Source: a virus (taxonomy: Duplodnaviria > Heunggongvirae > Uroviricota > Caudoviricetes). Taken from it: a DNA stretch of 47,886 bases. The stretch lies in IMG/VR virus record IMGVR_UViG_2563366951_000006, one strand, 5' to 3'. The translations under genes were made by a program, and so were the position numbers. The notes beneath the pieces were generated by a model, which did not search any database, was not told the origin of the DNA, and saw nothing but the letters and a program-made list of their open reading frames with translations. This document shows, in pieces, positions 1 through 47,886 of this stretch (within the stretch, counting starts at the first letter, position 1; each line of letters starts with the position of its first letter).

Positions 1-483
1 ATGACGAAGAAAAAAGCACATAAACCTGGTTCAGCGACCATCGCGCTTAACAAGCGCGCCCGTCACGAATACTTTATCGAAGAAGAGTTCGAAGCGGGAC
101 TTGCCCTGCAAGGCTGGGAAGTTAAATCCCTGCGCGCAGGAAAAGCCAATATCAGCGACAGCTATGTCCTTCTGCGTGACGGAGAAGCGTTCCTGTTTGG
201 CGCAAACATCACGCCAATGGCAGTGGCCTCCACGCATGTGGTGTGCGATCCTACCCGTACCCGCAAGTTACTTCTCAACCAGCGCGAACTGGACTCATTG
301 TACGGTCGCGTCAATCGAGAAGGCTATACCGTAGTGGCGCTCTCCCTGTACTGGAAAAATGCCTGGTGCAAAGTGAAAATCGGCGTCGCCAAAGGTAAGA
401 AACAGCACGATAAACGTTCAGATATCAAAGAGCGCGAATGGCAGGTGGATAAAGCGCGTATCATGAAAAACGCCCACCGTTAA
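1..483 (+). CDS. smpB: SsrA-binding protein SmpB (trans-translation)
   Basis: 160-aa ORF recognised over full length as enterobacterial SmpB ([25 protein letters not shown]...); sits directly upstream of the tmRNA gene. Confidence 0.96.
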
Positions 484-697
484 ACCTGCACTCCAATTAT
501 TGACCAGTTCCTCACCGCGCCTCCCTCTCCGGCGGCGCGAATGAACATCTTATTGGCTATCACATCCGACACAAATGTTGCCATCCCATTGCTTAATCGA
601 ATAAAAATCAGGCTACATGGGTGCTAAATCTTTAACGATAACGCCATTGAGGCTGGTCATGGCGCTCATAAATCTGGTATACTTACCTTTACACATT

Positions 698-1060
698 GGG
701 GCTGATTCTGGATTCGACGGGATTTGCGAAACCCAAGGTGCATGCCGAGGGGCGGTTGGCCTCGTAAAAAGCCGCAAAAAATAGTCGCAAACGACGAAAA
801 CTACGCTTTAGCAGCTTAATAACCTGCTTAGAGCCCTCTCTCCCTAGCCTCCGCTCTTAGGACGGGGATCAAGAGAGGTCAAACCCAAAAGAGATCGCGT
901 GGAAGCCCTGCCTGGGGTTGAAGCGTTAAAACTTAATCAGGCTAGTTTGTTAGTGGCGTGTCCGTCCGCAGCTGGCAAGCGAATGTAAAGACTGACTAAG
1001 CATGTAGTACCGAGGATGTAGGAATTTCGGACGCGGGTTCAACTCCCGCCAGCTCCACCA
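698..1060 (+). ncRNA. ssrA: tmRNA (SsrA), 363 nt
   Basis: Starts GGGGCTGATTCTGGATTCGACGGG; internal tag-peptide frame ANDENYALAA-stop at about 787..819; tRNA-like 3' end GGGTTCAACTCCCGCCAGCTCCACCA. Confidence 0.95.
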
Positions 1061-1065
1061 CTTTT
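1026..1065. repeat. attL core: 40-bp direct repeat (1 mismatch) of the ssrA 3' end
   Basis: ttcggacGcgggttcaactcccgccagctccaccactttt at 1026..1065 recurs at 42485..42524 with a single mismatch. Confidence 0.85.
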
Positions 1066-1182
1066 GATAGGACTGCAACCGGACAGTGGCAATAAAAACA
1101 GCCACTTACGGACACTAACCAGACAGCATGCAGACCGAGAAAAGACAAAAATATGCACGTGAAATGCACGTGCACTTTAAAA

Positions 1183-1212
1183 GAACCCCAGATTTCACGG
1201 TCTGGGTTTTTT
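1183..1212 (+). terminator. Rho-independent terminator-like hairpin downstream of ssrA
   Basis: cccaga-loop-tctggg stem followed by a T6 tract. Confidence 0.5.
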
Positions 1213-1331
1213 CTATTTGTAACTAAGGGTAACAAATTCCCCTCCCCCTTTCGCGTCCCGCTCGCCTTGACACTGTTTATTTTTACAGTAAAAATACTGT
1301 ATGCAATCACAGTGGTTTTCCGGAGGCATTT

Positions 1332-1571
1332 ATGTTCGTTGAACTGGTTTATGACAAACGCAATGTAGAGGGGCTTGAAGGGGCCAGAGAAATTATTCTG
1401 GCCGAGCTGACGAAGCGGGTGCACCAGATTTTCCCTGATGCCGAGGTGAAAGTGAAGCCGATGCAGGCAAACGGCCTGAATAGCGATGCCAGTAAAAGCG
1501 ATCGGGAAAAGCTGAACCGCATGCTGGAGGAGATGTTTGAAGAGTCGGATCATTGGTTAAACAATATTTAA
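1332..1571 (+). CDS. DinI-like protein
   Basis: 79-aa ORF with the DinI-family pattern (EL..R....FPD.E..V, C-terminal acidic segment ending DHW). Confidence 0.65.
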   Translation: MFVELVYDKRNVEGLEGAREIILAELTKRVHQIFPDAEVKVKPMQANGLNSDASKSDREKLNRMLEEMFEESDHWLNNI

Positions 1572-1665
1572 ATTCAATCTGTTAACGGCTAAGGAATATT
1601 TTTAGGAATATTTTGTTGTCATTTTTGTTGTTGATGGTACTCTTATCATTATCATCAATAACAGA

Positions 1666-2286
1666 GTGCGAGTTATGTCCCTTATCTCTAAAGAAGAAGC
1701 ATTGCTGGAACTTGAACCCTATTTCCCTCTGTTGCGAAAAGCTGTACATGCTGCATGGAACTCTTGGGTTACGGGTCCAATAGCACCTCGCATGCAGCAC
1801 AAGCGCGTCCGTGCAAATCTCGTATGGAATGATTATTTTTTCGAGATGATAAAAGAACTTTCAACAGGTGAACACAAAGGCATTAGGTTTGCAAAAATAC
1901 CTTATAATCAAGGGTTTGCAGTTAATGACAGATTCTTCATTAAGTTTAAAAAGGCAGACTCCAACTTCCTTTCCTCCAACCTTCAGACTCAATCAGCTAT
2001 GAAATATCATGACCCAGAGATTGATATGTTTGGCGGAGAAGTTCGCTTAGAGTTGCTGTATGTTTTAGACGATGATGGGATCAACATTGACAAAATTGCA
2101 ATTGTTCAAAGAAAAGACAAATTTGTCGCTTGGGCAATAGATATTGAAGGCGATAATGTTGCTGAAATTCCTCATACATTTGAACCAAGCACAACCGAGA
2201 CAGCTAAAACTGTCGCGAAAAAAGTTATCAAACCTCGCAAACATGCAAAAGAAAACGTGGTAAACAAAGATGGCACAAATTCCTGA
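1666..2286 (+). CDS. Hypothetical protein (206 aa), upstream partner of the HTH-ImmA gene
   Basis: AT-rich ORF; alternative ATG at 1675; 3' end overlaps the next ORF by 17 bp, suggesting translational coupling; no family recognised. Confidence 0.55.
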   Translation: MRVMSLISKEEALLELEPYFPLLRKAVHAAWNSWVTGPIAPRMQHKRVRANLVWNDYFFEMIKELSTGEHKGIRFAKIPYNQGFAVNDRFFIKFKKADSNFLSSNLQTQSAMKYHDPEIDMFGGEVRLELLYVLDDDGINIDKIAIVQRKDKFVAWAIDIEGDNVAEIPHTFEPSTTETAKTVAKKVIKPRKHAKENVVNKDGTNS

Positions 2287-3355
2287 ATCTCTCTCTTTGA
2301 TTAGAAATGAGATGATCGAGCTTCGCCGCAGAATGCTTGGAATCAGCCAAAAAGTTTTATCAGAAAAAGTGGGAATGTCCCAAGGAACCCTTTCGAAGAT
2401 AGAACAGGGACTTAAAGCTGTAACACCAGAACAAGCTCAGAAACTTTCTGAGGCATTATCATGCCCACTAAGTTTTTTTACGATGTCAGAACGCTTATAC
2501 GGTGGGCCAATCAGCGCGGCTCCAATGTATAGAAAAAAAGCATCTGTGGGTATAAAGGTTTTAGATCGCCTCATAGCAGAGATTAATGTACGAATAGCTC
2601 ACATTAGAAAACTTCTTCAGTTCGTTGATTTTGAACCAGAGTTTGAATTACCTTCATATGATCCTGACGACTACAACGGTGATGCGACTGAAATTGCAAG
2701 AAATACGCGAAAAAGTTGGTATATGCCCGCAGGTCCGGTGAAAAACTTGATCGAGGTTCTTGAAAGAGCTGGATGCTTAATAATCGAGTGTGACATGGAT
2801 GACACTGGCTTATCTGGGGTTAGCTACAACCTTCCAGGATTACCACCGATTATTTTCATCAACAGAAATCAGCCCCTTGACAGATATCGTTTTACACTAG
2901 CGCACGAGCTTGGCCATTTAGTCATGCATAAATCGCCCAATCCAAACATGGAGAGCGAAGCTGATGCTTTCGCAGCAGAATTTTTAATGCCTGCACGTGA
3001 CATATCTCCCTATCTTCGTGATATGAGCATTGAAAAAGCTGCAACCTTGAAGCCTTACTGGAGAACCTCAATGGCCTCCGTAATTTTCAGAGCCAAAACT
3101 TTAGGATATTTAAATCAGGGACAAAATGAATATATCTGGCGTCAGATGTCTGCACGCGGATACAGACTCAATGAACCAGTACAATTATCTCCTGATAATG
3201 AAAAGCCAACATTGTTAAAAGAGATATTTGAACACGTCAAACAAGAGCTTGATTATGACGAAAGCGAATTATCGCAAGTATTCTCAATACATTATGATGA
3301 AATAGAACAACTTTACCCTATTAACAAAAAAACTGGCTTAAGATTAGTTAAATAG
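2270..3355 (+). CDS. XRE-family HTH fused to ImmA/IrrE-type zinc metallopeptidase (COG2856-like)
   Basis: N-terminal HTH (ISQKVLSEKVGMSQGTLSKIEQG); C-terminal HEXXH motif (LAHELGHLVMH) with downstream EADAFAAEFLMP. Confidence 0.8.
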   Translation: MAQIPESLSLIRNEMIELRRRMLGISQKVLSEKVGMSQGTLSKIEQGLKAVTPEQAQKLSEALSCPLSFFTMSERLYGGPISAAPMYRKKASVGIKVLDRLIAEINVRIAHIRKLLQFVDFEPEFELPSYDPDDYNGDATEIARNTRKSWYMPAGPVKNLIEVLERAGCLIIECDMDDTGLSGVSYNLPGLPPIIFINRNQPLDRYRFTLAHELGHLVMHKSPNPNMESEADAFAAEFLMPARDISPYLRDMSIEKAATLKPYWRTSMASVIFRAKTLGYLNQGQNEYIWRQMSARGYRLNEPVQLSPDNEKPTLLKEIFEHVKQELDYDESELSQVFSIHYDEIEQLYPINKKTGLRLVK

Positions 3356-3357
3356 AA

Positions 3358-3386
3358 CCAACCCGGCCACCGCGCCGGGTTTACTT
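3358..3386. terminator. Bidirectional terminator hairpin between convergent genes
   Basis: cccggc-caccgc-gccggg stem-loop followed by a T-rich run. Confidence 0.5.
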
Positions 3387-3389
3387 TGA

Positions 3390-3695
3390 TTATTTTTCCG
3401 GCATGTTAAGCATTTGACGCAATTTTTTATTAACTTCTTTCTTCCGTCGAGTAAACGCCTCCTCAGCATCAGCCTTTCGTTCCTTGTCTCTTAGCTTGGT
3501 CGGCTCAACTTCCACTGCTAACAAAGCAGCCTGACAATCTTCTTTCGTAAACAGATAGGGTGATTTTGGCCTGTCGCTTACCCGGTAGGCTTTGAGCCTG
3601 CCTTCAAGAACCCATTTAGTCACTGTGGCCGTCGAGATACCCAGCAATTCAGCAACTTCCTTTCTCGTCATTGTAAGTCTATCCATATCATTCAA
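3390..3695 (-). CDS. Excisionase/AlpA-type HTH DNA-binding protein
   Basis: LTMTRKEVAELLGISTATVTKWVLEGRLKAYRV matches the excisionase-family HTH pattern; basic C-terminal tail. Confidence 0.65.
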   Translation of the reverse strand: MNDMDRLTMTRKEVAELLGISTATVTKWVLEGRLKAYRVSDRPKSPYLFTKEDCQAALLAVEVEPTKLRDKERKADAEEAFTRRKKEVNKKLRQMLNMPEK

Positions 3696-3737
3696 CCTAA
3701 ATCACGCCCTACGATTAAGCCTTATTGACTCAAAACG

Positions 3738-4118
3738 TTATACCCCTTTAGATTTCCATGTTTTTATCTCAAACAAAACAGCGCAATCTCCTTCGTCATT
3801 CCAAACTGCAGAATTTACCCCCCAAAAAAGAGTAAACCTTTTCCCACCCTTGTTTCTGTCCGGTATTATATTTTTACCTGGCCGCGTATATAAAATAATT
3901 TCATCACCTTTTTTAGCATCATAAGAAGGCATCCAATAAGAATGCCTTAGCTTTGACGAAATATAACCATCATCTGTATAAGTTGTGTCCTGGAGCAGGT
4001 AATATTGCAATTTGCAATCTTCAATCACGTCCAAAACCACAAACTCTTCTTTCGCATCCCCATGATTATGGATACTTCTTATGCTTACTTTCATATTAAC
4101 ACCTCGCTTTTTAATCAA
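3738..4118 (-). CDS. Hypothetical protein (126 aa)
   Basis: AT-rich ORF upstream of and co-directional with the AlpA-like gene; no recognisable motif. Confidence 0.45.
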   Translation of the reverse strand: MIKKRGVNMKVSIRSIHNHGDAKEEFVVLDVIEDCKLQYYLLQDTTYTDDGYISSKLRHSYWMPSYDAKKGDEIILYTRPGKNIIPDRNKGGKRFTLFWGVNSAVWNDEGDCAVLFEIKTWKSKGV

Positions 4119-4173
4119 TCTTAGAGAGGTATTAGCTCTGAAACAACAAGGTTTTACGTGACTGTGGTCACGA

Positions 4174-4740
4174 CTAGGTAGTTTTATTAGCTGGAAACTT
4201 CTTATAAAGAGTGCATACCGCTACATCATAAATAATTGCCACCTGCTTCCTGTTCATGCCATTCGCAATCAGTCGGCCCGCCTGGTCCCATTGTTCTTGA
4301 GTAAGCTTCGGACGCCTGCCGCCTATCCGCCCTTTCTCCCGAGCTGCAGCCAGGCCTGCCCGGGTGCGCTCAACAATCAACTCTCTTTCCATTTCCGCCA
4401 GTGCTGACATGATGTGAAATATAAAACGCCCCATTGGGCTGGAAGTGTCGATGCTGTCAGTAAGGCTCTTGAAGTGAATGCCACGTTGTCGGAGTTCGTC
4501 CACCAGCAATACCAGGTTCCTCATGCTTCGCCCGAGGCGATCCAGCTTCCAAACAACCAGCGTATCCCCCTCCTTCAGCGTTCGCAGAAGCTTTTTAAGC
4601 GCTGGCCGGTTCGCTACCGTCCCGCTCATTTTTTCCTCAAAAACCTGTTCACATCCTGCGCGTTCGAGAGCTTGCCGCTGAAGATCAGTATTTTGGTCAT
4701 TTGTTGACACCCTTACATAGCCAATTTGCATATTTTTCAC
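4174..4740 (-). CDS. Serine DNA invertase, Gin/Pin/Hin/Cin family
   Basis: MQIGYVRVSTNDQNTDLQRQAL...VWKLDRLGRSM...YDVAVCTLYKK is near-collinear with Mu Gin; catalytic Ser in the VRVSTNDQ motif. Confidence 0.92.
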   Translation of the reverse strand: MKNMQIGYVRVSTNDQNTDLQRQALERAGCEQVFEEKMSGTVANRPALKKLLRTLKEGDTLVVWKLDRLGRSMRNLVLLVDELRQRGIHFKSLTDSIDTSSPMGRFIFHIMSALAEMERELIVERTRAGLAAAREKGRIGGRRPKLTQEQWDQAGRLIANGMNRKQVAIIYDVAVCTLYKKFPANKTT

Positions 4741-4797
4741 CCAATAAATTCTGCAAAAAAATCAGGTGAAGTTATCGGCCAGGCCGCTCAAGAGCAA

Positions 4798-4821
4798 TCT
4801 ATAAAACGTCGGTTTAGGAAG
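4798..4821. other. gix/hix-like recombination site (left boundary of invertible segment)
   Basis: tctataaaacgtcggtttaggaag; inverted copy of the site at 6347..6370; resembles Mu gix TTCCTGTAAACCGAGGTTTTGGATAA. Confidence 0.6.
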
Positions 4822-4861
4822 CAGCGCCACGAAGGACGTCGGAACGGCGGCCGGAAACGTC

Positions 4862-5602
4862 ATGCAAGTGGGAGCATTTGGGCTTGGAACTATCAACGGA
4901 GACGGCCCACTGTTGGACGCTATGGACGCATTTACACCGACCTGTTTCTCCTCCCATCAAAATGACGGGATGACCCAGCTTGGGTTAACTGCAAATACCG
5001 GTATTACGTCTATAGTCGTCAATCGGGGCAGCCGACCAACCCGTATTCATCAGGCCTACATTCTAAGGCGGACGTGGTTTTCGTATTACGGTGGTTCGTC
5101 CTGGTCATATCAGGAGGCTTACACCACGGGCAATACCACAAAGTCCAGCGATGGTACCCTGAAGGCTGCGTCTCCGGTTGCGCGCATAGTGACGAGTCGG
5201 GATGCATGCCAGCGCGCTGACGTAGCCGAAGATGGTTTCTCCTGGTGCGGCTGTGGGACAGCAAACGCAGAGGCGGAGGGCATAACCCTTTCTCGCCTTG
5301 AGGCGGGCGTTTACCTGCTGACAGGTGCAGCAGGACTGGCTTCAGAGGGATGGCAGCTACTGCCACCGATGGACCCTGGTGGAATGGGAGAACTTGGCGT
5401 GGTTGAAGCTGAGCAGACGGAAAGCGGAGGCCTGACAATCCGTCTTTTCAAGCAAAAATACATCCTGAGCGGTGAAGGTGAGATCATTAAAACCAAAGGT
5501 GAACCGATGGACGTGCCGGCGAACAGTTGGATCGATGTTCGCCTGGATATGCCATCTGATTCTCTGTTTAACCAGCGGATGAATCAGGAACTTCAGCCAT
5601 AG
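4862..5602 (+). CDS. Tail-fibre variable C-terminal cassette A (inside invertible segment, currently opposite to the tail operon)
   Basis: Frame is open from the gix site (NVGLGSSATKDVG...); shares motifs with cassette B (SDGTLKAASPV, DMPSDS.FNQR). Confidence 0.55.
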   Translation: MQVGAFGLGTINGDGPLLDAMDAFTPTCFSSHQNDGMTQLGLTANTGITSIVVNRGSRPTRIHQAYILRRTWFSYYGGSSWSYQEAYTTGNTTKSSDGTLKAASPVARIVTSRDACQRADVAEDGFSWCGCGTANAEAEGITLSRLEAGVYLLTGAAGLASEGWQLLPPMDPGGMGELGVVEAEQTESGGLTIRLFKQKYILSGEGEIIKTKGEPMDVPANSWIDVRLDMPSDSLFNQRMNQELQP

Positions 5603-6221
5603 CCTTGCGCTGATTCCAGATACTGTCCTGCGGCATCTGAACACGTACAGAGACAAATTGGTCAGAAGGGATGTCTATCGGCTCGCCATCGCTGACACCC
5701 TGTAGCTCGTTCCTGGCGAACTCTGGTGCTTCAGGATGTGTGCGGTGAAAGGTTTTCACTAACACCGATCCGTCAGCATGAACCTCATAATCCAGCCATA
5801 TCAGAGGCTGCTTGTTGCGGTCGGTGGGAATATCAAAACCGCCATCAATGCCGCCCCAGGCAGCGTCAGAGTTAAGCCCTTCACATCCTTCAATCAGATA
5901 TTCACCGATGGTCAGACGGGTTACGGTGCAGCCTTCAGATTCGTCATTAGTCTGGTATGCGCCATCTGTAAACACTTTGACCACAGGCGATGCTGCTTTA
6001 ATGCTGCCATCTGATGCAACTGTAGTGTTTGCAGTCGTGTATACCTTTTTCCAAGTGTATTGGCCTCCTTGATTGTGAGTAGTCTGAATATATGCTTTTC
6101 CATCATTAGACCAAACGAACCATGAAAAAGATGGGGCACCATCATACTGCAACTGCAGCCCGACTCCTCCACCTCCGGGGGAGTTGATCGTTGATGTTGT
6201 ATACCTACCAAATCCAAGCAC
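5568..6221 (-). CDS. Tail-fibre variable C-terminal cassette B (inside invertible segment, co-directional with the tail operon)
   Basis: GTG start at 6221; same frame stays open upstream through the gix site to 6371 (KVGLGDAATRGV...); homologous to cassette A. Confidence 0.55.
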   Translation of the reverse strand: MLGFGRYTTSTINSPGGGGVGLQLQYDGAPSFSWFVWSNDGKAYIQTTHNQGGQYTWKKVYTTANTTVASDGSIKAASPVVKVFTDGAYQTNDESEGCTVTRLTIGEYLIEGCEGLNSDAAWGGIDGGFDIPTDRNKQPLIWLDYEVHADGSVLVKTFHRTHPEAPEFARNELQGVSDGEPIDIPSDQFVSVRVQMPQDSIWNQRKAMAEVPDSSAG

Positions 6222-6346
6222 ACTCGTATCTGAAAAGTTTTCAATATGTCGCGGATTTCCCAGTCCAATAGCTCCTACAGTAGGGAGAGTATTGTGGCCA
6301 ATGCCCGGAGAGATTTTATCGCTGGTTACTCCCCTTGTGGCCGCAT

Positions 6347-6370
6347 CTCCTAAACCGACCTTTAAAATAT
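6347..6370. other. gix/hix-like recombination site (right boundary of invertible segment)
   Basis: ctcctaaaccgacctttaaaatat; shares cctaaaccgac with the reverse complement of the site at 4798..4821. Confidence 0.6.
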
Positions 6371-6410
6371 TTCACGATCCGATATGCTAGGCCGGTTCCT
6401 CTTCTGCATT

Positions 6411-7547
6411 TCACCCTTTGCTATTGTTTAAATTTTCTCCACTGCTCATTTCGTCGATTTGGAGTTTCAACCCTTTTACAGCAGCAATCAGATAGCCGAT
6501 CAGCCCCATATAATCGGCAACAAGATAATCTGTTGCTTCATCATGAATAACCAGGTCGGGAATCACTAAATCGAGATCTTGCGCAAGCGCGCCAGCGGTT
6601 AATCTCTTTGAATCTGCATTCTTATAGCGGAACGTGTAACCATCAAGCGCGGCTATCTTTTCCAGAGCCTCCGCAGGCTCGATAATGTTCACTTCCTCTT
6701 TCGCGTTCCAGTCTGACGTTAGAGTAACGCCGTTCGCCTGAACTGCACCCTTCGCGTTTATCGTCCCGTTACGAGTGTTTATGAACACCGCAGGTTTCCC
6801 GGCAACCACGCCATTTACTGGCTTGTTGTATGCAGTACAGAAGCCGATTCCGTACCAACTGACAATGTTGATGTTGGACATTGCTTCGAATGAGGCTGTG
6901 TCAGTACCTGCTTCAATAGCCCCGAACCCTCCAATTGCTACCCCGGATGATGTATCACTTGCCGCTGCAGGGATACGGATAGCAGCCGATGCAAACAAAG
7001 ATTCCCCATTCACCATGAATCCACTGACAATGACATTATTTGAATCCTGAGTAGCCAAGCTTCCTAAACCGAGGTTTTTGCGAGCGTCTTCTGCCTTCGT
7101 TGCCCCGGTCCCGCCGTCAGCGATTGCAAGCGCACCATTGCTCCCTTTCTGCGCAAGTTTACCGATGCCTGGGATGGTTACGGCGGTGCCGTTGATGGTA
7201 ACTGTGATGCTTTGGTTTGCTGAGGTGGTGGCGAACGTCTCCCACGCGCCAATATTCTCGTCATATTCTTTGATGAGCTGCGACATTGCCTGGGCCAGTC
7301 CGTCGACGGAGATAATGTCTGACACCAGAATGGCGTATTTCTGGCCGCTCAGCGCCGGAGAAGCTGCAGGCGTAATCGTCATTGACGTGGCGCTATTCAC
7401 GGATGAAATCTGGAACATCTGAACCGGGTTAGACATGACAATAATCGTCTGGCCAGCGCGAACCTGGCTGGCCGGTGCAGTCCAGTTTGTACCGGAGCCG
7501 GTTGCGGTATTTCCGTTAATAGAGATAGTTCCGGTGCTATAAATCAT
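6411..7547 (-). CDS. Tail fibre protein with C-terminal intramolecular chaperone (peptidase S74-like) domain
   Basis: C-terminus SDWNAKEEVNIIEPAEALEKIAALDGYTFRYKN...YMGLIGYLIAAVKGL matches the auto-cleaving chaperone domain of phage fibres; RBS aggag upstream. Confidence 0.8.
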   Translation of the reverse strand: MIYSTGTISINGNTATGSGTNWTAPASQVRAGQTIIVMSNPVQMFQISSVNSATSMTITPAASPALSGQKYAILVSDIISVDGLAQAMSQLIKEYDENIGAWETFATTSANQSITVTINGTAVTIPGIGKLAQKGSNGALAIADGGTGATKAEDARKNLGLGSLATQDSNNVIVSGFMVNGESLFASAAIRIPAAASDTSSGVAIGGFGAIEAGTDTASFEAMSNINIVSWYGIGFCTAYNKPVNGVVAGKPAVFINTRNGTINAKGAVQANGVTLTSDWNAKEEVNIIEPAEALEKIAALDGYTFRYKNADSKRLTAGALAQDLDLVIPDLVIHDEATDYLVADYMGLIGYLIAAVKGLKLQIDEMSSGENLNNSKG

Positions 7548-7624
7548 AACAACTCCTAAATTTAGACAACATGAAGCCCGGAGAGGTATATAACCCTCAC
7601 CAGAAATAATTTCTGAATTGGTTT

Positions 7625-7971
7625 TTAATACATGTTGGGCAACGCCAGTGTTGGCATAGCTATAGTTGTATCAAATGCCATTGACCACCCACCCAAATAA
7701 TAATTGCCGACTACTTTATTCCTTTCTGCTCTGACATTCCCACCTGTCATTACAATTCCTTTATACCTAATATTTCCGTAACCACCAACGTGTCGACAGT
7801 TAGCCCCGGTATAAACAATCTGGCAAAATTCATCACCAATATTCAGGTTCGCATTGGCGATATTTATTGTCCCATCAAAAATGAATGGCTTCGTGCAAGT
7901 AAGAAGACGTTTGCGTTGACGATTGGTTTATTCAATCCATCAACTAAAATACCATGTAAACGAATTGCCAT
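7625..7971 (-). pseudogene. Side-tail-fibre (Stf)-like N-terminal fragment, apparently interrupted
   Basis: ATG at 7971 encodes MAIRLHGILVDGLNKPIVNANVFL, which resembles the lambda Stf N-terminus as I recall it (MAVKISGVLKDGTGKPVQNCTIQL); stop after 35 codons, open frame continues in another phase to 7625. Confidence 0.4.
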
Positions 7972-8052
7972 AACATTTCCCACTTTATTTTACTTACTCA
8001 ACACAACAAGTATATTAAAATTGAACCTTGTCAACAACACAAAGGAGTCCCA

Positions 8053-8283
8053 ATGAAACTCGCTCTAATTATGCTGCCATTATGTCTGTCCCTCACTGCA
8101 TGTGGTAGTGGCCTGAATACCGGTAAACCGAATTCCGGCGTTATCCCAAAACCCTTGGATTGGGATAACGGTTCTTTAATTTATGATACCGAAAAGCTTC
8201 CAATGACTGGGCAATGGTGCCATGAGATTGCTCACGAATACCGAAGAATTGGAAGCCCTTCAAACTGTGTGATTGATTATTGA
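8053..8283 (+). CDS. Small lipoprotein moron, possible Cor-like superinfection-exclusion protein
   Basis: 76 aa; signal peptide with lipobox LTAC; opposite strand to the tail genes, immediately downstream of J. Confidence 0.5.
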   Translation: MKLALIMLPLCLSLTACGSGLNTGKPNSGVIPKPLDWDNGSLIYDTEKLPMTGQWCHEIAHEYRRIGSPSNCVIDY

Positions 8284-8284
8284 A

Positions 8285-8312
8285 AATTAACCCCTCAAAC
8301 GAGGGTTAATTA
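8285..8312. terminator. Hairpin between convergent J and lipoprotein genes
   Basis: attaaccc-ctcaaacga-gggttaat, 8-bp perfect stem. Confidence 0.5.
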
Positions 8313-8316
8313 TTTA

Positions 8317-11300
8317 TTACGACCAACTACCAGTTCCGCGAGTCATTAATATTACAGACGGGCGCAAGTAGCTCCCATAGACGTTCGTATACTCCTCCTC
8401 AACGCTTATTGTTACGCTCGACGCTGTCTTTCCTTTCACTGCTAAAGGTATGGTTACATCCATGCCAGGACCATTAGCAGCTCGCTCAATGCTCCTTGTA
8501 ATTGATGTCCCCCCTATGTTAGCAGTCACAATTATACGACTTGCCTGATTTGATGTATATGCAGTTAAACTATAACTTAATAGCAACACAAAGTCTTTAG
8601 ATAATGCTGAACCGGATGAGTCTTTGAAAGTTTTTGTCCAGGTTCTTGAACTTGTAGTTTGTGTGTTTGGTATTGCAGACTCAGCAATGACACACATATT
8701 CGCAACATCACCCACAAAACTGGTAGCTTCCACATTCCCTTTGAATTTACCGCTTGTTGCTTGGATCTCACCAGTAAAGCTACCGCCACTAGCATATACT
8801 ACACCTCTGACGGTCACATTGTTGAATTCAGCATCTCCAGCTTTATTCAACTTCCAACCAGCAGAACCAGCTGCATAGTTGTTGGACTGGATATAGTTGC
8901 CGATTTTGGCGTTCTCAATGGTGCCGTCCTGGATGAAGCTGGCCCGGATGAATGTCTGCCCGTTCTGGATCACGAACGGCAAAGCTACGCTATTTCCGGC
9001 TGCCGTGGTGACGGCGAAGCGGTCAGCCAGGAAGATAACCTGCGACTGCATCCCGGACGGCGTATTCTCAACGCCGATCCCCATCCCCGCAGCGTAATAC
9101 TGCCCGTTGCTGGAGACACCAACCTTGATGTTGTACATCGCGCTGAGTTCGCCATTAACGTTGGCTATAGCCTGAGCGTTAGTGGTGATGGCGGAGGTAT
9201 GCCCGTTCACGGTCGCCGTGATGCTGTCTATCTGCGTGGCGGTGGCCTGCTGATAGTCGGAGAGCGTCTGATTCAGGCTGTTGATGGATGCCTTGTTGCC
9301 GTTGACATCCGTCTGCAGGCTCAGCAGAGAGCGCGCCGTTGCCTCCTTCTCGTTAACGATTACCTCATCAATACGATCCAGCTGCGCACTGTTACCGGCG
9401 ACCGTCGCGGAAAGCCTTTTGCGTGTGGCCACCTGCGCCAGCCCGTTCTGGATAATGGCAATGGCTGAGTTCTTAACCCCGCCCGTCATGCCGTCCATCG
9501 ACACAGAAATCTCGTCGATCTTCACTTCGGCCTGAGCCAGCCCGTCAGCGTTCTCCAGGATGTCTTTCGCCTGCTGCTCGAGTTCGTCGGCATGGTTTTT
9601 AATTTCGTCAGCCATGCCAGCAATTTTTTCATTGCTGTCCACAGCGTTCTCGATCATGTCTTTGAACGTATCGGAGCCTTTCATGTCCTCCAGGATCACA
9701 TCTGTGATGTCGGAAACATCGATGCTGGCCTGTCCTCGCACCCATTCTGTGTACCCTGATTCGTTGCCGCTGCGGTCCACCAGCTGAGCGCGGTACCAGA
9801 AAATCTGCCCAGCCTTGAGGCCCATCTGCTGATATTTGCGCTGCGGATAAGGCACATCGGCCAGCAGCATCGCATCGTCCTCGGTTCCGGTCAGGCTGTA
9901 CTGAATTTCCGTCTTCAGCGTGTCGTCGGTATTCGCCGGGAATCCCCAGTTCAGCTCGATGCCGAAATCCACATTTTCAGAAGCGATGAAGCCAACCGGC
10001 TTCGGTGGATTGCCCACTTTACCCGTAAGATTTACTTCTGGTGATGTCGCCCACACTGATGAAACGTCGCTGGCGTTCACCGCCCTGACGCGGACCAGAT
10101 AGCGACCCGAGTAGATACCCTGCACTTCAAAGCCGAGAGAAGACGTTCGTGGCACACTAATCCAGTTGCCGCTGTCACGCCGCCATTCCGCCTCGTACGC
10201 AACTGCACCCTGAACAGCATCCCAGGCAACGCGCATGGTGGTAATCGCAATGTTCTGGTTAACCGTAGAGTAACTGTCTACGACGATATTTCCTGGGGGA
10301 GCCTGAACCCCTGGCGGAATGACACTGACTGGCCGCTCGTCCAGTCTTGCGCCGGTATCAACAGCGGAATAGATATCAGGGTTGTAAGTCGTCCCGGTGA
10401 CCTCGAAAGTACCGTCGTTGTTGTCCCGCGTTCCCGTAACACGGAAAAGCGCTATAAACAGATCGTCAGAGTCCACACCCCAGTTACATTCAGCCTCCGG
10501 CGTTTCGCTGTAGGGTGTGGTGACAGTGACTGTGTTTCCGTTAACGGCCTGGACGGTTCTGGCCTGAGCTGTGCCTGACGGAAGATTCAAAAACAGCCTG
10601 TTACCGGCTTTCACATCAGCAGCGCGATCGAGGGTTATGTTGCGGCCGTTAACCGCACTCACCCTGCCGCCGATAGTTCTTCCGGCCAGCTCGTTAGCAG
10701 CCACGCCGATCACCTCACCAACAGGGGGGACGTCCATGCCTGTGCTGAAGGTCACCACCTCGCCGATACCGTTGGTAAGCAGCGCCCAGCGCCCCCGCCG
10801 GTTTGCCTCTGACTGCCTGGTGCAGCCGATCGCAGTCATTTCGAGCTGACGATAATCGAAGCGCATGGCCAGATCGCTATCGTAAACAGGCTCAGGCGTA
10901 TCTTTGTAGTGGTTGGCAGGGTCTGACCAGTTCACCAGCGCGGCAGTGTTTCGGGTGGTTTCACTCGGGTCCGCAAAGGTAAATTTACCCTCAACTACGC
11001 TGGCGTGGTTATAGATATGCCACACATCGCGGGGCATATCAGCCAGGACATACATCTTATTGTCACCCCAGTACGTCATGCCGCGAAATATACCCGCCAG
11101 ATCACGAAGTACGGTCCAGGCGTCATTACGGTCCTGGATATAAACGTTGCAACGAAAACGCGGCTCCGTCCCGCTGCCGCCCTTGCCGTCTGGTACCAGC
11201 TGATCGCAATACTGGGCGATGCGATAAAGTTCCCACTTGTCTATCTGAGTCGCATCGATTCTTTGCCCCAGCCCGAAACGCTCGTTCAGAATGATGTCGT

Positions 11301-12171
11301 AATAAATCCAGGCTGGGTTATCCGTCCATGCCCATTTAAACACACCTTCCCATGTACCAGAGTAAGTGCGGGTTTCAGGATCGTAGGTATCAGGTACACG
11401 GATGATTCTCCCCTTCGGATTGCACACAACCTGAGGAATGCCATTAGGGAACTGCTTTGCGTCAAACTCTACATACAGCAGCGCTGTGTTAACGTAGCGA
11501 AGTTTGGCGTCAATAATTTCAGTTACAGCTACAACGCGCATGGTGTCCACGATATTCACGCTCGTGGAATCCGGCGTGATTCTGCGAACCCGTAACTGCC
11601 AGCCAGTCGAGGATTTTGGAAGGTTAACGCGGTGACTGCGCTCATAAAGCGACGTGGTTTTGTCATCGACAGCACCGTTAACCACCGTTTCATACGGCCC
11701 GCCATCTACCGACAGATCGATAGCATACTCGACGCGGGTGCCGACTTTGTCGCCGTTGTTTTTCTGGAGCAAGAGAGTTGGCCATCCCAGGCGAATTCGC
11801 AGCGCAGAGAGCTGCGTGTTGGATACCGCGCGCACGTACGGCACAGCCTGTTTCAGCTCGTATGAAACCTGAAGTTCGTTTTCAATGCCGGGGAAGCCCT
11901 GAATGTAGTCCTGGTCCTGAGTACCGGAACGGAACTCATATTTCACATTATTGAAGTTATAACTTCCGTCGGCGTTCTGAAGAGGCGTGTACGAAGATGA
12001 GTCACCAAGAAAAATGTTTTTACCATCAAGCCCGCCAGCGAACTCACCCTCTCCAAGCGCAATCAGCACCTTTGCCCTTGCAATGGACTGAATGCTGTCC
12101 GGTGCTTCAACGGGTGTTCGGGTCTGATTGCTGCCACCTTTACCGCGGCCTTTGATGATCGTCGTCGTCAT
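8317..12171 (-). CDS. Host specificity / central tail fibre protein (lambda J family)
   Basis: 1284 aa; conserved lambda J blocks (NTALLYVEFDAKQF, YCDQLVPDGKGGSGTEPRF). Confidence 0.95.
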   Translation of the reverse strand: MTTTIIKGRGKGGSNQTRTPVEAPDSIQSIARAKVLIALGEGEFAGGLDGKNIFLGDSSSYTPLQNADGSYNFNNVKYEFRSGTQDQDYIQGFPGIENELQVSYELKQAVPYVRAVSNTQLSALRIRLGWPTLLLQKNNGDKVGTRVEYAIDLSVDGGPYETVVNGAVDDKTTSLYERSHRVNLPKSSTGWQLRVRRITPDSTSVNIVDTMRVVAVTEIIDAKLRYVNTALLYVEFDAKQFPNGIPQVVCNPKGRIIRVPDTYDPETRTYSGTWEGVFKWAWTDNPAWIYYDIILNERFGLGQRIDATQIDKWELYRIAQYCDQLVPDGKGGSGTEPRFRCNVYIQDRNDAWTVLRDLAGIFRGMTYWGDNKMYVLADMPRDVWHIYNHASVVEGKFTFADPSETTRNTAALVNWSDPANHYKDTPEPVYDSDLAMRFDYRQLEMTAIGCTRQSEANRRGRWALLTNGIGEVVTFSTGMDVPPVGEVIGVAANELAGRTIGGRVSAVNGRNITLDRAADVKAGNRLFLNLPSGTAQARTVQAVNGNTVTVTTPYSETPEAECNWGVDSDDLFIALFRVTGTRDNNDGTFEVTGTTYNPDIYSAVDTGARLDERPVSVIPPGVQAPPGNIVVDSYSTVNQNIAITTMRVAWDAVQGAVAYEAEWRRDSGNWISVPRTSSLGFEVQGIYSGRYLVRVRAVNASDVSSVWATSPEVNLTGKVGNPPKPVGFIASENVDFGIELNWGFPANTDDTLKTEIQYSLTGTEDDAMLLADVPYPQRKYQQMGLKAGQIFWYRAQLVDRSGNESGYTEWVRGQASIDVSDITDVILEDMKGSDTFKDMIENAVDSNEKIAGMADEIKNHADELEQQAKDILENADGLAQAEVKIDEISVSMDGMTGGVKNSAIAIIQNGLAQVATRKRLSATVAGNSAQLDRIDEVIVNEKEATARSLLSLQTDVNGNKASINSLNQTLSDYQQATATQIDSITATVNGHTSAITTNAQAIANVNGELSAMYNIKVGVSSNGQYYAAGMGIGVENTPSGMQSQVIFLADRFAVTTAAGNSVALPFVIQNGQTFIRASFIQDGTIENAKIGNYIQSNNYAAGSAGWKLNKAGDAEFNNVTVRGVVYASGGSFTGEIQATSGKFKGNVEATSFVGDVANMCVIAESAIPNTQTTSSRTWTKTFKDSSGSALSKDFVLLLSYSLTAYTSNQASRIIVTANIGGTSITRSIERAANGPGMDVTIPLAVKGKTASSVTISVEEEYTNVYGSYLRPSVILMTRGTGSWS

Positions 12172-12224
12172 ATCGCGTCCATAAAAGAAGCCACCGTCAG
12201 GTGGCTTGAAATGGGTAGTTTGGT

Positions 12225-12812
12225 TTATTGCTGATCTTCTGCATAAATCCCGGCTGAGATAATCGCACCGCCTATTTCCCTCTGTCCGTAAAGCAAAGGA
12301 ACGGGGTTACCGGATGCCGTAGTATTGACGGGTCCGCCAAACGCATAGGAAGGCTTATTATCTGGGTCCTGTCGCATCCTCAGACCAGCAACCTGAGGGG
12401 AAAGCATTTGCACTACACCACCCACAGCCATAGAACCAGCTGCGGCATATAGCGCCATTTGTGTACCTGCTGCCCATCCTATTGGGTTCCACCAGGTAAA
12501 AGCCGCAATTGCGGCGGCAGTAACAATTTGAAAGAGGCCCGCCCTTTTACTGCCGCGTATTACAGGGATAATGCGAAGTTCATCGCCAGGTCCAAGAAGA
12601 TCAAACTCTTCCTTTCCTATGTTTATTTGGTTTCGGAAGATGACAAAGTCCAGCCCCTTCGCTCTGGTCTCACGCAGGTAGGCATCAAATCCATCAATTG
12701 TGTTAGATAGCGCCCTGAATACCTCACTGGCAGACGTTAACGCGCGGCGGTGGGTCCTGCCAAATCGCTGAGCCATTGAACCACTGAGTTTAATGACGGT
12801 TTTTCTTTCCAT
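12225..12812 (-). CDS. Tail assembly protein (lambda I family)
   Basis: 195 aa; position and hydrophobic C-terminus as in lambda I. Confidence 0.8.
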   Translation of the reverse strand: MERKTVIKLSGSMAQRFGRTHRRALTSASEVFRALSNTIDGFDAYLRETRAKGLDFVIFRNQINIGKEEFDLLGPGDELRIIPVIRGSKRAGLFQIVTAAAIAAFTWWNPIGWAAGTQMALYAAAGSMAVGGVVQMLSPQVAGLRMRQDPDNKPSYAFGGPVNTTASGNPVPLLYGQREIGGAIISAGIYAEDQQ

Positions 12813-13522
12813 TACATCAAATCCTTATAGCGCAGAATTTTGATGGTACGGTCACGATAATAGCCACCGTATGGAATGCGCTGACTTAGCTGGCCATACA
12901 TGTGGTGAAGGAGCACATTACCCTCAAGCAAAATACCCGCGTGGTTTGGGACTGCGGACTGTACCTGCATGATCACCATGTCACCTGGCTGGGAAGGCCC
13001 GTCGAACTCCCTGAATCCACACTCATACCAGTTGTCCATGTAGAGGTTTTCGCCCTGCTCCCACCAGTGACGATCCACGCTGTAATTCGGTAACGTAATA
13101 CCGTGCTCAGTACGGAAGTAATCCATGATGAGAGACCAGCAGTCGGCGTGACCGAGCACAAACTGGCGACCAGTTAACGGGCGATCACCACGAGGCATGA
13201 CGGTACGAATATCCCCTTCAGGCCAGGATGCAATTACCCAGGGCAATTCAGTGGCATCGCACATCAGCATGTCGAGTTCACTGGGCTGGGTTGTCGCGCC
13301 GTCACCAGGATGGCTGTGCACGATAGCAACTACTGTGCCCTGCTCTTCAGCCGCTGCATAATCTTCAGGAGACAATTCAAACTGCTCAGTCGGGGATTCA
13401 GCCTGATTTCTGCAAGGGATGTATTTCTCTACTCGCCCCTTCTGTATGACAACGCCACAGCATTCGTCTGGACACGATGCGGCCGCGTGCGCCAGAATGG
13501 CGCTAACTGTTTTGTCGCGCAT
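12812..13522 (-). CDS. Tail assembly protein (lambda K family, MPN/NlpC-P60)
   Basis: HSHPGDGATTQPSELD (JAB/MPN motif) plus a Cys-His peptidase-like C-terminal region. Confidence 0.88.
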   Translation of the reverse strand: MRDKTVSAILAHAAASCPDECCGVVIQKGRVEKYIPCRNQAESPTEQFELSPEDYAAAEEQGTVVAIVHSHPGDGATTQPSELDMLMCDATELPWVIASWPEGDIRTVMPRGDRPLTGRQFVLGHADCWSLIMDYFRTEHGITLPNYSVDRHWWEQGENLYMDNWYECGFREFDGPSQPGDMVIMQVQSAVPNHAGILLEGNVLLHHMYGQLSQRIPYGGYYRDRTIKILRYKDLM

Positions 13523-13524
13523 GA

Positions 13525-14283
13525 TTATCCTCTCAGAAGTGAAGCCCCGGGGAACCCGCCATAATCCAGCTGCTCATTCTCTCCGAAACGAGGTTTGCAG
13601 CCCGTTGACAGCAGTCCGGAGCAAACATCCTGTGAAGGATCGTCCACACGGTTGCCGTCTTTATCGAACCAGCCGTTTTGCCCGGCGTAGGTGCAGCCGT
13701 TCCCGGTTTTGTACCAGCCCCGCATGCACCACGTGCACATTGGCTGAATTTGCCGGGTCGGAATAAGTTGCCCGCGCAGATCGGCTGGACTGGAAAGCTC
13801 AAACTCTACGGTTTCATCGTCTGACCCTGATTTACGGTCAATGTAATAAACCTGTTTGCGCTCCTCGTTGGGATTCGCAGTCGGGTTCCCGCCAGGAAAA
13901 TTTCTTGCGTCCAGGTAGTGTGCAAAGGTGTCATGGATGATCACCTTTGCTTTAGCCATCCCCTGAAATCTTCGGCACAGCGCGCCAATCGTGCCGCTGA
14001 TGTTTGCCACGGTGAGAGACGGCCGTGAACTCTGCCCGTCACTGCTGACAGATATGCCGGTCAGTTCATACGGCCACGCGCCATACTCCTGCCCCTGCCA
14101 CCACACCGACTTCGGCTCAAGTTTTGACTCGTCGCCGCCTGCGGCGATGATTTCCGCCTCGGTATGCGGGATTGTCTCGTTGTGAAAGCGAAGAATACCC
14201 GCACCGAACGCTGAGCCGTCCACCTCGATCAGGCGGACGCGCTTACCCGGTTCCAGTTTCTGGACATCAGATGAAATACTCAT
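13525..14283 (-). CDS. Minor tail protein (lambda L family)
   Basis: Similar to lambda L (TCTWCMRGWYKTGNGCTYAG... cysteine cluster); start chosen at internal ATG 14283. Confidence 0.85.
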   Translation of the reverse strand: MSISSDVQKLEPGKRVRLIEVDGSAFGAGILRFHNETIPHTEAEIIAAGGDESKLEPKSVWWQGQEYGAWPYELTGISVSSDGQSSRPSLTVANISGTIGALCRRFQGMAKAKVIIHDTFAHYLDARNFPGGNPTANPNEERKQVYYIDRKSGSDDETVEFELSSPADLRGQLIPTRQIQPMCTWCMRGWYKTGNGCTYAGQNGWFDKDGNRVDDPSQDVCSGLLSTGCKPRFGENEQLDYGGFPGASLLRG

Positions 14284-14618
14284 GGATGGTATGCCTGTAT
14301 GAATGTGCTGCTGAGGGTGTATTTTTTGTTGCCGTGGGTAGATATCTGGAAGGATTCCGCGCGCCATAAACATGAAGGCTCAAGCGGCGGCTTCCAGATA
14401 AATGACTTCCACCCGGCATGTCTGTTGAGAAAGTTTTTAATGGCCTGAATGTAAGCCTCGTCACCGGTAAAGCTCACGCTCCACTGAGGTGTTACCGGGT
14501 TGATACCGTCTCCGGCCACCTGCGCATAGCCATCGCCAAACTGTGCCTTTCGGGTACGAAAATTTGTATCAACCTGAGAGGCAACCTTTGGGCACCAGCT
14601 GAAGGTTTCGACTGCCAT
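14280..14618 (-). CDS. Minor tail protein (lambda M family)
   Basis: FGDGYAQVAGDGINP...GWKSFIWKPP resembles lambda M; ATG at 14618 directly after the tape-measure stop. Confidence 0.85.
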   Translation of the reverse strand: MAVETFSWCPKVASQVDTNFRTRKAQFGDGYAQVAGDGINPVTPQWSVSFTGDEAYIQAIKNFLNRHAGWKSFIWKPPLEPSCLWRAESFQISTHGNKKYTLSSTFIQAYHP

Positions 14619-14620
14619 GG

Positions 14621-17600
14621 TTAAACCCCCTTGATTAAACGCCACAGAGGCGATCCAGGCATGCTGGCCTGTTCGTTAATGACGCCAGTGATGGCATCCT
14701 TAAGCTGCCAGCCTGCTGCTCCGGCAGTACCATGACTGGACGCCTGTGGAGATCCGCCCTGAATATTGATATCGCCGAAGTTAACTGAAGGCACGCCGCC
14801 AGAGACCTGCGGCATCCCTACTGCGCGAACAGCAAGATCACCATTAGGTGCCCGCGTGAGTGGCATAATGGCTTCAGGACCTGCCTCGCCGAAAATCCCC
14901 GCACCTTTGGCAAAAGCAAACAGCTGAGGCGTCTGAAAAACGCCATTGCTGTATGCGCTCAGGGATGGGGAGTCGTAAACATTACCTTTGGCATTAAAGG
15001 TGAAGTTAGCACCAGCATTCTGAATAGCGGTACCGCTACTGGCGGTCGCTGCCGAAGATGCGCCGAAACTGAAGAGAGAACCAATCGAACTGACGCCGTT
15101 GGCAACAGCCATATTGACCAGAACATTCTGGATGATCTTCAGTACACTAACGCCCCAGTCTTTCCAGCTGTCGACGTTACCGTTAAGCATGTCAGTAATG
15201 GTGGTAACCGCCCCGCCCATAGCCTGCTTCATGCCATCTGCCGCCATAGAGGAATAATCCGTCGCCTCATCCACCCAGTTTGCATAGCCTTCAGACAAGC
15301 CCGTCATCCAGTCGTCACGCTGCGCATCAGAAGCTGCGTAATATCCCTCCTGGTCGCGCAGGCGCTCTTCGAGGTAGCGCTTATTAAGTGCCAGCCCCTG
15401 CTGATAGAACGTCTCGTCGATTTCACCAGCCTGACGCTGGCGGAGAAGATCGGTATTCTTTTGCTCAAACTCCTTACGAAGATTGAACTGCTCCTGAAGT
15501 CTTTCACGGAACCGGGAGCCCTGCCCGTATCCCAGCAGTTGCGCTTCATTGGCTGCGCGGGCGCTGGCGTTACTGTCGGCAAGGTTGGCTTCGTAATTTC
15601 GCAGTTGCTCACGTAATTTAACCTGGTCAATCAGCGCAGCATTCTGCAATACCGTCTTTTTCTGGGCTTCTGTCAGAGAAGCAAGTTCGCCCTGGCTGAC
15701 CTGGTATTTAACCTTCGCCAGTTCAGTATTCTGGCCTTGCAGGGCAATCTGCTCTTTTTGCTGCTTGATAAGGCGCTTATACACATCCTCGGTTTTCTCG
15801 CCTTCGGTTTTACCGCCCTTCGCCTTAGGTTTGTTGGCCTCATTATTCCGCCATTCAGCAAGGCCGTTATTAATCAACTCCTGACGGCCTGTCTGGAATT
15901 GCGGATCACTGGTTAACCCCAGGTCATCGGCTGCATAACTCAGACGCAGGCGCTCTTTTGCTTCACCCTTCAGGCGTGACAACTCCAGATCCCGGCGGCT
16001 CTTTTCGAGGGCATCGGTTTGCTTTTTGTCGAGATCGGCCTGCGGAAGTCTGAGCGGGACGTTAGCCAGCCCCTGGCGCGCCATAAGGAGCTGGTTACCC
16101 AGGCCGAGTAATCGATTAAGTTCATCGTGCTGCCCATTCATCAACAGAAGTGATTGATAAGCCCGGTTCTGATTCGCTGCCTCCTCCCGAATTAGCGTCA
16201 CACGCCGATGCTCAAGACCTTCAAGAACCTGTTGGATAGACGCAGATTTCTCCTGCATCTGGGCAAGCCTTTCCTGCTCAACAGATAACTGTTCAGTGAC
16301 TGTAGTCAGTCCACGGGTCACGGTATCCAAAGATGTCAGGTGGTTAATCATGAAACCACCACTGGTCGTTGGACCGGGATTACTGATCACTGACTGATAA
16401 CCAGCCATCTGCTCTTTCAGATTTTCTATCTTGCTCTTTTGTTCATCTATCAGCCTGTTCTGCTCATTCAATGCTGCGCGCGTTTTCTCAGCATTGTCTG
16501 AAGCTTCAGGCAAAGACATTGCCTTCGACTTTTTACTGACTTCATCAATCGTGGTGGCGTATTCCTGCGCCGAACGACGGGCCTGCTCCTGATTTTGATA
16601 GACCGCATACCAGGCACCAGCACCCAACATGACCAAACCCGGTATTCCGCCGATGAGACCAAGTGCACCACTCATCAGGCGAGTACCAACTGATGTTACA
16701 TTGTTGAGATTTCGCTGGGTGGAGACGCGATTTGCCAGATTCCTGTCTCTGGCTGCCTCCGCAGAAGCCAGCCGTCTTTCAGCAATAGCCTGAGCGTCGG
16801 CATTTTTTGCAGCCACCAGCCCTGCCTGCGCACGCTCAAGCGCAGTTCTGGCCCTGACTTTTTCTGTGGCGGAGCCACTTGCAAGAGCAGTGGTCAGCCT
16901 GGCTTGAGCTGCTGTGACTTTGGCTTCCGCTGCCGCAATTTTTTCTTGCTGAGCGGCCTGAACATCTGCACTTCGCGATCTTTGAACAGCTTGCTGGGCT
17001 CGATAAACTTCTGCCCTTGAAGCTGCAACAGCAGACTGAGCCGCTTTATCCTGCGCGACAGCAAGGGCAACCTCTGATTTCGCAGCTGAAATTAGCGCAC
17101 CTGTTGCGCTACTGGCGCTGGTTACAACTCCGCTGAGGTATCTTGCCAACCCAACACCAACAAGCGCCCCAGCGACTGTTGTAATTGTTGACATATTGTC
17201 AGCAACGTCATTCAGAGCGCCGCTCACTGCTGATGAAGTAAAAGAATCAAGCGTCTGGGCAACATTATCCAATCCGCCAGACAACGCATCAGTAGCACCG
17301 GTTGCCTGGTTTACACCGCCCACCCAGGCCATGAATGAGTTTGTGACTTTTTGCAGGGATCCGGAAACTGTTTGCGGCATGCTGGCAAACTCACCCTGTA
17401 ATGAGCCCAACTGGCTCATTAATGCAGGAACAACCTTATCAATCGTAAGTTGCCCCTGGTCAGCCATGCTCTTCAGGTCTTTGCGGGCCACGCCCATTCC
17501 GGCGGCAAGTGCGCGGATAACACGATCACCTGCTTCGTTAACGGCGTTGAATTCTTCACCTCGAAGAACGCCCTGCGCCAGAGCCTGGCTGAATTGAGTG

Positions 17601-18112
17601 ATAACAGAACTCGCTTCCTGAGTATTAGCCCCCGAAAGTTTAAGGCCGGTAGAAACAGCTTCGGTAATTTTCAGAACTTCGTCAGAGCTATACCCAAACT
17701 CACGCATTGAAGCAGCTGCGCGTGAAAAAAGGTTTGCGTTGTCTGAAAACGCGGTGCCAGTTCTTTGGCTGATTTCCATTAACTGGCGCTGAGAGGCAGC
17801 AAAATCATCAGCTGAAGATGATGCCTGCTTAAGACGGGCGTTTACTGAATTCCACTCATCAGCAATCTGCACGAGCTTACCAGTCGCAAAAGCGGCCGTA
17901 GCAGCAGCAGCGGCTCTTCCTGCCGATGCAAACCCAGCGGTCAGATCAGATAACGCCCTTTCGCTCTCTCGGGCGGCAGCGGCAGCCTGACGGCCACCAT
18001 TTTGCATGGTGCGGTAATAATCCTGCCCCATACGTGAAGCGCGGGAAATTTCCGTCTGGAATGATTGCGAGTTAGCGGAAATTTTGATTATTAACTCACG
18101 TAAAGTTGCCAT
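14621..18112 (-). CDS. Tail tape measure protein
   Basis: 1163 aa; Ala/Gln-rich coiled-coil composition; between G/T and M. Confidence 0.9.
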   Translation of the reverse strand: MATLRELIIKISANSQSFQTEISRASRMGQDYYRTMQNGGRQAAAAARESERALSDLTAGFASAGRAAAAATAAFATGKLVQIADEWNSVNARLKQASSSADDFAASQRQLMEISQRTGTAFSDNANLFSRAAASMREFGYSSDEVLKITEAVSTGLKLSGANTQEASSVITQFSQALAQGVLRGEEFNAVNEAGDRVIRALAAGMGVARKDLKSMADQGQLTIDKVVPALMSQLGSLQGEFASMPQTVSGSLQKVTNSFMAWVGGVNQATGATDALSGGLDNVAQTLDSFTSSAVSGALNDVADNMSTITTVAGALVGVGLARYLSGVVTSASSATGALISAAKSEVALAVAQDKAAQSAVAASRAEVYRAQQAVQRSRSADVQAAQQEKIAAAEAKVTAAQARLTTALASGSATEKVRARTALERAQAGLVAAKNADAQAIAERRLASAEAARDRNLANRVSTQRNLNNVTSVGTRLMSGALGLIGGIPGLVMLGAGAWYAVYQNQEQARRSAQEYATTIDEVSKKSKAMSLPEASDNAEKTRAALNEQNRLIDEQKSKIENLKEQMAGYQSVISNPGPTTSGGFMINHLTSLDTVTRGLTTVTEQLSVEQERLAQMQEKSASIQQVLEGLEHRRVTLIREEAANQNRAYQSLLLMNGQHDELNRLLGLGNQLLMARQGLANVPLRLPQADLDKKQTDALEKSRRDLELSRLKGEAKERLRLSYAADDLGLTSDPQFQTGRQELINNGLAEWRNNEANKPKAKGGKTEGEKTEDVYKRLIKQQKEQIALQGQNTELAKVKYQVSQGELASLTEAQKKTVLQNAALIDQVKLREQLRNYEANLADSNASARAANEAQLLGYGQGSRFRERLQEQFNLRKEFEQKNTDLLRQRQAGEIDETFYQQGLALNKRYLEERLRDQEGYYAASDAQRDDWMTGLSEGYANWVDEATDYSSMAADGMKQAMGGAVTTITDMLNGNVDSWKDWGVSVLKIIQNVLVNMAVANGVSSIGSLFSFGASSAATASSGTAIQNAGANFTFNAKGNVYDSPSLSAYSNGVFQTPQLFAFAKGAGIFGEAGPEAIMPLTRAPNGDLAVRAVGMPQVSGGVPSVNFGDINIQGGSPQASSHGTAGAAGWQLKDAITGVINEQASMPGSPLWRLIKGV

Positions 18113-18124
18113 TTAGTCTAACTC

Positions 18125-18153
18125 CAGACGTAAAAAAACCGCCGAAGCGGTTT
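18125..18153 (-). terminator. Rho-independent terminator downstream of the moron gene
   Basis: aaaaccgc-ttcg-gcggtttt stem-loop with flanking T tract on the minus strand. Confidence 0.55.
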
Positions 18154-18158
18154 TATTT

Positions 18159-18494
18159 TTATTGTTTCCAGACCTTTTGCCTGGCTTCTTCGAGGTATTC
18201 TTCATCAGTCTTAACCGGTGGGGAATCGACTGCTAAATCACTACCACAGTGCTTACATTTAATAGCTTCGCTTTTGATTAACTCTGCACAGAATGGGCAC
18301 TTCTTCATACCATCGTTTTCAATTAAGTCTTTTTCTTCTGCCGCAACATCCTTCTTTATTACCAAAGAATGTACAAAAGCAATTATAAATAGCAGAGCAC
18401 CATACACCCACCATGCAAAGAAAGATCTTCCTTTGCTTTGAGCAATTAAGGCTGGAATTAAGCCTATAACAATTGAAACTAGTAAAATTTCCAT
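18159..18494 (-). CDS. Membrane protein with C-terminal zinc ribbon (moron)
   Basis: Two N-terminal hydrophobic helices; CPFC...CKHC zinc ribbon; AT-rich; own terminator; inserted between G/T and tape measure. Confidence 0.6.
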   Translation of the reverse strand: MEILLVSIVIGLIPALIAQSKGRSFFAWWVYGALLFIIAFVHSLVIKKDVAAEEKDLIENDGMKKCPFCAELIKSEAIKCKHCGSDLAVDSPPVKTDEEYLEEARQKVWKQ

Positions 18495-18548
18495 TTTGGT
18501 TCCCCAGCATTATCAGTCTAAGAATCCTAATATTATCTGGGTCAAAAG

Positions 18549-18827
18549 TCACTGCGTCGCGGCAGTAAGTGCAGCCTCAAGCCCAGCAAACGGGTCCTTC
18601 GGTTCTGATTGCTCATCACCACCCCAGCGCAGGATCGCATCGTCCAGCGGTACTTTTGCCCCCTGCGAGCCGTAGATGGCAGAGACAATCTGCGCTGCAT
18701 GGATATCACCGCGAATATCGCCAACCGGGCTTTGCCTGTCGTACTCAATCCACATCAGAAGCTCGCTTGCCGTCATATTCTGCCGAAGCTCTGAGAGCGT
18801 GCGCCCCATCCGGAGCGCAAGCGACAT
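18549..18827 (-). CDS. Tail assembly chaperone, T portion (probable G-T frameshift product)
   Basis: ORF in a different phase overlapping the end of G, upstream of the tape measure, as in lambda G/GT. Confidence 0.6.
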   Translation of the reverse strand: MSLALRMGRTLSELRQNMTASELLMWIEYDRQSPVGDIRGDIHAAQIVSAIYGSQGAKVPLDDAILRWGGDEQSEPKDPFAGLEAALTAATQ

Positions 18828-18835
18828 CAGAAACT

Positions 18836-19219
18836 TTACGCCGGGGGTTGAGACTTTTCCCGCGCTTCGTCCGCATTGTTGATCAGGTCAAGCGCCTGTT
18901 TGAGCAGACGTGAGTGCACGGGCCCGTAAATTTCACGCACCTGCTCTTCTTCGTCTACGCTGAATACCGGTTGCTTATCGGTGTCACACAGAACGTCAAT
19001 GAAGAGCACCACGTCAGCGCAAAGATTACGGTGCGCCTTTTCCGATACCGACACATTTTCATCGTCGGCCCCCCCTTTCACCACCTCCTGCCAGCGCAGC
19101 CAGGCTTCACCTGACGGCTCACGGAGAACCACTTTGACGCCTTCCCACTCAGGAACGGCGACCGTCTTATGGCGAAATCCCGACATCTTAGCCAGGGCGA
19201 GATTTTTAATATTCTTCAT
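18836..19219 (-). CDS. Tail assembly chaperone (G-like)
   Basis: 127-aa acidic protein between the major tail gene and the T frame. Confidence 0.7.
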   Translation of the reverse strand: MKNIKNLALAKMSGFRHKTVAVPEWEGVKVVLREPSGEAWLRWQEVVKGGADDENVSVSEKAHRNLCADVVLFIDVLCDTDKQPVFSVDEEEQVREIYGPVHSRLLKQALDLINNADEAREKSQPPA

Positions 19220-19227
19220 GAGACCTC

Positions 19228-19671
19228 TCAGGAGCCAGACTCGATGTTTTCAGGCTTACCTTTCAGGCGCAGGGAGAACGTTGCCGCCACTACGCCGTTG
19301 GTACCGGAAGACCAGGTGTGCTGGCGGATTTCAGCCAGGAACTTAAAGCCCTTGCCGGACGGGAAGATAACCTGGAACGCGTAGGTCGTATCGTTGTCAT
19401 ACGCTTCACGCAAGGCGTCCTGCGCCGGATTCTTGTAGAAGTTACCGGATAGAGAGATTTCTGACGGAGAAGGCAGGCCGTTGATGTTCTCCTGCTCGGT
19501 AGAGCAAAGCGTTGTTACGTCGATATCCTGCTTCTGGCCACCAGTGAACTGAATTTCTTTGATGGTGCAACTCAGATCGAGGAAGGTTGCGGTATCCATC
19601 GTTTCTTTGGTGGCTGGCGCAGAGGAAATAAGGATCTTCGTCAGCTGCGATTTTTCATAAAGTGCAGACAT
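19228..19671 (-). CDS. Putative major tail (tube) protein
   Basis: 147 aa; position immediately upstream of G/T; good spacing to neighbours. Confidence 0.55.
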   Translation of the reverse strand: MSALYEKSQLTKILISSAPATKETMDTATFLDLSCTIKEIQFTGGQKQDIDVTTLCSTEQENINGLPSPSEISLSGNFYKNPAQDALREAYDNDTTYAFQVIFPSGKGFKFLAEIRQHTWSSGTNGVVAATFSLRLKGKPENIESGS

Positions 19672-19730
19672 AGCTGTCTCCTGGTAAAAGAAAACCCGCC
19701 ATTAAGCGGGTTCGTTGGGTGAATTTATTG

Positions 19731-20078
19731 TCAGGGGATAACTTTAAAATCCAGGGTGGCACGGTAGAGCCGATAATCTGGCTCGTAACCGGGGATTTTT
19801 ACCACCTCCGTAGGGTTTAAGGGCTTAAGCGAAGCGAGCGCCAAATCTCTCAGGGTGCGTGATTCAGTGATCGTAGTGGAATACACATCTACCTGAATGG
19901 AAACCCTGCTCTCTGCCTGGCCACACAGCACGTCAGCGGAAACATCATCGACGATGGAAAAGATAATCCAGGGTGGAGAGACAGACGGTTTTCCGTCACT
20001 ACCTAATGGCGCAACGTAGGGATATACCCGCCCTTCTGCCAGGGGAGAAAGCAAAGCGTAGATATCATCTTCATTCAC
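19731..20078 (-). CDS. Tail completion / neck protein (DUF3168-like)
   Basis: 115 aa; position in the HK97-type head-tail joining block. Confidence 0.5.
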   Translation of the reverse strand: MNEDDIYALLSPLAEGRVYPYVAPLGSDGKPSVSPPWIIFSIVDDVSADVLCGQAESRVSIQVDVYSTTITESRTLRDLALASLKPLNPTEVVKIPGYEPDYRLYRATLDFKVIP

Positions 20079-20524
20079 TTGCTCAACACCTCATCAATAG
20101 CCTGATTCATCCTAGCAATGGCGACGCTGGCGGCCTCTTCCTCGCGCGTATCGTAAGCGGGTCGCACAAAAGGATGCGCAGGCATGTTCGCAGTGCCAAT
20201 CTCCACAAAGCGCCAGTAAAAGGCGTTTCTCGGGTTACTCGCCTTCATTGTGTTATCGCTGTTCCCGGTGCGCGGGTTAACACCACGAATATGGACGCCG
20301 GAAGAAATTTCCCCGCGGCGACGGCTTTTTTGGGTCACCACCACCACGTTTTTTTTCAGTTTCCCGGTACGCACGGGAGCGCGGGCGATCACTTCTTCCT
20401 TAAGCACTTCGGCTCCAGCGCGCGTTGCATCACGCAAAACCTTGTTGTTTTCGGCACGGCTCAGTAATTCCAGATCGCGGGATATCTCTTCAAGGCCAGA
20501 AAAATCAAGACTGATATCAATCAT
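20075..20524 (-). CDS. HK97 gp10-family tail component
   Basis: APVRTGKLKKNVVV...FVEIGT pattern typical of the gp10 family. Confidence 0.7.
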   Translation of the reverse strand: MIDISLDFSGLEEISRDLELLSRAENNKVLRDATRAGAEVLKEEVIARAPVRTGKLKKNVVVVTQKSRRRGEISSGVHIRGVNPRTGNSDNTMKASNPRNAFYWRFVEIGTANMPAHPFVRPAYDTREEEAASVAIARMNQAIDEVLSK

Positions 20525-20859
20525 TTTTCCGCTCCATTTTTACAGAGTATTTCCAGCCTGGTGGCTTTACTGTCTGGTATGGGGGGGCCGATGATATTCA
20601 GTACCGCGCCTTTAAATGGTCCTGTGAGCACCTTTAATCTTGACGCAGCAGTCACATCACGCCGGAAACGGACCCACACCCGGATCGTTGCCTGCGCCGT
20701 TTCCGCACCCGATTGCAACTGCTCCCTGCCGCTGATACCCAATACTTCCGCCCATATGGTCTTTCCCTCCTGCCACTCTTCAACCGGCTGGCCTGTCGTA
20801 TCACGAAAAGAAGTAAAGTTCAGGATAGTAACGCGATGGCGTAATCGACCTGCCTGCAT
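20521..20859 (-). CDS. Head-tail joining (head closure) protein
   Basis: N-terminal MQAGRLRHRVTIL motif typical of the family. Confidence 0.75.
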   Translation of the reverse strand: MQAGRLRHRVTILNFTSFRDTTGQPVEEWQEGKTIWAEVLGISGREQLQSGAETAQATIRVWVRFRRDVTAASRLKVLTGPFKGAVLNIIGPPIPDSKATRLEILCKNGAEK

Positions 20860-20867
20860 AATACCTC

Positions 20868-21188
20868 CTACGTTCCCGGTCTTTTGCGGTGCTGTTTGAG
20901 AATCGCCTCAACACCGAATGGAATAGTATTGACGCTGTCGTGACTTACTGGCTCTCTGTTCTCATACCAGTGCGATACAAGCAACATCAGGGCCAGCTTG
21001 ACATCGTCATCAATTACCAGTCCATCCGGGTCATCTTCCGGAACAGCGTCATCATAAAGATGGCGATTAACAATTTTTTCGGCATGTTTCAGAGAGGCAT
21101 TAAGGTACAGTTCCAGCATTACATCTTCGGCATCGTCATCACTGTCGATGCGGCATTGGTAGCGAAGCTCTTGTATGGATGGCTTCAT
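20868..21188 (-). CDS. gp6-like head-tail connector protein
   Basis: ELRYQCRIDSDDDAEDVMLELYLNAS pattern. Confidence 0.7.
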   Translation of the reverse strand: MKPSIQELRYQCRIDSDDDAEDVMLELYLNASLKHAEKIVNRHLYDDAVPEDDPDGLVIDDDVKLALMLLVSHWYENREPVSHDSVNTIPFGVEAILKQHRKRPGT

Positions 21189-21409
21189 TTGGTTTTCCCG
21201 CGTTTTGTTACCGCTGGCTCTGGCTCTGGCTCTGGCTCTGGCTCTGCAGGGACATGAACACCGCCACCACCAAATTTGATAATACCGAGTTCGGTAGCAA
21301 TTTCCTCAGCGCGAGCAGGTAGCTCACCGTCCGGATACACTCCAGCGGGAATGGATTCGACAATACAACCATCTGGGGACCACTTAAGTTCACGCAATAA
21401 TTCAGGCAT
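21185..21409 (-). CDS. Hypothetical small head-region protein with (EP)5 repeat
   Basis: 74 aa; contains EPEPEPEPEP encoded by a hexanucleotide tandem repeat. Confidence 0.45.
   Translation of the reverse strand: MPELLRELKWSPDGCIVESIPAGVYPDGELPARAEEIATELGIIKFGGGGVHVPAEPEPEPEPEPAVTKRGKTK
21215..21244. repeat. Hexanucleotide tandem repeat (TGGCTC)x5
   Basis: Perfect 6-bp unit x5 inside the coding sequence. Confidence 0.85.
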
Positions 21410-21447
21410 AAATCACCTCGAAAAATCGGGGCCGAAGCCCCAGAGAA

Positions 21448-22656
21448 TTAAGCGCCAGTGCCGATCTGCAGCAGTTTAATGGCCTGAGAATCCACCAGCA
21501 TCCCCCCGGTGCGTTTGGTGGTGTAGAAACCAACGAATGGTTTTTTGGTGTAGGGGTCACGAAGAATGCGGGTGCCGATGCGGTCAACAATGGTGTAACC
21601 ACGCTTGAAATTGCCAAATGCAATTGCTTTAGCATCAGCCGCGATATCCGGCATCTGTTCGTTCTCTGCCACACCGTACCCGGCCAGAGAGGAAGGCTGA
21701 CCCAGTTCCAGACCAGGACGCCACAGGTAGTTGCCTTCTGAATCTTTCAGGATTCGGATAGCAAACAGACTGTTGTTGTTCATCATGAACTTAGCGCCAT
21801 TACGATGCACTTTACGCAGCGTGTATACCAGTTTGATGATCGCATCAGCCGTTACGCCTGCCGCAGCTCCAGAGAGAATGTGCTGGAGAGTACCAAATGC
21901 ACGAGTCTTGTCCGGATCAAGCGTGGAGGCGTATGCCAGAAAACCTTTCGGCTTCTTCGTCCCGTTACCGCTGGTAAAGGCGATTTCTTCCTGCTCTGCA
22001 AACTCAATTGCCAGTTCGCTGTTGATCCAGTCTTCGACGTTGAAAAAGGCATCATCCAGCATGGTTTGAGTCGCCTGCGGGTTACCGTAAATTTCTCCCA
22101 TGAACGGCTCAATCTGACCGAGTTTAGACGCATCGGTTTCCGGGCGGGCATCAGTTTCACCAACCCAGCCGGAAGCCGTACCGCCGAGATTAACCAGTTT
22201 TTTATAGTTAGCGCCGCCGACTGTGATGGTTGTCGCCTCCTGGCGCATCACCACTTCATCTTTCAGAAGATTAAGGATCGTGCGATCCAGCTCTTCCGGC
22301 ACGGCGTAGCCACCATCTTCATCCACACCGACCTGCAGAGCTTTGCGTTCAAGTTCGCGCAGCCCGTCATCTTTACCCTTACGCATAAAGCCAATGAAAG
22401 CGGTTTTATGCTCGCTTGCGGCTTTGCTCTGAGAACCACCAGTTGGACGTTTAACCTGCTTCAGTTCCTCTTCCAGCGCGGATTTAAGCTCATCCAGTTC
22501 AGACAACTTGCCGTTTAAGGTTTCAACCTCCCCCGCCAGCTTGCCCTTTTCCTGTTCAACTGCTTCCAGGCGCTTATCGTTCTTTTCTTTGAACGCATCA
22601 AACTTCGCCTGCAGTTCCTGCGCGACCTGCTCTACGTCTTTAACGTCAACTGACAT
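21448..22656 (-). CDS. Major capsid protein, HK97 family, with N-terminal delta/scaffold domain
   Basis: 402 aa; N-terminal coiled coil then HK97-fold region. Confidence 0.9.
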   Translation of the reverse strand: MSVDVKDVEQVAQELQAKFDAFKEKNDKRLEAVEQEKGKLAGEVETLNGKLSELDELKSALEEELKQVKRPTGGSQSKAASEHKTAFIGFMRKGKDDGLRELERKALQVGVDEDGGYAVPEELDRTILNLLKDEVVMRQEATTITVGGANYKKLVNLGGTASGWVGETDARPETDASKLGQIEPFMGEIYGNPQATQTMLDDAFFNVEDWINSELAIEFAEQEEIAFTSGNGTKKPKGFLAYASTLDPDKTRAFGTLQHILSGAAAGVTADAIIKLVYTLRKVHRNGAKFMMNNNSLFAIRILKDSEGNYLWRPGLELGQPSSLAGYGVAENEQMPDIAADAKAIAFGNFKRGYTIVDRIGTRILRDPYTKKPFVGFYTTKRTGGMLVDSQAIKLLQIGTGA

Positions 22657-22669
22657 AATTAACTCCTGA

Positions 22670-23323
22670 TTAAAATTTGATGTTTTTCAGTGCATCCAGT
22701 GCGGTACTCACTTCATCAACATCACGCTGTGAAAGTGAGCCATAACCCCCGGCCATGAATGCTTTAGCCTGGGTGCGTGAGAGCCCAACATCGCGCAGGA
22801 CTCGTTCAATACTTTTTTGAGAAGGGATTTCTCCGCGGGAAAATGCGCTTTTGACATCACTTACCCGCGCTTCATCGTTCGACGGAAACGTTACGAGACT
22901 GACTTCCCACAGGTCGATCTCTTTGAGAAGGAACACGCCCTTAACACGGTCGTACTCCCAGTCTTTCAGCATGTAACCAATAGAAAGGCCGGTTAAAGAA
23001 CCGGCCTTCATGTGGGCGTGTGCGCGTTTCGAAAGGGGATCGTCATCAATGAGTAACCGGCCTTTAACATAAAGGCCAACCTCATCTTCTTTCATCTCAG
23101 TGTAAATACCGATGGGTTCATCCATACGGTGCTGCCAGAGTAATGCAGGGAGAGCATTCTTTTCTTTCCATGCCTGAAGGGAGGCCGAAAAAGCGCCTGG
23201 CACAACAACATCATCGTAGCTGTCCTTTACGCCAAAAACAGAGCCATAGCCTTCAAACTCCCCGCTGTCGCTGACAGACTTTAGCTGTAGCGGAATATCC
23301 AGCCGCTGTTTAGTCATCGGCAT
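22670..23323 (-). CDS. Prohead protease (HK97 family)
   Basis: 217 aa; position between portal and capsid. Confidence 0.88.
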   Translation of the reverse strand: MPMTKQRLDIPLQLKSVSDSGEFEGYGSVFGVKDSYDDVVVPGAFSASLQAWKEKNALPALLWQHRMDEPIGIYTEMKEDEVGLYVKGRLLIDDDPLSKRAHAHMKAGSLTGLSIGYMLKDWEYDRVKGVFLLKEIDLWEVSLVTFPSNDEARVSDVKSAFSRGEIPSQKSIERVLRDVGLSRTQAKAFMAGGYGSLSQRDVDEVSTALDALKNIKF

Positions 23324-24539
23324 TATGTTGCTCCTCGGTTGTTTTGTTCTTGCTGCTGTCTGACGGCTTCGTCGTCATGTTCATTGGCGTAAGGTAAATA
23401 TCTCCGCCTGCGCGTGGGTTAAGTTCTTCAAGTTCCCGGCAGTCATTTGGTGAGTAAATCCCCCAGTTAATGCCTGTTGAATACGCCTCAAATCGCGACT
23501 TCATATCCCCGCGCAGCAATGCGCCGGCATTGAATTTTGCGTAGTACACACCCTGCTTTGATTCCTTCACCAGCCCAATGTTGATTCGCTGCTCAATGCG
23601 GGTCATATACGGAACGAGTGAATAATTGATAAACCCCATGCCGAGGTTTTCAATATTGTTAAACGTAGAGCGGTCAGTGTTCTGCACCATGTGCATCGGC
23701 ACCCGGAACAGGCGGCATATTTCCTCCAGCTGAAATTTTCTGGTCTCAAGGAACTGACTGTCTTCCGCATTGAGCGCCATCGACTTCCAGTCCAGTCCCA
23801 TTTCGAGAATCATTGGTCGGTGCGCGTTGCTCAGCCCGAGGTGACGATCCTCAAAATCTTTTTTCAGCCTTGCGTAAGCAGCATCAGTGAGAGTTTGTTC
23901 AGTACGGAGTACGCCGGAGGTAACCGCGCCATTTGAGAACAACCGAGCCCCATGTTCCTCTGTTGCCATTCCCAGAGATATTGCTTCTCTTGCATAGGCT
24001 ATAGGGTTGAGCCCCACCAGTCCGTCAAAGGTAAGCGTTCTGACATGCCAGATATCATCCTGCCCAAGCACATCTGTTGAACCATCGGGGAATGTTACCT
24101 GGTAAACCGGCTGCCACTGGCTGTTAAGCTTTGGTTCAACACACCCGGGGTCAATAGGAAGCAGCTCCACCACCTCGCCAAGCGCTTTAACTTTGTAGGC
24201 GTAAAAATTACCGCGAAGACAAAGACAGACAATGACCAGCTCCCAGAACTCCTGGGGGGTCATGTAATCATTTGGCTTCATCGTCAGTAATTTATGCAGC
24301 CTTTCAGAAGTCGCTTTTTGTTTACTGTTTCCGGTTATCTTGTACAGGTTACAGGGCAGCATACCCATCGACTCAGCAAGAACCCTGATACAACCGAAAA
24401 CTGCTGTAAGCCGCATGGCTTTCTGGCTGCTTACCCTTTTCCCTGTATAGGTGTCGTAAGTCATTCCCACTGCTTCAGCGAGTTCTGCCGGAGTAGTGAC
24501 AGGGGCGTCACTTTTTTTGAACATTCCGGGGAAAAACAT
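23310..24539 (-). CDS. Portal protein (HK97 family)
   Basis: 409 aa; downstream of terminase large subunit. Confidence 0.9.
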   Translation of the reverse strand: MFFPGMFKKSDAPVTTPAELAEAVGMTYDTYTGKRVSSQKAMRLTAVFGCIRVLAESMGMLPCNLYKITGNSKQKATSERLHKLLTMKPNDYMTPQEFWELVIVCLCLRGNFYAYKVKALGEVVELLPIDPGCVEPKLNSQWQPVYQVTFPDGSTDVLGQDDIWHVRTLTFDGLVGLNPIAYAREAISLGMATEEHGARLFSNGAVTSGVLRTEQTLTDAAYARLKKDFEDRHLGLSNAHRPMILEMGLDWKSMALNAEDSQFLETRKFQLEEICRLFRVPMHMVQNTDRSTFNNIENLGMGFINYSLVPYMTRIEQRINIGLVKESKQGVYYAKFNAGALLRGDMKSRFEAYSTGINWGIYSPNDCRELEELNPRAGGDIYLTPMNMTTKPSDSSKNKTTEEQHNADD

Positions 24540-24724
24540 CAGTCAGTCCCTCCTCGCAATGTTTTCCCGGCCAGCGAAAGCGTGCGGGAAACCAGCCATG
24601 ACCAGATAAGGCAAAGCATACCCGCACTGATTAAGCCTCCAGGCGGATAAATCATCCATACACCAAACGAAAGCAAAATAGCGCCCATCACCCCGATCAG
24701 TGGGGCGAGAATCATCAGGATCAT
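24539..24724 (-). CDS. Small hydrophobic protein (hypothetical)
   Basis: 61 aa, two hydrophobic segments; fills the terminase-portal gap. Confidence 0.35.
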   Translation of the reverse strand: MILMILAPLIGVMGAILLSFGVWMIYPPGGLISAGMLCLIWSWLVSRTLSLAGKTLRGGTD

Positions 24725-24734
24725 AACTGCCTCT

Positions 24735-26492
24735 TTATAATGAACGGACGCCGTAACTTTCCAGATGGTCAGAGAGGCTGTCCTGTTGTTCGCCGCCGTT
24801 TACAAGCATGCGGCTCATTGCGGTAAACAAGGCGGCAGGCCCGTCTATTTTCGCTTCTGGCGTGGATTTGTTCGGAAAGATATTGTCGTTTTTGTCAGGC
24901 TTGACGGTGACGTTAGACATCATCCAGTTCATAACCGGATGATTGCTGTGATGAAAACGCCCACCATAAACCAGAGACTCCACTTCTTTCATTGACTCAG
25001 AAAAGTTTCTGACCGTTTGCGGAACCTCTACCAGCGGCACACCCTCTTCTGCCAGAGCCAGGCTAAACTGCGTTGCGCTCCAGGGGTCAAACCCGGTTTC
25101 CTTCAGGTTTTCGCCGCTAATCCATTCCAGAAAATCAGCTTTAATCTGCGCATGATCGATAACATCACCATCGGTCAGTTCCAGCTTTCCAAGCTCGGCC
25201 CATTTGCGATACATCTGCGCCATTTGAGCGGAACATTTTTCCAGCCGCCCTTCGGGTAACCAGAATTTAAAGTCTGCATGCGCGTGGCCGTTGTCTGCCC
25301 GCCAGAGTTTTACTGCTGCGCAAATATCAATCTTGTGGGCCAGATCCACGCCAGCCCACATCGGGTAGGTTTTCAGCTCATGACGGGGGGCTATAAACTC
25401 ACAGTTTTCCCACTTAATCATGTCCATCCAGGCTGACTCTGCCGTCACCCAGATATTCATGTGTTTGGTAAAAAAGTTAACCCTGGCGGAAACCTGTTCT
25501 TTGGCCTTCTTAGCCAGGCGGCGAAGATCATCCCAGCGCTTACAGATACCAAGCCCAGGGTTAGCCTTTTGCCAGACCGTTTCATCAAACGGATCATCAT
25601 CCTTATCCAGGGTGAAGATGATGGCGAAAAAGGTATCGTCTTTTACCGCGCCTTCCACTTCGCTGTTATAACCACGCAGCACCTTAATGGCATAATCGCG
25701 CAGCTCGTAACAAATACCTTCTTTGTTAAAACCCGCTGTCGTTATGCCAAACAGAAGGGACTGCAATCGTGCGCCGGTTGCAGTCTCCAGAACGTCCCAG
25801 ACATCACGGGTTTTATGCGCATGAAGTTCGTCGACGATGCCACAATGGATATTGAGACCATCCAGATTGTTGGCATCAGAAGAAAGCGGTTCAAACTTGG
25901 ATGCTGTCTGCTCCTGGTAGATCGCCAGTTTATTGAATTCAAACAGTCGCCCCAGTGTGGGTTTCGCTTTTTTAACCATGTTTTTCGCATCTTCAAAAAC
26001 GATGCGAGCCTGATCCCGCGTTGTCGCTGCGGAATAAACCTCTGCCCCGCCCTCACCATCGGCGCCAGCCATATAGAGACCAACGCCAGAGGATAATGTC
26101 GACTTGGCGTTTTTACGGGCTACCTCGTTATATGCCGTGCGAAACCTGCGGACCATCACAGGACGGCCACTGCCATCATTACGCAACACAACTTCGCCTG
26201 TTTCTTCATTTACCAGGGGGATAACAAAACCGAAGATGTTGATAAGAATGAAAACATGCCAGTCCATCAGCTCAATCGGCTGGCCTGCCAGTGCTCCTTT
26301 AACATGAGGCACGAATTTATAGAAGTTGAGGATGTGCTGTGCGCGGGGCTCGCTGAAATAGATACCACGTTCTTCACCGTACTTCAGATCATCAAGAAAA
26401 CGCTGGCAGGCGAGACGGACAAATTCACAAGTGATAACTTCACCGGCAACGACGCGTTCGGCGTAACGTATCCCATCGGAAACTTTAGCCAT
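24735..26492 (-). CDS. Terminase large subunit
   Basis: 585 aa; ATPase and nuclease-region motifs. Confidence 0.93.
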   Translation of the reverse strand: MAKVSDGIRYAERVVAGEVITCEFVRLACQRFLDDLKYGEERGIYFSEPRAQHILNFYKFVPHVKGALAGQPIELMDWHVFILINIFGFVIPLVNEETGEVVLRNDGSGRPVMVRRFRTAYNEVARKNAKSTLSSGVGLYMAGADGEGGAEVYSAATTRDQARIVFEDAKNMVKKAKPTLGRLFEFNKLAIYQEQTASKFEPLSSDANNLDGLNIHCGIVDELHAHKTRDVWDVLETATGARLQSLLFGITTAGFNKEGICYELRDYAIKVLRGYNSEVEGAVKDDTFFAIIFTLDKDDDPFDETVWQKANPGLGICKRWDDLRRLAKKAKEQVSARVNFFTKHMNIWVTAESAWMDMIKWENCEFIAPRHELKTYPMWAGVDLAHKIDICAAVKLWRADNGHAHADFKFWLPEGRLEKCSAQMAQMYRKWAELGKLELTDGDVIDHAQIKADFLEWISGENLKETGFDPWSATQFSLALAEEGVPLVEVPQTVRNFSESMKEVESLVYGGRFHHSNHPVMNWMMSNVTVKPDKNDNIFPNKSTPEAKIDGPAALFTAMSRMLVNGGEQQDSLSDHLESYGVRSL

Positions 26493-26965
26493 TAGTCCCT
26501 CGCTTTCATAAATTCAGCAATAAGATCAACTTCGCCCGGAGTTTTTGTACTTACTTTCGATCGACTGGCAGGCGTCATTCCGAACTCACCAAGCATGGCT
26601 CGCAGCCTTTTCCAGGCGTCGGCTTTCATAATTGCTGCCGGATGTGCCTTTATCATGACGTCACCAGTCTGCGTTTCAGTTCGGTACGTATACCCCTCAA
26701 TCTCCAGCGTGTCGCAGTGATGTCTGTATTCGGTATACGCTTCCACAAGCAGTTCAAGGGCTCGCCCGTCAAGCTGGGAGATCACGCCGATGGCGTCCAA
26801 CTCTTCAGCCATCCGCTTAAACCAGTACTTCCCCTGCTTGTCGAAATGCTTGGGAACTGGGGGGACCCCTTTAGGTGGTTTCGGCTCGTTATTGTTGATC
26901 GGTCGTTTTGATGGGTTACCCCTCACCAAACGCAGATGGGTAGGGGTTTTCGGCGGTCCTGACAT
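26492..26965 (-). CDS. Terminase small subunit (P27 family)
   Basis: 157 aa; directly upstream of and overlapping the terminase large subunit. Confidence 0.85.
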   Translation of the reverse strand: MSGPPKTPTHLRLVRGNPSKRPINNNEPKPPKGVPPVPKHFDKQGKYWFKRMAEELDAIGVISQLDGRALELLVEAYTEYRHHCDTLEIEGYTYRTETQTGDVMIKAHPAAIMKADAWKRLRAMLGEFGMTPASRSKVSTKTPGEVDLIAEFMKARD

Positions 26966-27121
26966 AATCGAAAACTCCTATTAATCATCGGCTGGGGAAC
27001 CCCAAAAAAAGTTTTCTAACCTGCGGCGATGTGAAGAAAGGCTAGGCGGCGGTCCTTTTGGCGCCCGGTTACAGGGATTTGACCTCCCCCTCCCCTCCAC
27101 ATCCGTTGATGGTAATCATTA

Positions 27122-27472
27122 TCATTTGAAGCGTTCACGCCCTGTTTTCGAGCGGTGGCAAGGCCAGCACAGGCTTTCAAGGTTCGAATCATCATCGGTA
27201 CCCCCATGAGCCTTAGCCTTGATATGGTCAACGGTTGTGGCCGCGACAGCGCGTCCAGTACGCAGGCAGTTCTGACACAGATGATTATCACGCTTCAGGA
27301 TGCGCGCGCGCTTGATATCCCACTTGCCGCCGTAACCACGCTCATGGCGGCTCTTACCCTGCTGGTGCTGTTGCCAGCCCTCATTTCGATGCTGCTCACA
27401 GTAGCCTGAACGGTCCGTAGTCGTACCGGGACAACCTCTCTTGCGACATGCGCGAGGGATTAACGCTGGCAT
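27122..27472 (-). CDS. HNH endonuclease (terminase-associated)
   Basis: CQNCLRTGR...VDHIKAKAHGGTDD.SNLESLCWPCH HNH motif; located upstream of the terminase genes as in HK97-like phages. Confidence 0.88.
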   Translation of the reverse strand: MPALIPRACRKRGCPGTTTDRSGYCEQHRNEGWQQHQQGKSRHERGYGGKWDIKRARILKRDNHLCQNCLRTGRAVAATTVDHIKAKAHGGTDDDSNLESLCWPCHRSKTGRERFK

Positions 27473-27693
27473 GGTTCAATCCTCACGGAACCGTAGAGCG
27501 TATGCCGCTTCACTTCACCGTTCTCTGCCGTCATATAACCACGCTCATCAGGAACGGCTGCGATTACTTCGCCCTTCTCATCGTCAGCAGTGAAGACATG
27601 CTTAACTTCAACACCATTGAGATAAACGCTATACCGCTCTTTGCTGAGGTTTATTTTTCTTCCAGGATCATCATCTAAAACGGTTAGTCTCAT
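27460..27693 (-). CDS. Hypothetical phage protein
   Basis: 77-aa ORF in the late operon. Confidence 0.45.
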   Translation of the reverse strand: MRLTVLDDDPGRKINLSKERYSVYLNGVEVKHVFTADDEKGEVIAAVPDERGYMTAENGEVKRHTLYGSVRIEPCQR

Positions 27694-27781
27694 TCTTATC
27701 CCCTACTTGGTATATTGATTATCTTATTCGCTTGAAGGGATAACCATTATCAAGCCCACCCGTAAATGGGCTTTGTAATGG

Positions 27782-28045
27782 CTACTTCACTTTTGCTTTT
27801 GCTTCCGCTCGCTTACGCCGGCGCTCTTCTTTCCTCTCGGCTTTTGCCATGTCCATGAATGCCTGCATGATCGAGTTCCGCATCATGTAGCTAACAAAGT
27901 GATGATTGACACAGCCGTTTAGGCGCAGCTGCTCGCCAAACTCATCCACCGAGGCCAATGCTTCCATCATGCCCTTCTCGCCTTTCATGAACTCTGAGAA
28001 GTCGCGCCCCGCTCTGGAGGCGCATTCAATGACACGATCACTCAT
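27782..28045 (-). CDS. Hypothetical phage protein
   Basis: 87 aa with Lys/Arg-rich C-terminus. Confidence 0.45.
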   Translation of the reverse strand: MSDRVIECASRAGRDFSEFMKGEKGMMEALASVDEFGEQLRLNGCVNHHFVSYMMRNSIMQAFMDMAKAERKEERRRKRAEAKAKVK

Positions 28046-28539
28046 CCCGGAAGCCCGGGGATCGTAATCTGCAGCTGGTTAGCCAGGGAGTTAATCTCAG
28101 CGACCAACACTGGCTTCGTATAGCGCCATGCCGCCAGCCCTTGTCCGCAGAAACTCGCCATGTCTTTCTTCTGGTCAAACTCATGACATTTCATGTTGAG
28201 CTGCGCACTTAAGCTGTTGCGATGCTGAAGTTCTCCGGTGAAGTAGTCATCGAGGACTTTATAGGCCGCGTACTTGAACCCGGGGTTTAACCAAGCCGCA
28301 TAATCGTAAGCAACAAACTTCCCGCCATATGTTCCACCGTGTACACCGCGCTCAGTAAAAACCACAGATTCGTGGTTTTTCTCCAGCTCGGCTAAGAACT
28401 CTTTGGTCTGCTTGTTTCGCAGGTAGTGGTAAGGCGATTCAGATTCACTTTTACCACTGGCTTTCCACATATCAGTGAGGCAGATCATGCCATCTTCACC
28501 GATACGAATTGGTTGATTGAAGAGGGTTAATGATTTCAT
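28042..28539 (-). CDS. KilA-N domain protein
   Basis: DGMICLTDMWKASGK...KQTKEFLAELEKN fits the KilA-N pattern. Confidence 0.6.
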   Translation of the reverse strand: MKSLTLFNQPIRIGEDGMICLTDMWKASGKSESESPYHYLRNKQTKEFLAELEKNHESVVFTERGVHGGTYGGKFVAYDYAAWLNPGFKYAAYKVLDDYFTGELQHRNSLSAQLNMKCHEFDQKKDMASFCGQGLAAWRYTKPVLVAEINSLANQLQITIPGLPG

Positions 28540-28740
28540 AGCGTGTACCTACTCTTTGAAATGAACCTTTGCCGCACAGGAAACCAGCCCACCGAGGCTC
28601 GCCAGCACTAACTGGTATCCTCAAAGGCCCATTCCAAAGGGGCAGGTTCGGTGTAAAAAACATGCGTTGCGGTACGCATTTATTGCAAAAAGCCCCGCAT
28701 CGCGAGGCTCATTAAATTGACTTTGTGATTTGCAAAAAAA

Positions 28741-29208
28741 TTATTTCAGGCATTGCGTCCTGATGTATTCCTGCAGGTAGTTAACCTGCGCGGTTATCTT
28801 GTCGATTCCACTTCGTAGACGGTAATAATTGAGTTCAGCATCTGCTGTAAGTCTTGGGCTTTCTCCATCGCCCATGCTGCTGGCTCCGGTCGTTGACTTT
28901 GCACAGGTGGCGGCGACTTGCAGCCGCTTACGGCCAGCAATGACATCGCTATGCAGACGCTCAATGGTTTCTTTCGCATCAGCCAGTTCTCCGGTGTATT
29001 TGGCATCCAGTGCAGCGACATCACGCTGGCGGGTCTGCATGTCTTTAATGGTGGCGGTCGCCAGGAGGAGTTTCTCAGTGGCCTTATCGCGCTGGTCTCT
29101 GTAAGTGATGGCGTTGTCGCGGTAGTGGTTCACGAAGAAAGCCAGTGCGCCGATTAACGCCAGCACCAGCAACTGCAGCCAGTAACGCTTAACCAGTGCG
29201 CTAATCAT
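28741..29208 (-). CDS. Spanin, inner-membrane subunit (Rz-like)
   Basis: Near-collinear with lambda Rz ([19 protein letters not shown]...[23 protein letters not shown]). Confidence 0.88.
28794..28979 (-). CDS. Spanin, outer-membrane lipoprotein subunit (Rz1-like), embedded in Rz
   Basis: +1-frame ORF inside Rz; lipobox LLAVSGC then a Pro-rich segment; start taken at internal Met. Confidence 0.6.
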
Positions 29209-29654
29209 GACAGGAACAGAGCTCGCTCTGCCTTGCGGCGATTCGTGAGCCCCGGCATCACCTTTCCGCCTGATTTATTCCAGCGCAGAAATTCATCTGC
29301 CGCGCCTTTTATATCGCCAGCATTCAGCTTTTTCAGCAGTGTAGATGTGGAAAGAGCACGCGACCCAACGTTGTAAGCGAACGACACCAGTGCGTCGAAC
29401 TGGCCTTGTGTCAGCTTCACCCTGACAACTTTCAGCACGTCATTCTCATAACCAACAAGCCCTGTTTTCAGAAGCCTGTCAGCGGTTTGCTGGTCGATAG
29501 TCATACCGCGCTTTACTGGCTTTCCGTCAACCGGATGGGTCCAGCCATAGCCGATGGTCCACGGCGCATCTCCCGTTCCGGGGTCGGGGTAAGCAGTCAG
29601 CCGACAACCTTCAAATTTTTTTATCAGAGCAATTCCGTCAGGACTGGTTTGCAT
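29205..29654 (-). CDS. Phage lysozyme (endolysin, T4-lysozyme-like)
   Basis: [18 protein letters not shown]...GYGWT and C-terminal [11 protein letters not shown]; start chosen at internal ATG 29654 (track ORF extends to 29726). Confidence 0.85.
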
Positions 29655-29970
29655 CGTCAACTCCCGCCTTTTTTGCTGCAAGTTTTTTAATAAGATTGCC
29701 GATCGAATCGGTGCCGATGTATCCAATAAAGACGCTGGCTATGTAGGCGAGGTTGCTGCTCAGGCCGATAAAGTCCAGAAGGTCACGAACGAACCAGGCA
29801 ATCATCGCGCACATCAGCGCATCAATTAGCGTTTTTGTTACCGCGCCGCCGTTATAGCGACCACGCAGATACGCCATGATAAAAGCCAGCATTGCACCAA
29901 TACCCTGCTCCTTGGCGGCAAGTAGCGCAGCGATGAAATCTTGTTTGTATGGCATTTTCATAGGCCTCAC
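29638..29970 (-). CDS. Holin (lambdoid class)
   Basis: 110 aa; three hydrophobic segments; dual-start-like N-terminus MRPMKM; directly upstream of the lysozyme. Confidence 0.85.
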
Positions 29971-30169
29971 CTCCGATTTTTCGGATGGCGCTGTGTGTGT
30001 GTTTGAAAAGGGTCAGGCTTCACGGGCTGGATTTATCAACAAAGCACGTAGCGGATGATTCCCGTGAGCCTGAAATTGATGAATATGTCTGAAATAACTA
30101 GACCATTAGTAAAACAACTCGATAAATGTGGTTAAATGAGACTACGTTCTCACAACTTAATTAGTACCA

Positions 30170-30340
30170 ATGATTATCAAGCCCTGTCCCTACTGCGGAA
30201 AGTTAATTAACCCAGAATCACTTGTGTGTAGCCACTGCCGGATAGTGAATCCTTTTGTGAAGGCCAGCAGAAGAGAAAAAGCGAAGAATGTATTAGTAAT
30301 CGCTCTCGTTGCTGCTTTTTTAATTTGGATGATTCTCTGA
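30170..30340 (+). CDS. Possible small zinc-ribbon membrane protein (56 aa)
   Basis: ATG ORF below the track cutoff: MIIKPCPYCGKLINPESLVCSHCR... then a hydrophobic C-terminal helix; weak RBS. Confidence 0.3.
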   Translation: MIIKPCPYCGKLINPESLVCSHCRIVNPFVKASRREKAKNVLVIALVAAFLIWMIL

Positions 30341-30778
30341 GTTGCCAGTTTTCAATGAAGATAATGCGGGCAAAAAAAGCCTGCTCGGACGAACAGGCAT
30401 GAAAAATAACAATACCGTCAAGGAGGTGGCGCCGGGTGCCTCCCGGTGGAACAGCCCCAGCCGACTAGTTCCGCGCAAACAAACCTGGACAAAAAAGTTT
30501 GACTGGACGCCCCGCCGCATAGGGGGATTCACCACGAACCAAAAGATAAAATCATCCGGTGACCGGGGCAATATCTAACCGGAACTTTTCAGAATCACTT
30601 ATTGTTTCCTGGAGAGTACATGAGCGTTGGTGAATTCACGTGATGCTTTTGGATGAGCGCTGAACCCAAAGGTCAGTATTTTCACACAGCAATTTTGCAA
30701 AAAGCAGCGCCCATTCAAAACCAGGTCGCTTTCCAGTCACTCCGGGGACCCCATCATCGCAGACCGAAAAGCTTAAAC

Positions 30779-30853
<75 letters not shown>

Positions 30854-30856
30854 ATA

Positions 30857-30932
<76 letters not shown>

Positions 30933-30934
30933 AG

Positions 30935-31008
30935 TGGTCCGCCACCGGAGCCTCGAACCCCGTACCACAACACCTGGGTTGCCGCTCTTCCCGATGAGCT
31001 AGTGGCGG
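30935..31008 (-). tRNA. tRNA-like gene with non-canonical anticodon arm (anticodon unassigned)
   Basis: Perfect acceptor (CCGCCAC/GTGGCGG), D and T arms; best anticodon-arm fold is GCAAC/GTTGT around a 6-nt loop CCAGGT. Confidence 0.5.
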
Positions 31009-31010
31009 TC

Positions 31011-31087
31011 TGGTGGCCCTTGCTGGACTTGAACCAGCGACCGGGCGATTATGAGTCGCACGCTCTAACCAACTGAGCTAAAGGGCC
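31011..31087 (-). tRNA. tRNA with CAT anticodon, Ile2-like (lysidine) or Met
   Basis: Manual fold: anticodon loop CTCATAA; resembles enterobacterial ileX as I recall it. Confidence 0.75.
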
Positions 31088-31212
31088 GGGAGCAAGAAGA
31101 TACATAGGTAAAACTACCCTTGCAATAATATGGTTTTATGATGAAAAACAATCAGGGAAATGGTTAAATATCAAGCGGCAGTGCTTTCAATCTAACCAGA
31201 GCAAGGGAAGAT

Positions 31213-32163
31213 ATGATTTTTATTAAAAACGGCAATAGCTTTGATCGCATTAATGACTGGACAGAAATTCAAGCTCGGGAAAGCTATCATTCCAGGCTGG
31301 AACTGACCGATCAACAATTATCCGATGTTTTTGGTTATTATGATGACCTCCCGGAAGAAATCCCGTGTGGCAAGTCGAGCTGTCGAACAGGCCATAAAAA
31401 AGGGTTTCTTGTTCTTACTGAGGATGGTCTGGAGACGAACCTGGGTCACGTTTGCGGTACAAAAGTCTTCGGTATAGCATTTGAAAACCTAGCCACTGAC
31501 CTCGAGAAAAAGGCAAATTTCCACAGATATCTAACAGCCCTCAAGGAAGCCAAGAAAAATATTTTTCTCCATTACCAAGCAAAAGCCAAAATCGAAGCCA
31601 GTGAACCATCATTAGAATGGGTCGCACATAAAATTTTAGATTTAAGAGATTCTAAAGTAGTTGGCCGAGCCGGGAGTCAAGCTTTGAAACGTATGGCTGC
31701 TTTAGGAGATGGAAAAGTTTTACTTCCCAGAAGGAAAACCAAGGAAGAAATGCAGTTGTCGAATGTTATGTCTCAAAAACCTTCCGATAACGAAGATGAA
31801 AATGCTGAGGATAATGTAAAACCACAATTCATCGACGAAGTAATTGGCATTGTTCGTAATCCTGAATGCCTCCTCAACGATTATAACATAGCGCTAATCT
31901 TCGAAAGAGATATTCGCCTTGTGCTGGAAGAACTCAATAATTGCAATCCTGACGATATTCCTGAGAAGAAGGTCATGTCATTAGGATTAAAAGTTTCCAG
32001 GCTGAATGAAAGATTTCAATTCCTTCAGGATCGTTTTGAGAAAGCATGTATATATCTCACAAAGGAAAACTTTAAACCTTTAAATCATCAACTACATTTG
32101 AAAAAATCAATTAGCAATAAAGATAAGGCCCTTTTCAGTTCTTTCGTTAACTCGCTGCCATAA
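31213..32163 (+). CDS. Hypothetical protein (316 aa), moron between the Q-like gene and the tRNA/lysis block
   Basis: AT-rich ORF on the strand opposite to the late operon, followed by its own terminator; no family recognised. Confidence 0.65.
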   Translation: MIFIKNGNSFDRINDWTEIQARESYHSRLELTDQQLSDVFGYYDDLPEEIPCGKSSCRTGHKKGFLVLTEDGLETNLGHVCGTKVFGIAFENLATDLEKKANFHRYLTALKEAKKNIFLHYQAKAKIEASEPSLEWVAHKILDLRDSKVVGRAGSQALKRMAALGDGKVLLPRRKTKEEMQLSNVMSQKPSDNEDENAEDNVKPQFIDEVIGIVRNPECLLNDYNIALIFERDIRLVLEELNNCNPDDIPEKKVMSLGLKVSRLNERFQFLQDRFEKACIYLTKENFKPLNHQLHLKKSISNKDKALFSSFVNSLP

Positions 32164-32165
32164 AA

Positions 32166-32193
32166 AAGCCCCGCAAGGGGCTTATTGTTGAAA
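32166..32193 (+). terminator. Rho-independent terminator of the moron gene
   Basis: agcccc-gcaa-ggggct hairpin followed by a T-rich run. Confidence 0.6.
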
Positions 32194-32271
32194 TCTTTCA
32201 GGCGTTACTCCGCATGATTAGAAGCATACACGACAACTTCGGACAAAATCAAGCCTTATGTCGTAATAATG

Positions 32272-33108
32272 CTAAATTTCGTCACCTTCTTCGCCTAAAC
32301 TGGTTGCAGATTGAAATTCTCTTGCGGCGTTTCCCTCCTCCTGCTGACAAATGCTTACCAGCGCCTCAAGAAACGGTTTCCAGTTGCGAGTCCATGTTCT
32401 GACGTGCAGATCCGGAACGCGCTTCAGTATCACTTTATAGGCTGCGGTAGACGGCACCGCAGAAAATCCATTTCCGCTGCAGCGCTCGCAGGTTTTAAAC
32501 ACCGGCGCGCCGCGCTCGCTTGTGGCCTTGCGGTCTAGAACCTCGCCTTTACCGCCGCAACGACAACGGGCGCTGATCGTTCCCTTGCCTTCGCAAGCAT
32601 CACAGACCGCCGGTACAACCTCTGTTACCTCCATCCACTGCTCCCAGTCAGACGGTCGAACAGCACGAGAGCGGCAGGCCCAGTATGGAGCTTTACCCCA
32701 TGGGTACGAAACCTTGCGGGTAATCTGTTCGCGGGTTGTTCGTCCGGTACCACTGCAGCTGTGACACGTCACGCTTGTAGCCGCCGAACGTGAATAATCA
32801 GCAAAGGCAAATTGTGCCAACATCTGCATGCACCATCCGAACTGCCCACCAGCTGCTTTGCGAACATTCTTCGGTGCGACATCCATCGCATATCGCGCCA
32901 GCGCCTGAACTGCGAGCTGTTCATCCGTTTTGCTGATTCCCGCTTTACCGAAGAACGCCGCCAGTCCGAAGCGCGCACGGCTGCTGGTGGTGCCAATTGC
33001 CGCCATTACATCTGTTCCTGTAAGGCGGTCCGGAGAGGTTCCTTTCACGTCGTCGCTGATGTGCACACCCTGAGGGCTAAAGTGTTTTAGTGATGCTTCC
33101 AACTTCAT
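32272..33108 (-). CDS. Putative late-gene antiterminator (Q-like) with DnaJ-type zinc-finger repeats
   Basis: Four CxxCxGxG repeats (CHSCSGTG, CDACEGKG, CRCGGKGE, CERCSGNG); located upstream of the late operon. Confidence 0.5.
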   Translation of the reverse strand: MKLEASLKHFSPQGVHISDDVKGTSPDRLTGTDVMAAIGTTSSRARFGLAAFFGKAGISKTDEQLAVQALARYAMDVAPKNVRKAAGGQFGWCMQMLAQFAFADYSRSAATSVTCHSCSGTGRTTREQITRKVSYPWGKAPYWACRSRAVRPSDWEQWMEVTEVVPAVCDACEGKGTISARCRCGGKGEVLDRKATSERGAPVFKTCERCSGNGFSAVPSTAAYKVILKRVPDLHVRTWTRNWKPFLEALVSICQQEEGNAAREFQSATSLGEEGDEI

Positions 33109-33416
33109 TGAATGGTTTCCCCCTTTTCAGCAGTGCCAAACCAGCCAGGGTGCGCCCACTGGACATCAGTCACTTTATCGCCGTTACCCCACAGCGTCAG
33201 AACACGCATAGCAACGTAGTGCATAAGGATTTTTTCATGCTCTCGCCACTCATCATCAGGAGTGTCTTCAACAAATTCAGCGATGGCGTCAGCAATAAGA
33301 CCGAAACACTCAGGAAAATCACTATGACCGATTGCGATGTCTTTTGCCGTTTCCTGAAGCTCCATAAAACGCTGCTTGGTAAAGAGATACGACATTTCTC
33401 TAATTAGGCGATCCAT
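33105..33416 (-). CDS. Hypothetical phage protein
   Basis: Start taken at ATG 33416, adjacent to the stop of the primase-helicase gene. Confidence 0.45.
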   Translation of the reverse strand: MDRLIREMSYLFTKQRFMELQETAKDIAIGHSDFPECFGLIADAIAEFVEDTPDDEWREHEKILMHYVAMRVLTLWGNGDKVTDVQWAHPGWFGTAEKGETIQ

Positions 33417-33417
33417 T

Positions 33418-35289
33418 TTAATACCTCGTTGCGTTGGTGGCTTCCCACTCAATATCAAGTTCACTTTGCTGTTTGCCGGCCAAGTAATTGAAGGGCCCTT
33501 TATCACCCTCGATAAACTGGTGTGAGCGGGAATCAAAGTTAGCCCCTATGTCTCCGATCCAGCCTTCCCCTTCACGTTGTTTCAACAGGCGGATCATCGA
33601 AGCGGGCATTTGGATAGCAGTCTGTTCGTCCTTATCAAGGCTCTCATACCCCATTCTTTCAGCTTTGCGCTGCGCCAGTTCGCGCGGGATATTACGCCAG
33701 ACCGCCATAACGTTGTCGGGCATGTCAGTTAAAGCGCCAGTGCCTTTTACGTCCATCTTTCCTGTTGGAGCGGAGTCGTTTGTTTTTCTGGCGTGGGTAA
33801 CCAGCAGGACGTGACAGTTATGCTCGTTCTTGAAGTCGCACAGCGTATCGATGAAGTCCTTCTGACCTGTGTAGTCTTCTTCGTCTAAGCCACATTTAGC
33901 CAGGTTATCTATGACGAACAGCTCAATGCCATAGCGACGCCGGGCATAGGCAAAAATCTCAAGAAGCCGGTCTGCTTTGGCAGTTCCGGTAAGTTTGAAT
34001 ACCCAAAGGCGGTCAGAAAACCATTCGTTGGTCATAATGATTTCTTCACGTTTCGGTGAGGAAGTGCAGATGGTTTGCCGCGTGAGTCGGGCAAGCATTT
34101 TGCCTGGTTTAAGCTCCAGAGAAGCAATACACGTCCTGACGCCCTGACTCATCGCATCAATCGCGATATGTCCAACGAGCTCTGTTTTTCCATGCCCATT
34201 AACGCCATTAACGAGGGTCAGTTCACCGGCACGGAACTTAAAGTTGTTGTTCAGCGAAGCCCATGGGCTTGTAAACAGACCGGTATCCCGATGTTCGAAT
34301 GCCTCGATAGTTTCCTGAAGCAAGTCCCCAGCTGAGCAAAGCTCATCGGGATCGAAGAATTTGGCGCGCTCCATGTATTCCAGAATGGAGTCGCTGTCCA
34401 TGCCGTTCATCAGGCAATCGTTGATATCTTTGTGGGGAAGTTCAACCATGCGGCAACGATGTTCCCCAAGACGTCTGGCGATTTCTTTTGCAGCTTCACG
34501 GCCTACATTGTCGTTGTCCAGGCACAGCCAAATTTCCTGGAAGCGATCGAGGTTATGGTATTCATATTCAATCCACTGCTGTTTGGCCCCTTTGCCACCG
34601 CCAAAGGGAACAGACAGGGCATCATAGCCAAGCTGCGTAAAGGTCATGCAATCAATCTCACCTTCGCACAGAACTACCAGGCGGGTGTTTTTATCCAGAG
34701 CCTGCCAGCCAAACAGACATGGTTCGCAATCAGCTTCAGCCATAATCAGTTTTTTGCCGTTTGGCCTTTCGGTTCCAATACGTTTTACCTGTAGCAGTTC
34801 ACCATTCCGGATGTACGGGAATGCCACTGCTGGTACCTCGCGGCTTTCGTCGTGATACCAGACCACCGCATCTGTTACCTTAAAGCGATCGGCTGTTTCA
34901 CGGGTAATGCCACGTGAAGCAAGGTAGTCATAGCATTTGCTGGCCGATTTAACGCCCTTTTTCGTCGGACGAGAGAACAGTTTTTTCTTCGCTTCGAAGT
35001 GGTGGTCGTCATCTTTCAGGCCAAGAAACTCTTTCGCCTCTCGCATTGCATCATGCAGCTGGCAGTTACGAACCAACACCCAGAGATCCAGCAGGTCACC
35101 GCTGTCACCGCTGGCAAAGTCAGCCCATGATTTTTTACCGCCGATATTGACCTTGAGGCTTTTGCCTGAGTCACCGTTCGTATTGCCAGCACACCACTCC
35201 TTCCCCTCCAGATGTCCTTTCGGAAGGAGAAACTTAGCGACGCGTTCAGCGTTATCCCATAGTTTTTCTGATAGTTCAGCTGGGCTCAT
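33418..35289 (-). CDS. Bifunctional primase/helicase (TOPRIM + DnaB-like)
   Basis: TOPRIM-like LVVLCEGEIDCMTF; Walker A GVNGHGKTE; 623 aa. Confidence 0.85.
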   Translation of the reverse strand: MSPAELSEKLWDNAERVAKFLLPKGHLEGKEWCAGNTNGDSGKSLKVNIGGKKSWADFASGDSGDLLDLWVLVRNCQLHDAMREAKEFLGLKDDDHHFEAKKKLFSRPTKKGVKSASKCYDYLASRGITRETADRFKVTDAVVWYHDESREVPAVAFPYIRNGELLQVKRIGTERPNGKKLIMAEADCEPCLFGWQALDKNTRLVVLCEGEIDCMTFTQLGYDALSVPFGGGKGAKQQWIEYEYHNLDRFQEIWLCLDNDNVGREAAKEIARRLGEHRCRMVELPHKDINDCLMNGMDSDSILEYMERAKFFDPDELCSAGDLLQETIEAFEHRDTGLFTSPWASLNNNFKFRAGELTLVNGVNGHGKTELVGHIAIDAMSQGVRTCIASLELKPGKMLARLTRQTICTSSPKREEIIMTNEWFSDRLWVFKLTGTAKADRLLEIFAYARRRYGIELFVIDNLAKCGLDEEDYTGQKDFIDTLCDFKNEHNCHVLLVTHARKTNDSAPTGKMDVKGTGALTDMPDNVMAVWRNIPRELAQRKAERMGYESLDKDEQTAIQMPASMIRLLKQREGEGWIGDIGANFDSRSHQFIEGDKGPFNYLAGKQQSELDIEWEATNATRY

Positions 35290-35396
35290 AACTCACAAAC
35301 TCCGTAAATCGAATTTAACAAAAAACCATCTCACAAATCCCTCGCACAGAACGCCGTGGTTATATCCGGCCACCAGCACACGCTTGAGGAGTATTT

Positions 35397-36380
35397 TCAT
35401 GGGCGATACCCGCCACGGTTCATGCGATCGATCGCTGACTGATTGATAAACACCTCGGCAGAGCCGTCATCAGACTTTGCGTACCACTCGTAGCGAGACT
35501 GGTCTTGTCGGGTAGGGACTTTGTTTTCCTGGGTCTCTACCAGCCACGGTTCATCGAAATGTTTATCCGGCCCGAAGAACGTCGCCGCCTGCTTGACGAA
35601 CGAAGTACCGATCTTTCCCTCAGAGGCCATGAAAGCTGCGTAGCGCTTAACCCCTTCCAGCATCGTCTCTGGTTTTACGCCCTGTTTAATACGTGCGTTC
35701 CAGGCTTTGAATGCGCTTAGCTTGTTATTTCCACCGCTACGTTTTGGGTATGCCTGCCAGGCTTCTTCAAATGCAGGAGAATAATCAGTTGAAGATTTCA
35801 CTTTCGGTGTGTCGGCTTCAGCCGATGCACCAAGATATTTATTCTCTGTATTAATCTTCTGTGTAGTCTCCTGGTAATCTACTGTATGAATGGATGCGGA
35901 ATTTCCACATGACTGCTCGTTGGTTTTCCCCATACCTGCATGCTGGTTTTCCGCATCACTGTTTGCGGAAATTCCGCATCCTTGTTTGTTGGTTTTCCCC
36001 ATACCTGCATGCTGGTTTTCGCCAAGTAGAAGTTCTTCCAAGCGCTCCTGGTTTACTCTGAAATATAATTTTGCTGGGATGCCACGTTTTGCTTCTTCCA
36101 GTACGCCACAGGAAACCAGCTTTTTACGCGCTCCCTCTTGTTCGTAACGCGTTAATCCAGTCTCTTCTTCGAGATCTGTCTGGGTTTTGTAGAACCAATT
36201 CCCTTCCATGCGGTTCTGCCAATAGACAATCTGTGACAATAGCAATGCACCTGTAATACCCACGCCAAGGCGAACGAAGGACCGTTGAAAGGCTATTGGA
36301 CGATCAACGAGCTGTAAGAAATTGCTCACTCCACAACCCTCCTGAAATAATTTTGAAACTTCCAGACAGGCTGCATGCAT
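35397..36380 (-). CDS. Replication initiation / replisome organiser protein
   Basis: N-terminal winged-helix-like region; internal tandem protein repeat ENQHAGMGKTN encoded by iteron-like DNA repeats. Confidence 0.65.
   Translation of the reverse strand: MHAACLEVSKLFQEGCGVSNFLQLVDRPIAFQRSFVRLGVGITGALLLSQIVYWQNRMEGNWFYKTQTDLEEETGLTRYEQEGARKKLVSCGVLEEAKRGIPAKLYFRVNQERLEELLLGENQHAGMGKTNKQGCGISANSDAENQHAGMGKTNEQSCGNSASIHTVDYQETTQKINTENKYLGASAEADTPKVKSSTDYSPAFEEAWQAYPKRSGGNNKLSAFKAWNARIKQGVKPETMLEGVKRYAAFMASEGKIGTSFVKQAATFFGPDKHFDEPWLVETQENKVPTRQDQSRYEWYAKSDDGSAEVFINQSAIDRMNRGGYRP
35891..36021. repeat. Iteron-like tandem direct repeats plus 15-bp palindrome (candidate origin)
   Basis: 33-bp perfect repeat gttggttttccccatacctgcatgctggttttc at about 35919 and 35989; palindrome tgcggaaattccgca at 35964..35978. 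Confidence 0.6.
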
Positions 36381-36523
36381 TCATGCGGATAATTCTGCCT
36401 GGTGAAGTACACCTGCTGTTTATCCCGATTCCAGCCGGTGACATGCACAATCACACCGCGCGGATCGCGATAATCGATATCCAATGGCTTAACTTGGTTT
36501 TCGGTAGTGATCGAGTGCGACAT
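36326..36523 (-). CDS. Hypothetical small protein (cII-position ORF)
   Basis: 65-aa ORF between the cro-like and replication genes; overlaps the annotated replication-gene start by 55 bp. Confidence 0.3.
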   Translation of the reverse strand: MSHSITTENQVKPLDIDYRDPRGVIVHVTGWNRDKQQVYFTRQNYPHECMQPVWKFQNYFRRVVE

Positions 36524-36524
36524 A

Positions 36525-36770
36525 TCACACCTCAGAACCGCTCTTGAAAACCAACTGTTCTTTTGTAATAACTGGCTTATTCACGAATGACTTTGATGCG
36601 CTCTCGATCGCCAATGCCAGTCTGGGGGAAGCATTGCGATGACCATAAGCAATGAGATTCAGGTATCCCGGAGATGTGCCTGATTTTTTAGCAAGATCTG
36701 CCCACTGCTCTTTTGTTGAGCACTTACGCCAAGCAAGTAATTGGTTGTTCATTACGGTCTCCTGTTGCAA
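36525..36770 (-). CDS. Cro-like HTH DNA-binding protein
   Basis: 81 aa; divergent from the cI-like repressor across an operator-containing intergenic region. Confidence 0.6.
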   Translation of the reverse strand: MQQETVMNNQLLAWRKCSTKEQWADLAKKSGTSPGYLNLIAYGHRNASPRLALAIESASKSFVNKPVITKEQLVFKSGSEV

Positions 36771-36863
36771 TGAATCAACTTTAGCTTTTTGCTAAATTAA
36801 ATGCAATAATCATTTAGCAGTTTGTGTATTTACCACATTGCTAAATAATGAGATTATTTTGAC
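36771..36863. promoter_or_regulatory. Right operator/promoter region between the cro-like and cI genes
   Basis: Three copies of the half-site TTGCTAAAT / ATTTAGCA at about 36790, 36813 and 36839. Confidence 0.55.
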
Positions 36864-37553
36864 ATGGACATAAAAAGCATACGCAAATCAAACCTTGAGC
36901 AGCTCATTGTTGAGTTCCTGAAGCGCGACAGACATACGACAAAAGCAGCTTTCGCAGAATTGTGCGGGATAAGCCCTGCCCAGTTGAGCCAGTTGCTTGG
37001 GGGCAATAGCCATCGAAACATAGGGGACAAAATGGCCAGAAAGATTGAACAGGCCTTGGATCGTCCGTTTGGGTGGCTGGATAGTCCACACAATGCTCCT
37101 GGCAGTATTAAAAGCGAGTTGGAGTATGTCGGATCAGTCCGTCCGGGAGCTGTACCAGTTGTAGGGGAAGCGATTCTTGGGATTGACGGAATGATCGATA
37201 TGCTAGAGATCCACGCTGGATGGCTACAAATATACAGCGCGGATAGGGATGCCTATGGGCTGAAAGTGAAGGGAGACAGCATGTGGCCACGCATACAGTC
37301 TGGAGAATATGTCGTCATAGAGCCAAACACCCAAGTTCATACAGGTGATGAGGTTTTTGTGCGAACAAAAGATGGGCATAACATGATAAAAATCATGAGT
37401 AAAACTCGCGATGGCGATTATCAATTCTCAAGTGTAAACAGTGATCACAGGCCCATCACCTTAAGTCCTGATAGCATCGAGAAAATGCATTTTGTTTCAG
37501 CTATTGTTAAGCATACGCGTTATGTTGACAATGATGAAATGCCCGCCCTGTAA
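36864..37553 (+). CDS. cI: Prophage repressor, CI-like (HTH + S24 LexA-type peptidase)
   Basis: N-terminal HTH (TKAAFAELCGISPAQLSQLL); C-terminal S24 motifs (KVKGDSMWP ... EVFVRTKDGHNMIKIM). Confidence 0.9.
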   Translation: MDIKSIRKSNLEQLIVEFLKRDRHTTKAAFAELCGISPAQLSQLLGGNSHRNIGDKMARKIEQALDRPFGWLDSPHNAPGSIKSELEYVGSVRPGAVPVVGEAILGIDGMIDMLEIHAGWLQIYSADRDAYGLKVKGDSMWPRIQSGEYVVIEPNTQVHTGDEVFVRTKDGHNMIKIMSKTRDGDYQFSSVNSDHRPITLSPDSIEKMHFVSAIVKHTRYVDNDEMPAL

Positions 37554-37659
37554 ACCCCATCTTTATCCCCCTCCAACCGACCTGATGGTCGGTTTTTTTA
37601 TGCCCACCGAAGAATAATAATAAATAATTATATTATTTATCAAATACATAAAAGAAAAA

Positions 37660-37715
37660 GTAAATAATTTAGCATTTATCATTTGCATGGCTTTTACCAT
37701 TTTGCTAAATTCACT
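37660..37715. promoter_or_regulatory. Left operator/promoter region downstream of cI
   Basis: Same half-site as an inverted pair: aatttagca at 37666 and ttgctaaat at 37702. Confidence 0.45.
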
Positions 37716-37742
37716 TCATCAGCAGACAACGGAGCCTATGAA

Positions 37743-37955
37743 ATGAATGTAGAGCAAATGCTTTCCGAGAACGGAACTGTCCACAAAATTGCGATGGATA
37801 TTGATCGTGTAATCAATGCGCTTGAGTACGCAGAATCAGATCCAGGTGTTGCATATAAACCAGCGGCACTCATTAAAATTTGTATCAATCAGTTAAGGGA
37901 TAATCTTTCTGTTCTAAACCATGAACTTGGTTATGATTGGCCGGAGAATAAATAA
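37743..37955 (+). CDS. Hypothetical early protein
   Basis: Start taken at ATG 37743 with GGAG 8 nt upstream (track ORF begins at 37683). Confidence 0.4.
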   Translation: MNVEQMLSENGTVHKIAMDIDRVINALEYAESDPGVAYKPAALIKICINQLRDNLSVLNHELGYDWPENK

Positions 37956-38378
37956 ATGAAAACTCCATTAGACATGCTTCATGATATCGTCGCTCAGATT
38001 TCCGAAGGCAATACTCTTCTGGAAATGATTTATAGAAACACCGAAGAAATGAACGAGGAAACTGATTGCGGCTTAGCCTGCCTCATTCGCTCTTTCGATA
38101 AAACCCGTGAAACAGCTTACGCATACATCGAAGAGTTAGCAAATACTGCAAAGACAGTTAACCCCCCCCCCATCGGGAATAGAGATGATATTGCCGATGA
38201 TATTTTTTATGCCACAGTCAGCGCTGCAAAACTCAGGGAACTGGCTCACGTATATAACGAATCATATTTTTCAGGAAAAGACAGTGATGACGCTGATTGC
38301 CTGATGGCATCACTTATTTTCGATAATACCATTAAGGTACATGAATTACTGAAAAGCATCGAAATAAAATTAAATTAA
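37956..38378 (+). CDS. Hypothetical early protein containing a C10 homopolymer tract
   Basis: 140-aa ORF; ten consecutive C at 38162..38171 encoding NPPPIG. Confidence 0.5.
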   Translation: MKTPLDMLHDIVAQISEGNTLLEMIYRNTEEMNEETDCGLACLIRSFDKTRETAYAYIEELANTAKTVNPPPIGNRDDIADDIFYATVSAAKLRELAHVYNESYFSGKDSDDADCLMASLIFDNTIKVHELLKSIEIKLN

Positions 38379-38447
38379 TTAATAGGTAGTTTAAATCACA
38401 CCATCCCTGGTGGGGATACGTGCAACCAAATTTCAGAGGAGATTGAA

Positions 38448-39107
38448 ATGAACCAATCTGAAATAGATAGTCTTCTTGAATCAAAAGTTTCGCGGCGTAG
38501 GCATTTAAAAAGCCTGGAGTATGGTGTTGGTCATTATGACGTAGAATTCCCCAGCACTATTATCATCGACGGAATAATGTGCCACCACAGCGCTCACCGT
38601 CGTTGGAGCGGCATGTTATCTCGCTGCTACAAACCGCACACAGAACAGTTAGAGCACAGTTACGCCGGATGTACTGTTGCCGATGAGTGGCTGCGATTCT
38701 CAAACTTTCTGGCGTTCTGGAAAGAAAACTATCGCGATGGATATGTGCTAGATAAGGACCTGCTACACCCTGGTAACAAGATATATGGTCCTGAATACTG
38801 CGTATTTGTTCCCCCAGCACTTAACTTATTTACAGGTGATCGCGCCCGTTTACGAGGGAAATACCCACAGGGTGTTATCTGGCATAAACAGTCCGCTAAG
38901 TTTCGGGCACGAATCAACGTAAACGGAAAGATTTCACACCTTGGGCTTTTCAACACCACACAGGAAGCCCACTTAGCCTGGCACACAGCCAAGATGCAAC
39001 AGGCTAAGGACTGGAAGCCCACATGTGATGAGATTCACCCACTACTACATGCAGGCCTGATGAAAAAAATAGCGGGAATGCAACAGCGATTTACTCAACC
39101 ACGTTAA
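38448..39107 (+). CDS. Hypothetical early protein, possible AP2-like DNA-binding domain
   Basis: GVIWHKQSAKFRARINVNGKISHLGLFNTTQEAHLAWHTA resembles the AP2/HNH-associated pattern. Confidence 0.5.
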   Translation: MNQSEIDSLLESKVSRRRHLKSLEYGVGHYDVEFPSTIIIDGIMCHHSAHRRWSGMLSRCYKPHTEQLEHSYAGCTVADEWLRFSNFLAFWKENYRDGYVLDKDLLHPGNKIYGPEYCVFVPPALNLFTGDRARLRGKYPQGVIWHKQSAKFRARINVNGKISHLGLFNTTQEAHLAWHTAKMQQAKDWKPTCDEIHPLLHAGLMKKIAGMQQRFTQPR

Positions 39108-39243
39108 CCAACTTTTAAATGGGTAAGTAAATGTTAATCGATAAAGCGGCATACAAAACAGCACGGCTTTTCTTCGCGACCTATGGTGAGGAATACCGCC
39201 ATATCTCTAACCTTTTCATGCGCAAAGCTTACGGGGTCTGAAT

Positions 39244-39447
39244 ATGCTCAGTAAAGACAGCTCTCTAGAAACCGCAAAAAACACAGCAGATAACCTGTAT
39301 CAATTAATGGAATTAATTAACTCCAATATTATTGATATGGATATCGAGCAAATAATTTCTCTGTCTGGCCTCTGCCTTGACTTGTCGGCTCAGGTCTCAA
39401 TGTGGATGGATTCGGAGTTTGAACGTCGTGAAAAACAACGTAATTGA
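39244..39447 (+). CDS. Hypothetical small protein
   Basis: 67-aa ORF in the early-left operon. Confidence 0.4.
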   Translation: MLSKDSSLETAKNTADNLYQLMELINSNIIDMDIEQIISLSGLCLDLSAQVSMWMDSEFERREKQRN

Positions 39448-39796
39448 AACCTACCGCCGCCGAATTTTAAAGGCAGCGTTATTACGCCACCAGCGTAAAA
39501 CGGGCAGTAACTGCCTTGTTATTAAGCTCAATAAAGGCGGTATTAACACGGTCGAGTTAACAGAGATTCTTCTCGATGGATTATTACGAAAATTCGAAAG
39601 GCTCGCGATCAGTGAGTACGGAAATGTCGAAGGTGTAAAAGCTATTAAGGGGATTTACAGCAGCTCTGTTGATGTTAATGGCAGCGGTGAATTCCTCACA
39701 AATAGCGGAAAGGAATTAATCGACGAGCTCATTTCTGAGCTGGTTGAGTTCGTCAAAAAGCAGAAACCAGTTAATGCGGAGATCGGCAATGGCTGA
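39428..39796 (+). CDS. Hypothetical protein
   Basis: Frame of track ORF 39377..39796; start taken at GTG 39428 overlapping the upstream stop. Confidence 0.35.
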   Translation: MKNNVIETYRRRILKAALLRHQRKTGSNCLVIKLNKGGINTVELTEILLDGLLRKFERLAISEYGNVEGVKAIKGIYSSSVDVNGSGEFLTNSGKELIDELISELVEFVKKQKPVNAEIGNG

Positions 39797-40043
39797 CCAA
39801 CAAACAATGCTCTATCAGGGTGTGCTGATCCCCCGCCCCGTGTTGAACGTGGATCTGCATGTCCTCCCTGATTTTACCGGGCGGGTAGTCCTGCACATCG
39901 AGAACGGGAGGGTGATATGCGACCGCCGGTTGTTCGACGACGAGCACATTTGCTCACTGGCCACATTTATCGAAATGGCGCGCGAAATGGAGCTGAGATT
40001 TGAGGAGGTAGCTGGTGGCACTTACAGCGATACGAATTCCTGA
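39792..40043 (+). CDS. Hypothetical protein
   Basis: Start at internal ATG (MADQQTMLYQG...) of track ORF 39744..40043. Confidence 0.4.
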   Translation, partial: ADQQTMLYQGVLIPRPVLNVDLHVLPDFTGRVVLHIENGRVICDRRLFDDEHICSLATFIEMAREMELRFEEVAGGTYSDTNS

Positions 40044-40236
40044 GTGGGTTCACCTCAAAGCAGCACACGTTTTAAGCCAGTTCAGAGCAAGGCGCATTCA
40101 CCCCTGCCGTATGCACGGCTCCGGTAATTTGAGCCTCAAGGTTAATCACCGCTGGCGGCTACTCTCCCGCGATGGCGGAAAGAACTGGGAAGTAATGAGT
40201 CACGAACGATACAGCAAAGTTAAGGACCGGAAATGA
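40015..40236 (+). CDS. Hypothetical protein
   Basis: 73-aa ORF, basic. Confidence 0.35.
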   Translation: MALTAIRIPEWVHLKAAHVLSQFRARRIHPCRMHGSGNLSLKVNHRWRLLSRDGGKNWEVMSHERYSKVKDRK

Positions 40237-40646
40237 ACGATAAGCGCACCGTAAGCATGATTGACCTGGCATTACAGAAACACGATACGCCAGTTGGCCC
40301 ACTGTTCGTGGCAGTACGCCACGGTCGTATCAAAAAATGCTTCACGCGAGATACGGCGATCCGCTATCTGGCTTTCTTCATGACCACCGAGGCTTTTGAG
40401 CGTTCAGGTTTTGCGCAGCGTCACCCGCGGGTGCGTATTGATCGCGATGACAGGGAAGTATGGCGAGACGGGGAAACAAAGGCTGAGTATCTGGCCGCCC
40501 ACCAGCGTTGTGTTCGCCGTCTGCGTCGCATCCTGGCGCGCAAGCGAGAAATGGAGAAATGGTGTGAGAAATGGGACGCGATGCATGACCGATTCGTTAA
40601 AGAGGTTGATGCACTGCAGGCCATCAAACCAGCAGGGGTGAAATGA
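40233..40646 (+). CDS. Hypothetical protein
   Basis: 137-aa ORF overlapping the previous stop by 4 bp. Confidence 0.5.
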   Translation: MNDKRTVSMIDLALQKHDTPVGPLFVAVRHGRIKKCFTRDTAIRYLAFFMTTEAFERSGFAQRHPRVRIDRDDREVWRDGETKAEYLAAHQRCVRRLRRILARKREMEKWCEKWDAMHDRFVKEVDALQAIKPAGVK

Positions 40647-40749
40647 TGAAGCCCTTCACTTTCAGCATCATTGTTTCCCTGCTACTGGCGGCCACCGTTA
40701 TCGGCGCGCTGATTGAATATAAATTTTTGGTGAGGTAGCGAGGCGCTCC

Positions 40750-41034
40750 ATGAATAAGCCAGTTTCAGAAATTATTAAGCGTTGGACCCGTCTGGCAACG
40801 AAGGCCAAGCAGCTGGGGCTCACCACCATCCCTGTCGACCCGGAAAACATGCTGATGCTCGTGGGAGATCTGCCAGCCAGTGAAGACTATCAGGCTGCAA
40901 TCGATTTTTTGCGCAAGAGAGCGGCCAGCGAACTTGATGGCGGTTTTAGAGCGCACCACAACGCACTTATCTATGCGGCAAATGAACTGGAAAATGCCCA
41001 GGCATTCGGGCGGGAGGTCGGTCATGAGTCTTGA
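40750..41034 (+). CDS. Hypothetical protein
   Basis: 94-aa ORF upstream of xis. Confidence 0.45.
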   Translation: MNKPVSEIIKRWTRLATKAKQLGLTTIPVDPENMLMLVGDLPASEDYQAAIDFLRKRAASELDGGFRAHHNALIYAANELENAQAFGREVGHES

Positions 41035-41233
41035 TTGCGTACCACTTTCAACCTACTGCCGGGACGCCGGAGAAACGGTTGAAGCCGTTAACAAACGGAT
41101 ACAAAGGGGGTTATGGAAAGAGGGTGTCCATGTATTAAAAGTCGATGGCGTTAAAGAACGCTGGATAGACTTAACGGAGGTTTCAAAGTGGGCAAGAAAG
41201 AACAAGGATCATTATCTCTCCCAAGAGGAGTAA
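41024..41233 (+). CDS. xis: Excisionase (Xis-like)
   Basis: ATG at 41024 with RBS gggagg; 69-aa basic protein overlapping the int start by 46 bp, as in lambda xis-int. Confidence 0.55.
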   Translation: MSLDCVPLSTYCRDAGETVEAVNKRIQRGLWKEGVHVLKVDGVKERWIDLTEVSKWARKNKDHYLSQEE

Positions 41234-42360
41234 CCATTCGCCAGCATAAAACTGGCGACACCCTGGTGATCACATTCACCTACAAGGGGGTTCTCTGCCG
41301 GGAGCCCCTTTCCAGAATGGAAGCAAACGCGCGCGGCGTGAAGTATGCCGAGCGCCTGCTGGGGGAGATACAGAATCAGATCGCCGGCGGCACATTCGAT
41401 TATGCGAAATACTTCCCCACCTCCAAAAAACTGGAGCTGTTCGGGGTAGTGAAGAAAACCAAAAATATTAAGTCCTACCTGGACGAGTATCTGAAAATCT
41501 GCCAGAACCGCAACCTTTCGCCGTCCACTATTGGCGGTTATGAAAAGTGCCTGTCTGCGCTATCTGCGCTGCACAAAATGCATGTATCGGAACTGACCCC
41601 TGCGGTCCTCAAAAACTGGATCGCCAGCAGAAAAACAAAGCTGAAAACAATCAGGAATAACCTCTCGTTTCTGCGCAGCGCCATAGATGAAGCGGTGACA
41701 GACGGCCTGCTGACTATCAACCCGGTAACCCTTGTCAGCGCGAGTCGGTACCACGTGATCGACAGCAGCCCGAATAGTGACGATTACGAAGTTGATCCGT
41801 TCACACCAGCGGAAATCAGCGCCATTTACCAGAGCTGCAGTTATCCGGAATGGGAAAACCTGTTCCGTTTCGCATTCAATACAGGTTTACGCAGCTCTGA
41901 GCTGTGTGCGTTGCGCTGGCCTGATCTCGACAATATCGCTAAAACAGCTCACGTTCAGGCGGCGAGTGTTGTTGGCGTTCTGAAAGGCACCAAAACAAAA
42001 GCCGGTACCCGTAAAGTAGAATTAAACAGCGAGGCGCTGGCCGCGCTGCAGGCGCAGAAACAATTCACTTTCATGAAAAGCGAGTTTATTTTCAGCGACC
42101 CTAAAACGGGAGAGCCCTGGGCGAACGCCGACGCAATACGAAAAAAAGCATGGGTGCCAACCCTCAAAAAAGCTGGCGTTCGATACCGTAACCCGTACCA
42201 GACCCGCCACACATTCGCCACCAGACACATTAGCCAGGGCGTAAACCTTTTCTGGCTTGCCGGGCAGATGGGGCATAAAGGGCCGGAAATGCTGTTCCGC
42301 AATTACGGTAAATACCTGGCTGAATACGACGGGAAAACCGCCATTTCAGCAGCTCTGTAG
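41188..42360 (+). CDS. int: Tyrosine integrase (prophage)
   Basis: 390 aa; C-terminal catalytic region with RHTFATRHISQG...HKGPEMLFRNYGKY (R-H-R-Y signature); adjacent to attR. Confidence 0.9.
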   Translation: MGKKEQGSLSLPRGVTIRQHKTGDTLVITFTYKGVLCREPLSRMEANARGVKYAERLLGEIQNQIAGGTFDYAKYFPTSKKLELFGVVKKTKNIKSYLDEYLKICQNRNLSPSTIGGYEKCLSALSALHKMHVSELTPAVLKNWIASRKTKLKTIRNNLSFLRSAIDEAVTDGLLTINPVTLVSASRYHVIDSSPNSDDYEVDPFTPAEISAIYQSCSYPEWENLFRFAFNTGLRSSELCALRWPDLDNIAKTAHVQAASVVGVLKGTKTKAGTRKVELNSEALAALQAQKQFTFMKSEFIFSDPKTGEPWANADAIRKKAWVPTLKKAGVRYRNPYQTRHTFATRHISQGVNLFWLAGQMGHKGPEMLFRNYGKYLAEYDGKTAISAAL

Positions 42361-42484
42361 CGTCGTGAGTATTTCAAAATGTTGGACGGAATCAGGACGT
42401 TAGAGGGACCACGATATGCACGTAAAATGCACTTGAGGCCTTTCAAAAAAGACAAAACATTAATATTCAATAGGTTAAGCATTA

Positions 42485-42524
42485 TTCGGACACGGGTTCA
42501 ACTCCCGCCAGCTCCACCACTTTT
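42485..42524. repeat. attR core: second copy of the ssrA 3'-end repeat
   Basis: ttcggacAcgggttcaactcccgccagctccaccactttt. Confidence 0.85.
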
Positions 42525-42556
42525 TAGTTGTTTGAAGTACAATGAAGTCTACTAAG

Positions 42557-42594
42557 CCCGCATGGAATCAGCCTTGCGGGCTTTTTTACGTCTA
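42557..42594 (+). terminator. Terminator-like hairpin after the att core
   Basis: aagcccgca-loop-tgcgggctt stem followed by a T-rich run. Confidence 0.5.
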
Positions 42595-42684
42595 TTGTCG
42601 TCCAGTGAGAATTGCTGAGAACTATCACATATGGCACCCTGAATGGGACCCACTAAGAAGGGTCCAAAAACCGAGGGTCCCAAA

Positions 42685-43914
42685 ATGGCAAAAATCGCTA
42701 AGAAGCTCACTGACACTGAAATCAAAAGCACCAAACCAGCCGACAAAGAAATCAACTTGTTTGACGGAGATGGTTTGATACTACGAATCGCTCCCCTCTC
42801 GAAAGGAGGAAAGAAGAATTGGTATTTCAGGTATGCAGTGCCAGTGAGTAAAAAAAGAACCAAAATGAGCCTTGGGACCTATCCTCACCTTACACTGGCA
42901 AGAGCCAGAGCCTTACGAGATGAATACCTTTCCTTGCTTGCTAATGGCATTGATCCCCAAGTTCATAACAACGATAAAGCTAATGCCTTAAAGAATGCTA
43001 CTGAACACACTCTCCAAGCCGTGGCAAGGAAATGGTTGGATGAGAAGGTAAAGACCTCTGGTATCTCACAAGACCATGCAGAAGACATCTGGCGAAGCTT
43101 GGAGAGAAATATATTTCCCGGCTTGGGTAAGGTTCCTATCAATGAGATCCGACCCAAACTCTTAAAGCAACATCTCGACCCTATTGAGCAACGAGGAGTC
43201 CTCGAAACCTTACGGCGAATCATTTCCCGATTAAATGAAATATTTCGCTGGGCCGCGACTGAAGAACTTATCGAGTTCAATCCGGCTGACAACCTTGGGC
43301 AACGGTTCAGTAAGCCTAAAAAACAGAATATGCCAGCATTACCCCCTTCCGAGTTACCCCGCTTCCTAATGGTGTTAAACAATGCCTCAGTTCGTATGGA
43401 GACAAGATTGCTGATTGAATGGCAATTGCTGACCTGGGTTCGTCCAGGGGAAGCCGTTCGTGCGAGATGGGCCGATATAGATACTGAAAAATCGATGTGG
43501 AACATCCCGGCTGAGTTTATGAAAATGAAGAAGCCTCACAAAGTTCCACTAAGCAAAGAAGCTTTGCGAGTCTTGGATTCAATGAAAGCCATCAGTGGGC
43601 ACAGAGAGTGGGTTTTCCCCAGTATCAAAGCTCCACTCAATCATATGCATGAACAAACAGCGAATGCGGCCATAATCCGTATGGGCTTTGGTGGAGAGCT
43701 TGTAGCCCATGGAATGAGATCTATTGCACGAACGGCCTCAGAGGAGTCGGGTAAGTTCAGGACAGATGTCTTAGAAGCGGCCCTTGCTCACTCGAAGAAA
43801 GATGAAATAATTGCCGCATATAATCGCGCAGATTATCTTGCAGAACGAGTGGTTCTCATGCAGTGGTGGAGTGATTATGTGCAAGCTCAAAGGCTAAAAG
43901 CCATTGCAGCTTAA
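42685..43914 (+). CDS. P4-type (CP4-57 IntA-like) tyrosine integrase
   Basis: N-terminus KLTDTEIKSTKPADKEINLFDGDGLILRI typical of P4-family integrases; start taken at internal ATG (track ORF from 42643). Confidence 0.88.
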   Translation: MAKIAKKLTDTEIKSTKPADKEINLFDGDGLILRIAPLSKGGKKNWYFRYAVPVSKKRTKMSLGTYPHLTLARARALRDEYLSLLANGIDPQVHNNDKANALKNATEHTLQAVARKWLDEKVKTSGISQDHAEDIWRSLERNIFPGLGKVPINEIRPKLLKQHLDPIEQRGVLETLRRIISRLNEIFRWAATEELIEFNPADNLGQRFSKPKKQNMPALPPSELPRFLMVLNNASVRMETRLLIEWQLLTWVRPGEAVRARWADIDTEKSMWNIPAEFMKMKKPHKVPLSKEALRVLDSMKAISGHREWVFPSIKAPLNHMHEQTANAAIIRMGFGGELVAHGMRSIARTASEESGKFRTDVLEAALAHSKKDEIIAAYNRADYLAERVVLMQWWSDYVQAQRLKAIAA

Positions 43915-44238
43915 TAATTAAAAAACACATAATAAACAAAGGTAATTACTAGGATTGCATCTCTATTTTCAACGAACAACTTAGAACCATACACCCAGCA
44001 TTAACCAATTAAAGCCCTGTTTTAGCTTCTGAGATTAAGCAATAGCTGGTCAAATAATTTCAGAAGCTTTTTTTTTGATCCAAACCAAACAACACTACTT
44101 AACTCATTGTATATATTGTTTTTTTATGTTAGCAATAAATACAATGTACAGCATACATGCATATGTTGGGGCGGTAGCATTTAAATGTACAATTCTCATC
44201 CGTAAAGTTCACACAGCATTTATGAATAAGGTTGGTCT

Positions 44239-47200
44239 ATGAGTGAAAATAAACTGTTTGATAATTATGAGATTATAGAAAGAAATCTACTAAAAACAGA
44301 ATCAAATAGAAATATTCCTGAAGTAATTCTTACCCTTAAAGATGGAGAGAGTTACATTATCAAACATTGGCCAAGAAATACCTCAAGTGATGAACAAGTT
44401 CTTGAAAGTATTTGGCAACATGAATTACGACAACTACAAAGGTTAAAGGGATATCCTGGAGTAGGAGATTATATAGTAAATCCTGTTGAATCAAAAAAAA
44501 CAAATGAAGGGTACTATCTTGTTTTAAATTCTGATGGTAGAGTACCTACTTCTTACTTATTGAATAAAAGAACATTATCTCTCCCAAGAAAAAGCCACTG
44601 GCTCACCCGTTTAAAAGATCCGGCAGTTAGAATCAGATTCTGGAAAAATATCTGTAGAATTACAAATGCTATTGGTTTGCTTCATGCGCAAGGGTTGTTA
44701 CATCGACATTTAGATGAAAATTCAATTCTAACATATGATTATGAATCAGATGATTATAACGATTTTCAATTGACCGGCTTCGAGTGGTCAATCCGAATGC
44801 CTACACTTACCAGAGCTAAAATTGAGCCTGTTGGTGAACACGGTAAAATATCAACTTTTGCTACAGATTGGATCGATTTAGGAATTTTAATAGCAAACTT
44901 TTTAAAAATAGATATAAATGAAATTAAATCTCTGCAGTTCCCAGCAGAATACTTCATTTCTAAGTACGATCTGACAATTAGTGAAGTAGCTATAATTCGT
45001 AGTCTATTAGGAATCCAACCTATTCAGCAAAATGCTATAAAAGAACTTCTTGGTGAAAAAGATATTCTACAGTTTTTAGATGGTATAATTGATGAGCTTA
45101 CTGAATTCTATAAAAAAACGAAAACTATTCATGGGTTAGCAATAAACACTAAGTATGAACAATCTGATAATACCAAAGATAAAAAAGAGCTATTTCACTG
45201 CATACAAAAAATAATCTTTGAGAAAAGTGAATTCACAATATCCAGAGATGACTCTGATATAATAAAGAGTTTCGTAAGCGAAGATTTATCAGATTCACCA
45301 GTATTATTTGTTAATACCTCAGAACACAATCGATATGATGTAGTATTGAAAGGGAAAGAACTTTTTTATGTACTAACACCATTTCAACCTGACCATCGAA
45401 CGAGTGACAAAACATGGGATTTAGGTTATTCACAATATGCATATTTAGAGTTGCCAAATAGATTCTTTGGTAAAGATAATTACATTGAACTAAATAGTAA
45501 TAATATATCATGTTATACTCATTACGAAGCCAGGAAATTTTTGAATAGTAATGATAACTCATTAAGCCTACTGTCTTGGGAAATGATTTTCAAAGATATA
45601 GGTAAAACTAAAAACAAAAGAAATGAAGAACATCTTCGATTATTGGAGGGCCTAACTGCCGTTCATATTACAAATATCGCATATGCAAAAGCAGAAATTT
45701 TCCCTGTAGAAAACATCAGTGAAGAAAGCGAACCAGATAATATTAGCTCATGGATCTTTAAATTCATTCCCAAATTTGACGAAACAACGGAGGAACTGTC
45801 TAAGTCGCTAAGTATCGACTCACCATCTGTCAGGCTTGAAAAGATTATAAATAGTAGTGAAAACAACGATAAGGTATCCTGGAGTTTAGTAGACAATAAT
45901 GATTTCAGTAGAGTTGACGAAGAGATTCTTTTAGAGTTTTATGGCTATGAAACAGATCAAGACAATCAAGAAATATATAGCTTCATCTCTAAAAAACCTC
46001 TTCCAGAATGGAGGAATTTTTATATTGTTCCCGACTCGATTGAAGGAACTCTGCGCCAAATAACAAGACATGCAAATACATTGGATATGCTTGAAAATCA
46101 TATCGAATTGATGAATGTAATTACTTCCCCTAATTCAAATCTCACAGTAAGCAATGAAGATATAATTGCAAAAGATATAATGGACTCATTGGATGAATCT
46201 AAACAAAGAGTTTTTACAAAAGTATTATCAACATTGCCAATGAACCTTGTACAAGGTCCACCGGGAGTAGGTAAAACTCACTTAGTCAAAGCAATTTCTA
46301 AATTTATCTTTAAAGAAGAACCTAATAGCAGGATACTCTTTACCGCACAGAGTCATGCAACCGTTCAACATCTATATCACGAAGTTGTCAAAGATTTACT
46401 TACTGAAAACAAACATACAAATGATCCCATAATTATTAGATGCAACAAAATATCTGGCGAAGATAATATAATATTAAACAGTGCCGATGAAACTGGATTA
46501 GAATATTTGCGGAAGTTCGTAGAAAGCCCTTTATACAAAAACTCTTCCAATCAAAGTTTAAAAAGTAATATTTCCAGTTTGCTTAAAGCTCCTCCAGTAA
46601 AGAGATACCCACTAATTAATCAACTAATTAAATCAGCAAGCTTAATATTTGCTACAACTAATTCAGATTATGTAGAGAGAATGATAAAAGAAAGAGCACA
46701 ATTTGATTGGTCGATCATGGAAGAAAGTGGAAAGGTTACAGGTATAGAATTAATAAGCCCACTTTTATTATCCTACCGACGATTAATGATCGGTGATCAC
46801 AATCAATTGCCACCGTATCGTTCAATTGAGTTAAGAAACATTTTAACCAATAATACAAAACTTAAAAACACCTTTGAAGAAGTTGACAGCATAAGTAATT
46901 TTAAATTAAAAAATGAACTAATGCGTAATAGTCACTTTTCATCAATAACCGATGATCAAGCAAGAGAAATAGGATTACGGGCAGCCAAATATGTAAATCT
47001 ATTTGAATCTCTTATTATTGATGATGAAAGACAAGACGTAATGTATGAAAAAATAAAGGGAAAAGATTATAAAAGAAACAATAAATTATCCTCAATGCTG
47101 TCAGTCCAGCACCGTATGCATCCTCATATTGCAGAAGTGATTTCAAATGTTTTTTATAACAACAAATTAGTTACCGATAAAGATAAAGAAAGGAAGTATC

Positions 47201-47886
47201 TTACAGAAGATTTTCAATCAGTACTTAACTTAAAAGAGGAATCTCACCTCACAAATACACCAGCACTGGTATGGATTAGTCAACCAGATGTACAAAAAAC
47301 TAAAGGTAACAGAGCAGGAGAGCATACACCAATCTGGTCAAACGAAAGTGAATGTAAGGCAATCATAGATATTCTCAAAGATTTGGACAAGAACTCCAAC
47401 CCAACAAAAAAAATAAAGTTGGCAATTCTTTCTCCATACTCAAATCAAGTTAAATTAATTTCAAAGCATATTGAAATTGAAAAGAAAAAAAATCAATTCA
47501 AAACACTTTTAAATAATTACATTCCACCAGATGATAATGATGGTTATTGCCTTACTGTTGATTCGTTCCAAGGTGGCGAAGCTGATATTGTCTTAATTTC
47601 ATTAGTACGAAACAATGGTAAAAGCACAATTAAGAGTGCATTAGGATTTTTATCAGATCAACGCCGTATAAATGTTTTACTTAGTAGAGCAAAGTACAAA
47701 TTGATCATAGTCGGTTCATATGAACTCCTCAAGGCTTGGTCTAATCGTATATCCAGAGAGAACTCAAAAGAATATGATTTTATTCCAAGACTAACTGATA
47801 AACTGGATTTGTCTTTAAATGAGAGAAAGCTTTCATTAATTACATCAAACTTTATAACAAACAAAGGAAATAAAAATGAAAAATAA
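44239..47886 (+). CDS. Kinase-like N-terminal domain fused to Upf1-like SF1 helicase (1215 aa); candidate defence protein, MkoA-like
   Basis: Kinase-like motifs YIIKHW, HRHLDENSIL, LTGFEW; helicase motifs LVQGPPGVGKTH, IMEESGK, LMIGDHNQLPP, VDSFQGGEADIVLISLVRNN, RRINVLLSRAKYKLIIVG; very AT-rich. Confidence 0.85.
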   Translation: MSENKLFDNYEIIERNLLKTESNRNIPEVILTLKDGESYIIKHWPRNTSSDEQVLESIWQHELRQLQRLKGYPGVGDYIVNPVESKKTNEGYYLVLNSDGRVPTSYLLNKRTLSLPRKSHWLTRLKDPAVRIRFWKNICRITNAIGLLHAQGLLHRHLDENSILTYDYESDDYNDFQLTGFEWSIRMPTLTRAKIEPVGEHGKISTFATDWIDLGILIANFLKIDINEIKSLQFPAEYFISKYDLTISEVAIIRSLLGIQPIQQNAIKELLGEKDILQFLDGIIDELTEFYKKTKTIHGLAINTKYEQSDNTKDKKELFHCIQKIIFEKSEFTISRDDSDIIKSFVSEDLSDSPVLFVNTSEHNRYDVVLKGKELFYVLTPFQPDHRTSDKTWDLGYSQYAYLELPNRFFGKDNYIELNSNNISCYTHYEARKFLNSNDNSLSLLSWEMIFKDIGKTKNKRNEEHLRLLEGLTAVHITNIAYAKAEIFPVENISEESEPDNISSWIFKFIPKFDETTEELSKSLSIDSPSVRLEKIINSSENNDKVSWSLVDNNDFSRVDEEILLEFYGYETDQDNQEIYSFISKKPLPEWRNFYIVPDSIEGTLRQITRHANTLDMLENHIELMNVITSPNSNLTVSNEDIIAKDIMDSLDESKQRVFTKVLSTLPMNLVQGPPGVGKTHLVKAISKFIFKEEPNSRILFTAQSHATVQHLYHEVVKDLLTENKHTNDPIIIRCNKISGEDNIILNSADETGLEYLRKFVESPLYKNSSNQSLKSNISSLLKAPPVKRYPLINQLIKSASLIFATTNSDYVERMIKERAQFDWSIMEESGKVTGIELISPLLLSYRRLMIGDHNQLPPYRSIELRNILTNNTKLKNTFEEVDSISNFKLKNELMRNSHFSSITDDQAREIGLRAAKYVNLFESLIIDDERQDVMYEKIKGKDYKRNNKLSSMLSVQHRMHPHIAEVISNVFYNNKLVTDKDKERKYLTEDFQSVLNLKEESHLTNTPALVWISQPDVQKTKGNRAGEHTPIWSNESECKAIIDILKDLDKNSNPTKKIKLAILSPYSNQVKLISKHIEIEKKKNQFKTLLNNYIPPDDNDGYCLTVDSFQGGEADIVLISLVRNNGKSTIKSALGFLSDQRRINVLLSRAKYKLIIVGSYELLKAWSNRISRENSKEYDFIPRLTDKLDLSLNERKLSLITSNFITNKGNKNEK

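Follow-up and report, generated by a model that had tools for sequence, protein, structure and literature searches.

Evidence for tandem occupation of the Escherichia coli ssrA gene by a lambdoid prophage and a P4-type integrase island

Williams (2003), in 'Traffic at the tmRNA gene', described integrative elements arrayed in tandem at this gene (as summarised in PMC7192596 and PMC4383910). As outlined in those accounts, such arrays combine an undamaged tDNA with co-oriented displaced 3' fragments and one integrase per element, and because the core is regenerated at both ends a second element can integrate alongside the first (PMC7192596). The prophage that a review (PMC8065619, citing Creuzburg et al, 2005) gives as its example for ssrA is the Stx1 prophage CP-1639 of E. 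coli 1639/77 (GenBank AJ304858.2), whose record, 'CP-1639 and chromosomal integration site', has a lambdoid prophage adjoining an intA-bearing 'remnant integrative element'. A stack of prophage and island at ssrA is therefore a well-documented, ordinary arrangement.

The stretch of DNA analysed here (the window, 47,886 nucleotides) covers the E. coli smpB-ssrA locus, where two independent integrative elements very probably lie in series at a single ssrA attachment site. The tandem occupation proposed in the initial annotation is thus supported.

1..483, plus strand: smpB, chromosomal, upstream of ssrA (open reading frame; annotated as smpB in the 99.4% identical locus of MS 115-1)
698..1060, plus strand: intact ssrA (tmRNA) gene (ARAGORN, tag ANDENYALAA; Rfam RF00023)
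1026..1065, plus strand: left att copy, B-O-P' junction, with the host-type G at 1033; MS 115-1 has the same junction
42485..42524, plus strand: right att copy, P-O-B' junction, a displaced ssrA 3' fragment that also forms the island's left boundary

The ssrA gene covers the full RF00023 model at 295.8 bits and is identical at 363/363 positions to that of the empty-site strain M217. The 40-bp repeat of its 3' end, reported earlier with one mismatch, is present as described: the unit consists of 35 nt of ssrA followed by CTTTT, the left copy, which is the 3' end of the intact tmRNA gene, is exact, and the right copy differs at one position (G1033 against A42492). No further copy with up to three mismatches was found in the window and none arose in 100 shuffled controls. 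The A at 42492 is the phage-type base, being also present in the attP of phage LMessi, while the single att copy of strain G3/10 carries G. A crossover 3' of the mismatch is expected to leave the host-type G in the left copy and the phage-type A in the right one, as observed.

The DNA between the repeats carries the following features.

1066..42484, unstranded: mosaic lambdoid prophage, 41.4 kb, all modules present (Pfam/PHROGs, annotated relatives)
1066..1215, plus strand: P' arm, 92-97% identical to those of LMessi, MS 115-1 and phiES15
1153..1175, plus strand: candidate arm-type integrase site of the P' arm, ATGCACGTGAAATGCACGTGCAC
1185..1214, plus strand: phage-supplied intrinsic terminator (terminator scan; -12.8 kcal/mol, z -3.25)
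1332..1571, plus strand: dinI-family accessory gene beside the P' arm (Pfam DinI, E 2e-22)
1666..3355, plus strand: RosmerTA-like cargo of two genes, a 206-aa ORF and an RmrA-like HTH/M78-peptidase protein (2270..3355)
4174..7547, unstranded: DNA invertase and invertible tail-fibre segment (tail-fibre domains, inverted repeats)
4174..4740, minus strand: DNA invertase (phrog_125, E 5e-92)
8317..26965, minus strand: tail and head morphogenesis genes (Pfam; homologous annotated region)
28741..29970, minus strand: lysis cassette of holin, lysozyme and Rz-like protein (Pfam Phage_holin_3_1, Phage_lysozyme; MS 115-1 annotation)
30779..31087, minus strand: tRNA cluster, Gly-TCC, Thr-TGT and a tRNA with a CAT anticodon, Ile in annotated relatives (ARAGORN)
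32272..33108, minus strand: Q-like late antiterminator (phrog_127, E 1e-100)
33418..36380, minus strand: replication module, with primase/helicase at 33418..35289 (phrog_239) and O-like initiator at 35397..36380 (phrog_9773)
36525..37553, unstranded: immunity region of divergent Cro-like and CI-like genes (phrog_35, phrog_4, annotation)
36525..36770, minus strand: Cro-like regulator of the immunity region
36864..37553, plus strand: CI-like S24 repressor of the immunity region
41024..41233, plus strand: xis, overlapping the start of int (phrog_2917 excisionase, E 2e-40)
41188..42360, plus strand: prophage tyrosine integrase (Pfam Arm-DNA-bind_2 and Phage_integrase)
42361..42484, plus strand: P arm, contiguous with the P' arm in the LMessi attP
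42416..42438, plus strand: candidate arm-type integrase site of the P arm, ATGCACGTAAAATGCAC, 77 nt 5' of GGGTTCAACT

Pfam and PHROGs together give a complete lambdoid module set. The morphogenesis block includes J, I, K, L, M, tape measure and tail tube, together with an HK97-type capsid, protease, portal and both the large and small terminase subunits, and the inverted repeats of the tail-fibre segment pair 4796..4836 with 6348..6371 and 7045..7078. The RmrA-like protein is identified by PADLOC (RmrA, E 3e-54) and by Pfam HTH_3 and Peptidase_M78; the 206-aa ORF beside it has no family match. A tRNA-like stretch in the cluster (30935..31008) is decayed, Rfam supporting three tRNAs only. Database matches to the prophage are mosaic only.

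As noted earlier, int and xis lie just inside the right repeat. Both point towards it, int ending 124 nt short. The integrase is 98.5% identical to that of LMessi and 91% to that of phiES15, whose excisionase matches the prophage Xis at 66 of 68 positions (97%). Joining window positions 42380..42524 to 1066..1215 reproduces the LMessi attP, including the A variant and CTTTT, and the phiES15 record annotates attP at the same core, with matching arms. The terminator at 1185..1214, which now serves the rebuilt ssrA, is conserved in LMessi and phiES15.

A motif shared 50-90 bp inside both junctions had also been reported, and it is found at 1153..1175 and 42416..42438. ATGCACGTNAAATGCAC occurs exactly twice in the window, at 1153 and 42416, where 0.04 occurrences are expected with up to two mismatches; the left copy begins 88 nt inside the left repeat and the right copy stops 53 nt inside the right. 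The P'-arm copy contains TGCAC half-sites 11 nt apart and a palindromic CACGTGCAC. Eight related phages have the motif at a constant place in attP, 75-79 nt from the core, amid flanks that have diverged. The fixed distance makes the motif credible as an arm-type site, in support of the earlier proposal, and judging from these alignments the ATGCAC..ATGCAC repeats are most likely recognised by the phage integrase through its N-terminal domain.

Beyond the right repeat lies the second element.

42554..42590 (about), plus strand: island-supplied terminator, a G+C-rich hairpin with a T-run (-19.3 kcal/mol, z -4.5)
42685..43914, plus strand: island integrase, P4/CP4-57 type (Pfam Arm-DNA-bind_3, Phage_int_M and Phage_integrase)
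44239..47886, plus strand: MkoA, helicase of a Mokosh type I defence system (PADLOC E 3e-269; Pfam AAA_11/AAA_12)

The terminator-like hairpin reported behind the right repeat is present, and it is predicted to be the ssrA terminator of prophage-free strains such as G3/10. A second tyrosine integrase is likewise present, though to call it unrelated to the first, as the initial annotation did, is slightly too strong: the two are 25% identical over 200 aa (E 9e-6), and their sequences place them as distant homologues from different subfamilies. The last base of the window is that of the MkoA stop codon, so the far end of the island lies beyond it and the status of the island as a bounded element would rest on its relatives. 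In G3/10 mkoB follows (PADLOC MkoB E 3e-105, L002:25392-27209). In G3/10 and ECONIH5, where the island is identical over the shared part, its far end reads CGCCAGC-----CA, 9 nt with a 5-nt deletion, directly before the native flank. All complete E. coli genomes that have this far end show the third att copy as such a 9-nt remnant; the island may therefore have lost the ability to excise.

Comparison with an empty ssrA revealed the predicted state in 2,759 of 5,426 complete E. coli genomes, where the gene is joined directly to the native flank ATCATGATTGG...; in M217, for example, the order is smpB-ssrA-ypjA. The half-occupied site is seen in G3/10, where the island, 100% identical to window 42485..47886, follows ssrA at once with no prophage. 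That the window instead holds one composite mobile unit with two integrases, reaching from the left ssrA copy to a distal copy past the window, might be suggested by the mere 325 nt between the integrase genes and by the failure to find a clean third att copy downstream in relatives. It is, however, highly implausible, as an att copy lies exactly between the two genes, the island occurs alone beside ssrA not only in G3/10 but in many genera, and the phage occurs alone with an intact attP in LMessi, near which a P4-type integrase is absent. In MS 115-1, moreover, a different island, CP4-57, is the neighbour of a prophage whose two ends and early region match this one (coverage 14% and 74% for the two halves, identity 93-96%). 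LMessi and MS 115-1 thus argue that the P4-type integrase belongs to an element separate from the prophage. As to which of the two elements came first, an incoming element can use either core of a resident one as its target (PMC7192596). A prophage entering an empty ssrA, followed by an island entering the displaced right-hand core copy, would give the same final structure as the opposite order. Prophage-first entry is nevertheless unlikely: about 1,400 genomes have the island-type flank beside ssrA, and 1,568 index blocks list the exact MkoA protein, whereas a search of the 5,426 complete E. coli genomes found the exact prophage in none. Island-first entry would be the more parsimonious, although precise prophage excision erases the distinction and the argument is not decisive.

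Many E. coli prophages are cryptic, and with one tRNA of its cluster decayed this one might be a defective remnant that has lost excision and particle formation. We consider this improbable, since every expected module is present as long intact ORFs, the att arms agree at 92-97% identity with those of phages whose genomes were deposited as complete, and neither int nor xis is disrupted, each matching its counterpart in such phages at more than 97% identity. A rather unlikely alternative for the ATGCAC repeats is that they bind Xis, Fis/IHF-like factors or a regulator, or act as an RNA or DNA hairpin. The left copy, which closely precedes the phage terminator, has partial palindromic symmetry and folds (-12.2 kcal/mol, z -3.8), but the right copy forms no hairpin (-1.8 kcal/mol, z +1.1), so the common feature is the direct repeat. 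The Xis sites of the lambda attP are confined to one arm, and by that analogy a motif in both arms would not be expected of Xis. The fixed core distance in the eight phages also speaks against this alternative, as do the lineages of phiNP, LLS and Kp4866-6, in which lineage-specific half-sites have changed jointly in both arms.

On the reading of two independent elements, the first would be a mosaic lambdoid temperate phage whose attP includes a copy of the final ~35 nt of ssrA together with CTTTT. It would have entered by Campbell-type, integrase-mediated recombination, with strand exchange probably within 1034..1060 (~27 nt), the T-arm and 3' acceptor strand. The phage-borne copy would then complete ssrA, with a replacement terminator from the P' arm, and the displaced ssrA fragment would stay at the int-proximal end of the prophage. 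Right past that fragment would start the second element, with its P4/CP4-57-type integrase, own terminator and Mokosh type I system. Int, Xis and host factors would be expected to recombine the two 40-nt copies, excising the prophage and leaving the ssrA-island arrangement of G3/10.

From the published tmRNA-gene arrays, as those accounts present them, the locus does not differ in principle and bears the same signature; the displaced fragment of its island falls beyond the window, and in relatives it has decayed. The CP-1639 locus is similarly built, its intA product being 82% identical to the island integrase over 87% of the length. CP-1639 is, however, cryptic, IS629-riddled and carries stx1, whereas the window prophage lacks stx, looks intact and has another gene mosaic, and the island cargo is Mokosh here but histidine-kinase-like in the CP-1639 element. 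Related to the prophage is an ssrA-targeting integrase lineage of LMessi, phi467, PhiR12 and Cronobacter phage phiES15, which have integrases 90-98.5% identical to its own. Their attP regions agree with that of the prophage in core, arms, arm motif and terminator. Elsewhere the genome is mosaic: only 34% of the early half aligns with LMessi, at 90% identity, and the tail genes resemble those of HK97, mEpX1 and LAU1.

For the island the counterpart is CP4-57 of K-12, a cryptic P4-like element with intA and alpA, where a P4-type integrase also lies directly 3' of ssrA, pointing away, and the terminator is also element-supplied. At its far end a short displaced ssrA fragment (attR, annotated as the psaA pseudogene) abuts the same native flank, with 14 nt in K-12 compared with 9 nt and a 5-nt gap in G3/10. 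The integrases (K-12 IntA and that of the island) are only 49% identical, the cargo (Mokosh, relaxase) is unrelated, and no alpA homologue was seen in the window. The prophage ends themselves are lambda-like, with int running towards attP, xis overlapping the int start, an attP region of ~300 nt, motifs repeated in both arms and A/T-rich IHF-like elements beside the core. Unlike in lambda (Phage_integ_N), the N-terminal domain of Int is Pfam Arm-DNA-bind_2 and the motif sequence is different; also unlike in lambda, the attB is internal to an RNA gene, which obliges attP to bring both a gene fragment and a terminator.

At the left of the window smpB is followed by an intact tmRNA gene, the 3' end of which is repeated on the far side of the prophage, in front of a second integrase gene. 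The features on which the analysis turns are these:

1..483, smpB, at the start of the window
698..1060, the intact tmRNA gene ssrA (ARAGORN and Rfam)
1026..1065, left 40-nt att copy, TTCGGACGCGGGTTCAACTCCCGCCAGCTCCACCACTTTT
41024..41233, prophage xis (phrog_2917), 97% identical to the phiES15 excisionase and overlapping int
41188..42360, prophage int, with an Arm-DNA-bind_2 and a catalytic domain
42485..42524, + strand, right 40-nt att copy, with one change from the left copy, G to A at 42492
42685..43914, island integrase, a tyrosine recombinase of 409 aa
44239..47886, MkoA, the Mokosh type I helicase (E 3e-269)

The ssrA gene scores 295.8 bits over the whole Rfam model, ARAGORN reads its tag as ANDENYALAA, and the rebuilt gene is identical at 363/363 positions to the ssrA of an empty-site strain. 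The initial annotation had described the one-mismatch repeat, a terminator-like hairpin and a second tyrosine integrase beyond the right copy, and the int/xis pair of the prophage just inside it. All of these were recovered at the positions given, the hairpin having a T-run and a folding energy of -19.3 kcal/mol (z -4.5). No third copy of the 40-nt repeat was found in the window at up to 3 mismatches (0 in 100 shuffles). The arrangement has the signature used by Islander: an intact target gene and a displaced 3' fragment in the same orientation bound the prophage, a tyrosine integrase gene lies inside the interval and stops 124 nt before the right copy, the joined ends rebuild an attP, and the unoccupied attB is present in relatives.

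The attP is that of phage LMessi, the integrase of which is 98.5% identical to the prophage Int. In LMessi it is uninterrupted, with window positions 42380..42524 joined directly to 1066..1215, and its core has the A of the right copy together with the CTTTT that extends the repeat past the CCA end. The window, the prophage-carrying relative MS 115-1 and the prophage-free strain G3/10 all have the host-type G on their ssrA side. Since this G stays on the ssrA side, strand exchange is placed 3' of position 1033, and since identity stops at the CCA in K-12-type hosts the exchange would lie within 1034..1060. The region downstream of the rebuilt ssrA, including its terminator (approximately 1185..1214), is phage DNA, and the same terminator occurs in LMessi and phiES15. 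The empty site was predicted by joining the ssrA 3' end to the K-12 sequence just after the psaA fragment, at the right end of CP4-57. This junction is present in 2,759 of 5,426 complete genomes, often at 100% identity, and in the empty-site strain M217 the gene order is smpB-ssrA-ypjA. At the level of sequence, these comparisons amount to proof that the 41.4 kb between the copies is one integrated element.

That interval (1066..42484) holds the full set of lambdoid temperate modules by PHROGs and Pfam. Read from the right end they follow the lambda-type order, with int-xis leading and the accessory genes lying by the other att copy. After int and xis come:

immunity: a CI-like S24 repressor and a divergent Cro-like regulator
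replication: an O-like initiator and a primase/helicase
a Q-like antiterminator, then a small tRNA cluster
lysis: holin, lysozyme and an Rz-like protein
head: small and large terminase, portal, prohead protease and HK97-type capsid
tail: tail tube, tape measure and an L/K/I/J tail tip
a tail-fibre segment under invertase control
accessory genes at the other att end: dinI and a RosmerTA-like pair

HK97, mEpX1 and HK446 share only mosaic nucleotide similarity with the prophage, about 90% over the tail genes, and neither half of it is matched at 80% coverage or more in any phage record or among the complete E. coli genomes (0/5,426). The prophage is a new mosaic of familiar modules.

Several smaller features of the prophage were also seen. 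Just inside the P' end, the end beside the left att copy, a 206-aa ORF with no family hit overlaps an RmrA-like gene (1666..3355); the RmrA-like protein has an HTH and an M78 peptidase domain (PADLOC RmrA, E 3e-54), and the cassette looks like a RosmerTA-type defence or toxin-antitoxin pair carried as a moron. A small 101-aa ORF of the accessory region, at 3390..3695 (- strand), has a weak PADLOC mad1 match (E 6e-10) limited to its N-terminal 50 aa, which is probably just a shared HTH domain. At 4174..7547 a Pin/Gin-type DNA invertase (phrog_125, E 5e-92) adjoins genes for tail fibres and their assembly, which lie on both strands; its left site (4796..4836) is inverted with respect to two right sites (6348..6371 and 7045..7078), with TCCTAAACCGA as the common core, and the segment is probably a multi-state host-range switch. 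Between a Thr tRNA and a tRNA with a CAT anticodon, ARAGORN calls a 'tRNA-???' with a two-base anticodon at 30935..31008 (- strand). The call falls below the Rfam gathering score, PGAP leaves the same gap blank in MS 115-1, and this is probably a decayed tRNA gene. A match to the Rfam STnc100 sRNA (30368..30560, - strand; 71.7 bits against a gathering score of 47) sits between the tRNA cluster and the holin gene, where the late-operon leader is expected.

The island integrase has the domains PF13356 (Arm-DNA-bind_3/DUF4102; E 4e-24), PF22022 (Phage_int_M; E 2e-23) and PF00589 (E 8e-20) and is 49% identical to K-12 IntA over 401 aa (E 9e-138); its assignment to the P4-type family is by these domains and the comparison with K-12 IntA. 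The two integrases, on either side of the internal att copy, are 25% identical over 200 aa and belong to different subfamilies. Window positions 42485..47886 are matched at 99.6-100% in G3/10, LR536431, ECONIH5 and strain 135, and in G3/10 the island DNA directly follows a single ssrA copy, with no prophage. The exact MkoA protein occurs in 1,568 index blocks; at all 10 of the places examined (genomes of 4.7-6.1 Mb) an intact tmRNA gene stands immediately before the island integrase, and the prophage is at none of those 10.

The converse arrangement is found in MS 115-1, where ssrA is occupied by a prophage nearly identical in its ends and early region (93-96% over the matched parts), with CP4-57 (intA, alpA, yfjI) behind it; the right copy there stops at the CCA and gives way to the K-12-type flank. 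A phage followed by a P4-type integrase is also the order in the Klebsiella record Kp4866-6 and in the phi467 record, and a junction of the same type as here (phage P arm, core, island flank) is present in 90 of the 5,426 complete genomes at 80% coverage or more, with identities of about 85-90% in the examples listed and mainly O26 and O103 among the strains listed. The members of the array thus occur independently, as the island alone, the phage alone and a same-ended prophage beside CP4-57. These observations prove that the prophage and the second integrase are parts of different elements, and they bear out the reading of the initial annotation that a prophage and a separate P4-type integrase island share the ssrA site. 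The cargo of the island is a Mokosh type I defence system: directly downstream of mkoA, and so outside the window, G3/10 encodes the MkoB PLD-nuclease (record L002:25392-27209; E 3e-105). The G3/10 island also has a relaxase gene and frameshifted extra recombinase genes.

Because the window stops at the mkoA stop codon, the question of a third att copy is answered through relatives only, and what they have is a decayed copy. In K-12 the island terminates in a 14-nt ssrA fragment, CCGCCAGC-CCACCA, annotated psaA; any corresponding fragment of the present island would lie directly before ATCATGATTGG. The G3/10 island is about 23.3 kb long and identical to the window island over the shared 5.4 kb. 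In the 25 kb downstream of ssrA in G3/10, neither patterns of 35, 25 and 15 nt, with up to 2-3 mismatches allowed, nor 10-nt direct-repeat seeds revealed a third copy. A remnant surfaced only on comparison with the K-12 psaA junction: the G3/10 island ends at the same chromosomal point as that of K-12, with CGCCAGC-----CA before the native flank. This suggests that the island may no longer be readily excisable in the G3/10-type lineage. The far end of the G3/10 island is present in only three complete E. coli genomes; in other genera the related loci of the distal DUF6387 protein lie in other contexts, two of them beside tRNA-Leu, with no ssrA fragment. In the phi467 record (L010, LN997803.1), the right att copy at 5170..5205 lacks three bases (…CCAGCTCCACTTTTTAG vs …CCAGCTCCACCACTTTTTAG) and adjoins the same island type; the loss is another case of decay of a displaced core copy.

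A motif inside both junctions had been put forward as a candidate arm-type site, and ATGCACGTNAAATGCAC does have exact copies at 1153 and 42416, against 0.04 expected when as many as 2 mismatches are allowed. In eight attP or att junction sequences, with integrases 68-100% identical to the prophage Int, a 15-17-nt element lies 75-79 nt 5' of GGTTCAACT in the P arm; its flanks have otherwise diverged, the mean column identity of the P arm being 72%. The invariant pattern is C..AA....C, with a consensus CGTRAAR between lineage-specific pentamers: TGCAC in the group of the window, LMessi, PhiR12, phi467 and phiES15, GCGCC/GAGCC in phiNP, GTAC/GATAC in LLS and GAGCC/GATCC in Kp4866-6. The P' arm has its counterpart at 93 nt 3' of the CCA; 4 phages conserve it, phiNP and LLS have an analogue, and the half-sites of the two arms shift together (TGCAC..TGCACGTGCAC vs GATAC..GAGCCGCGGCTCC). 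The motif is therefore repeated in both attP arms, away from the core, at a position conserved among phages with related integrases. Arm-type integrase sites are known from lambda as P'1-P'3, and this is what such sites look like; we regard the two copies as candidate sites, though the motif might instead serve Xis or another factor. A hairpin was rejected as the shared feature: the left copy can fold and the right copy cannot, and the shared feature is therefore the direct repeat with its 11-nt spacing. Scanning for the IHF consensus gave nothing better than one-mismatch candidates in the P arm, which are not claimed as sites, and no candidate in the P' arm.

The native ssrA 3' flank of unoccupied E. 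coli sites was also compared with phage arms and is homologous to two of them. Over the 117 nt directly after the CCA it is identical at 105/117 positions, ungapped, to the P' arm of the temperate phage LLS, and for Citrobacter phage phiNP the identity of the P' arm with this stretch is 81%. The aligned stretches are:

L031:6058-6174, native flank of M217
L005:22987-23103, native flank of K-12
L034:4594-4710, P' arm of LLS
L012:26-142, P' arm of phiNP

The match takes in an analogue of the arm motif, GGATACGCAAAGGAGCCGCGGCTCC, and a terminator stands just beyond the aligned stretch at the same relative position. Over the whole 154-nt phiNP arm the alignment score is 74, against -18 +/- 5.7 for shuffles, and a pinH invertase pseudogene lies beyond ypjA. 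From these alignments we give an even chance to the locus holding three generations of ssrA-targeting elements, the native flank being the fossil junction of an older prophage with an integrase of the same family; the alternative is that a phage captured the host flank. Were a fossil LLS-type junction the true origin, the E. coli tmRNA terminator would be of phage origin, the site would never be truly empty, and the old arm could still affect which incoming phages integrate and excise at ssrA.

It would seem, then, that recombination took place between the ssrA 3' end and the attP of a phage with an integrase of the LMessi lineage. The host probably already had the Mokosh island when the phage arrived, since the island alone is common and the exact prophage rare; arrival of the prophage first would give the same final product. 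Int, bound to core and arm sites and helped by host bending proteins, would have made its strand exchange in the T-arm/acceptor segment. The phage copy completes ssrA with the gene sequence unchanged, and the P' arm presumably terminates the transcript. On induction, xis and int should be expressed from the early leftward operon, and precise excision should regenerate the G3/10 arrangement, with an attB-type junction ending ...CCACCACTTTTTAGTTG. The island integrase would now meet a left junction with phage P-arm DNA upstream and, judging from relatives, a degenerate far junction; independent excision of the island is doubtful.

As a discovery this is small. It is a clean, fully resolved case of elements occupying the tmRNA gene in series, of use in annotation, which supplies exact prophage boundaries, att sites and a crossover interval and identifies two defence cargos, Mokosh type I in the island and the RosmerTA-like pair in the prophage. 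From the attP comparison a candidate consensus can be given for the arm sites of the Arm-DNA-bind_2 integrases that target ssrA, a subfamily so far unstudied; this could help their use as tools. The sole mildly surprising point is the likeness of the 'empty' E. coli flank to a phage P' arm.

The Islander algorithm is built on elements that enter tRNA and tmRNA genes, restoring the target gene and leaving a displaced fragment of it; the same work notes that tandem arrays occur and that no target is more enriched than the tmRNA gene (PMC4383910). How such arrays arise is set out in PMC7192596, which refers to Williams 2003, 'Traffic at the tmRNA gene'. Among the integration sites listed for Stx phages is ssrA, with the CP-1639 paper as reference (PMC8065619), and the gene is also a common integration site in E. 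albertii (PMC10673567). In the GenBank record of CP-1639 a 'remnant integrative element' with intA adjoins the prophage, as the island does here, and this intA encodes a protein with 82% identity to the island integrase of the window. The prophage and the island each have their own integrase, as members of a tandem array do, and the locus represents no new kind but a new mosaic within a well-known one.

What the first reader, a model, noticed from the sequence alone, without database searches (positions are those of the whole stretch)
1666..3355. Two-gene AT-rich module at the prophage edge: unknown 206-aa protein translationally coupled to an HTH-ImmA metallopeptidase fusion
The 206-aa ORF overlaps the start of a 361-aa protein that combines an XRE-type HTH with an ImmA/IrrE HEXXH peptidase domain. 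HTH plus ImmA-type peptidase proteins act as signal-cleavable regulators of mobile elements and of several defence operons, and COG2856-type fusions have been proposed as antitoxin-like partners. The upstream protein has no motif I recognise, so it is a candidate effector or toxin. The module is AT-rich relative to the prophage backbone, sits between attL and the tail-fibre genes where morons accumulate, and ends at a bidirectional terminator.
Basis: partly seen in the sequence, partly recalled or inferred. Interest (0 to 1): 0.7.

Follow-up and report, generated by a model that had tools for sequence, protein, structure and literature searches.

The report
RosmerTA-like toxin–antitoxin cassette, unlisted toxin family
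A prophage carries a self-contained two-gene cassette built like the known RosmerTA anti-phage toxin–antitoxin system: its regulator/antitoxin half is a clear family member, but the presumed toxin belongs to a large, unnamed protein family with no recognisable fold.

Summary
Two overlapping genes sit at window 1675-2286 and 2270-3355. The true start of the first is probably ATG 1675, giving 203 aa rather than 206. They lie at the ssrA-proximal end of a lambdoid prophage, in its most AT-rich stretch, and end at a two-way hairpin.

The 361-aa protein (A) is an XRE HTH fused to an M78/ImmA peptidase with an intact HEXXH. It matches the RmrA antitoxin of RosmerTA (PADLOC E 3e-54).

The 203-aa protein (T) matches no Pfam, NCBIfam, PADLOC or PDB entry. 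A confident model of it has no significant fold match. T is nevertheless not an orphan: a profile finds about 1,100 clusters.

In every locus read where the sequence continues downstream of T (the window and 21 other distinct pairs), T sits directly upstream of an A homologue. These loci span Alpha-, Beta- and Gammaproteobacteria and actinophages. They lie in prophages, plasmids, conjugative elements and defence islands.

A tandem GGAATA-N6-GGAATA repeat next to the −35 is conserved across these loci. It is probably A's operator.

Best reading: a RosmerTA-type abortive-infection or addiction cassette whose toxin family current RmrT models do not cover. Toxicity, defence and mechanism were not tested. 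This is a new variant of a known kind, of moderate interest.

The parts
1593..1614 (+). Tandem direct repeat GGAATATTTT x2 (period 12; GGAATA cores at 1593-1598 and 1605-1610). Presumed operator for the HTH of the A protein.
   Evidence: GGAATA-N6-7-GGAATA occurs once in the 47.9-kb window (0.01 expected). It occurs once, on the + strand, about 60-90 nt upstream of the T start (−82 to −65 in 9 loci and the window) in 17 of 35 fetched loci, and nowhere else in them. The GAATA cores are invariant in a 13-locus alignment whose flanks are otherwise unalignable. That A binds here is inferred.
1616..1643 (+). Predicted sigma-70 promoter of the cassette: −35 TTGTCA (1616-1621), 16-nt spacer, TGn-extended −10 TACTCT (1638-1643).
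   Evidence: Read from the sequence. The −35 and −10 positions align with better −10 hexamers (TACTAT, TAATAT, TATGAT) at the same place in other loci. The simple consensus scan did not call it, so it is a prediction.
1675..2286 (+). T gene: 203-aa soluble protein of an unnamed family, the presumed toxin or effector. The longest ORF starts at GTG 1666 (206 aa).
   Evidence: ORF. Start set by homologue alignment. No Pfam, NCBIfam, PADLOC or PDB sequence hit. About 1,087 clusters at 50% identity match the profile. AF2 core pLDDT >90 for residues 1-160, with residues 162-203 disordered. No significant fold match. No TM segment.
2270..2286 (+). 17-nt overlap between the T stop region and the A start (translational coupling).
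   Evidence: An overlap or a gap of at most 9 nt is kept in all 21 non-redundant complete pairs.
2270..3355 (+). A gene: 361-aa RmrA-type protein (XRE HTH + linker + M78/ImmA Zn-peptidase + C-terminal domain). Presumed antitoxin and autoregulator.
   Evidence: Pfam HTH_3 and Peptidase_M78. PADLOC RmrA E 2.9e-54, nearly full length. phrog_2439 E 1.8e-82. NCBIfam spr1629 antitoxin family E 2.6e-32, below its cutoff.
2309..2488 (+). HTH domain of A (residues ~14-73).
   Evidence: Conserved Q27, S42, E45 and G47.
2762..3094 (+). M78/ImmA peptidase domain of A (residues ~165-275). HEXXH is at 2903-2917 (H212, E213, H216); the likely third ligand is E228.
   Evidence: HE..H is present in every complete A homologue. 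H212, E213, H216 and E228 are invariant in a 13-sequence alignment down to 23% identity.
3360..3381 (.). GC-rich hairpin scoring as an intrinsic terminator on both strands. It ends the cassette and the convergent gene 3390-3695.
1035..1060 (+). Context: 3' end of ssrA, the att core at this end of the prophage. The second copy is at 42494-42519.

Best explanation
The cassette is a RosmerTA-type toxin-antitoxin / abortive-infection module carried as cargo (a moron) by a lambdoid prophage integrated at ssrA.

Shown by computation:
- Two overlapping genes are transcribed from their own promoter.
- The downstream protein A is an RmrA-family fusion of an XRE HTH with a catalytically intact M78/ImmA zinc peptidase.
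- The upstream protein T is a soluble ~160-residue alpha/beta domain plus a disordered tail. It belongs to a large family always found immediately upstream of its own A partner.
- A tandem GGAATA repeat abutting the −35 is conserved with the pair.

Inferred:
- A binds the tandem repeat through its HTH and autoregulates the operon.
- A also keeps T harmless, by direct binding and/or by peptidase action on T, possibly with help from ClpXP as in other RosmerTA-like pairs.
- A phage-derived or stress cue stops neutralisation. This could work through inactivation or self-cleavage of A at the conserved PM(Y/F)RKKAS segment just after the HTH, by analogy with ImmA/ImmR, IrrE/DdrO and CapP/CapH.
- Free T then arrests the cell before the phage completes its cycle.
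- T has no membrane segment. Its invariant residues are mostly basic and aromatic (R44, R46, K92, K93, R146, W28, W153), plus one acidic position (E/D126). I therefore expect a cytoplasmic target such as a nucleic acid or nucleotide, not the membrane pore reported for the Kita RmrT.
For: - A is RmrA-like: 14 PADLOC RmrA models, best E 2.9e-54 over residues 14-352, and Pfam HTH_3 + Peptidase_M78.
- RosmerTA is defined as a Zn-peptidase antitoxin plus a toxin of unknown function, and the rmrA deletion could not be transformed.
- RmrA pairs with diverse RmrT toxins, 58% toxin first.
- Obligate pairing: in every locus whose sequence continues downstream of T, an A homologue follows it, overlapping or within 9 nt. 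There are 21 non-redundant pairs down to 23% T identity.
- T and A divergences track each other (r = 0.95), so there is no partner swapping within the family.
- Catalytic HEXXH and E228 are invariant.
- Contexts are mobile and defence-rich. They include Gabija + AbiE, pPIWI-RE + AbiE, a type IIG RM on a conjugative element, a reverse transcriptase locus, and retron Ec78 in E. coli selC islands. Others are a Proteus prophage late region, an Acinetobacter phage, Rhizobium and Polaromonas plasmids, and Gordonia phages next to the integrase.
- The operator is conserved from Enterobacteriaceae to Burkholderiales.
- The prophage has its own CI-type HTH+S24 repressor and its own integrase elsewhere, so A is not the phage's immunity repressor.
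- The slot is variable cargo in related prophages.
- In other RosmerTA-like pairs the antitoxin is essential, and ClpX/ClpP becomes essential because of the toxin.
Against: - No experiment exists for this T family. Toxicity, neutralisation and phage protection are all inferred.
- T matches none of PADLOC's RmrT models (0 of 85 diverse members), although those models do detect the partners of other RmrA homologues.
- Profile-profile comparison with a Tritos-type RmrT family finds nothing. Homology of T to validated toxins is therefore not established.
- A is more conserved than T in 20 of 21 pairs. This is the reverse of many classical type II systems.
- The operator lies upstream of and abutting the −35. 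That position is also compatible with activation rather than repression.
- T lacks any recognisable catalytic motif. The Foldseek hits to PD-(D/E)xK nucleases are insignificant (best E 0.064, prob 0.47), and the canonical D...(D/E)xK residues are absent.
Confidence: 0.6

Rival explanations
1. It is a pure addiction or stabilisation toxin-antitoxin module. T is toxic and A neutralises it, but the pair only stabilises the mobile element that carries it and has no anti-phage role.
For: The pair is always on mobile elements: prophages, plasmids, ICEs and integrase-flanked islands. RosmerTA-like pairs were first noticed through essentiality effects, not defence.
Against: About five of roughly twelve independent contexts place the pair directly beside known defence systems. 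In phages it occupies moron slots. Validated RosmerTA systems do defend.
Confidence: 0.15
2. It is a regulatory switch rather than a toxin system. A is a fused ImmR/ImmA-like, signal-cleavable repressor controlling element or host genes. T is a sensor, co-factor or anti-repressor that modulates A and has no harmful activity of its own.
For: M78 peptidases with HTH partners are best understood as signal-cleaved regulators: ImmA/ImmR, and CapP/CapH and IrrE as the nearest solved structures. A is the more conserved partner. A deeply conserved operator exists. T has no catalytic motif.
Against: The only conserved neighbour of A is T, and the only copy of the operator motif in each locus read is in front of T, so no regulated cargo is apparent. 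Flanking genes differ in every context. The prophage has its own CI repressor, integrase and Q antiterminator.
Confidence: 0.15
3. The polarity is reversed. The peptidase of A is the harmful or effector activity, and T is its inhibitor or specificity factor.
For: In unfused COG2856/Xre pairs the metalloprotease has been treated as the toxin, as in Brucella ZnMP/HTH-Xre (title and abstract of PMC10538038). The catalytic residues of A are strictly conserved.
Against: In tested RosmerTA systems the peptidase gene is the one that cannot be deleted, and the partner is the toxic one. Gene order and overlap fit the toxin-first RosmerTA pattern.
Confidence: 0.07
4. T is a spurious or decaying ORF, and only the HTH-peptidase gene is real.
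For: T has no database annotation, and its region is AT-rich.
Against: About 1,087 profile-matching clusters exist, nearly all of the 150 listed being ~190-230 aa single-domain proteins. There are invariant residues across 85 sequences, a confident AF2 core, and conserved synteny and overlap with A.
Confidence: 0.01

Closest known systems
RosmerTA (RmrT/RmrA) anti-phage toxin-antitoxin systems (Millman et al. 2022, bioRxiv 10.1101/2022.05.11.491447; PADLOC RmrA/RmrT models)
   Same: It is a two-gene, co-oriented module. The antitoxin has an N-terminal XRE HTH plus an M78/ImmA Zn-peptidase of ~360-400 aa, and A matches 14 RmrA models. The toxin is ~200 aa with no known domain and lies upstream, overlapping. 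Carriage is on phages and defence islands.
   Different: T matches none of the PADLOC RmrT models. Profile-profile comparison shows no relation to a canonical RmrT family. A matches RmrA models more weakly (E 1e-54) than a canonical RmrA does (phage Tritos, E 5e-102). PADLOC's RmrT models therefore do not detect the toxin half. No experimental data exist for this family.
Gordonia phage Kita RmrT(D5)/RmrA(D25) (Ernits et al. 2023, PMC10440598)
   Same: It is a phage-borne RmrA-type antitoxin with a toxin of no detectable similarity to other families. Toxicity and narrow anti-phage defence were shown there.
   Different: The Kita toxin has a predicted membrane-associated C-terminal region and depolarises the membrane. 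T here has no hydrophobic segment. Other Gordonia phages (Shlim410/Howe gp34) do carry a distant T-family member (hhalign prob 97.6%), but Kita did not appear among its relatives.
E. coli E101 prophage pair E101_02645/02644 (Rousset et al., bioRxiv 10.1101/2020.05.25.114553) and S. pneumoniae spr1630/spr1629 (Piotrowski et al. 2009, cited in PMC13566846)
   Same: Each has a domain-less protein upstream of its partner protein (spr1629 names the NCBIfam repressor/antitoxin family that A matches). The E. coli pair is prophage-borne. The toxin makes ClpP (E. coli) or ClpX (pneumococcus) essential.
   Different: I could not obtain those sequences, so whether either toxin belongs to the T family is untested. 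A scores far below the cutoff of the NCBIfam spr1629 antitoxin family (112 vs 335 bits).
ImmR/ImmA (ICEBs1), DdrO/IrrE (Deinococcus) and CapH/CapP (CBASS) signal-cleaved repressor/protease pairs
   Same: They share the same HTH and M78 peptidase domains. The A profile hits CapP (7t5t, E 1e-13), the ICEBs1 Xre regulator (7t8i) and IrrE (3dte). They offer a plausible analogy for signal-triggered cleavage after the HTH.
   Different: Here the HTH and peptidase are one polypeptide. The conserved partner is a third, unrelated protein, and no controlled integrase or CBASS operon is attached.

Membership tests
RosmerTA | Antitoxin RmrA: XRE HTH fused to an M78/ImmA Zn-peptidase with HEXXH, matching RmrA profiles | tested here: met
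   PADLOC RmrA, 14 models, best E 2.9e-54 over residues 14-352. Pfam HTH_3 + Peptidase_M78. HEXXH and E228 invariant.
RosmerTA | Two adjacent co-oriented genes forming one operon | tested here: met
   17-nt overlap. The overlap or a gap of at most 9 nt is conserved in 21 pairs. One promoter/operator lies upstream and one terminator downstream.
RosmerTA | Toxin matches an RmrT profile | tested here: not met
   No PADLOC hit for T or for 85 diverse family members. Positive control: RmrT models hit the partners of RmrA homologues in phage Tritos and a Zymomonas plasmid (E down to 2e-86). hhalign of the T profile against the Tritos-type RmrT profile gives prob 0.1%. Current DefenseFinder models could not be consulted.
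RosmerTA | Toxin inhibits growth and is neutralised by RmrA | not testable with these tools
   Needs expression experiments.
RosmerTA | Protects against phage infection | not testable with these tools
   Support is by association only: neighbours include Gabija, AbiE, pPIWI-RE, retron Ec78 and type IIG RM.
ImmR/ImmA-type element regulator | Separate HTH repressor and protease genes controlling adjacent integration/excision or immunity genes | tested here: not met
   HTH and peptidase are fused. Neighbours differ in every locus. The prophage has its own CI (HTH+S24) and integrase about 33-38 kb away.
PD-(D/E)xK nuclease (for T) | alpha-beta-beta-beta-alpha-beta core with conserved D ... (D/E)xK catalytic residues | tested here: not met
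   The order of secondary-structure elements is compatible, and weak Foldseek hits include EcoRV, DpnI, SPARDA, NucC and YqaJ. None has E < 1e-3 (best E 0.064, TM 0.32). The third strand carries R/K90-x-K92-K93 with no conserved acidic residue at the expected positions.
Membrane-depolarising RmrT (Kita D5 type) | Predicted membrane-associated or TM region | tested here: not met
   Maximum 19-residue Kyte-Doolittle hydropathy is 0.68. The tail is disordered and polar.

The most novel reading that the evidence does not exclude
The T family (about 1,100 clusters at 50% identity) would be a new protein fold with a new, non-membrane toxic activity. It would be one of the largest unrecognised toxin classes attached to RmrA-type antitoxins, and the RmrT models tested here miss it. 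Its control would also be unusual: an XRE-type HTH reading a head-to-tail tandem repeat at the −35, coupled to self-cleavage at the conserved PM(Y/F)RKKAS segment. That would give a tractable model for how RosmerTA systems sense phage.
Probability: 0.3. Interest if true: 0.65.

Novelty: new variant of a known kind. Interest (0 to 1): 0.45.

Why it matters
RosmerTA is a validated defence system, but how it senses phage is not described in the papers read here, and its toxins are described as diverse and mostly uncharacterised.

This cassette shows that PADLOC's RmrT models miss a large, widespread partner family: about 1,100 clusters, from Proteobacteria to actinophages. PADLOC detects only the A half, and the RefSeq and GenBank records read here label the pair 'hypothetical protein' plus 'XRE family' or 'helix-turn-helix' regulator.

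The family comes with three handles for experiments:
- a confident single-domain model with a short list of invariant residues;
- a strictly conserved catalytic peptidase;
- a sharply defined operator.

If T is toxic, it offers a soluble RmrT to set beside the membrane-active Kita toxin. It also offers a way to test whether ClpXP dependence and peptidase-mediated control are general to RosmerTA.

Tried and rejected
1. Sequence families for T. Pfam, NCBIfam and PADLOC gave nothing, and PHROGs gave only an unknown-function family. Scanning 85 diverse members also gave nothing meaningful.
2. Solved structures by sequence. A T profile against the PDB gave nothing relevant.
3. Fold search. No hit had E < 1e-3. 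Recurrent weak hits to PD-(D/E)xK nucleases were considered and rejected as evidence, because the catalytic residues are missing.
5. Is T a divergent canonical RmrT? By eye, 'KK..LSxNxPTQxAL' and 'GG.V..Y.L.D' in T resemble motifs in phage Tritos gp40. However, hhalign with single sequences and with a 9-sequence profile gave prob 0.1-0.2%. The homologue set for Tritos gp40 was narrow (10 proteins), so this test is weak. Gordonia phage Malibo gp35 gave a borderline local match on the same motif (prob 22.6%).
6. ADP-ribosyltransferase R-S-E and ParE-like readings of the conserved residues and topology were considered from the sequence and dropped for lack of any supporting hit.
7. The basic C-terminal tail as a general DNA-binding feature was rejected. 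Tail charge is not conserved across the family (median +1, range −7 to +6).
8. A as the prophage repressor was rejected, because a CI-type HTH+S24 repressor is present at 36864-37553.
9. Literature search for the RefSeq accessions of T/A homologues, for the E101 toxin accession and for PDB 9vzy found nothing beyond the original E101 preprint.
10. The L005/L006 case, where T is intact but A lacks the peptidase half, was examined. Homology stops exactly where a second contig ends, so it is probably an assembly or insertion breakpoint and is uninformative.
11. An Rfam scan of 1-6500 found only tmRNA.
Full report
**What is in the sequence**

The window opens with smpB (1-483) and the tmRNA gene ssrA (698-1060). 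The last 26 nt of ssrA (1035-1060) recur at 42494-42519. Between the two copies lies a lambdoid prophage. It has:
- a tyrosine integrase at 41188-42360;
- a CI-type repressor (HTH_3 + Peptidase_S24) at 36864-37553;
- a Q antiterminator, a primase-helicase, head and tail genes, and tail-fibre genes.

The host backbone is Escherichia-like. Window 1-1559 is 98.3% identical to E. coli MS 115-1.

At the ssrA-proximal end of the prophage the gene order is:
- dinI (1332-1571, +);
- the two genes of the finding (+);
- a two-way hairpin (3360-3381);
- a convergent excisionase-like HTH_17 gene (3390-3695, −);
- an unknown 126-aa ORF (3738-4118, −);
- a Hin/Gin-type invertase (4174-4740, −);
- inverted tail-fibre C-terminal cassettes.

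**Check of the observation**

The ORFs are 1666-2286 and 2270-3355, and they overlap by 17 nt. The second protein carries HTH_3 (E 1e-13) and Peptidase_M78 (E 1e-22), with HEXXH at residues 212-216. The first has no Pfam, NCBIfam or PADLOC match.

The module is 40.0% GC against 50.1% for the rest of the prophage. That is lower than any of 366 equal-size windows. The hairpin at 3360-3381 scores as a terminator on both strands.

There is one correction. All homologues start MS(L/F/T)I at the position of ATG 1675, so the product is most likely 203 aa, not 206.

**The downstream protein (A)**

A matches 14 PADLOC RmrA models nearly end to end (best E 2.9e-54, residues 14-352). RmrA is the antitoxin of the RosmerTA defence system. 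A also matches phrog_2439 (E 1.8e-82). It matches the NCBIfam 'spr1629 family repressor/antitoxin' model below its cutoff.

I aligned 13 A-type proteins, down to 23% identity. Invariant positions are H212, E213, H216 and E228, together with several HTH residues, an arginine in a conserved PM(Y/F)RKKAS segment just after the HTH, and an EP motif in the C-terminal domain. The peptidase therefore looks catalytically competent.

The nearest solved structures by profile are CapP (7t5t), an unpublished full-length HTH-peptidase protein (9vzy), the ICEBs1 Xre regulator and IrrE.

**The upstream protein (T)**

A word-indexed search found only 26 close relatives in Enterobacterales: Serratia, Xenorhabdus and Proteus, all annotated as hypothetical. 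A full HMM search with their alignment found much more. It returned 1,087 clusters (50% identity representatives) at E ≤ 1e-3 and 331 at E ≤ 1e-10. Nearly all of the 150 listed are ~190-230 aa single-domain proteins.

None of 85 diverse members hits a PADLOC model or a meaningful Pfam family. The profile hits nothing relevant in the PDB.

With an 85-sequence alignment, AlphaFold2 gives a confident core (residues 1-160, mostly pLDDT >90). The core has two long helices, three strands, a short helix and three more strands. A disordered ~40-residue tail follows.

Foldseek against PDB and BFVD gives no hit below E 1e-3. The best hits are EcoRV (E 0.064, TM 0.32) and other PD-(D/E)xK enzymes. The canonical catalytic residues are absent, so I do not accept that assignment.

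Invariant or near-invariant residues are W28, W31, R44, R46, A47, R/K90, K92, K93, N102, T105, Q106, G120, R/K124, E/D126, Y129, R146 and W153. There is no hydrophobic segment (maximum hydropathy 0.68). The charge of the tail is not conserved.

**The pair is one unit**

In every fetched locus where sequence continues downstream of T, an A homologue follows immediately. Across 21 non-redundant complete pairs:
- the genes overlap or lie within 9 nt of each other;
- HEXXH is always present;
- the identities of T and A to the window proteins correlate (r = 0.95);
- A is the more conserved partner in 20 of 21 pairs.

The family reaches Xanthomonas (32% T identity), a conjugative element (23%), a Rhizobium megaplasmid, a Polaromonas plasmid and Acinetobacter phage ABMM1. 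By profile comparison it also reaches Gordonia phages of the Howe group (hhalign prob 97.6%).

The surroundings are never the same. They include:
- Gabija plus AbiE next to an integrase;
- pPIWI-RE plus AbiE;
- a type IIG restriction enzyme beside a relaxase;
- a reverse-transcriptase locus;
- retron Ec78 with PtuAB in an E. coli selC island;
- the late-gene moron position of a Proteus prophage, between a methylase and the lysis genes.

In E. coli prophages related to this one, the slot after dinI holds other cargo or none. Strain MS 115-1 has a hemerythrin-domain gene and a second dinI there. Phage LMessi has nothing there.

The cassette itself is absent at ≥85% nucleotide identity from 5,426 complete E. 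coli genomes. Related versions of the same dinI-T-A block sit at ssrA in Enterobacter asburiae (93.5% nt) and in an Enterobacteriaceae MAG (84%).

**A conserved promoter and operator**

This was not part of the original finding. Directly upstream of T lies the tandem repeat GGAATATTTT-TA-GGAATATTTT (1593-1614). It is followed at once by TTGTCA (1616-1621), a 16-nt spacer and TGgTACTCT (−10 at 1638-1643).

The pattern GGAATA-N6-7-GGAATA occurs once in the window, where 0.01 is expected. It occurs once, on the + strand, 60-90 nt upstream of the T start in 17 of 35 fetched loci. In 9 of those loci and in the window it lies exactly at −82 to −65. It is found nowhere else in those ~350 kb.

In a 13-locus alignment from Escherichia, Proteus, Ralstonia, Pararobbsia, Variovorax and Oxalobacteraceae, the two GAATA cores are invariant while the flanks are unalignable. 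Better −10 hexamers (TACTAT, TAATAT, TATGAT) line up at the predicted position. Degenerate TTGAATA repeats are visible in the Rhizobium and Polaromonas plasmids.

The simplest reading is that this is the binding site of the conserved HTH of A. The cassette would then carry its own autoregulated promoter. Binding, and its sign, were not tested. The site abuts the −35, which fits repression by occlusion but does not exclude activation.

**Comparison with what is known**

RosmerTA was described as an antitoxin with a Zn-peptidase plus a toxin of unknown function, and its antitoxin deletion could not be obtained. The NetFlax study showed three things:
- the ImmA-type antitoxin is a hub paired with many unrelated toxins;
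- 58% of these pairs are toxin first;
- a Gordonia phage Kita pair has a membrane-depolarising toxin and gives narrow anti-phage protection.

Related pairs make ClpP (E. coli E101) or ClpX (S. pneumoniae, Pectobacteriaceae) essential.

The present cassette has the RosmerTA architecture and a bona fide RmrA-type protein. Its T is not covered by the RmrT models, although those models work: they detect the partners of RmrA homologues in phage Tritos and in a Zymomonas plasmid. They miss T and all 85 relatives. Profile-profile comparison with the Tritos-type family is negative.

By eye, T shares short motifs with Tritos gp40 and with Gordonia phage Malibo gp35 (RFKK...NxPTQxAL). Only the Malibo match reaches a borderline score (prob 22.6%). 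I leave a deep common origin of RmrT families open.

**Most likely mechanism**

I commit to a RosmerTA-type toxin-antitoxin / abortive-infection cassette (confidence 0.6).

Shown:
- the architecture, the family of A and its catalytic integrity;
- obligate pairing and co-inheritance;
- own promoter region with a conserved repeat;
- mobile and defence-rich contexts;
- independence from the prophage's own immunity genes.

Inferred:
- T is the growth-arresting effector, with a cytoplasmic target. The evidence is a soluble protein with a conserved basic and aromatic residue set.
- A represses or tunes the operon via the GGAATA repeats.
- A neutralises T by binding and/or proteolysis, perhaps together with ClpXP.
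- A phage cue abolishes neutralisation, possibly by cleavage after the HTH, as in ImmA/ImmR, IrrE/DdrO and CapP/CapH.

Rivals:
- an addiction-only TA module (0.15);
- a regulatory switch in which T is a sensor or co-factor rather than a toxin (0.15);
- reversed polarity, with the protease as the effector (0.07);
- a spurious ORF (0.01, refuted by conservation).

**Verdict**

The architecture is already known and named, which limits the surprise. Three things are new:
- a large toxin-candidate family without a recognisable fold, invisible to the annotation libraries tested here;
- its strict one-to-one linkage with a distinct RmrA subgroup;
- a sharply conserved tandem operator.

This is a new variant of a known kind, with interest 0.45.

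Noticed in passing
window 1267-1313: The dinI promoter region contains two CTGT-N8-ACAG LexA-box-like sites (1273-1288 and 1297-1312) around the predicted −35/−10 (1267-1295). No terminator-like site is predicted between dinI (stop 1571) and the T start. SOS-induced read-through into the T-A cassette is therefore possible in this prophage.
   Followed up: partly
window 3390-4118 (− strand): Convergent with the cassette are an excisionase-like HTH_17 protein (101 aa; phrog_2907 'excisionase' E 6e-24, weak MADS mad1 hit) and a 126-aa ORF with no hit in Pfam, PHROGs, NCBIfam or PADLOC. Both lie about 37 kb from the prophage integrase. The block is shared with an Enterobacteriaceae MAG (L014, 84% nt up to 4251) but is not linked to T-A elsewhere.
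   Followed up: partly
window 4174-6221: A Hin/Gin-type serine invertase (Resolvase + HTH_7) lies next to two oppositely oriented Phage_tail_C_2 cassettes (4862-5602 +, 5568-6221 −). This looks like an invertible tail-fibre host-range switch.
   Followed up: partly
window 42520-47886: Directly after the second ssrA repeat comes a second tyrosine integrase (42643-43914). It is followed by an ORF of at least 1,215 aa with AAA_11/AAA_12 (SF1 Upf1-like helicase) domains that runs off the window. This is a second, probably AT-rich island in tandem at ssrA, possibly another defence gene.
   Followed up: partly
window 30779-31087 (− strand): The prophage carries a cluster of four tRNA genes (Gly-tcc, Thr-tgt, Met-cat). 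One is called by ARAGORN with an abnormal two-base anticodon ('ag').
   Followed up: no
window 1-1559 vs 1575-3385; L013, L037: The host backbone is 98.3% identical to E. coli. The T-A cassette is missing from all 5,426 complete E. coli genomes at ≥85% identity. Its T protein is 100% identical to one in Enterobacter asburiae TN152, which points to recent inter-genus transfer of the prophage end.
   Followed up: partly
L005 6545-7510 and L006 (contig end at 7181): In one metagenomic island (pPIWI-RE + AbiE) T is intact, but homology of the A gene stops at residue 201, just before HEXXH. A second contig ends at exactly that point. This is probably an insertion or assembly breakpoint.
   Followed up: partly
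L033 1878-2492 (phage Tritos gp40); L036 1319-1990 (Gordonia phage Malibo gp35): Toxin-position proteins of other RmrA pairs share short motifs with T (K-x-x-x-x-L-S-x-N-x-P-x-Q-A-L; G-G-x-V...Y-x-L-x-D). Statistical support is absent for Tritos and borderline for Malibo. This hints that several ~200-aa RmrT families may share a fold.
   Followed up: partly
PDB 9vzy (hit of the A-family profile): A 393-residue 'HTH cro/C1-type domain-containing protein' matching the A profile across the HTH and most of the peptidase region (positions 12-280) has a solved structure. No paper citing it was found in the library.
   Followed up: no

Follow-up and report, generated by a model that had tools for sequence, protein, structure and literature searches.

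Two accessory genes beside the tail-fibre invertase of an Escherichia coli prophage: a predicted stand-alone lamin tail domain protein and an excisionase-like protein bordering a variable slot

Two small minus-strand genes lie between the DNA invertase and a defence-like gene pair of a lambdoid prophage in the window (the whole 47,886-nt stretch of viral DNA analysed, IMG/VR record IMGVR_UViG_2563366951_000006). We think that they are probably independent accessory genes and neighbours only by chance: the first, encoding a free-standing lamin tail domain (LTD), would be single-gene conflict cargo, and the second, encoding a helix-turn-helix (HTH) protein of the excisionase family, would be the border of a slot for defence cassettes. 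Both are real genes with recognisable folds, the modules to which they belong have sharp boundaries and distributions of their own, and the slot next to the HTH gene is variable. The region is best annotated as a patchwork of accessory modules in the dispensable arm of a lambdoid prophage, not as a regulator-plus-cargo cassette; overall it is ordinary prophage accessory content, with the LTD family and the slot as modest leads.

A more ambitious reading is possible, although we hold it to be doubtful. The LTD protein might be a new single-gene phage-conflict factor that sequesters a phage or host component through the face bearing its DTTYT...LRH residues, and the slot between dinI and the HTH gene might be an undescribed, SOS-wired defence hotspot whose uncharacterised occupants (a 238-aa protein with a PIN-like 181-aa protein, a 320-aa protein with a 146-aa membrane protein, and a 183-aa protein) are new defence systems.

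The prophage and its accessory arm

The window starts with smpB (1-483), followed by the tmRNA gene ssrA (698-1060), both 100% identical to E. coli genomes; an Rfam search of positions 1-8000 returned nothing besides tmRNA. The 3' end of ssrA forms attL (1026-1065, plus strand), a 40-nt direct repeat whose second copy, 98% identical, is attR (42485-42524), and these repeats bound a lambdoid prophage of ~41.5 kb integrated at ssrA in E. coli. Its tail, head and terminase genes are on the minus strand, and its CI-type (S24) repressor gene is at 36864-37553. Near attR a xis gene (~41018-41233, plus strand; phrog_2917 excisionase, 1.1e-40) overlaps the start of the tyrosine integrase gene (41188-42360, plus strand; Arm-DNA-bind_2 and Phage_integrase domains, phrog_1 match), which adjoins attR. 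Beyond it, a second integrase of P4 type (42643-43914) with low-GC cargo behind it belongs to a tandem island at ssrA. The two genes of interest thus belong to the arm that separates the tail fibres from the attachment site, the counterpart of the lambda b region, known to be non-essential.

Immediately upstream of the two genes is a serine DNA invertase of the Hin/Gin/Pin type (4174-4740, minus strand; Resolvase 2.4e-50, HTH_7 5e-15, phrog_125 DNA invertase 4.5e-92), 95% identical to Fin of phage LLS. Three inverted crossover repeats (4796-4836, 6348-6371 and 7045-7078) are placed around opposed tail-fibre ORFs, and the LLS annotation shows the same invertase/crossover arrangement. The invertase is a core host-range function, the tail-fibre switch.

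The two co-oriented ORFs that follow it (3738-4118 and 3390-3695, minus strand) converge with a plus-strand gene encoding an Xre-HTH and M78 peptidase protein (2270-3355). A previous sequence-only reading had described just this, an AT-rich minus-strand pair between the invertase and the HTH-peptidase gene, and both points hold: GC content is 36.7% in the LTD gene and 45.1% in the HTH gene, against 50.1% in the rest of the prophage. The size of 126 aa that it gave for the first product has to be revised, since translation starts at ATG 4094 (118 aa; 3738-4094, minus strand) rather than at TTG 4118; GAGGTG stands upstream of that ATG, 24 of 24 homologues begin with MK, and public annotation includes a protein identical to this 118-aa one. 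The HTH gene starts at ATG 3686 (98 aa; 3390-3686, minus strand), precisely where DNA homology with every relative begins, and again the exact protein is on record. Comparison with relatives gave dN/dS values of 0.07-0.13 for the LTD gene and 0.04-0.11 for the HTH gene; both are genuine genes under purifying selection. The same values for the minus-strand frames led us to discount a plus-strand ORF antisense to both (3592-3924, 110 aa). The DNA of the two genes had no match in 5,426 complete E. coli genomes, a null that reflects the collection and not a species-wide absence, because public records place the exact LTD protein on 136 contigs with the label E. coli and the exact HTH protein on 99.

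The gap between the LTD and HTH genes is 51 nt, with no terminator in it, and the conserved DNA of the HTH gene begins at its own ATG, promoterless; the two genes are therefore probably co-transcribed in the window. Past the HTH gene is a bidirectional intrinsic terminator (3360-3381), a G+C-rich hairpin scored as terminator-like on either strand, present in the minimum free energy fold and common to the HTH gene and the convergent peptidase gene, whose stop codons lie 8 nt and 5 nt from its two sides. The terminator is kept with the HTH ORF in all relatives, and homology ends at ~3361.

It had been suggested that the whole block from 1.6 to 4.7 kb is a captured accessory cassette. Accessory it is: in phage LLS and in CX21-type E. 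coli prophages dinI lies directly beside the invertase, and positions ~1580-4170 are absent. A single cassette it is not, given the core invertase within it and the sharp homology breakpoints that divide it into invertase plus LTD gene (to 3738), HTH gene plus terminator (3686-3361), the RosmerTA-like gene pair described below, and the stretch from dinI to attL. One relative (L105) shares 3686-1332 at 95% identity, without the invertase and the LTD gene, and another (L014) shares 4855-3738, without the HTH gene. Only two lineages have both the LTD and the HTH gene, most loci having one without the other, which makes the block a mosaic of at least four modules. Synteny across relatives, which the same reading had proposed as a check on whether the block is conserved, gave a divided answer: the HTH gene keeps its place in relatives, the RosmerTA part is exchanged and the LTD gene occurs sporadically.

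The excisionase-like protein and the slot that it borders

By its sequence, the 98-aa protein is an orphan Xis paralogue of the PF12728/Xis family. It matches PF12728 (HTH_17) with 36 bits (cut-off 27), TIGR01764 with 35.8 bits (cut-off 28.8) and, over its full length, phrog_2907 'excisionase' (6e-24), and it is 34-48% identical to Xis genes adjoining int in epsilon34, Stx phages and APSE-2 (35% over 95% of its length for epsilon34 Xis). Its AlphaFold2 model is a winged helix with a long C-terminal helix, and Foldseek matched this to Pukovnik Xis (4J2N), P2 Cox (4LHF), RacA, BldC and minimal MerR regulators. Of the earlier label, AlpA/excisionase-like, the second half is thus borne out and the first is not, as PF05930 (AlpA) gave no match to the protein at E<=0.1 or E<=0.01. 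AlpA and the HTH protein do share a superfamily, the MerR/Xis-like winged-helix group of small prophage regulators. In addition, a true AlpA-family gene (63 or 74 aa; PF05930 1.6e-14 for the 63-aa form in the scan that left the HTH protein without a match) lies divergently upstream of the HTH gene in most relatives; it is missing from the window, where, as in Citrobacter, the LTD gene is in its place.

Close homologues of the HTH protein, 163 in Citrobacter, Salmonella, Enterobacter and E. coli, are far more numerous than those of the LTD protein. In 27 loci the gene keeps its position, with the tail-fibre genes before it and a two-gene cassette converging on it from the other side. The conserved DNA unit around it is only the ORF and its terminator (3686-3361). 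The same protein (74-91% aa identity) occurs at three or more integration sites, namely ssrA and positions next to pepN and to an ABC-transporter locus, in prophages with lambda-J-type, Mu-type or T4-wedge-type tails, siphovirus and myovirus alike.

Could this be a working excisionase, either a second directionality factor (RDF) of the prophage or one acting in trans on the tandem P4-type island (integrase at 42643-43914)? The full-length homology to bona fide Xis proteins adjoining integrases and the fold shared with Pukovnik Xis and P2 Cox argue for it, as do 43%-identical relatives encoded directly upstream of a 390-aa integrase-sized gene. In lambda, the att arm bound by Xis is the one that does not adjoin int; the HTH gene is at the corresponding, ssrA-proximal end, 2.3 kb from the core. 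However, the canonical xis overlaps the start of int at the other end of the prophage, the integrase being 37.5 kb from the HTH gene, so the cognate excisionase is not the HTH protein. An RDF normally varies together with its Int and att, and a protein that stays nearly the same at the ssrA, pepN and ABC-transporter sites and in different morphotypes makes an improbable site-specific directionality factor; the conserved unit of ORF plus terminator alone also argues against this role. That is, the protein resembles P22/epsilon34-type excisionases in its winged-helix HTH_17 domain and full-length profile match, but differs from them in having no adjoining integrase, in the presence of another xis in the prophage, in its conservation across att sites, and in facing a defence slot convergently from the tail-fibre end. 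We consider a working excisionase unlikely. The proposal that an AlpA-type regulator here controls an integrase fares no better, the protein being neither AlpA nor placed for such control, with xis-int at 41018-42360.

We return to the HTH gene as the border of a slot. In 26-27 loci it forms the border of a two-gene slot that is closed on its other side by dinI in nearly all, and eight different cassettes occur between HTH and dinI across the 27 loci. Most likely the HTH protein would act as a DNA-binding regulator or an architectural protein, and its conserved sequence may double as a recombination anchor for cassette exchange; no regulatory target or target site for it was found. In other E. 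coli prophages at ssrA the genes behind dinI are different ones and the HTH gene is missing, and since the dinI end can thus lack it, the HTH gene is a border in a subset of phages only; alternatively, it could belong to the inserted material as an invariable component.

The current occupant in the window is a RosmerTA-like pair (1666-3355, plus strand), also found in L016 and L105/6. Its first gene encodes a 206-aa candidate toxin (1666-2286, plus strand) and overlaps by 17 nt the ORF of the second, a 361-aa RmrA-like antitoxin with Xre-HTH and M78 peptidase domains (2270-3355, plus strand; HTH_3 and Peptidase_M78). Fourteen PADLOC RmrA models matched the 361-aa protein, the best at 2.9e-54 over the full length, whereas the NCBIfam spr1629-type model scored 2.6e-32, below its cut-off. 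The 206-aa protein matched no model. RosmerTA is described as a Zn-peptidase antitoxin with a toxin of unknown function (bioRxiv 10.1101/2022.05.11.491447), so a toxin without a model match is what would be expected. The other occupants are RexA/RexB, a HipA-like pair, an M78 peptidase with a DUF4411 protein, an N6-methyltransferase with an S subunit, the 238-aa protein with its PIN-like 181-aa partner, the 320-aa protein with the 146-aa membrane protein, and the 183-aa gene. RexAB and RosmerTA among these are known defence systems.

On the far side of the slot, the dinI homologue (1332-1571, plus strand; Pfam DinI 2.2e-22) is preceded by a TTGACA promoter element (1267-1272, plus strand) and two LexA boxes of the form CTGT-N8-ACAG (1273-1288 and 1297-1312, plus strand) that are conserved across loci. 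The arrangement is like that of the Gifsy prophages, where dinI stands behind a terminator-like palindrome and one or more LexA boxes and is followed by genes on the same strand (Lemire et al. 2011, PMC3121763). The genes downstream of dinI in Gifsy are an antirepressor and irsA (PMC3121763), however, while in the window this position takes swap-in defence or toxin-antitoxin pairs; moreover, the window prophage has a CI-type S24 repressor, another difference from the Gifsy dinI operons. As they are summarised where Rousset et al. 2022 are cited in PMC11364771, the antiviral hotspots of P2 and P4 likewise combine conserved flanks with interchangeable defence systems; judged against that summary, the slot in the window differs in its flanks, a LexA-controlled dinI and a Xis-like HTH gene, and in its location, which is the accessory arm near attP in enterobacterial prophages, both lambdoid and other. 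The literature searched, with incomplete coverage, contained no description of a dinI-bordered defence slot. With RexAB, RosmerTA and several unannotated pairs, the slot could be mined for new defence systems, and it raises the idea that the SOS response switches on prophage-borne abortive-infection systems.

A free-standing lamin tail domain as optional cargo

The 118-aa protein had been described as having no recognisable family. For direct profile scans of the single sequence this stands, as Pfam, PHROGs, PADLOC and NCBIfam gave no match, but it does not stand for the family: Pfam LTD (PF00932) matched 21 of 25 aligned members (best E 2.7e-5), although not the window protein even at E<=1, and two members carry PF00932 as a precomputed annotation. 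The AlphaFold2 model (pLDDT 94.2, pTM 0.86) has seven strands, and in a Foldseek search of the PDB ranks 1-14 were all lamin Ig-folds (lamin A/C, B1 and B2; probability 0.9-1.0, TM 0.44-0.60). On this modelled structure, the protein is a predicted stand-alone lamin tail domain, an Ig-like beta-sandwich. A sequence search of the PDB gave chance-level matches only (Piwi, E 0.2; LbpB).

The family is large. A profile search of 1.8 billion representatives found 800 clusters (50% identity) at E<1e-10; the 24 close homologues are 117-122 aa long, and among the 150 best relatives almost every one falls within 111-130 aa. We had looked to domain fusions for a functional clue and dropped the idea, as the longer members are miscalled N-termini and not fusions, and a single haloarchaeal protein is secreted and consists of several LTD repeats. 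The sequence has no visible signal peptide, no enzyme domain and no fusion partner, and thus appears to specify a cytoplasmic, single-domain protein. It shares its fold with the lamin tail domains of nuclear lamins and of secreted hydrolases such as ExeM of Shewanella, and with them the C-terminal WN(D/N)xGDxxxL motif and an E-x-V-x-L strand. Unlike the general domain, it also has a family-specific hairpin, DTTYT...S..LRH.YW, which in the alignment is among the invariant residues, as is the general LTD motif (here VWNDEGDxxxL). Known prokaryotic LTDs occur within multidomain hydrolases that are secreted or membrane-associated, or as tandem repeats, in a role not established (PMC6085458); the one found here differs in being a free-standing ~118-aa form on mobile elements. 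For such stand-alone LTDs, PADLOC, PHROGs, NCBIfam and the literature searched yielded no experiment or annotation of function, and no paper on their occurrence in phages was found in that literature, the coverage of which was incomplete. We rejected the idea of an acidic DNA mimic, as a manual count gave ~17 acidic against 17 basic residues.

In enterobacteria the LTD gene is always behind the invertase, at the same 79-nt spacer. In four sets of loci (L008/9, L014/15, L067 and L069) invertase and LTD gene occur without the HTH gene, with homology stopping at the LTD stop codon, and in LLS, CX21 and L105 the LTD gene is absent although flanks are shared. Distant copies are found in a P2-like prophage beside its CI-type repressor, in Tn7-like cargo next to ParDE and a CBASS-like operon, between the integrase and MobA relaxase genes of an integrative mobilisable element, and inside a defence island with no phage structural genes. 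At six further loci the gene lies right behind an Rz-like spanin gene, that is, after the lysis genes, and in ~12 viral contigs it lies between a DUF6246-type gene (tail chaperone-like) and the tape-measure gene. This last slot could be compared in 56 loci with both flanks, where the gap varies from 30 to 3194 nt and the LTD gene is present in 5, which rules it out as a conserved hotspot anchor. Other occupants of the tail-module slot include homologues of RexB/RexA, a HipA-like pair of 254 and 292 aa and a pair of 338 and 145 aa, all three homologous to pairs beside the HTH gene in enterobacteria.

Across 33 diverse LTD loci, no partner recurred among 85 neighbours, either on clustering all against all or in a Pfam scan. 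These neighbours have a general mobile-element and defence flavour only. Sporadic presence and the lack of a recurring neighbour make the LTD gene optional single-gene cargo that behaves as a moron: it is present or absent between homologous phages, and its GC content, at 36.7% against 50.1%, is atypical, as in classical phage morons. From this cargo behaviour and from neighbours such as RexAB and HipA-like kinase pairs, we infer that the LTD protein takes part in conflict, as an exclusion, defence or counter-defence protein. Variable slots also carry non-defence morons, and guilt by association in hotspots is therefore weak. The protein would bind its target stoichiometrically and not act by catalysis. 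This large, uncharacterised family of ~120-aa stand-alone LTDs, associated with defence islands and the cargo slots of phages and with no entry in PHROGs, PADLOC or NCBIfam, could be put through a plating screen at little cost.

An Ig-like domain in a phage may instead suggest the virion, as other phage Ig-like domains are thought to help adsorption. The LTD protein would then be an accessory or decoration protein, made late with the tail genes and aiding adsorption, a role with which its beta-sandwich fold and its place on the late-gene strand agree (behind the tail fibres in the window, between tail chaperone-like and tape-measure genes in the ~12 viral contigs). We give this little credence, given its presence in just 5 of the 56 related tail modules and its occurrence after lysis genes, near a CI repressor, and in a mobilisable element, Tn7-like cargo and defence islands without structural genes. 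Neither tblastn against 50,697 isolated phage genomes nor a fold search of BFVD (at E<0.001) returned a match, which also speaks against a virion component.

Very improbable, in our view, is that the LTD and HTH genes are a two-gene unit captured as one cassette, in which the HTH protein regulates or neutralises the LTD protein in the style of a toxin-antitoxin or mini-defence system: the two lie side by side on one strand, 51 nt apart and ending at a common terminator, the pair is intact in Citrobacter prophages (80% and 89% aa identity) and no promoter is conserved ahead of the HTH gene, but ~60 LTD loci lack the HTH gene, including 85%-identical copies behind the same invertase, 23 of the 27 HTH loci lack the LTD gene and usually have the divergent AlpA-family gene instead, and an LTD gene that survives alone is not a toxin in need of the HTH protein as antidote. 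The small operon that had been proposed therefore stands as a probable transcription unit but not as a functional pair, with the HTH gene at ~6 of 66 LTD loci (L003-6, L016 and the window) and the LTD gene at 4 of 27 HTH loci. A lineage-specific functional link in the window and in Citrobacter, where the two are adjacent, co-oriented and 51 nt apart, is conceivable.

For the LTD gene as independent cargo, candidate expression signals are found in the 79-nt spacer behind the invertase (4095-4173, minus strand), which is conserved in nine loci. It contains a hairpin with an invariant stem, GTGAC-N4-GTCAC (4158-4171), and a sigma-70 promoter candidate that we read by eye from the alignment (-35 TTGTTT at 4141-4146, 17-nt spacing, -10 TAAGAT at 4118-4123, minus strand); the latter is weak, scoring 7 of 12 in the window (the -10 element of L008 is TAATAT), and was not listed by a consensus promoter scan. 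In addition, a predicted anti-Shine-Dalgarno stem pairs AAUACCUCUC with GAGGUGUU. The consensus fold of the spacer retains both stems, with a single compensatory change only. A 21-nt segment of the spacer (4141-4161) is also complementary to positions 20430-20450, within gene 20075-20524. Promoter, hairpin and anti-Shine-Dalgarno stem may thus serve as expression signals: the LTD gene would be expressed either from the weak spacer promoter or via read-through from the invertase gene, and in the latter case the anti-Shine-Dalgarno hairpin would occlude the Shine-Dalgarno sequence and damp LTD translation.

Cassettes in the dinI slot and their counterparts elsewhere

The interval between dinI and the gene for a 98-aa HTH_17/excisionase-family protein (3390-3686, minus strand), which in the window spans 1572-3389 and carries the RosmerTA-like pair, is a slot whose equivalent in relatives (L003-6, L096-L118) holds at least eight different cassettes. 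Those with annotation include RexAB, a HipA_2-like pair, an M78 peptidase with DUF4411, and an MTase with an S subunit. Three cassettes carry no annotation (genes for a 238-aa protein and a PIN-like 181-aa protein, genes for a 320-aa protein and a 146-aa membrane protein, and a lone 183-aa gene) and could be new defence systems.

A hypervariable slot was also found in the tail module of another phage lineage (IMG/VR loci L124-L202), between a DUF6246-type gene and gpG-like/tape-measure genes, the gap between these flanks ranging from 30 to 3194 nt. Its very diverse cargo includes RexAB and HipA-like pairs that are homologues of those in the enterobacterial slot.

Possible regulation at the two borders of the slot

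In the window, dinI (1332-1571, plus strand) is preceded by a terminator (1187-1206) and by a promoter (TTGACA at 1267-1272, plus strand) that is overlapped by two LexA boxes of the form CTGT-N8-ACAG (1273-1288 and 1297-1312); the LexA boxes at dinI are kept in relatives bearing other cassettes. The RosmerTA-like pair (candidate toxin at 1666-2286, Xre-HTH/M78 peptidase antitoxin at 2270-3355) lies downstream on the same strand, 95 nt from dinI, and a search of that interval for a terminator found none. Given this arrangement behind a LexA-box promoter, the pair, a defence/TA module, may be SOS-induced together with dinI.

At the other border, most relatives (L096-L116) have a small AlpA-family gene immediately upstream of the HTH gene, in versions of 63 aa (PF05930, 1.6e-14) or 74 aa (weak match). 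The two genes are divergent, with an intergenic region of 40-70 nt, and look like a small divergent regulatory pair; the AlpA-family gene is absent from the window.

Complementarity between the invertase-LTD spacer and a head-tail gene

Within the 79-nt spacer (4095-4173, minus strand) that separates the serine invertase gene from the lamin tail domain (LTD) gene, 21 nt (4141-4161) match the reverse complement of 20430-20450 at 20 of the 21 positions, the one mismatch becoming a G-U pair in RNA. The second site lies in a head-tail gene (20075-20524, minus strand), and by virtue of this complementarity the two minus-strand transcripts could pair with each other. Similarity is confined to the 21 nt, with no extension outside. 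In a shuffle control, none of 100 shuffles produced a second match, and by a rough estimate about 0.03 such complementary pairs would be expected genome-wide.

Other elements of the prophage and its tandem neighbour

Opposed tail-fibre ORFs lie among three inverted crossover repeats that are related to one another (4796-4836, 6348-6371 and 7045-7078), an arrangement that suggests a multiple-inversion tail-fibre switch, not a simple two-state one. The prophage also carries, on the minus strand, a cluster of four tRNA-like genes (30779-31087); three read as Gly-TCC, Thr-TGT and Met-CAT, and the anticodon loop of the remaining one is odd. Four tandem repeats at 23-nt spacing plus one inverted copy (35886-36020) fall within a 327-aa ORF (35397-36380); they look like replication-origin iterons within a replication gene.

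A second element, likely a defence island, occupies 42643-47886 of the window, where it is integrated tandemly with the prophage at the duplicate of the ssrA end. Its P4-type integrase (42643-43914) is followed by cargo of 32% GC, the first ORF of which (>1215 aa, with AAA_11/AAA_12 helicase domains) extends past the window end.

Follow-up and report, generated by a model that had tools for sequence, protein, structure and literature searches.

The window, by which we mean the whole 47,886-nt (47.9-kb) stretch of DNA that was analysed, very probably carries a three-site Gin-family inversion switch by which an HK97-like E. coli prophage at ssrA can equip its side tail fibre (Stf) with any of three alternative C-terminal tips. 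We demonstrate three crossover sites in a common reading phase, four isomers, precise reciprocal junctions and in-frame fusions. An earlier sequence-only reading of this DNA had described a segment with two crossover sites and cassettes that are cut off from the upstream fibre gene by stop codons. As there are three crossover sites and not two, stf can be completed by any one of three tips, and the apparent anomaly is removed, the cut-off-looking cassette being an ordinary silent copy in a three-site switch.

The features of the locus are the following.

7073..7547, minus strand: N-terminal constant part of stf, the side tail fibre gene, roughly 158-160 aa, HK97 Stf-like
7059..7084, minus strand: crossover site 1, inside the stf ORF, CTCGCAAAAACC TC GGTTTAGGAAGC, codons R-K-N-L-G-L-G-S
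6411..7070, minus strand: module A, the C-terminal part joined in the window, T4 gp36-like repeat and Peptidase_S74 intramolecular chaperone
6371..6410, minus strand: spacer of 40 nt from the module A stop to site 2, holding an in-phase TGA and TAG
6345..6370, minus strand: crossover site 2, internal, ATATTTTAAAGG TC GGTTTAGGAGAT, with a weak left half-site
5568..6356, minus strand: silent fibre C-terminal module B, Phage_tail_C_2 tip, open frame 6371-5568
4811..5602, plus strand: silent fibre C-terminal module C, Phage_tail_C_2 tip, open frame 4805-5602
4797..4822, plus strand: crossover site 3, proximal to the invertase, ATCTATAAAACG TC GGTTTAGGAAGC, in inverted orientation to sites 1 and 2
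4642..4713, minus strand: putative recombinational enhancer, predicted to bind Fis, nt 19-90 of the invertase ORF
4174..4731, minus strand: serine DNA invertase gene, 185 aa from the ATG at 4731

The exact 11-mer TCGGTTTAGGA is present in three copies in the window, all clustered within 2.3 kb next to the invertase; if one mismatch is tolerated, the chance expectation is 0.8 matches per whole window. With three crossover sites found, the locus is therefore a three-site system. The two inverted gix-like sites listed in the sequence-only reading are real (sites 2 and 3, within the arms 4796-4819 and 6348-6371 of inverted repeat I2), but the third one, inside the 378-aa gene, was overlooked. This site 1 is the best gix match of the three. 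Its core (7062-7072) is located at codon ~159 of the fibre gene, in the same reading phase, and it is inverted relative to site 3, with which it forms the longest inverted repeat, I1 (arms 4803-4836 and 7045-7078, 34 nt), exceeding the pair noted before. A gix core had been expected on alignment and is indeed present, site 1 having 14 contiguous nt in common with Mu gix (AAAACCTCGGTTTA, gixL/gixR), the central TC included. The homology of stf to HK97 and many lambdoid phages stops at this site.

Aligned to Mu gix at the central TC, the sites are 26 bp long, with imperfect half-sites around a 2-bp core and partners in inverted orientation. Site 2 is direct relative to site 1 in the isomer of the window, and its left half (TTTTAAAGG) matches the gix half-site poorly; the left half of site 3 is likewise degenerate. 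The right halves of all three sites, GGTTTAGGA(A/G), resemble the TCCTAAACC half of P1 cixL, and G-L-G is encoded at each of them in the module frame. Exact identity between the sites extends over only 11 nt, or about 20-34 nt with mismatches.

We now consider the recombinase. That the gene next to the invertible tail-fibre region encodes a serine invertase of the Gin/Pin type is borne out by Pfam (Resolvase PF00239, 2e-50; HTH_7 PF02796, 5e-15), by an end-to-end alignment with the Gin structures 3uj3/4m6f (E=1e-88 for Mu Gin, 3uj3), and by identities of 74% to Mu Gin, 75% to P1 Cin and 77% to e14 Pin; the identity to Fin of phage LLS is 92%. The protein combines a resolvase-type catalytic domain, the serine nucleophile (the VRVSTNDQ catalytic Ser9 motif of Gin is kept in the alignment) and a C-terminal HTH, and belongs thus to the Gin/Hin/Cin/Pin (Din) family. 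It has Met at the residue where the crystallised Gin sequences have Val, the latter being M114V hyperactive mutants. The ORF extends over 4174-4740 on the minus strand, with a GTG at 4740 as upstream alternative start. The ATG at 4731 is the likely true start; the exact protein is on record for this form only, and a look-up of the GTG-4740 form gave no match.

The stretch 4642-4713 within this gene is homologous to the annotated P1 enhancer of Cin-mediated inversion (cin nt 19-90). Among seven invertase genes, which are not independent of each other, the synonymous-codon identity is 0.62 in this stretch vs 0.42 in the rest of the gene. Such modestly raised conservation would fit an enhancer, although it is suggestive only. 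From what is known of the family, the invertase of the locus would catalyse the inversions, and these would need Fis and the enhancer within the invertase gene.

Turning to the fibre modules, module A matches PF13884 (2e-10) and PF03903 (1e-6), and modules B and C match PF25670 (2e-60 and 9e-30, respectively). B and C are convergent with a 35-nt overlap and are 28% identical. As noted already in the sequence-only reading, they are convergent and read VGLG through their sites. The ORFs are 4862-5602 on the plus strand and 5568-6221 on the minus strand, with frames open back to 4805 and 6371 that give NVGLG and KVGLG at the sites. Between the sites, no further ORF with a family match was found, and no tail-fibre assembly (tfa) gene. 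The three stops reported in one phase on the minus strand are also there, TGA at 6372-6374, TAG at 6387-6389 and TGA at 6411-6413, and a TAA directly upstream of site 3 closes the frame of C. Stops at these places, just ahead of sites 2 and 3, are what normally closes a silent cassette at its 5' end. Related phages show the same order of a stop and then a site, and in other phages with three sites the internal one retains a stop followed by the left-half motif (N/K)ILKVGLG.

From three sites, exactly four isomers are to be expected, and each of them is represented among independent public E. coli assemblies of one ssrA prophage, as follows.

Isomer I (const-A>, B>, <C): window/L007, L014, L019
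Isomer II (const-A>, C>, <B): L012/L018, with window 6363..4804 inverted
Isomer III (const-B>, <C, <A): L005, L010, L011, L023
Isomer IV (const-C>, <B, <A): L004, L006, L008, L009

One and the same N-terminus precedes A, B or C across these arrangements. Const+B is a complete in-frame Stf of 421 aa in all isomer III loci listed, const+C one of 422 aa in all those of isomer IV, and in both isomers module A lies inverted and silent beside the invertase. Isomer II shows that the 1.55-kb segment does invert, as had been proposed. Every junction falls within the core TCGGTTTAGGA, the left flanks L1/L2/L3 being fixed and the right flanks RA/RB/RC exchanged. The 40-nt spacer moves with module A: in every isomer, left flank L2 remains joined to the 3' end of this module. 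Site 1 is a breakpoint in every isomer III and IV locus, site 2 in L005/L010/L011/L012, and site 3 in L004-L012.

The module DNA is 99-100% identical across the isomers. In the flanks, L005 (III), L009 (IV) and L012 (II) show 0 mismatches over 6.9 kb, while a comparison of L014 (I) with L005 gives none over 4961 nt and three over 3541 nt. Differences as few as 0-3 between isomers, over some 7 kb or more of flanking DNA, would indicate recent switching. The intervening DNA is thus found in both orientations, as a comparison of different isolates and not within one culture. Two contigs also break at the sites, as one would expect from reads in which both orientations are present: L013 stops precisely at site 3, and L030, a contig of 949 bp, has a site at each end. 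When genome contigs were scanned for the internal-site signature, there were two matches only, namely L030, a site-bounded module contig, and L031, a Chitinophagaceae MAG. The latter was rejected as probably a chance 20-mer match, its frame closing immediately; we estimate about two chance matches to this 20-mer in 596 Gb. Invertase calls of 151 aa in L014 and L022 were also considered, as truncations that lock isomer I, and were rejected as gene-calling artefacts because the DNA is 100% identical to the window. The architecture recurs in E. coli ABWA45, and two IMG/VR contigs, L027 and L029, represent two isomers of a different module set.

The constant N-terminus (7547->7073) ends within the ORF at site 1, at K-N-L-G-L-G, and modules A, B and C each start with a right half-site, in one codon phase. 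In the proposed mechanism, the invertase is predicted to recombine any two sites in inverted orientation, the exchange of right halves taking place at the central TC. Isomer I would be converted into II by an inversion between sites 2 and 3, which is silent, merely swapping the waiting cassettes B and C. Inversion between sites 1 and 3 would lead from I to IV, and a further inversion, between the site at the constant part and the internal one, from IV to III. Translation would be limited to the module joined to the constant part, the other two being closed by the stops 5' of sites 2 and 3. Family knowledge further suggests that no deletion would take place between the directly repeated sites 1 and 2; a deletion product without module A was not seen in any of the 14 sampled assemblies. 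The change of tip would, by the same reasoning, alter the host range.

The alternative that survives best is that the switch is real in the lineage but frozen in the strain of the window, the invertase being unexpressed in the lysogen or the prophage defective. We consider this unlikely. A promoter and terminator scan of 4000-7800 yielded counts no higher than for shuffled sequence, with nothing usefully placed and no clear invertase promoter, and isomer I is the commonest arrangement (5 of the 14 sampled assemblies), both of which would be compatible with a frozen state. However, the invertase ORF, the region homologous to the enhancer and the three sites are all intact in the window and identical to those of loci found in other isomers (100% for the invertase, the enhancer region and the left flank of site 3), and the head, tail, lysis and integrase-sized ORFs of the prophage form a complete set.

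Another option is the one put forward in the sequence-only reading, in which a two-site segment holds cassettes orphaned from the fibre gene, which would either be left over from a replacement of modules or use internal starts of their own, for example the GTG at 6221. It is true that in the window the stops upstream of sites 2 and 3 close the frames of B and C, and that inversion between these two sites alone never gives either cassette a start codon (isomers I and II). This explanation is nevertheless highly improbable. The view that fusion of the cassettes with the upstream fibre is impossible is refuted by the in-phase third site within the fibre gene together with the full-length const+B and const+C of isomers III and IV, which are found in sister prophages with identical flanks. 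The same fusions in near-identical prophages, where it is A that is silent and inverted, speak against a replacement relic, as does the 99.9% conservation of B and C across isomers, which is unlike that of decaying relics. Internal starts lack support, as the constant N-terminus fuses in frame to B or C.

Least probable of all is that the isomers stem from RecA-dependent homologous recombination at short repeats or from assembly error rather than from site-specific recombination: a comparison across assemblies does not in itself name the enzyme, but 11 nt of exact identity is very short for RecA and below assembler k-mers, all junctions lie at the gix-like core beside a Gin homologue, and the four arrangements are met again across assemblies from NCBI, ENA and Logan and in the finished genome of E. 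coli ABWA45.

The three-site inversion switch can now be compared with known systems. With more than two sites, one invertase, and more than two isomers and C-termini, it belongs to the multi-site serine-invertase fibre switches. The P2-like prophage of EPEC E2348/69 has one invertase and three partially homologous repeats (Goldberg et al. 2014, PMC4272514). Its four genomic variants, each convertible into two others, yield three alternative C-termini of one fibre protein, and they coexist in one culture, as detected by PCR (PMC4272514). The logic of three repeats, four variants and three C-termini is the same in the ssrA prophage. The carriers differ, that in EPEC being a P2-like myovirus prophage and the one here a side tail fibre of an HK97-like siphovirus at ssrA. 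Moreover, no genes for tail-fibre assembly accompany the modules here, one of which has a self-chaperoning S74 tip, and the isomers are known from assemblies of different isolates, whereas the EPEC variants come from one culture.

The closest relatives in sequence are the lambdoid phages LLS (Fin, with annotated IR-L/IR-R) and mEpX1. They share the HK97-like Stf N-terminus, with the left repeat in stf at NLGLG and the right repeat beside the invertase, as here. However, no more than two sites and two tips were detected in either, and for LLS the inversion was proposed from sequence only.

The comparison with Mu G, P1 C and e14 P, suggested in the sequence-only reading, holds for the invertase and for the site inside the fibre ORF, which separates constant from variable parts at a conserved N-L-G-L about 160-170 codons in (codon ~169 of S for Mu gixL, to be set beside the codon given above for site 1). 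As in Mu, the invertase gene lies about 70-80 nt past the proximal site. The scheme of two sites, one segment and two states is, on the other hand, absent; here there are three sites and four isomers, with two nested or overlapping inversions and three tips. Furthermore, the variable parts of Mu, P1 and e14 each have their own assembly-chaperone gene (U/U', Tfa), while there is none here, A having the S74 chaperone and B and C ending in PF25670 and abutting each other.

The Min system of p15B (Sandmeier, Iida, Arber) is also a multi-site Din-type fibre switch. Its serine invertase, of the Gin family (Din), works at more than two crossover sites within the coding sequence of the tail fibre and thereby shuffles alternative C-terminal segments onto a constant N-terminus. 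It reportedly has six sites and many more isomers, compared to the three sites and four isomers here. The R64/IncI shufflon resembles the present locus in that multiple inversions choose one C-terminus of a receptor-recognising protein. Rci is, however, a tyrosine recombinase that acts on sfx repeats in pilV, and the target of the shufflon is the PilV pilus adhesin, whereas a phage fibre is targeted here and the recombinase is of the serine resolvase/invertase type. The locus does not belong to the shufflon family. A literature search found no paper on this particular ssrA prophage switch, but the three-repeat, four-variant, three-C-terminus logic is already published and is more elaborate in p15B Min, and this kind of host-range switch is known.

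What the locus offers is a clean natural example in which the four predicted isomers of one prophage lineage are all documented in public assemblies. For annotators, it means that short "tail fiber domain-containing" ORFs by a recombinase gene are to be read as alternative C-terminal ends for the fibre gene nearby, and that a single assembly is insufficient for reading the host range of such prophages. For phage engineering, the NLGLG/gix joint is a natural splice point for the exchange of Stf tips.

A broader reading, which we offer tentatively and rate at somewhat below an even chance, is that HK97-like prophages of Enterobacteriaceae hold a conserved three-tip Stf switch that is free of chaperone genes, with a bias to tip A and a gix-like joint. 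Such a switch may mix tip architectures, one being S74 self-cleaving and two Phage_tail_C_2. The weak internal site, together with the two hidden states that both express A (I and II), could bias the population to tip A and make the next tip dependent on history. The gix-like NLGLG joint, which persists also in phages that lack an invertase, HK97 among them, would at the same time be an evolutionary joint for the swapping of tips.

The locus is a three-way fibre switch, ordinary in kind and rather well documented, in which the constant N-terminus of the side tail fibre (Stf) is joined to one of three alternative C-terminal modules, A, B and C. The sequence-only reading had described two gix-like sites around a cassette cut off from the upstream fibre gene; all the features that it listed are present, but the description was incomplete, as a third site was missed.

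Elements of the switch in the window
7073-7547, minus strand, constant Stf N-terminus
7059-7084, site 1
6411-7070, minus strand, module A, expressed
6345-6370, site 2
5568-6356, minus strand, module B, silent
4811-5602, plus strand, module C, silent
4797-4822, site 3, invertase-proximal
4174-4740, minus strand, serine invertase

A repeat search recovers the reported inverted repeat (I2, arms 4796-4819 and 6348-6371), together with a longer inverted repeat (I1, 4803-4836 with 7045-7078) and a direct repeat (D4, 6348-6363 with 7062-7077). I1 and D4 place the overlooked site within the 378-aa fibre gene. The 47.9-kb window contains three exact copies of the 11-mer TCGGTTTAGGA (4809, 6348 and 7062) and no others; with one mismatch allowed, 0.8 chance matches are expected in the whole window.

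Crossover sites, written in the direction of the module that each precedes
Site 1: CTCGCAAAAACC TC GGTTTAGGAAGC
Site 2: ATATTTTAAAGG TC GGTTTAGGAGAT
Site 3: ATCTATAAAACG TC GGTTTAGGAAGC
Mu gixL/gixR: TTATCCAAAACC TC GGTTTACAGGAA

The best gix match among the three is site 1, which has an uninterrupted run of 14 bases in common with gix and the same TC at its centre. Its place in the fibre gene, codon ~159 (…ARKNLGLGSLATQ…), is the counterpart of that of gixL in the Mu S gene (codon ~169, …IQNLGLQET…), and all three sites share one codon phase.

In the window, the order is the constant part, site 1, A, site 2, B, then C inverted, site 3 in the opposite orientation, and the invertase. Since inversion requires two sites in opposite orientation, the arrangement allows exactly four isomers, each of which should be convertible into two of the other three. 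We compared the window by BLAST with contigs encoding exactly its invertase or exactly its C cassette ORF, which are independent assemblies of this ssrA prophage, and sorted all junctions according to their left and right flanks.

Isomers and the loci in which they were found (const, constant N-terminus)
I, const-A>, B>, <C: window/L007, L014, L019; partial contigs L021 and L022 consistent with I
II, const-A>, C>, <B: L012/L018
III, const-B>, <C, <A: L005, L010, L011, L023
IV, const-C>, <B, <A: L004, L006, L008, L009

The module DNA is 99-100% identical, and the three sites are the only breakpoints between the rearranged blocks. At each junction the left flanks are fixed (L1 to the constant part, L2 to the end of A on its 3' side, L3 to the invertase side), while the right flanks RA, RB and RC are swapped within TCGGTTTAGGA. 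This exchange within the 11-mer core is precise, reciprocal and conservative recombination. Three in-phase sites, four isomers, junctions within the core and in-frame fusions are all demonstrated by the loci. Isomers III and IV have a complete fibre ORF, of 421 aa (constant part plus B) and 422 aa (constant part plus C), respectively, and module A is inverted, silent and adjoins the invertase. The view of the cassette as cut off and impossible to fuse, as a relic or as internally started, is therefore wrong. The proposed inversion of the 1.55-kb segment, on the other hand, is real (L012), but this site 2/3 event is phenotypically silent; it would set which cassette the next large inversion joins to the constant part.

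L005 (III), L009 (IV) and L012 (II) have 0 mismatches over 6.9 kb of flanking DNA, and L014 (I), compared with L005, has one side free of mismatches over 4961 nt and three mismatches in the 3541 nt of the other. The four isomers thus belong to a single prophage lineage and have formed in too short a time for point mutations to build up. The window invertase, together with its 5' region, and the flank of site 3 match the rearranged loci at 100% identity, and the left half of window site 1 is also found in isomer III/IV loci (L011, L006, L008), so the window has the same working parts. Breaks at the sites are seen in short-read contigs too: L013 ends exactly at the left half of site 3, and L030, a 949-bp contig from Enterobacteriaceae bacterium G50, is a fibre module with site cores at both ends. 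Assemblers yield such site-bounded breaks when reads hold both orientations, which suggests, as indirect evidence, that both were present in the sequenced cultures.

We now turn to the modules and their closed frames. The convergent cassette frames are open back to 4805 and 6371, reading NVGLG and KVGLG across the sites, and B and C are homologous (both match PF25670, a phage tail C-terminal domain; 28% mutual identity). Module A instead has a T4 gp36-like repeat and a Peptidase_S74 intramolecular chaperone. The survey of ORFs and family matches gave no tfa-type gene among the fibre-switch ORFs. The stops at 6372-6374, 6387-6389 and 6411-6413 do share one phase. A stop directly precedes the site at site 2 (TGA-AAT-ATT-TTA-AAG-GTC-GGT…) and site 3 (TAA-AAC-GTC-GGT…), an arrangement that recurs in related phages. 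It would close the two unjoined modules and limit translation to the one joined to the constant part.

A serine invertase is indeed encoded on the minus strand at 4174-4740, with Pfam Resolvase and HTH_7 domains; the protein on record is 185 aa long and begins at the ATG at 4731. Its whole length aligns with Mu Gin crystal structures (E=1e-88, Ser9 motif conserved), and its identity to Gin, Cin and Pin is 74-77%. One position is Val in the crystallised Gin sequences and Met in the window; as we take the crystallised proteins to be M114V hyperactive mutants, Met would be the wild-type, Fis-dependent state. The P1 enhancer is annotated at cin nt 19-90, and the homologous stretch in the window, 4642-4713, has a synonymous-codon identity of 0.62 among seven invertase genes, compared with 0.42 for the remainder of the gene. 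This homology and raised identity are suggestive, rather than proof, of a putative enhancer within the invertase gene. By analogy with the Gin/Hin family, invertase dimers would bind the sites and exchange strands at the central TC, and Fis on the enhancer should be needed, a requirement that would restrict the reaction to inversion and prevent deletion between sites 1 and 2, which are direct repeats.

Phages LLS and mEpX1 have two-site versions of the three-site switch. In LLS, IR-L is annotated inside stf and IR-R beside the "Fin" invertase, which is 92% identical to that of the window; tip switching there is a proposal based on sequence alone. E. coli ABWA45 (L002), a finished genome, carries a three-site version in which module A is the same and its partners differ. 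IMG/VR contigs L027 and L029 hold a third module set in two different isomers, and L028 yet another set. The internal left half-site (stop, then N/K-I-L-K-V-G-L-G) is conserved in these four loci, all of them three-site switches, with different modules. Although HK97 lacks an invertase, the corresponding NLGLG joint of its stf (L032, codon ~158-166) still contains a pix-like sequence, AAACCTTGGTTTGGGAGAAGG (AAACC TT GGTTTGGGAGAAGG), that matches the e14 site. In the stf genes of HK97, HK140, mEpX2, HK106, HK75 and others, nucleotide homology to the window breaks off precisely at site 1 (window 7060-7066, query position 2961-2967). The crossover site seems to double as an evolutionary joint for fibre-tip exchange.

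This kind of switch is already known, the p15B Min system being the classical many-site version. The same logic operates in an EPEC P2-like prophage, with three partially homologous inverted repeats, three alternative C-termini and four variants, each giving two others, whose coexistence was shown by PCR (Goldberg et al. 2014, PMC4272514). Tail-fibre genes are among the families enriched for programmed inversions (Milman et al. 2023). Our literature search found no paper on this particular ssrA prophage switch. Mildly unusual here are the HK97-like siphovirus side-fibre carrier, the mixed tip architectures and the absence of chaperone genes in the segments.

The window begins with E. coli smpB and ssrA (bases 1-1060 are 100% identical to many E. 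coli chromosomes), followed by a ~41-kb HK97/HK022-like prophage. Scaffold KE137028.1 of GCA_000408365.1 (L007) is identical to the window over 6 kb.

Prophage setting
698-1060, tmRNA gene (ssrA)
1332-1571, DinI-family gene
1666-3355, 206-aa ORF overlapping a 361-aa HTH_3 + Peptidase_M78 (ImmA/IrrE-type) gene
3390-3695, minus strand, HTH_17 gene
3738-4118, minus strand, 118/126-aa ORF
8317-12171, minus strand, J-type tip protein
30779-31087, minus strand, tRNA cluster
near 41-42 kb, integrase-sized ORF
elsewhere, tape-measure-sized ORF and head genes

The moron-like block between ssrA and the invertase (1332-3695, with the adjoining 118/126-aa ORF) is conserved in all sister prophages. At 7560-12171, J is 1284 aa long in the window and is accompanied by a 76-aa lipoprotein-like ORF (8053-8283), whereas in most sisters, in the comparison with L004-L012, it is 1195 aa long and genes of 100, 224 and 77 aa (HK022 gp24/gp25/Cor-like) follow it; upstream of stf the prophages are thus mosaic, while the switch itself is nearly identical. 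The tRNA cluster has four genes (Gly-tcc, Thr-tgt, Met-cat), one with an abnormal two-base anticodon in the ARAGORN call. In sister assembly ERR11807275 (L023, 1-371), the ssrA side runs into a reverse-transcriptase gene (RVT_1, weak match), not smpB.

Follow-up and report, generated by a model that had tools for sequence, protein, structure and literature searches.

A putative recombination scar and a predicted Lpp010-type exclusion lipoprotein downstream of J in an HK97-like prophage

Introduction

Downstream of the host-specificity gene J of a lambdoid prophage, a side-fibre gene seems to start and to break off after a few dozen codons, and a small lipoprotein gene points the other way. Is this a fibre gene put out of action by a frameshift, a fault of the assembly, or the trace of another event, and what would the lipoprotein do there? 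We analysed this locus in a viral contig (IMGVR_UViG_2563366951_000006). "The window" means here the whole stretch of 47,886 nucleotides, and the flagged part covers positions 7625–8283. A sequence-only reading had proposed a side-fibre gene frameshifted as in laboratory lambda, or an assembly error, next to a Cor-like lipoprotein at the position of the Cor-type exclusion lipoproteins of phi80/N15-like phages. In lambda PaPa, the stf frameshift (orf401/orf314) has left the side-fibre gene downstream of J non-functional.

Results

Locus layout

The smpB gene followed by ssrA (698–1060) marks the E. coli chromosome in the window, which is there 99.9% identical to strain MS 115-1. A lambdoid prophage adjoins ssrA, with its tail genes on the minus strand. 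The order is J, a plus-strand lipoprotein ORF, the flagged interval and a 378-aa fibre gene (Table 1), beyond which lie two opposed fibre C-terminal cassettes and a DNA invertase. The 378-aa fibre had an HK97 Stf-like N-terminus and a T4 gp36-like C-terminus with a Peptidase_S74 chaperone domain (Pfam). It was 93–94% identical to HK97 Stf and to the fibre of E. coli Nissle 1917 (Nissle), over aa 1–162 only. Of the two genes between J and this working fibre gene, one is live and the other dead.

The lipoprotein ORF diverges from the Stf-like start, as previously noted, and converges on the J stop (8317), with a terminator between the two genes. Counterparts of this terminator are the annotated "H1 loop" of phage 9g and the terminator T18 of mEp010. 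The promoter listed for the lipoprotein gene is weak, positional guesswork, the scan of the region having given four sites against 3.4 expected in shuffled sequence, which is no excess.

Table 1 Features of the J–fibre interval and its flanks in the window.
Feature	Coordinates	Strand	Evidence
J tail-tip / host-specificity gene, 1284 aa	8317..12171	-	Pfam Phage_Tail_Tip, FNIII-A_GpJ, Phage-tail_3
Bidirectional hairpin terminator between the converging J and lipoprotein genes	8292..8305	both	Terminator-like site on each strand
Lipoprotein gene, intact, 76 aa	8053..8283	+	PHROG 12984 match, Lpp010 homology
AAGGAG ribosome-binding site of the lipoprotein gene	8041-8046	+	3' of the possible promoter 7989..8016
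Possible sigma-70 promoter for the lipoprotein gene, TTTACT-16-TATATT	7989..8016	+	Consensus scan, 9/12 matches
5' remnant of a lateral (side) tail fibre gene, 35 codons + stop	7864..7971	-	9g gp70 identity, PHROG tail-fibre matches
Recombination joint, fibre 5' remnant / DUF6453 3' remnant, out of frame by -1	7885..7892	-	Alignment breakpoints
3' remnant of a DUF6453 / LptD-type receptor-binding protein gene, last ~88 codons + stop	7625..7891	-	Pfam PF20051, 9RPT_C
Leader and ribosome-binding-site region of the functional fibre gene	7548..7628	-	100% identical to the 81 nt upstream of HK97 stf
Functional side-fibre gene, 378 aa	6411..7547	-	Pfam matches

A fibre start joined to the end of a receptor-binding protein gene

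The frame opened by ATG 7971 on the minus strand has exactly 35 codons, MAIRLHGILVDGLNKPIVNANVFLLARSHSFLMGQ, and is closed by TAA at 7866–7864. In another phase, −1, the sequence stays open between ~7927 and its stop codon at 7627–7625. Both frames are as previously described, and the likeness of the first one to Stf N-termini was borne out over a short distance. Residues 1–28 are identical (28/28) to the N-terminus of the lateral tail fibre gp70 of phage 9g, and the homology ends at residue 28. Residues 1–30 matched four PHROG tail-fibre families (E 9e-6 to 9e-4), as well as positions 1–30 of Pfam phage_tail_N (PF08400), the latter with 13.8 bits against a cut-off of 26.6, because the matching piece is so short. 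The alignment to Stf N-termini was confined to residues 1–30, with no Stf beyond the joint. Instead of a complete Stf N-terminal domain of ~134 residues in a continuous fibre ORF, we found a frame that closes at codon 36.

In a three-way alignment of the window, Nissle 1917 and 9g, the similarity to the 9g fibre gene extended from upstream of the ATG to ~7885 and ended abruptly. Past ~7885, the window and Nissle 1917 stayed aligned together, without 9g. The Seuratvirus homology spanned from inside J (~8925), across the lipoprotein gene, to 7913. The nucleotide homology to the intact 9g and Seuratvirus fibre genes breaks in the range 7885–7913, only 7885–7971 of the 5' remnant is fibre-derived, and the first DUF6453-type residues (KPF...) begin at 7891. 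On these alignments, the "interrupted Stf" is a recombination joint at ~7885–7892.

The −1 frame matched Pfam DUF6453 (PF20051) with 78.5 bits (cut-off 25), at profile positions 223–289 of 291 only, and PHROG 1265 at positions 241–332 of 332. It was 49% identical to the C-terminus of gp38 from Salmonella phage SPN3UB, and aligned to residues 223–321 of PDB 9RPT chain C (E 1.8e-20), down to the C-terminal PNMY. The chain shows the receptor-binding protein (RBP) from phage Oekolampad/Bas18 in complex with the LptDE translocon (bioRxiv 10.1101/2025.07.07.663478). It is also matched by full-length DUF6453 proteins (SPN3UB gp38, E 9e-109; DTL orf51, E 2e-66), and DUF6453 is the family of the receptor proteins with which small siphophages bind LptD. 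Since the second phase is DUF6453 after the joint, 7625–7971 is a chimera, with the first 28 fibre codons joined out of frame to the last ~88 RBP codons.

The intact order J, DUF6453 (319 aa) and fibre (378 aa) is found in SPN3UB. In the window there is no full-length (~320 aa) DUF6453 ORF with a start codon, and no ATG, GTG or TTG in the DUF6453 frame before ATG 7750. Compared with the Oekolampad/Bas18 RBP and with Rtp44, also of DUF6453, the window fragment ends in the same ...PNMY C-terminus, but it has the last ~30% only, lacks a start codon, is not in frame with the ATG upstream and varies in a neutral-looking way. PGAP modelled its Nissle 1917 counterpart from an ATT start, as an 85-aa "DUF6453 family protein", and marked the feature in strain 730V1 as a pseudogene, "missing N-terminus". 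The segment 7625–7891 is a pseudogene fragment, the C-terminal ~30% of a DUF6453 protein. Searches for its parent gave truncated copies only in 5,426 E. coli genomes (megablast), the HK97 leader only in 50,697 phage records (blastn), and the 85-aa PGAP product plus one 63-aa fragment only among 5.8 billion proteins.

Recurrence and variation of the scar

The identical joint was found in 37 of the 5,426 complete E. coli genomes, with numerous independent assemblies of Nissle 1917 among them, and in 12 IMG/VR contigs. It was absent from the species representatives in an exact-match scan of one genome per species (185,579 species). Sixteen scar copies, compared base by base, had no indels, and the joint was the same in Nissle 1917 and the 15 others. 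The distinct variants in the DUF6453 frame were 13 non-synonymous versus 5 synonymous, with radical changes among them (G>W, C>Y, R>I, L>W). The fibre frame had 6 non-synonymous to 4 synonymous variants. This substitution pattern is one of relaxed constraint, and the variants look neutral. The lack of stops and indels in the 16 copies could reflect youth, and some function is compatible with it.

These results decide between several origins of the break. The two open frames do overlap and differ by −1, and a T5 homopolymer run lies inside the overlap, as would suit a genuine side-fibre gene with a single-base frameshift in the lambda PaPa style, or an apparent frameshift from a sequencing or assembly error. 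Against both, the downstream frame is the C-terminal third of a DUF6453/RBP gene and not Stf, the nucleotide homology to real fibre genes stops at the joint, and the same sequence recurs across independent projects, in the 37 complete genomes as well as the 12 viral contigs, one copy being flagged by PGAP for its missing N-terminus. A single-base frameshift or an assembly artefact is ruled out by the DUF6453 identity of the downstream frame and the recurrence of the joint, and we give these readings next to no credence. The locus does resemble that of lambda PaPa in having a non-functional side-fibre gene downstream of J. In lambda PaPa, however, one base is missing and both halves are Stf, whereas in the window only 28 fibre codons are left and the rest is another gene.

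It is also extremely improbable that a programmed −1 ribosomal frameshift produces a fusion of the 28–34 N-terminal fibre residues with the ~88 C-terminal RBP residues, for example as a tail-tip adaptor. Both frames are open across the overlap in 16 of the 16 copies examined, and a weak A-TTT-TTG motif is found within it. This heptamer, however, is not of the X XXY YYZ type, and the 87 nt of downstream RNA fold with −16.6 kcal/mol (z −0.24 versus shuffles), giving no stable structure. Moreover, the substitutions look neutral in both frames, and the fusion would be without ~100 residues of the Stf N-domain and ~220 of the RBP.

Cassette exchange next to the scar

The J protein was 66% identical overall to HK97 J. 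Its body is HK97-like, while the last ~145 codons (8317–8751) encode a Seuratvirus-type tip, 95.9% identical over the last 145 aa to J of Bas21. Identity to the tips of Nissle, 9g, mEp010 and HK97 was only 25–29% (25% for mEp010). At the nucleotide level, the region 7482–8082, comprising the start and leader of the fibre gene, the scar and the intergenic part, was ~100% identical to Nissle. The lipoprotein gene (8082–8315) had 85–90% identity to Nissle, with a dS of 0.59, and the J tip (8316–8695) gave no nucleotide alignment to Nissle. To the virulent Seuratvirus Bas21, the J tip (8269–8748) was 93–100% identical. The J body (8755–9295) was mostly 96–100% identical to Nissle and HK97, with two 60-nt windows at 90–93%.

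E. coli 21AR0133 carries the same scar, with the homology starting exactly at the fibre ATG. Upstream of the scar it has a different 92-aa secreted protein, and a J C-terminal region 49% identical over ~215 aa. HK97 has the 81-nt fibre leader (7548–7628) in common with the window, but neither the scar nor the lipoprotein. The near-perfect identity of the scar in Nissle beside a divergent lipoprotein gene and J tip, together with the arrangement in 21AR0133, shows cassette exchange across the scar, the scar serving as a conserved flank for later swaps of J-tip and accessory cassettes. Among the Queuovirinae, similarity collapses at the RBP locus and again just past the extreme 5' end of the first lateral fibre gene (BASEL, PMC8594841), and the mosaic of the window fits this observation.

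The last point would also suit a scar retained for some benefit. It could be a regulatory region or transcribed leader of the fibre gene, or a homology "linker" promoting the exchange of receptor cassettes. The scar is 96–100% conserved while both neighbours vary, and at least three different J-tip/accessory cassettes are flanked by it. Recent common descent, however, accounts for the high identity of the scar just as well, its substitutions look neutral and HK97 manages without it, which makes a retained use distinctly unlikely. As part of our overall explanation, we think it likely that the scar yields no useful translated product and is now a spacer or leader upstream of the real fibre gene.

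The lipoprotein gene

The plus-strand ORF of 76 aa and its lipobox (L14-T15-A16-C17) were confirmed, and residue +2 after Cys17 is Gly. With a dN/dS of 0.04–0.15 against the Nissle, 9g, Bas21 and IMG/VR alleles, the gene is intact and under strong purifying selection, in contrast to the neighbouring scar. The family alignment had 19 invariant columns, including Cys17, Cys56 and Cys72, and the conserved motifs PNSGV, TE, GQWC and NC. The window protein was 92% identical to the Bas21 and CAjan proteins and 93.5% to WP_021567253.1, the Nissle 1917 copy. Further relatives were detected by tblastn in Seuratvirus, Nonagvirus and Dhillonvirus phages and, at 50% identity, in mEp010, mEp013, mEp044 and mEp554.

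The family formed 28 clusters at 90% identity among 5.8 billion proteins. A profile search against 1.84 billion representatives retrieved only four clusters at 50% identity, with no Cor, Llp or Rtp45 among the matches. No model in PADLOC, NCBIfam or Pfam matched the family, and the profile search of PDB sequences gave noise only. AlphaFold2, run with a 24-sequence alignment, returned a model (pLDDT 60.7, pTM 0.36) too poor to lend the proposed role structural support. In the literature, we found no paper describing the Seuratvirus or Nissle lipoprotein itself.

Relationship to Lpp010 and link to LamB

The lipoprotein was 50% identical (E 3e-28) to gp116 of mEp010, known as Lpp010, and both proteins matched PHROG 12984 (E 1.9e-51 for the window protein, E 1e-26 for Lpp010). 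They share the lipobox, the size and the PNSGV...DTEKLP.TGQWC...RRIGSPSNCV motifs. They also share the layout J / terminator / lipoprotein / fibre, with the lipoprotein gene converging on J and diverging from the fibre gene, which is common to the window, mEp010, 9g, Bas21 and Nissle. The carriers differ, mEp010 being a non-lambdoid temperate coliphage and the window element an HK97-like lambdoid prophage. Their J tips are only 25% identical, and the lipoproteins are half-diverged. From a plasmid, Lpp010 ("type-C") excludes mEp010, mEp044 and mEp554, all LamB-dependent, and lambda, but it did not exclude mEp013, which is LamB-dependent as well (PMC11893012). According to the same authors, no lambdoid lipoprotein excluding lambda had been reported before (PMC11893012). 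We found no paper showing binding of Lpp010 to LamB, or the step at which Lpp010 acts.

The window lipoprotein is linked to a LamB-using phage through the J tip it shares with Bas21. Bas21, Bas23 and Bas24 are LamB-dependent (BASEL S5 table), and their lipoproteins were 90–92% identical to the one in the window. The gene was also found beside the divergent J tips of 9g, Nissle and mEp010, and such company fits a protein acting on the receptor, not on one tip. The linkage to the J tip is not obligatory, the HK97 tip being distantly related and HK97 having no lipoprotein. Judged by homology and gene order, the most likely function of the protein is superinfection exclusion, and it probably stops LamB-using phages from infecting the lysogen. 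It can be placed, as a predicted new member from a lambdoid prophage, in the recently described Lpp010-type exclusion family.

The earlier comparison with Cor holds in part. The gene does lie between J and a fibre gene, like cor in phi80 and T1, and it encodes a small lipobox lipoprotein beside J/RBP genes. The Cor of phi80, T1 and N15 is likewise a ~75-aa lipoprotein at this place, and it excludes via the phage's own receptor. The family assignment and the FhuA target did not hold. BLASTP and HMM similarity to T1 and phi80 Cor was confined to the signal peptide, and the window protein had no match at E ≤ 0.1 to NCBIfam NF047972 (lamb_exclu_cor, cut-off 31 bits) or PHROG 1119, unlike the positive controls (T1 Cor, 55.8 bits on NF047972 and E 3e-30 on PHROG 1119; phi80 Cor, E 7e-37). 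The relatives and the linked J tip point to LamB, not FhuA. FhuA is a TonB-dependent transporter, whereas the predicted target of the window protein, LamB, is a trimeric porin. On these comparisons, the protein is not a Cor-family member. That it is nevertheless of Cor type and excludes FhuA-dependent phages, as its size, lipoprotein signal, two further cysteines and position might suggest, is very improbable given the lack of similarity past the signal peptide, the missing family matches, the LamB-type J tips to which it is linked and its homology to a protein excluding LamB phages.

A broader doubt concerns the route of exclusion. The lipoprotein could exclude phages not via LamB but, for example, by blocking DNA entry at the periplasm or inner membrane, or it could have another moron function. 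The LamB-dependent mEp013 escapes Lpp010. Furthermore, lambda still binds LamB of E. coli Nissle, which has the 93.5% identical copy, yet fails to infect (PMC5987069), so that the blocked step could come after adsorption. On the other hand, the lipoprotein co-travels with J tips of 25–96% identity, and all of those with a receptor found use LamB (the 9g and Nissle tips being left out). Cor, Llp and Rtp45, the lipoproteins known from this locus, each act on the outer-membrane receptor. We therefore place a LamB-independent action or another moron function on the unlikely side, and favour LamB-directed exclusion in what follows.

Discussion

The locus is best explained as a replacement of receptor modules. 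Probably, a cassette of a LamB-specific J tip and an exclusion lipoprotein replaced an older LptD-type receptor module and left the scar behind. The ancestral HK97-like prophage would have had a module of J, an LptD-type RBP (DUF6453) and a fibre, as in SPN3UB. An incoming Seuratvirus/9g-like block, carrying the lipoprotein between a LamB-type J tip and the first 28 lateral-fibre codons, would then have replaced the J tip and most of the RBP gene. One crossover would have occurred inside J, and the other would have been an illegitimate join inside the RBP gene. The outcome would be a receptor switch and a 350-nt fossil, in which the fibre start is out of frame with the RBP tail. The 49%-identical SPN3UB arrangement is the basis of this suggested sequence of events, because no close full-length RBP parent was found. 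A scar of this kind is ordinary, mosaic joints being the rule in lambdoid tails.

The lipoprotein is predicted to be exported, lipid-modified and anchored at Cys17. By the standard Lol rule, Gly at position +2 is expected to lead to outer-membrane sorting. Because it has this residue, the lipoprotein would probably be sorted to the inner leaflet of the outer membrane. By analogy with Llp and Rtp45, its most likely point of attack is the maltoporin LamB, reached from the periplasm, which would then no longer serve to bind the J tip or to trigger DNA ejection, and LamB-using phages would be unable to infect the lysogen. In the virulent relatives, it might spare the progeny adsorption to infected cells or debris. 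As it seems, the gene travels as a cassette with the LamB-specific J tip.

Llp of T5 is an exclusion lipoprotein binding FhuA at its periplasmic side, and Rtp45 displaces LptD loops from within (bioRxiv 10.1101/2025.07.07.663478). Both follow the same logic at the same locus, a cognate exclusion lipoprotein beside the receptor-binding function, but their sequences are unrelated to the window lipoprotein and their receptors are of a different class. Going one step further, the window protein could belong to a narrow LamB-directed exclusion family, which would close a trimeric, non-TonB-dependent porin from the periplasm, by another mechanism than that of Llp with FhuA or Rtp45 with LptD. Such a family would be common to virulent Queuovirinae and Dhillonvirus, mEpimmI phages and lambdoid prophages, and the Nissle 1917 copy could be the prophage factor behind the complete lambda resistance of this strain. 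We put forward these three points jointly and tentatively, as possible rather than probable.

As to annotation, PGAP's 85-aa "DUF6453 family protein", predicted in Nissle 1917 as well as in other genomes, is a pseudogene fragment, and the neighbouring "hypothetical protein" deserves the name Lpp010-type exclusion lipoprotein. The locus offers a clean, datable receptor switch, from LptD-type to LamB-type, by cassette replacement, with a cassette common to a temperate HK97-like prophage and virulent Seuratviruses at 93–100% nucleotide identity. When phages exchange host-recognition modules, by-products such as the scar and the lipoprotein gene are nothing unusual. Should LamB be the target, as predicted, lysogens with the gene, among them the probiotic Nissle 1917 and strains engineered from it, would have a built-in protection against LamB-dependent phages, which would be relevant to phage therapy cocktails and to the stability of live biotherapeutics. 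The lipoprotein would then also be a tractable probe of how a porin is closed to phages from the inside.

Lipoprotein homologues and replacements

A lambdoid prophage of E. coli Nissle 1917 encoded a lipoprotein (WP_021567253.1; 6506-6739 of the Nissle locus) 93.5% identical to that of the window. Nissle is reported to be fully resistant to lambda, with an unidentified prophage factor involved besides the repressor (PMC5987069). A possible connection between this lipoprotein and the lambda resistance is a lead.

In some E. coli the lipoprotein gene was present as a frameshifted allele, P0014 (74 aa; 29 contigs), whose conserved C-terminal half was gone beyond residue ~54, so the gene is inactivated on occasion. 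Homologues with 71–73% identity were found in two Dhillonvirus-like records, Shigella phage EP23 and Escherichia phage PNS1, at positions without an annotated gene. The lipoprotein gene is overlooked by annotation in several phages.

The E. coli 21AR0133 locus carried the same fibre/DUF6453 scar as the window. The lipoprotein was replaced there by a 92-aa Gly-rich secreted protein (4163-4441 of that locus), with a signal peptide of the SPase I type and two C-terminal Cys. Its gene adjoins a J tip that differs from that of the window, and is a candidate for a further accessory or exclusion gene.

Other features of the prophage

Window 4174-6371, beside the fibre gene, is an invertible tail-fibre segment of the Gin/Pin type. 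The reading frame of the cassette runs on from that of the fibre, yet is interrupted by three stops. The C-terminus of the fibre gene, following a conserved KNLGLG motif (aa ~162), is self-contained, with T4 gp36-like and Peptidase_S74 domains, and has been acquired in place of the cassette. The invertible segment seems no longer coupled to its fibre, and this shufflon may be a relic. The prophage also had a cluster of four tRNA genes; for the fourth, ARAGORN gave a two-base anticodon and assigned no amino acid.

Coordinates of the invertible segment, the tRNA cluster and the unannotated lipoprotein homologues
Feature	Record	Position	Strand	Remark
Invertase	window	4174..4740		
Crossover sites of invertible segment	window	4796-4819 and 6348-6371		
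Cassette of invertible segment	window	4862..5602	+	
Cassette of invertible segment	window	5568..6221	-	
Four-tRNA-gene cluster	window	30779-31087		Gly-tcc, Thr-tgt, Met-cat and a fourth
Lipoprotein homologue	Shigella phage EP23	21711-21929		no annotated gene
Lipoprotein homologue	Escherichia phage PNS1	9759-9977		no annotated gene

Probable gene exchange with virulent phages

The J tip and terminator (window 8269-8748) shared 93–100% nucleotide identity with the virulent Seuratvirus GottfriedDienst (Bas21). Identity at this level implies that gene flow has recently linked a temperate HK97-like prophage to virulent Queuovirinae.

Follow-up and report, generated by a model that had tools for sequence, protein, structure and literature searches.

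A reversed AT-rich gene between Q and the lysis genes of a lambdoid prophage is a candidate phage-conflict gene of an undescribed protein family

Lambda rexAB, P22 sieB and BTP1 BstA are lysogen-expressed exclusion or defence systems of temperate phages. [quoted passage not shown] The gene described here, ORF316, resembles these systems in being a single accessory unit at a similar site of a temperate phage. While rexAB and bstA are located directly behind cI, as are some relatives of ORF316, the copy in the analysed DNA is found at the junction that follows the antiterminator gene Q instead. BstA comprises 307 aa and is thus near to the ORF316 product (316 aa) in size, and both proteins have a conserved N-terminal domain and a less conserved C-terminal domain. 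However, BstA contains a KilA-N-like domain, whereas ORF316 is predicted to have a beta domain with a zinc motif, and the two share no sequence or profile similarity. Membership in the BstA family was ruled out: hhalign of the family profile A2 against BTP1 BstA returned a probability of 0.1%, and no Pfam KilA-N match was obtained. BstA spares its own phage, and ORF316, if defensive, would need some way to do so as well.

A second group of comparable systems is defined by location. In Stx phages, the cargo occupies the same Q/late-terminator/lysis junction as ORF316, and tRNA genes are present there, too. The stx genes are co-directional with the late operon and depend on Q read-through. ORF316, in contrast, runs antisense behind an upstream region of its own, and Q read-through would act against it. 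Lambdoid morons of the Hendrix type, such as lom, bor and HK97 gp15, are characterised by deviant composition, own flanking signals and patchy presence. ORF316 shows the deviant composition and the patchy presence, and a terminator lies 3 nt past its stop codon, in common with the late strand. It differs from a moron in that this terminator is probably that of the phage (tR') rather than a private one, and in its tight co-inheritance with one Q/pR' type. Furthermore, the same family is also encountered on plasmids, in satellites and in Mu-like phages. Anti-restriction genes, such as those of the Mu mom region and plasmid ardA/ardC, form the third point of comparison. Some relatives of ORF316 occupy similar sites, and ORF316 likewise appears to be of the binder type with no enzymatic motif, but there is no homology. 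Counter-defence genes seldom have the orientation of the lambdoid copies, which run antisense to lytic operons or in the direction of cI. The arrangement, a moron at the Q junction, is known, while the protein family and its predicted fold are undescribed; searches of the literature by accession number, in the DefensePredictor supplements and in papers on Q-junction cargo did not retrieve a description of the family.

The window, i.e., the whole analysed stretch of 47,886 nt, contains an ssrA-adjacent prophage with its entire lytic programme on the minus strand. ORF316 (31213-32163, plus strand) starts with ATG, encodes 316 aa and is assigned to PHROG 7003; its product is predicted to be cytoplasmic. 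As the lytic programme is encoded on the minus strand, ORF316 is antisense to the late operon. This orientation had been part of the original prediction and is confirmed by the ORF list and the strands. In the window ORF list, the late (minus) strand opposite the ORF316 cassette contains no long ORF. On the right, ORF316 converges with Q (32272-33108, minus strand, 278 aa) across a gap of 108 bp. Q matches PF03589 with an E-value of 6e-54 and 180.6 bits, compared with a gathering cut-off of 26.7, which places it in the Q-lambda family, and is also assigned to phrog_127. On the left, a tRNA cluster called by ARAGORN (30779-31087, minus strand) lies downstream in the late transcript. It consists of Gly-TCC, Thr-TGT, a doubtful tRNA-like stretch and a tRNA with a CAT anticodon, and Rfam backs three of the four calls. 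RefSeq, on identical DNA, annotates the CAT-anticodon tRNA as Ile. The STnc100 sRNA is also located left of ORF316 on the minus strand. Holin, lysozyme and Rz genes follow (29970-28741, minus strand). The site is thus indeed the junction of Q, tRNA and lysis genes that had been named from the sequence.

The AT-rich character noted previously is evident from a GC content of 0.391, compared with 0.50-0.56 in the adjoining phage genes. The deviation extends to third codon positions, with a GC3 of 0.360 versus 0.51-0.60 in the Q, primase, lysis, terminase, portal and tail genes. ORF316 is rare. By megablast it is present in 7 of 5426 complete E. coli genomes, and a match at the protein level was found in 5 of 50,697 phage records. 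Damaged relatives exist: the locus L030 carries the nonsense mutation W16stop, in phage phi467 the gene is split and lies between Q and stx2f, and the AW1.7 copy is truncated at its N-terminus. Some pseudogene relatives stand in otherwise intact-looking loci. Homology to a core phage function, which would have contradicted the proposal of a cargo gene, was sought in Pfam, NCBIfam, PHROG and PDB, and none was found. In view of its foreign composition, its rarity, the decayed copies, this lack of core-function homology and the occurrence of relatives at other conversion sites and outside phages, the assignment of ORF316 as accessory, mobile cargo rather than a core or structural phage gene is well supported.

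In homologues with a protein identity of only 62-67%, approximately 75 nt upstream of the ATG are conserved along with the ORF, independently of the outer flank, which consists of differing tRNA sets or directly of a holin gene. The block contains a TGnTTAAAT element (31161-31169), and TGNTTAAATAT is unique in the window. The element is part of a candidate ORF316 promoter (31141-31169, plus strand), in which ATGAAA and TTAAAT are separated by 17 nt and a TG at 31161-31162 corresponds to the extended -10 type. A scan with the sigma-70 consensus gave no call at this position. The Shine-Dalgarno core AGGGA (31204-31208, plus strand) ends 4 nt before the ATG, and AAGGG is kept at this site in ORF316 homologues.

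At the other end of the gene, a hairpin with a six-T tract (32160-32183) concerns both strands. The stem, AAGCCCC-GCAA-GGGGCUU (32166-32183), has a predicted stability of -15 kcal/mol (z -2.8) and begins 3 nt past the ORF316 stop codon. The stop codon overlaps the A-tract that constitutes the T-tract of the minus strand (32160-32165). The original prediction had described a terminator hairpin belonging to ORF316 itself. The hairpin is real, yet it is the better terminator on the opposite strand: the terminator scan called it on the minus strand only, with six T behind it, while the plus-strand tail reads UAUUGUU. Therefore, it is not simply the terminator of ORF316. Its position is kept in all Q-linked homologous loci, and its sequence differs among them. 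Between the hairpin and Q lies a late-promoter-like element (32215-32252, minus strand), composed of TTGATT (32252-32247), an 18-nt spacer and TATGCT (32228-32223), followed by TAATCA (32220-32215) as a second -10-like hexamer. Across 11 aligned gaps between Q and the ORF, the -35 hexamer is TTGAYT, and the -10 hexamer keeps TAnnnT in every locus. A promoter and a promoter-proximal terminator straight after a Q-lambda-type gene are what we take to be the lambda pR'/tR' layout. Given the position after a gene of the Q-lambda family and what is known of lambda pR', the element is suggested to be pR' with its pause element. The hairpin is probably the phage tR', serving both strands and also ending the ORF316 transcript.

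ORF316 had been regarded as having no recognisable family. Searches of Pfam, NCBIfam, PADLOC and PDB sequences bear this out, as none gave a match, but PHROG does provide a family: over its full length, with residues 1-315 on profile positions 1-308 of 309, ORF316 matches PHROG 7003, a family of unknown function (E 3.5e-118). PADLOC-DB 2.0.0 contained no match to ORF316 at E <= 1. The same lack of matches in the four collections applies to 28 diverse family members, over which PADLOC returned scattered single matches only (best E 0.0024). An exhaustive profile search at E <= 1e-3 yielded 568 clusters at 50% identity. Among the best 150 of these 568 clusters, the members are mostly of about 300 aa, with some shorter fragments. 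The N-terminus MI[FTY][IL] is kept across the family, and there is no conserved stretch of 7-10 residues throughout.

Structure prediction, proposed initially as a check, resulted in a confident model. AlphaFold2, supplied with 28 diverse sequences, reached a pLDDT of 92.9 and a pTM of 0.77, whereas in an earlier AlphaFold model from 16 close sequences the N-terminal domain was poor. Foldseek searches against PDB and BFVD gave no match to the model at E <= 1e-3. The predicted N-terminal beta-rich domain (aa 1-87, 31213-31473) has a pLDDT of approximately 87-95 and a pI of 5.0; its acidity does not favour nucleic-acid binding. According to the model and the conservation pattern, a mainly helical C-terminal domain follows (aa 88-316, 31474-32160), which includes two strands and an acidic disordered loop (aa 187-205) and is mildly basic (pI 8.6). 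Column conservation in 124 sequences identifies the N-terminal domain as the more conserved half, while the C-terminal domain is variable in the family except for E179 and N286. In alignment A2, which comprises 28 diverse members selected by HMM, the residues Y43, C52, C57, H61, G64, G78, C81, G82, F86 and N286 are invariant. These include exactly four potential metal ligands, C52, C57, H61 and C81, all of them in the confidently modelled N-terminal domain. The codons from C52 to G82 (31366-31458) encode the motif C-x4-C-x3-H-x19-C and a G72-x2-T75-N76-x-G78 loop. C52, C57, H61 and C81 may thus form a zinc site. A degenerate DNA motif for this region occurs once in the window. Elsewhere, it recovered family genes from at least 120 genome stretches, which originate from Beta- and Gammaproteobacteria and form 83 clusters at 70% identity, and from 99 viral stretches. 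The hosts of the family include free-living marine and soil members of these two classes.

The putative zinc region bears some likeness to treble-clef and HNH folds, with a Cys pair before a beta hairpin and a Cys at the start of the next helix, and the stretch T-N-[IL]-G-x-x-C recalls the N-L-x-x-L-C of HNH motifs. In contrast to HNH proteins, all four ligands would be needed for one structural metal, and no conserved His ends the first hairpin strand. The conservation pattern ruled out an HNH/His-Me finger nuclease: H61, the sole invariant His, is located ahead of the hairpin, and the invariant residues that could bind a metal number just four, H61 included. H79 varies within the family, and there is no Pfam HNH match. 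No membrane segment, signal peptide, P-loop, nuclease motif or nucleotide-binding motif was recognised in ORF316.

The preferred explanation, to which we give a little less than an even chance, is that ORF316 is an independently expressed exclusion or defence protein of the lysogen, acting by binding and silenced at induction by Q-driven antisense read-through. ORF316 and the approximately 75 nt upstream would form a self-contained cassette, inserted in reverse between pR'-tR' and the tRNA and lysis genes of the lambdoid prophage. In the lysogen, where Q is missing, polymerase from pR' would halt at the hairpin (32183-32166) after approximately 55 nt. As the pR' transcript would end there, no antisense RNA would cover the cassette, and ORF316 would be transcribed from its own sigma-70 promoter (around 31141-31169) up to the same hairpin. 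The product would be a soluble protein of two domains. A Cys2-His-Cys zinc site would hold the conserved N-terminal beta domain, and the C-terminal domain would be helical and evolve faster. Binding rather than catalysis is its most likely mode of action. The bound target may be a component of a superinfecting phage, or a replication or transcription complex built by that phage. Binding would block the infection by superinfection exclusion or abortive defence, and the lysogen and its resident prophage would be protected. Upon induction, Q-modified polymerase would pass the hairpin, produce approximately 1.1 kb of RNA antisense to ORF316 and continue to the tRNAs and lysis genes. This read-through would turn ORF316 off, so that the own lytic growth of the phage is spared. 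We infer the timing of expression, zinc binding, the mode of binding and the defence role; expression in the lysogen and a function in defence or exclusion are read from gene order and neighbourhood.

Besides the foreign composition and the accessory nature of the gene, several observations support the defence reading. Firstly, the boundaries of the cassette, i.e., the 75 nt upstream and the hairpin at the stop codon, are kept together with the ORF while the outer flanks vary. Secondly, a pR'-like promoter and a hairpin with six T follow Q on the late strand. Thirdly, relatives are located at sites of lysogen-expressed exclusion and defence genes and have defence genes as neighbours. The region left of cI contains the family gene in antisense orientation in a Serratia prophage and in a phage of Klebsiella. 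In the L071 group and in L166, the gene lies directly behind a cI-like repressor gene on the same strand. One relative is found near lom at a prophage end, the Pseudomonas Hollowayvirus phages carry the gene on the opposite strand, and a satellite with integrase, AlpA and primase genes has it in its accessory end. In Psychrobacter, the gene is accompanied by a Phd antitoxin and forms an islet between nrdA and nrdB; an initially considered context in an early operon after cro was ruled out. Across 83 distinct genome loci, the adjoining genes include those for GajA, AbiTii, PDC-S06, Old-like, AAA_21/AriA-like and PD-T4-2-like proteins, and integrases and cI-like repressors are also immediate neighbours. 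An AbiJ-like gene is located directly downstream of the family gene in three loci. One family member adjoins a gene for a DUF3037 protein, a domain that recent work has linked to defence (PMC13092281). When the neighbours in 120 genome loci were clustered, all proved to be lineage-specific, and no universal partner gene emerged. In viral contigs, the next downstream gene is convergent in 18 of 24 family clusters and in 67 of 180 control positions, counts that are indicative only, as they derive from crude ORF calls and noisy controls. Weighing against the defence reading are the lack of homology to a known defence protein (PADLOC 2.0.0), the lack of an effector-type domain, a candidate promoter that the consensus scan passed over, the acidity of the N-terminal domain, the absence of any sign of diversifying selection between close relatives, and the contexts in Mu-like right ends (mom position) and on Vibrio plasmids.

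Besides the lineage-specific neighbours, a small homologous gene of approximately 70-120 aa recurs. Eight independent and diverged loci, from Klebsiella, Serratia, Yersinia, Pseudomonas (two), Vreelandella and metagenomes (two), carry it in convergent orientation to the family gene. The 3' ends of the two genes overlap by 3-44 nt in seven of the eight. Within the collected loci, all nine matches of the partner profile lie beside a family gene, eight of them directly and one a gene away; one of the eight loci is represented twice in this count. In Yersinia, no other called gene separates the partner from Q, which it follows, and the Serratia partner is the first called gene beyond cI on its strand. 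The window does not contain the partner gene, and pR'/tR' adjoins ORF316 instead. Such a convergent partner would fit a family product that the lytic programme must neutralise, and it provides a second, independent handle on the idea of lytic switch-off.

The main rival is the opposite role in phage-host conflict, that of a counter-defence or establishment factor, which seems unlikely on balance but has specific points in its favour. According to this explanation, the protein would be made upon DNA entry from a constitutive promoter, as well as in the lysogen, and would bind and inhibit a host immune or stress system in the manner of anti-restriction and anti-CRISPR proteins. The family is nearly confined to mobile elements, namely temperate phages, satellites and plasmids, the latter in Burkholderia, Pseudomonas and Vibrio. 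In Methylophaga Mu-like prophages, the gene is located at the right end, behind com and a Dam-type methylase gene on the same strand, a site which we take to be the position of the anti-restriction mom operon. Methylophaga thiooxydans DMS010 contains at least eight such copies. On Vibrio plasmids, antirestriction genes, a gene for a zincin-like metallopeptidase domain (possibly ArdC-like) and Hok/Gef genes are found within a few genes, and on Burkholderia plasmids, in the vicinity of the relaxase gene, the family gene comes last in a series of small genes that share its direction. A protein of the binder type with acidic segments and no effector domain would also be suited to such a role. However, the lambdoid copies are antisense to lytic transcripts and not inside early operons, several members are co-oriented directly behind cI, and others reside in chromosomal islets by defence and toxin-antitoxin genes. 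Moreover, if the protein aided lytic growth, it would be difficult to see why a small convergent gene should head lytic operons.

Toxin-antitoxin genes, which also accompany the family in chromosomal islets, are frequent neighbours in general, including Phd, TacA/acetyltransferase, HicAB, ParE and VapC. They raise the question of a conversion or maintenance role outside phage conflict, which we consider rather improbable. ORF316 could, for example, regulate host physiology or act as an addiction-type toxin restrained by antisense transcription. The autonomous cassette at a cargo site and the overlap with the small convergent gene in seven of eight loci would be compatible with this, and no family assignment constrains the function. 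Against it, the lack of a signal peptide or membrane segment indicates that the protein is not a surface or secreted factor, and the spread over free-living marine and soil Beta- and Gammaproteobacteria argues that it is not a host-specific virulence trait. Furthermore, the family has no universal antitoxin-like partner, and a protein of 316 aa is unlike type I toxins.

A further alternative is a phage regulatory gene functionally tied to Q, such as a modulator of late transcription or lysis timing, which would account for the nearly constant association with one Q type. Close relatives of 58-100% identity were scanned in 32 further loci, of which 26 are from IMG/VR and 6 are annotated records. 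All 6 records and 25 of the IMG/VR loci, 31 in total, have a Q of the same type (73-100% identity) in convergent orientation at 110-140 bp. The ORF and Q diverge together while the lysis and replication modules vary, and ORF316 shares the tR' hairpin. Nevertheless, a regulatory function tied to Q is very unlikely. The 58%-identical Ewingella member follows a Q of the unrelated family PF06323, and phages with 91-97% identical Q DNA do not carry the gene. In Yersinia, a small gene intervenes between Q and the family gene. Other members are found by cI, in satellites, on plasmids, in Mu-like prophages and between nrdA and nrdB, and pseudogene copies occur in otherwise intact-looking loci. Co-inheritance is accounted for by physical linkage to the block formed by the Q C-terminus, pR' and tR'. 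In the loci compared, the link between ORF316 and Q is thus physical, not obligatory.

A decaying or functionless hitch-hiking ORF, suggested by the three damaged copies and by the fact that the gene is annotated nowhere, is scarcely credible and is refuted, as far as sequence evidence can do so, by a dN/dS of 0.04-0.08 in both protein halves (5 informative homologue pairs), by full-length conservation over the 568 clusters and by the confident fold prediction. Judged by these ratios, ORF316 is under strong purifying selection, and close relatives show no sign of diversifying selection in dN/dS. The hundreds of homologues together with this low dN/dS indicate that ORF316 is a real gene and not a chance ORF.

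ORF316 is consequently regarded as a good but unproven candidate for a phage-conflict protein, most likely an anti-phage one. Should it act in immunity or counter-immunity, a widespread and completely unannotated family would join the systems of phage-host conflict. The arrangement also suggests a simple way of switching off prophage cargo at induction, namely Q-modified read-through of a common terminator. A wider proposal, which is rather improbable, is that ORF316 founds a family of single-protein anti-phage systems with an undescribed two-domain fold, the carriers of which would protect themselves by a head-on, antiterminated lytic transcript, with some lineages adding an overlapping antidote gene as the first gene of the lytic operon. 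This transcript would presumably be the Q-driven one in the window, and the leftward early one beside cI in Serratia and Klebsiella. Strains with identical DNA, E. coli MS 115-1 and FAM21845, are available.

When positions 32459-33200 of the window are compared with the phages SaltyDalty, Fraca, LMessi and CharmingMan, similarity extends over the gene upstream of the antiterminator gene Q and into the N-terminal part of Q. Since this similarity ends inside Q, ORF316 appears to travel as part of one mosaic block that also includes the hairpin between it and Q, the late promoter and the C-terminal part of Q.

Damaged copies of the family gene are found at several loci (coordinates local to each locus). 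In L030 (5001-5942), codon W16 is replaced by a stop codon. In phage phi467 (L006, 4001-4875), the gene is split into two ORFs and lies between Q and stx2f. An N-terminally truncated copy is present in E. coli AW1.7 (L005 and L033), where it is accompanied by a different tRNA set.

Eight diverged loci carry a small homologous gene of approximately 70-120 aa, which is convergent with the ORF316-family gene. This partner gene is located on the minus strand in L003 (5597-5809), L031 (5929-6177), the Serratia locus L034 (8992-9237), the Yersinia locus L041 (8929-9177), L119 (4607-4831) and L166 (3987-4247), and on the plus strand in L071 (98-331) and L076 (5597-5878). Its product contains an invariant W..LP close to the C-terminus, and the 3'-ends of the two genes overlap by 3-44 nt in seven of the eight loci. 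In Yersinia no other called gene lies between it and Q, which it follows, and in Serratia it is the first one called beyond cI on that strand. In the Klebsiella phage record it is present without annotation. The partner gene is absent from the window.

The window contains a second AT-rich small ORF (30170-30340, plus strand, 56 aa, GC 0.415), which lies on the opposite strand, like ORF316, and is 100% conserved beside it in six related loci. The encoded product consists of a zinc ribbon, with weak matches to DUF2116/Zn_ribbon, followed by a hydrophobic C-terminal helix. This ORF may be another small cargo gene.

An STnc100 sRNA (RF02076; 30368-30560, minus strand) was identified with Rfam, scoring 71.7 bits where the gathering score is 47. 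It is flanked by tRNAs and the holin gene, and its end coincides with the minus-strand terminator at 30398-30379. Between tRNA-Thr and the CAT-anticodon tRNA, ARAGORN called a tRNA-like gene (30935-31008, minus strand) whose two-base anticodon is undefined and which is not matched by the Rfam tRNA model; for identical DNA in RefSeq, only three tRNAs are annotated. The gene is probably a degenerate tRNA.

A tmRNA gene (698-1060, plus strand) located close to the window's left end encodes the tag ANDENYALAA, consistent with prophage integration beside ssrA.

Family members also occur in other mobile elements. One draft genome, Methylophaga thiooxydans DMS010, harbours at least eight copies (L059, L060, L064, L092, L112, L116, L130, L138 and L148). 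Each copy occupies the right end of a Mu-like prophage and lies immediately 3' of com and a D12-class adenine methylase gene, on the same strand as these. In a satellite-like element, the family gene is directly followed by a gene for a 392-aa DUF4236 protein (L036, 1413-2591; L037, 3180-4358), and one of these copies is preceded upstream by a pair encoding a TacA-like antitoxin and a GNAT-family acetyltransferase.
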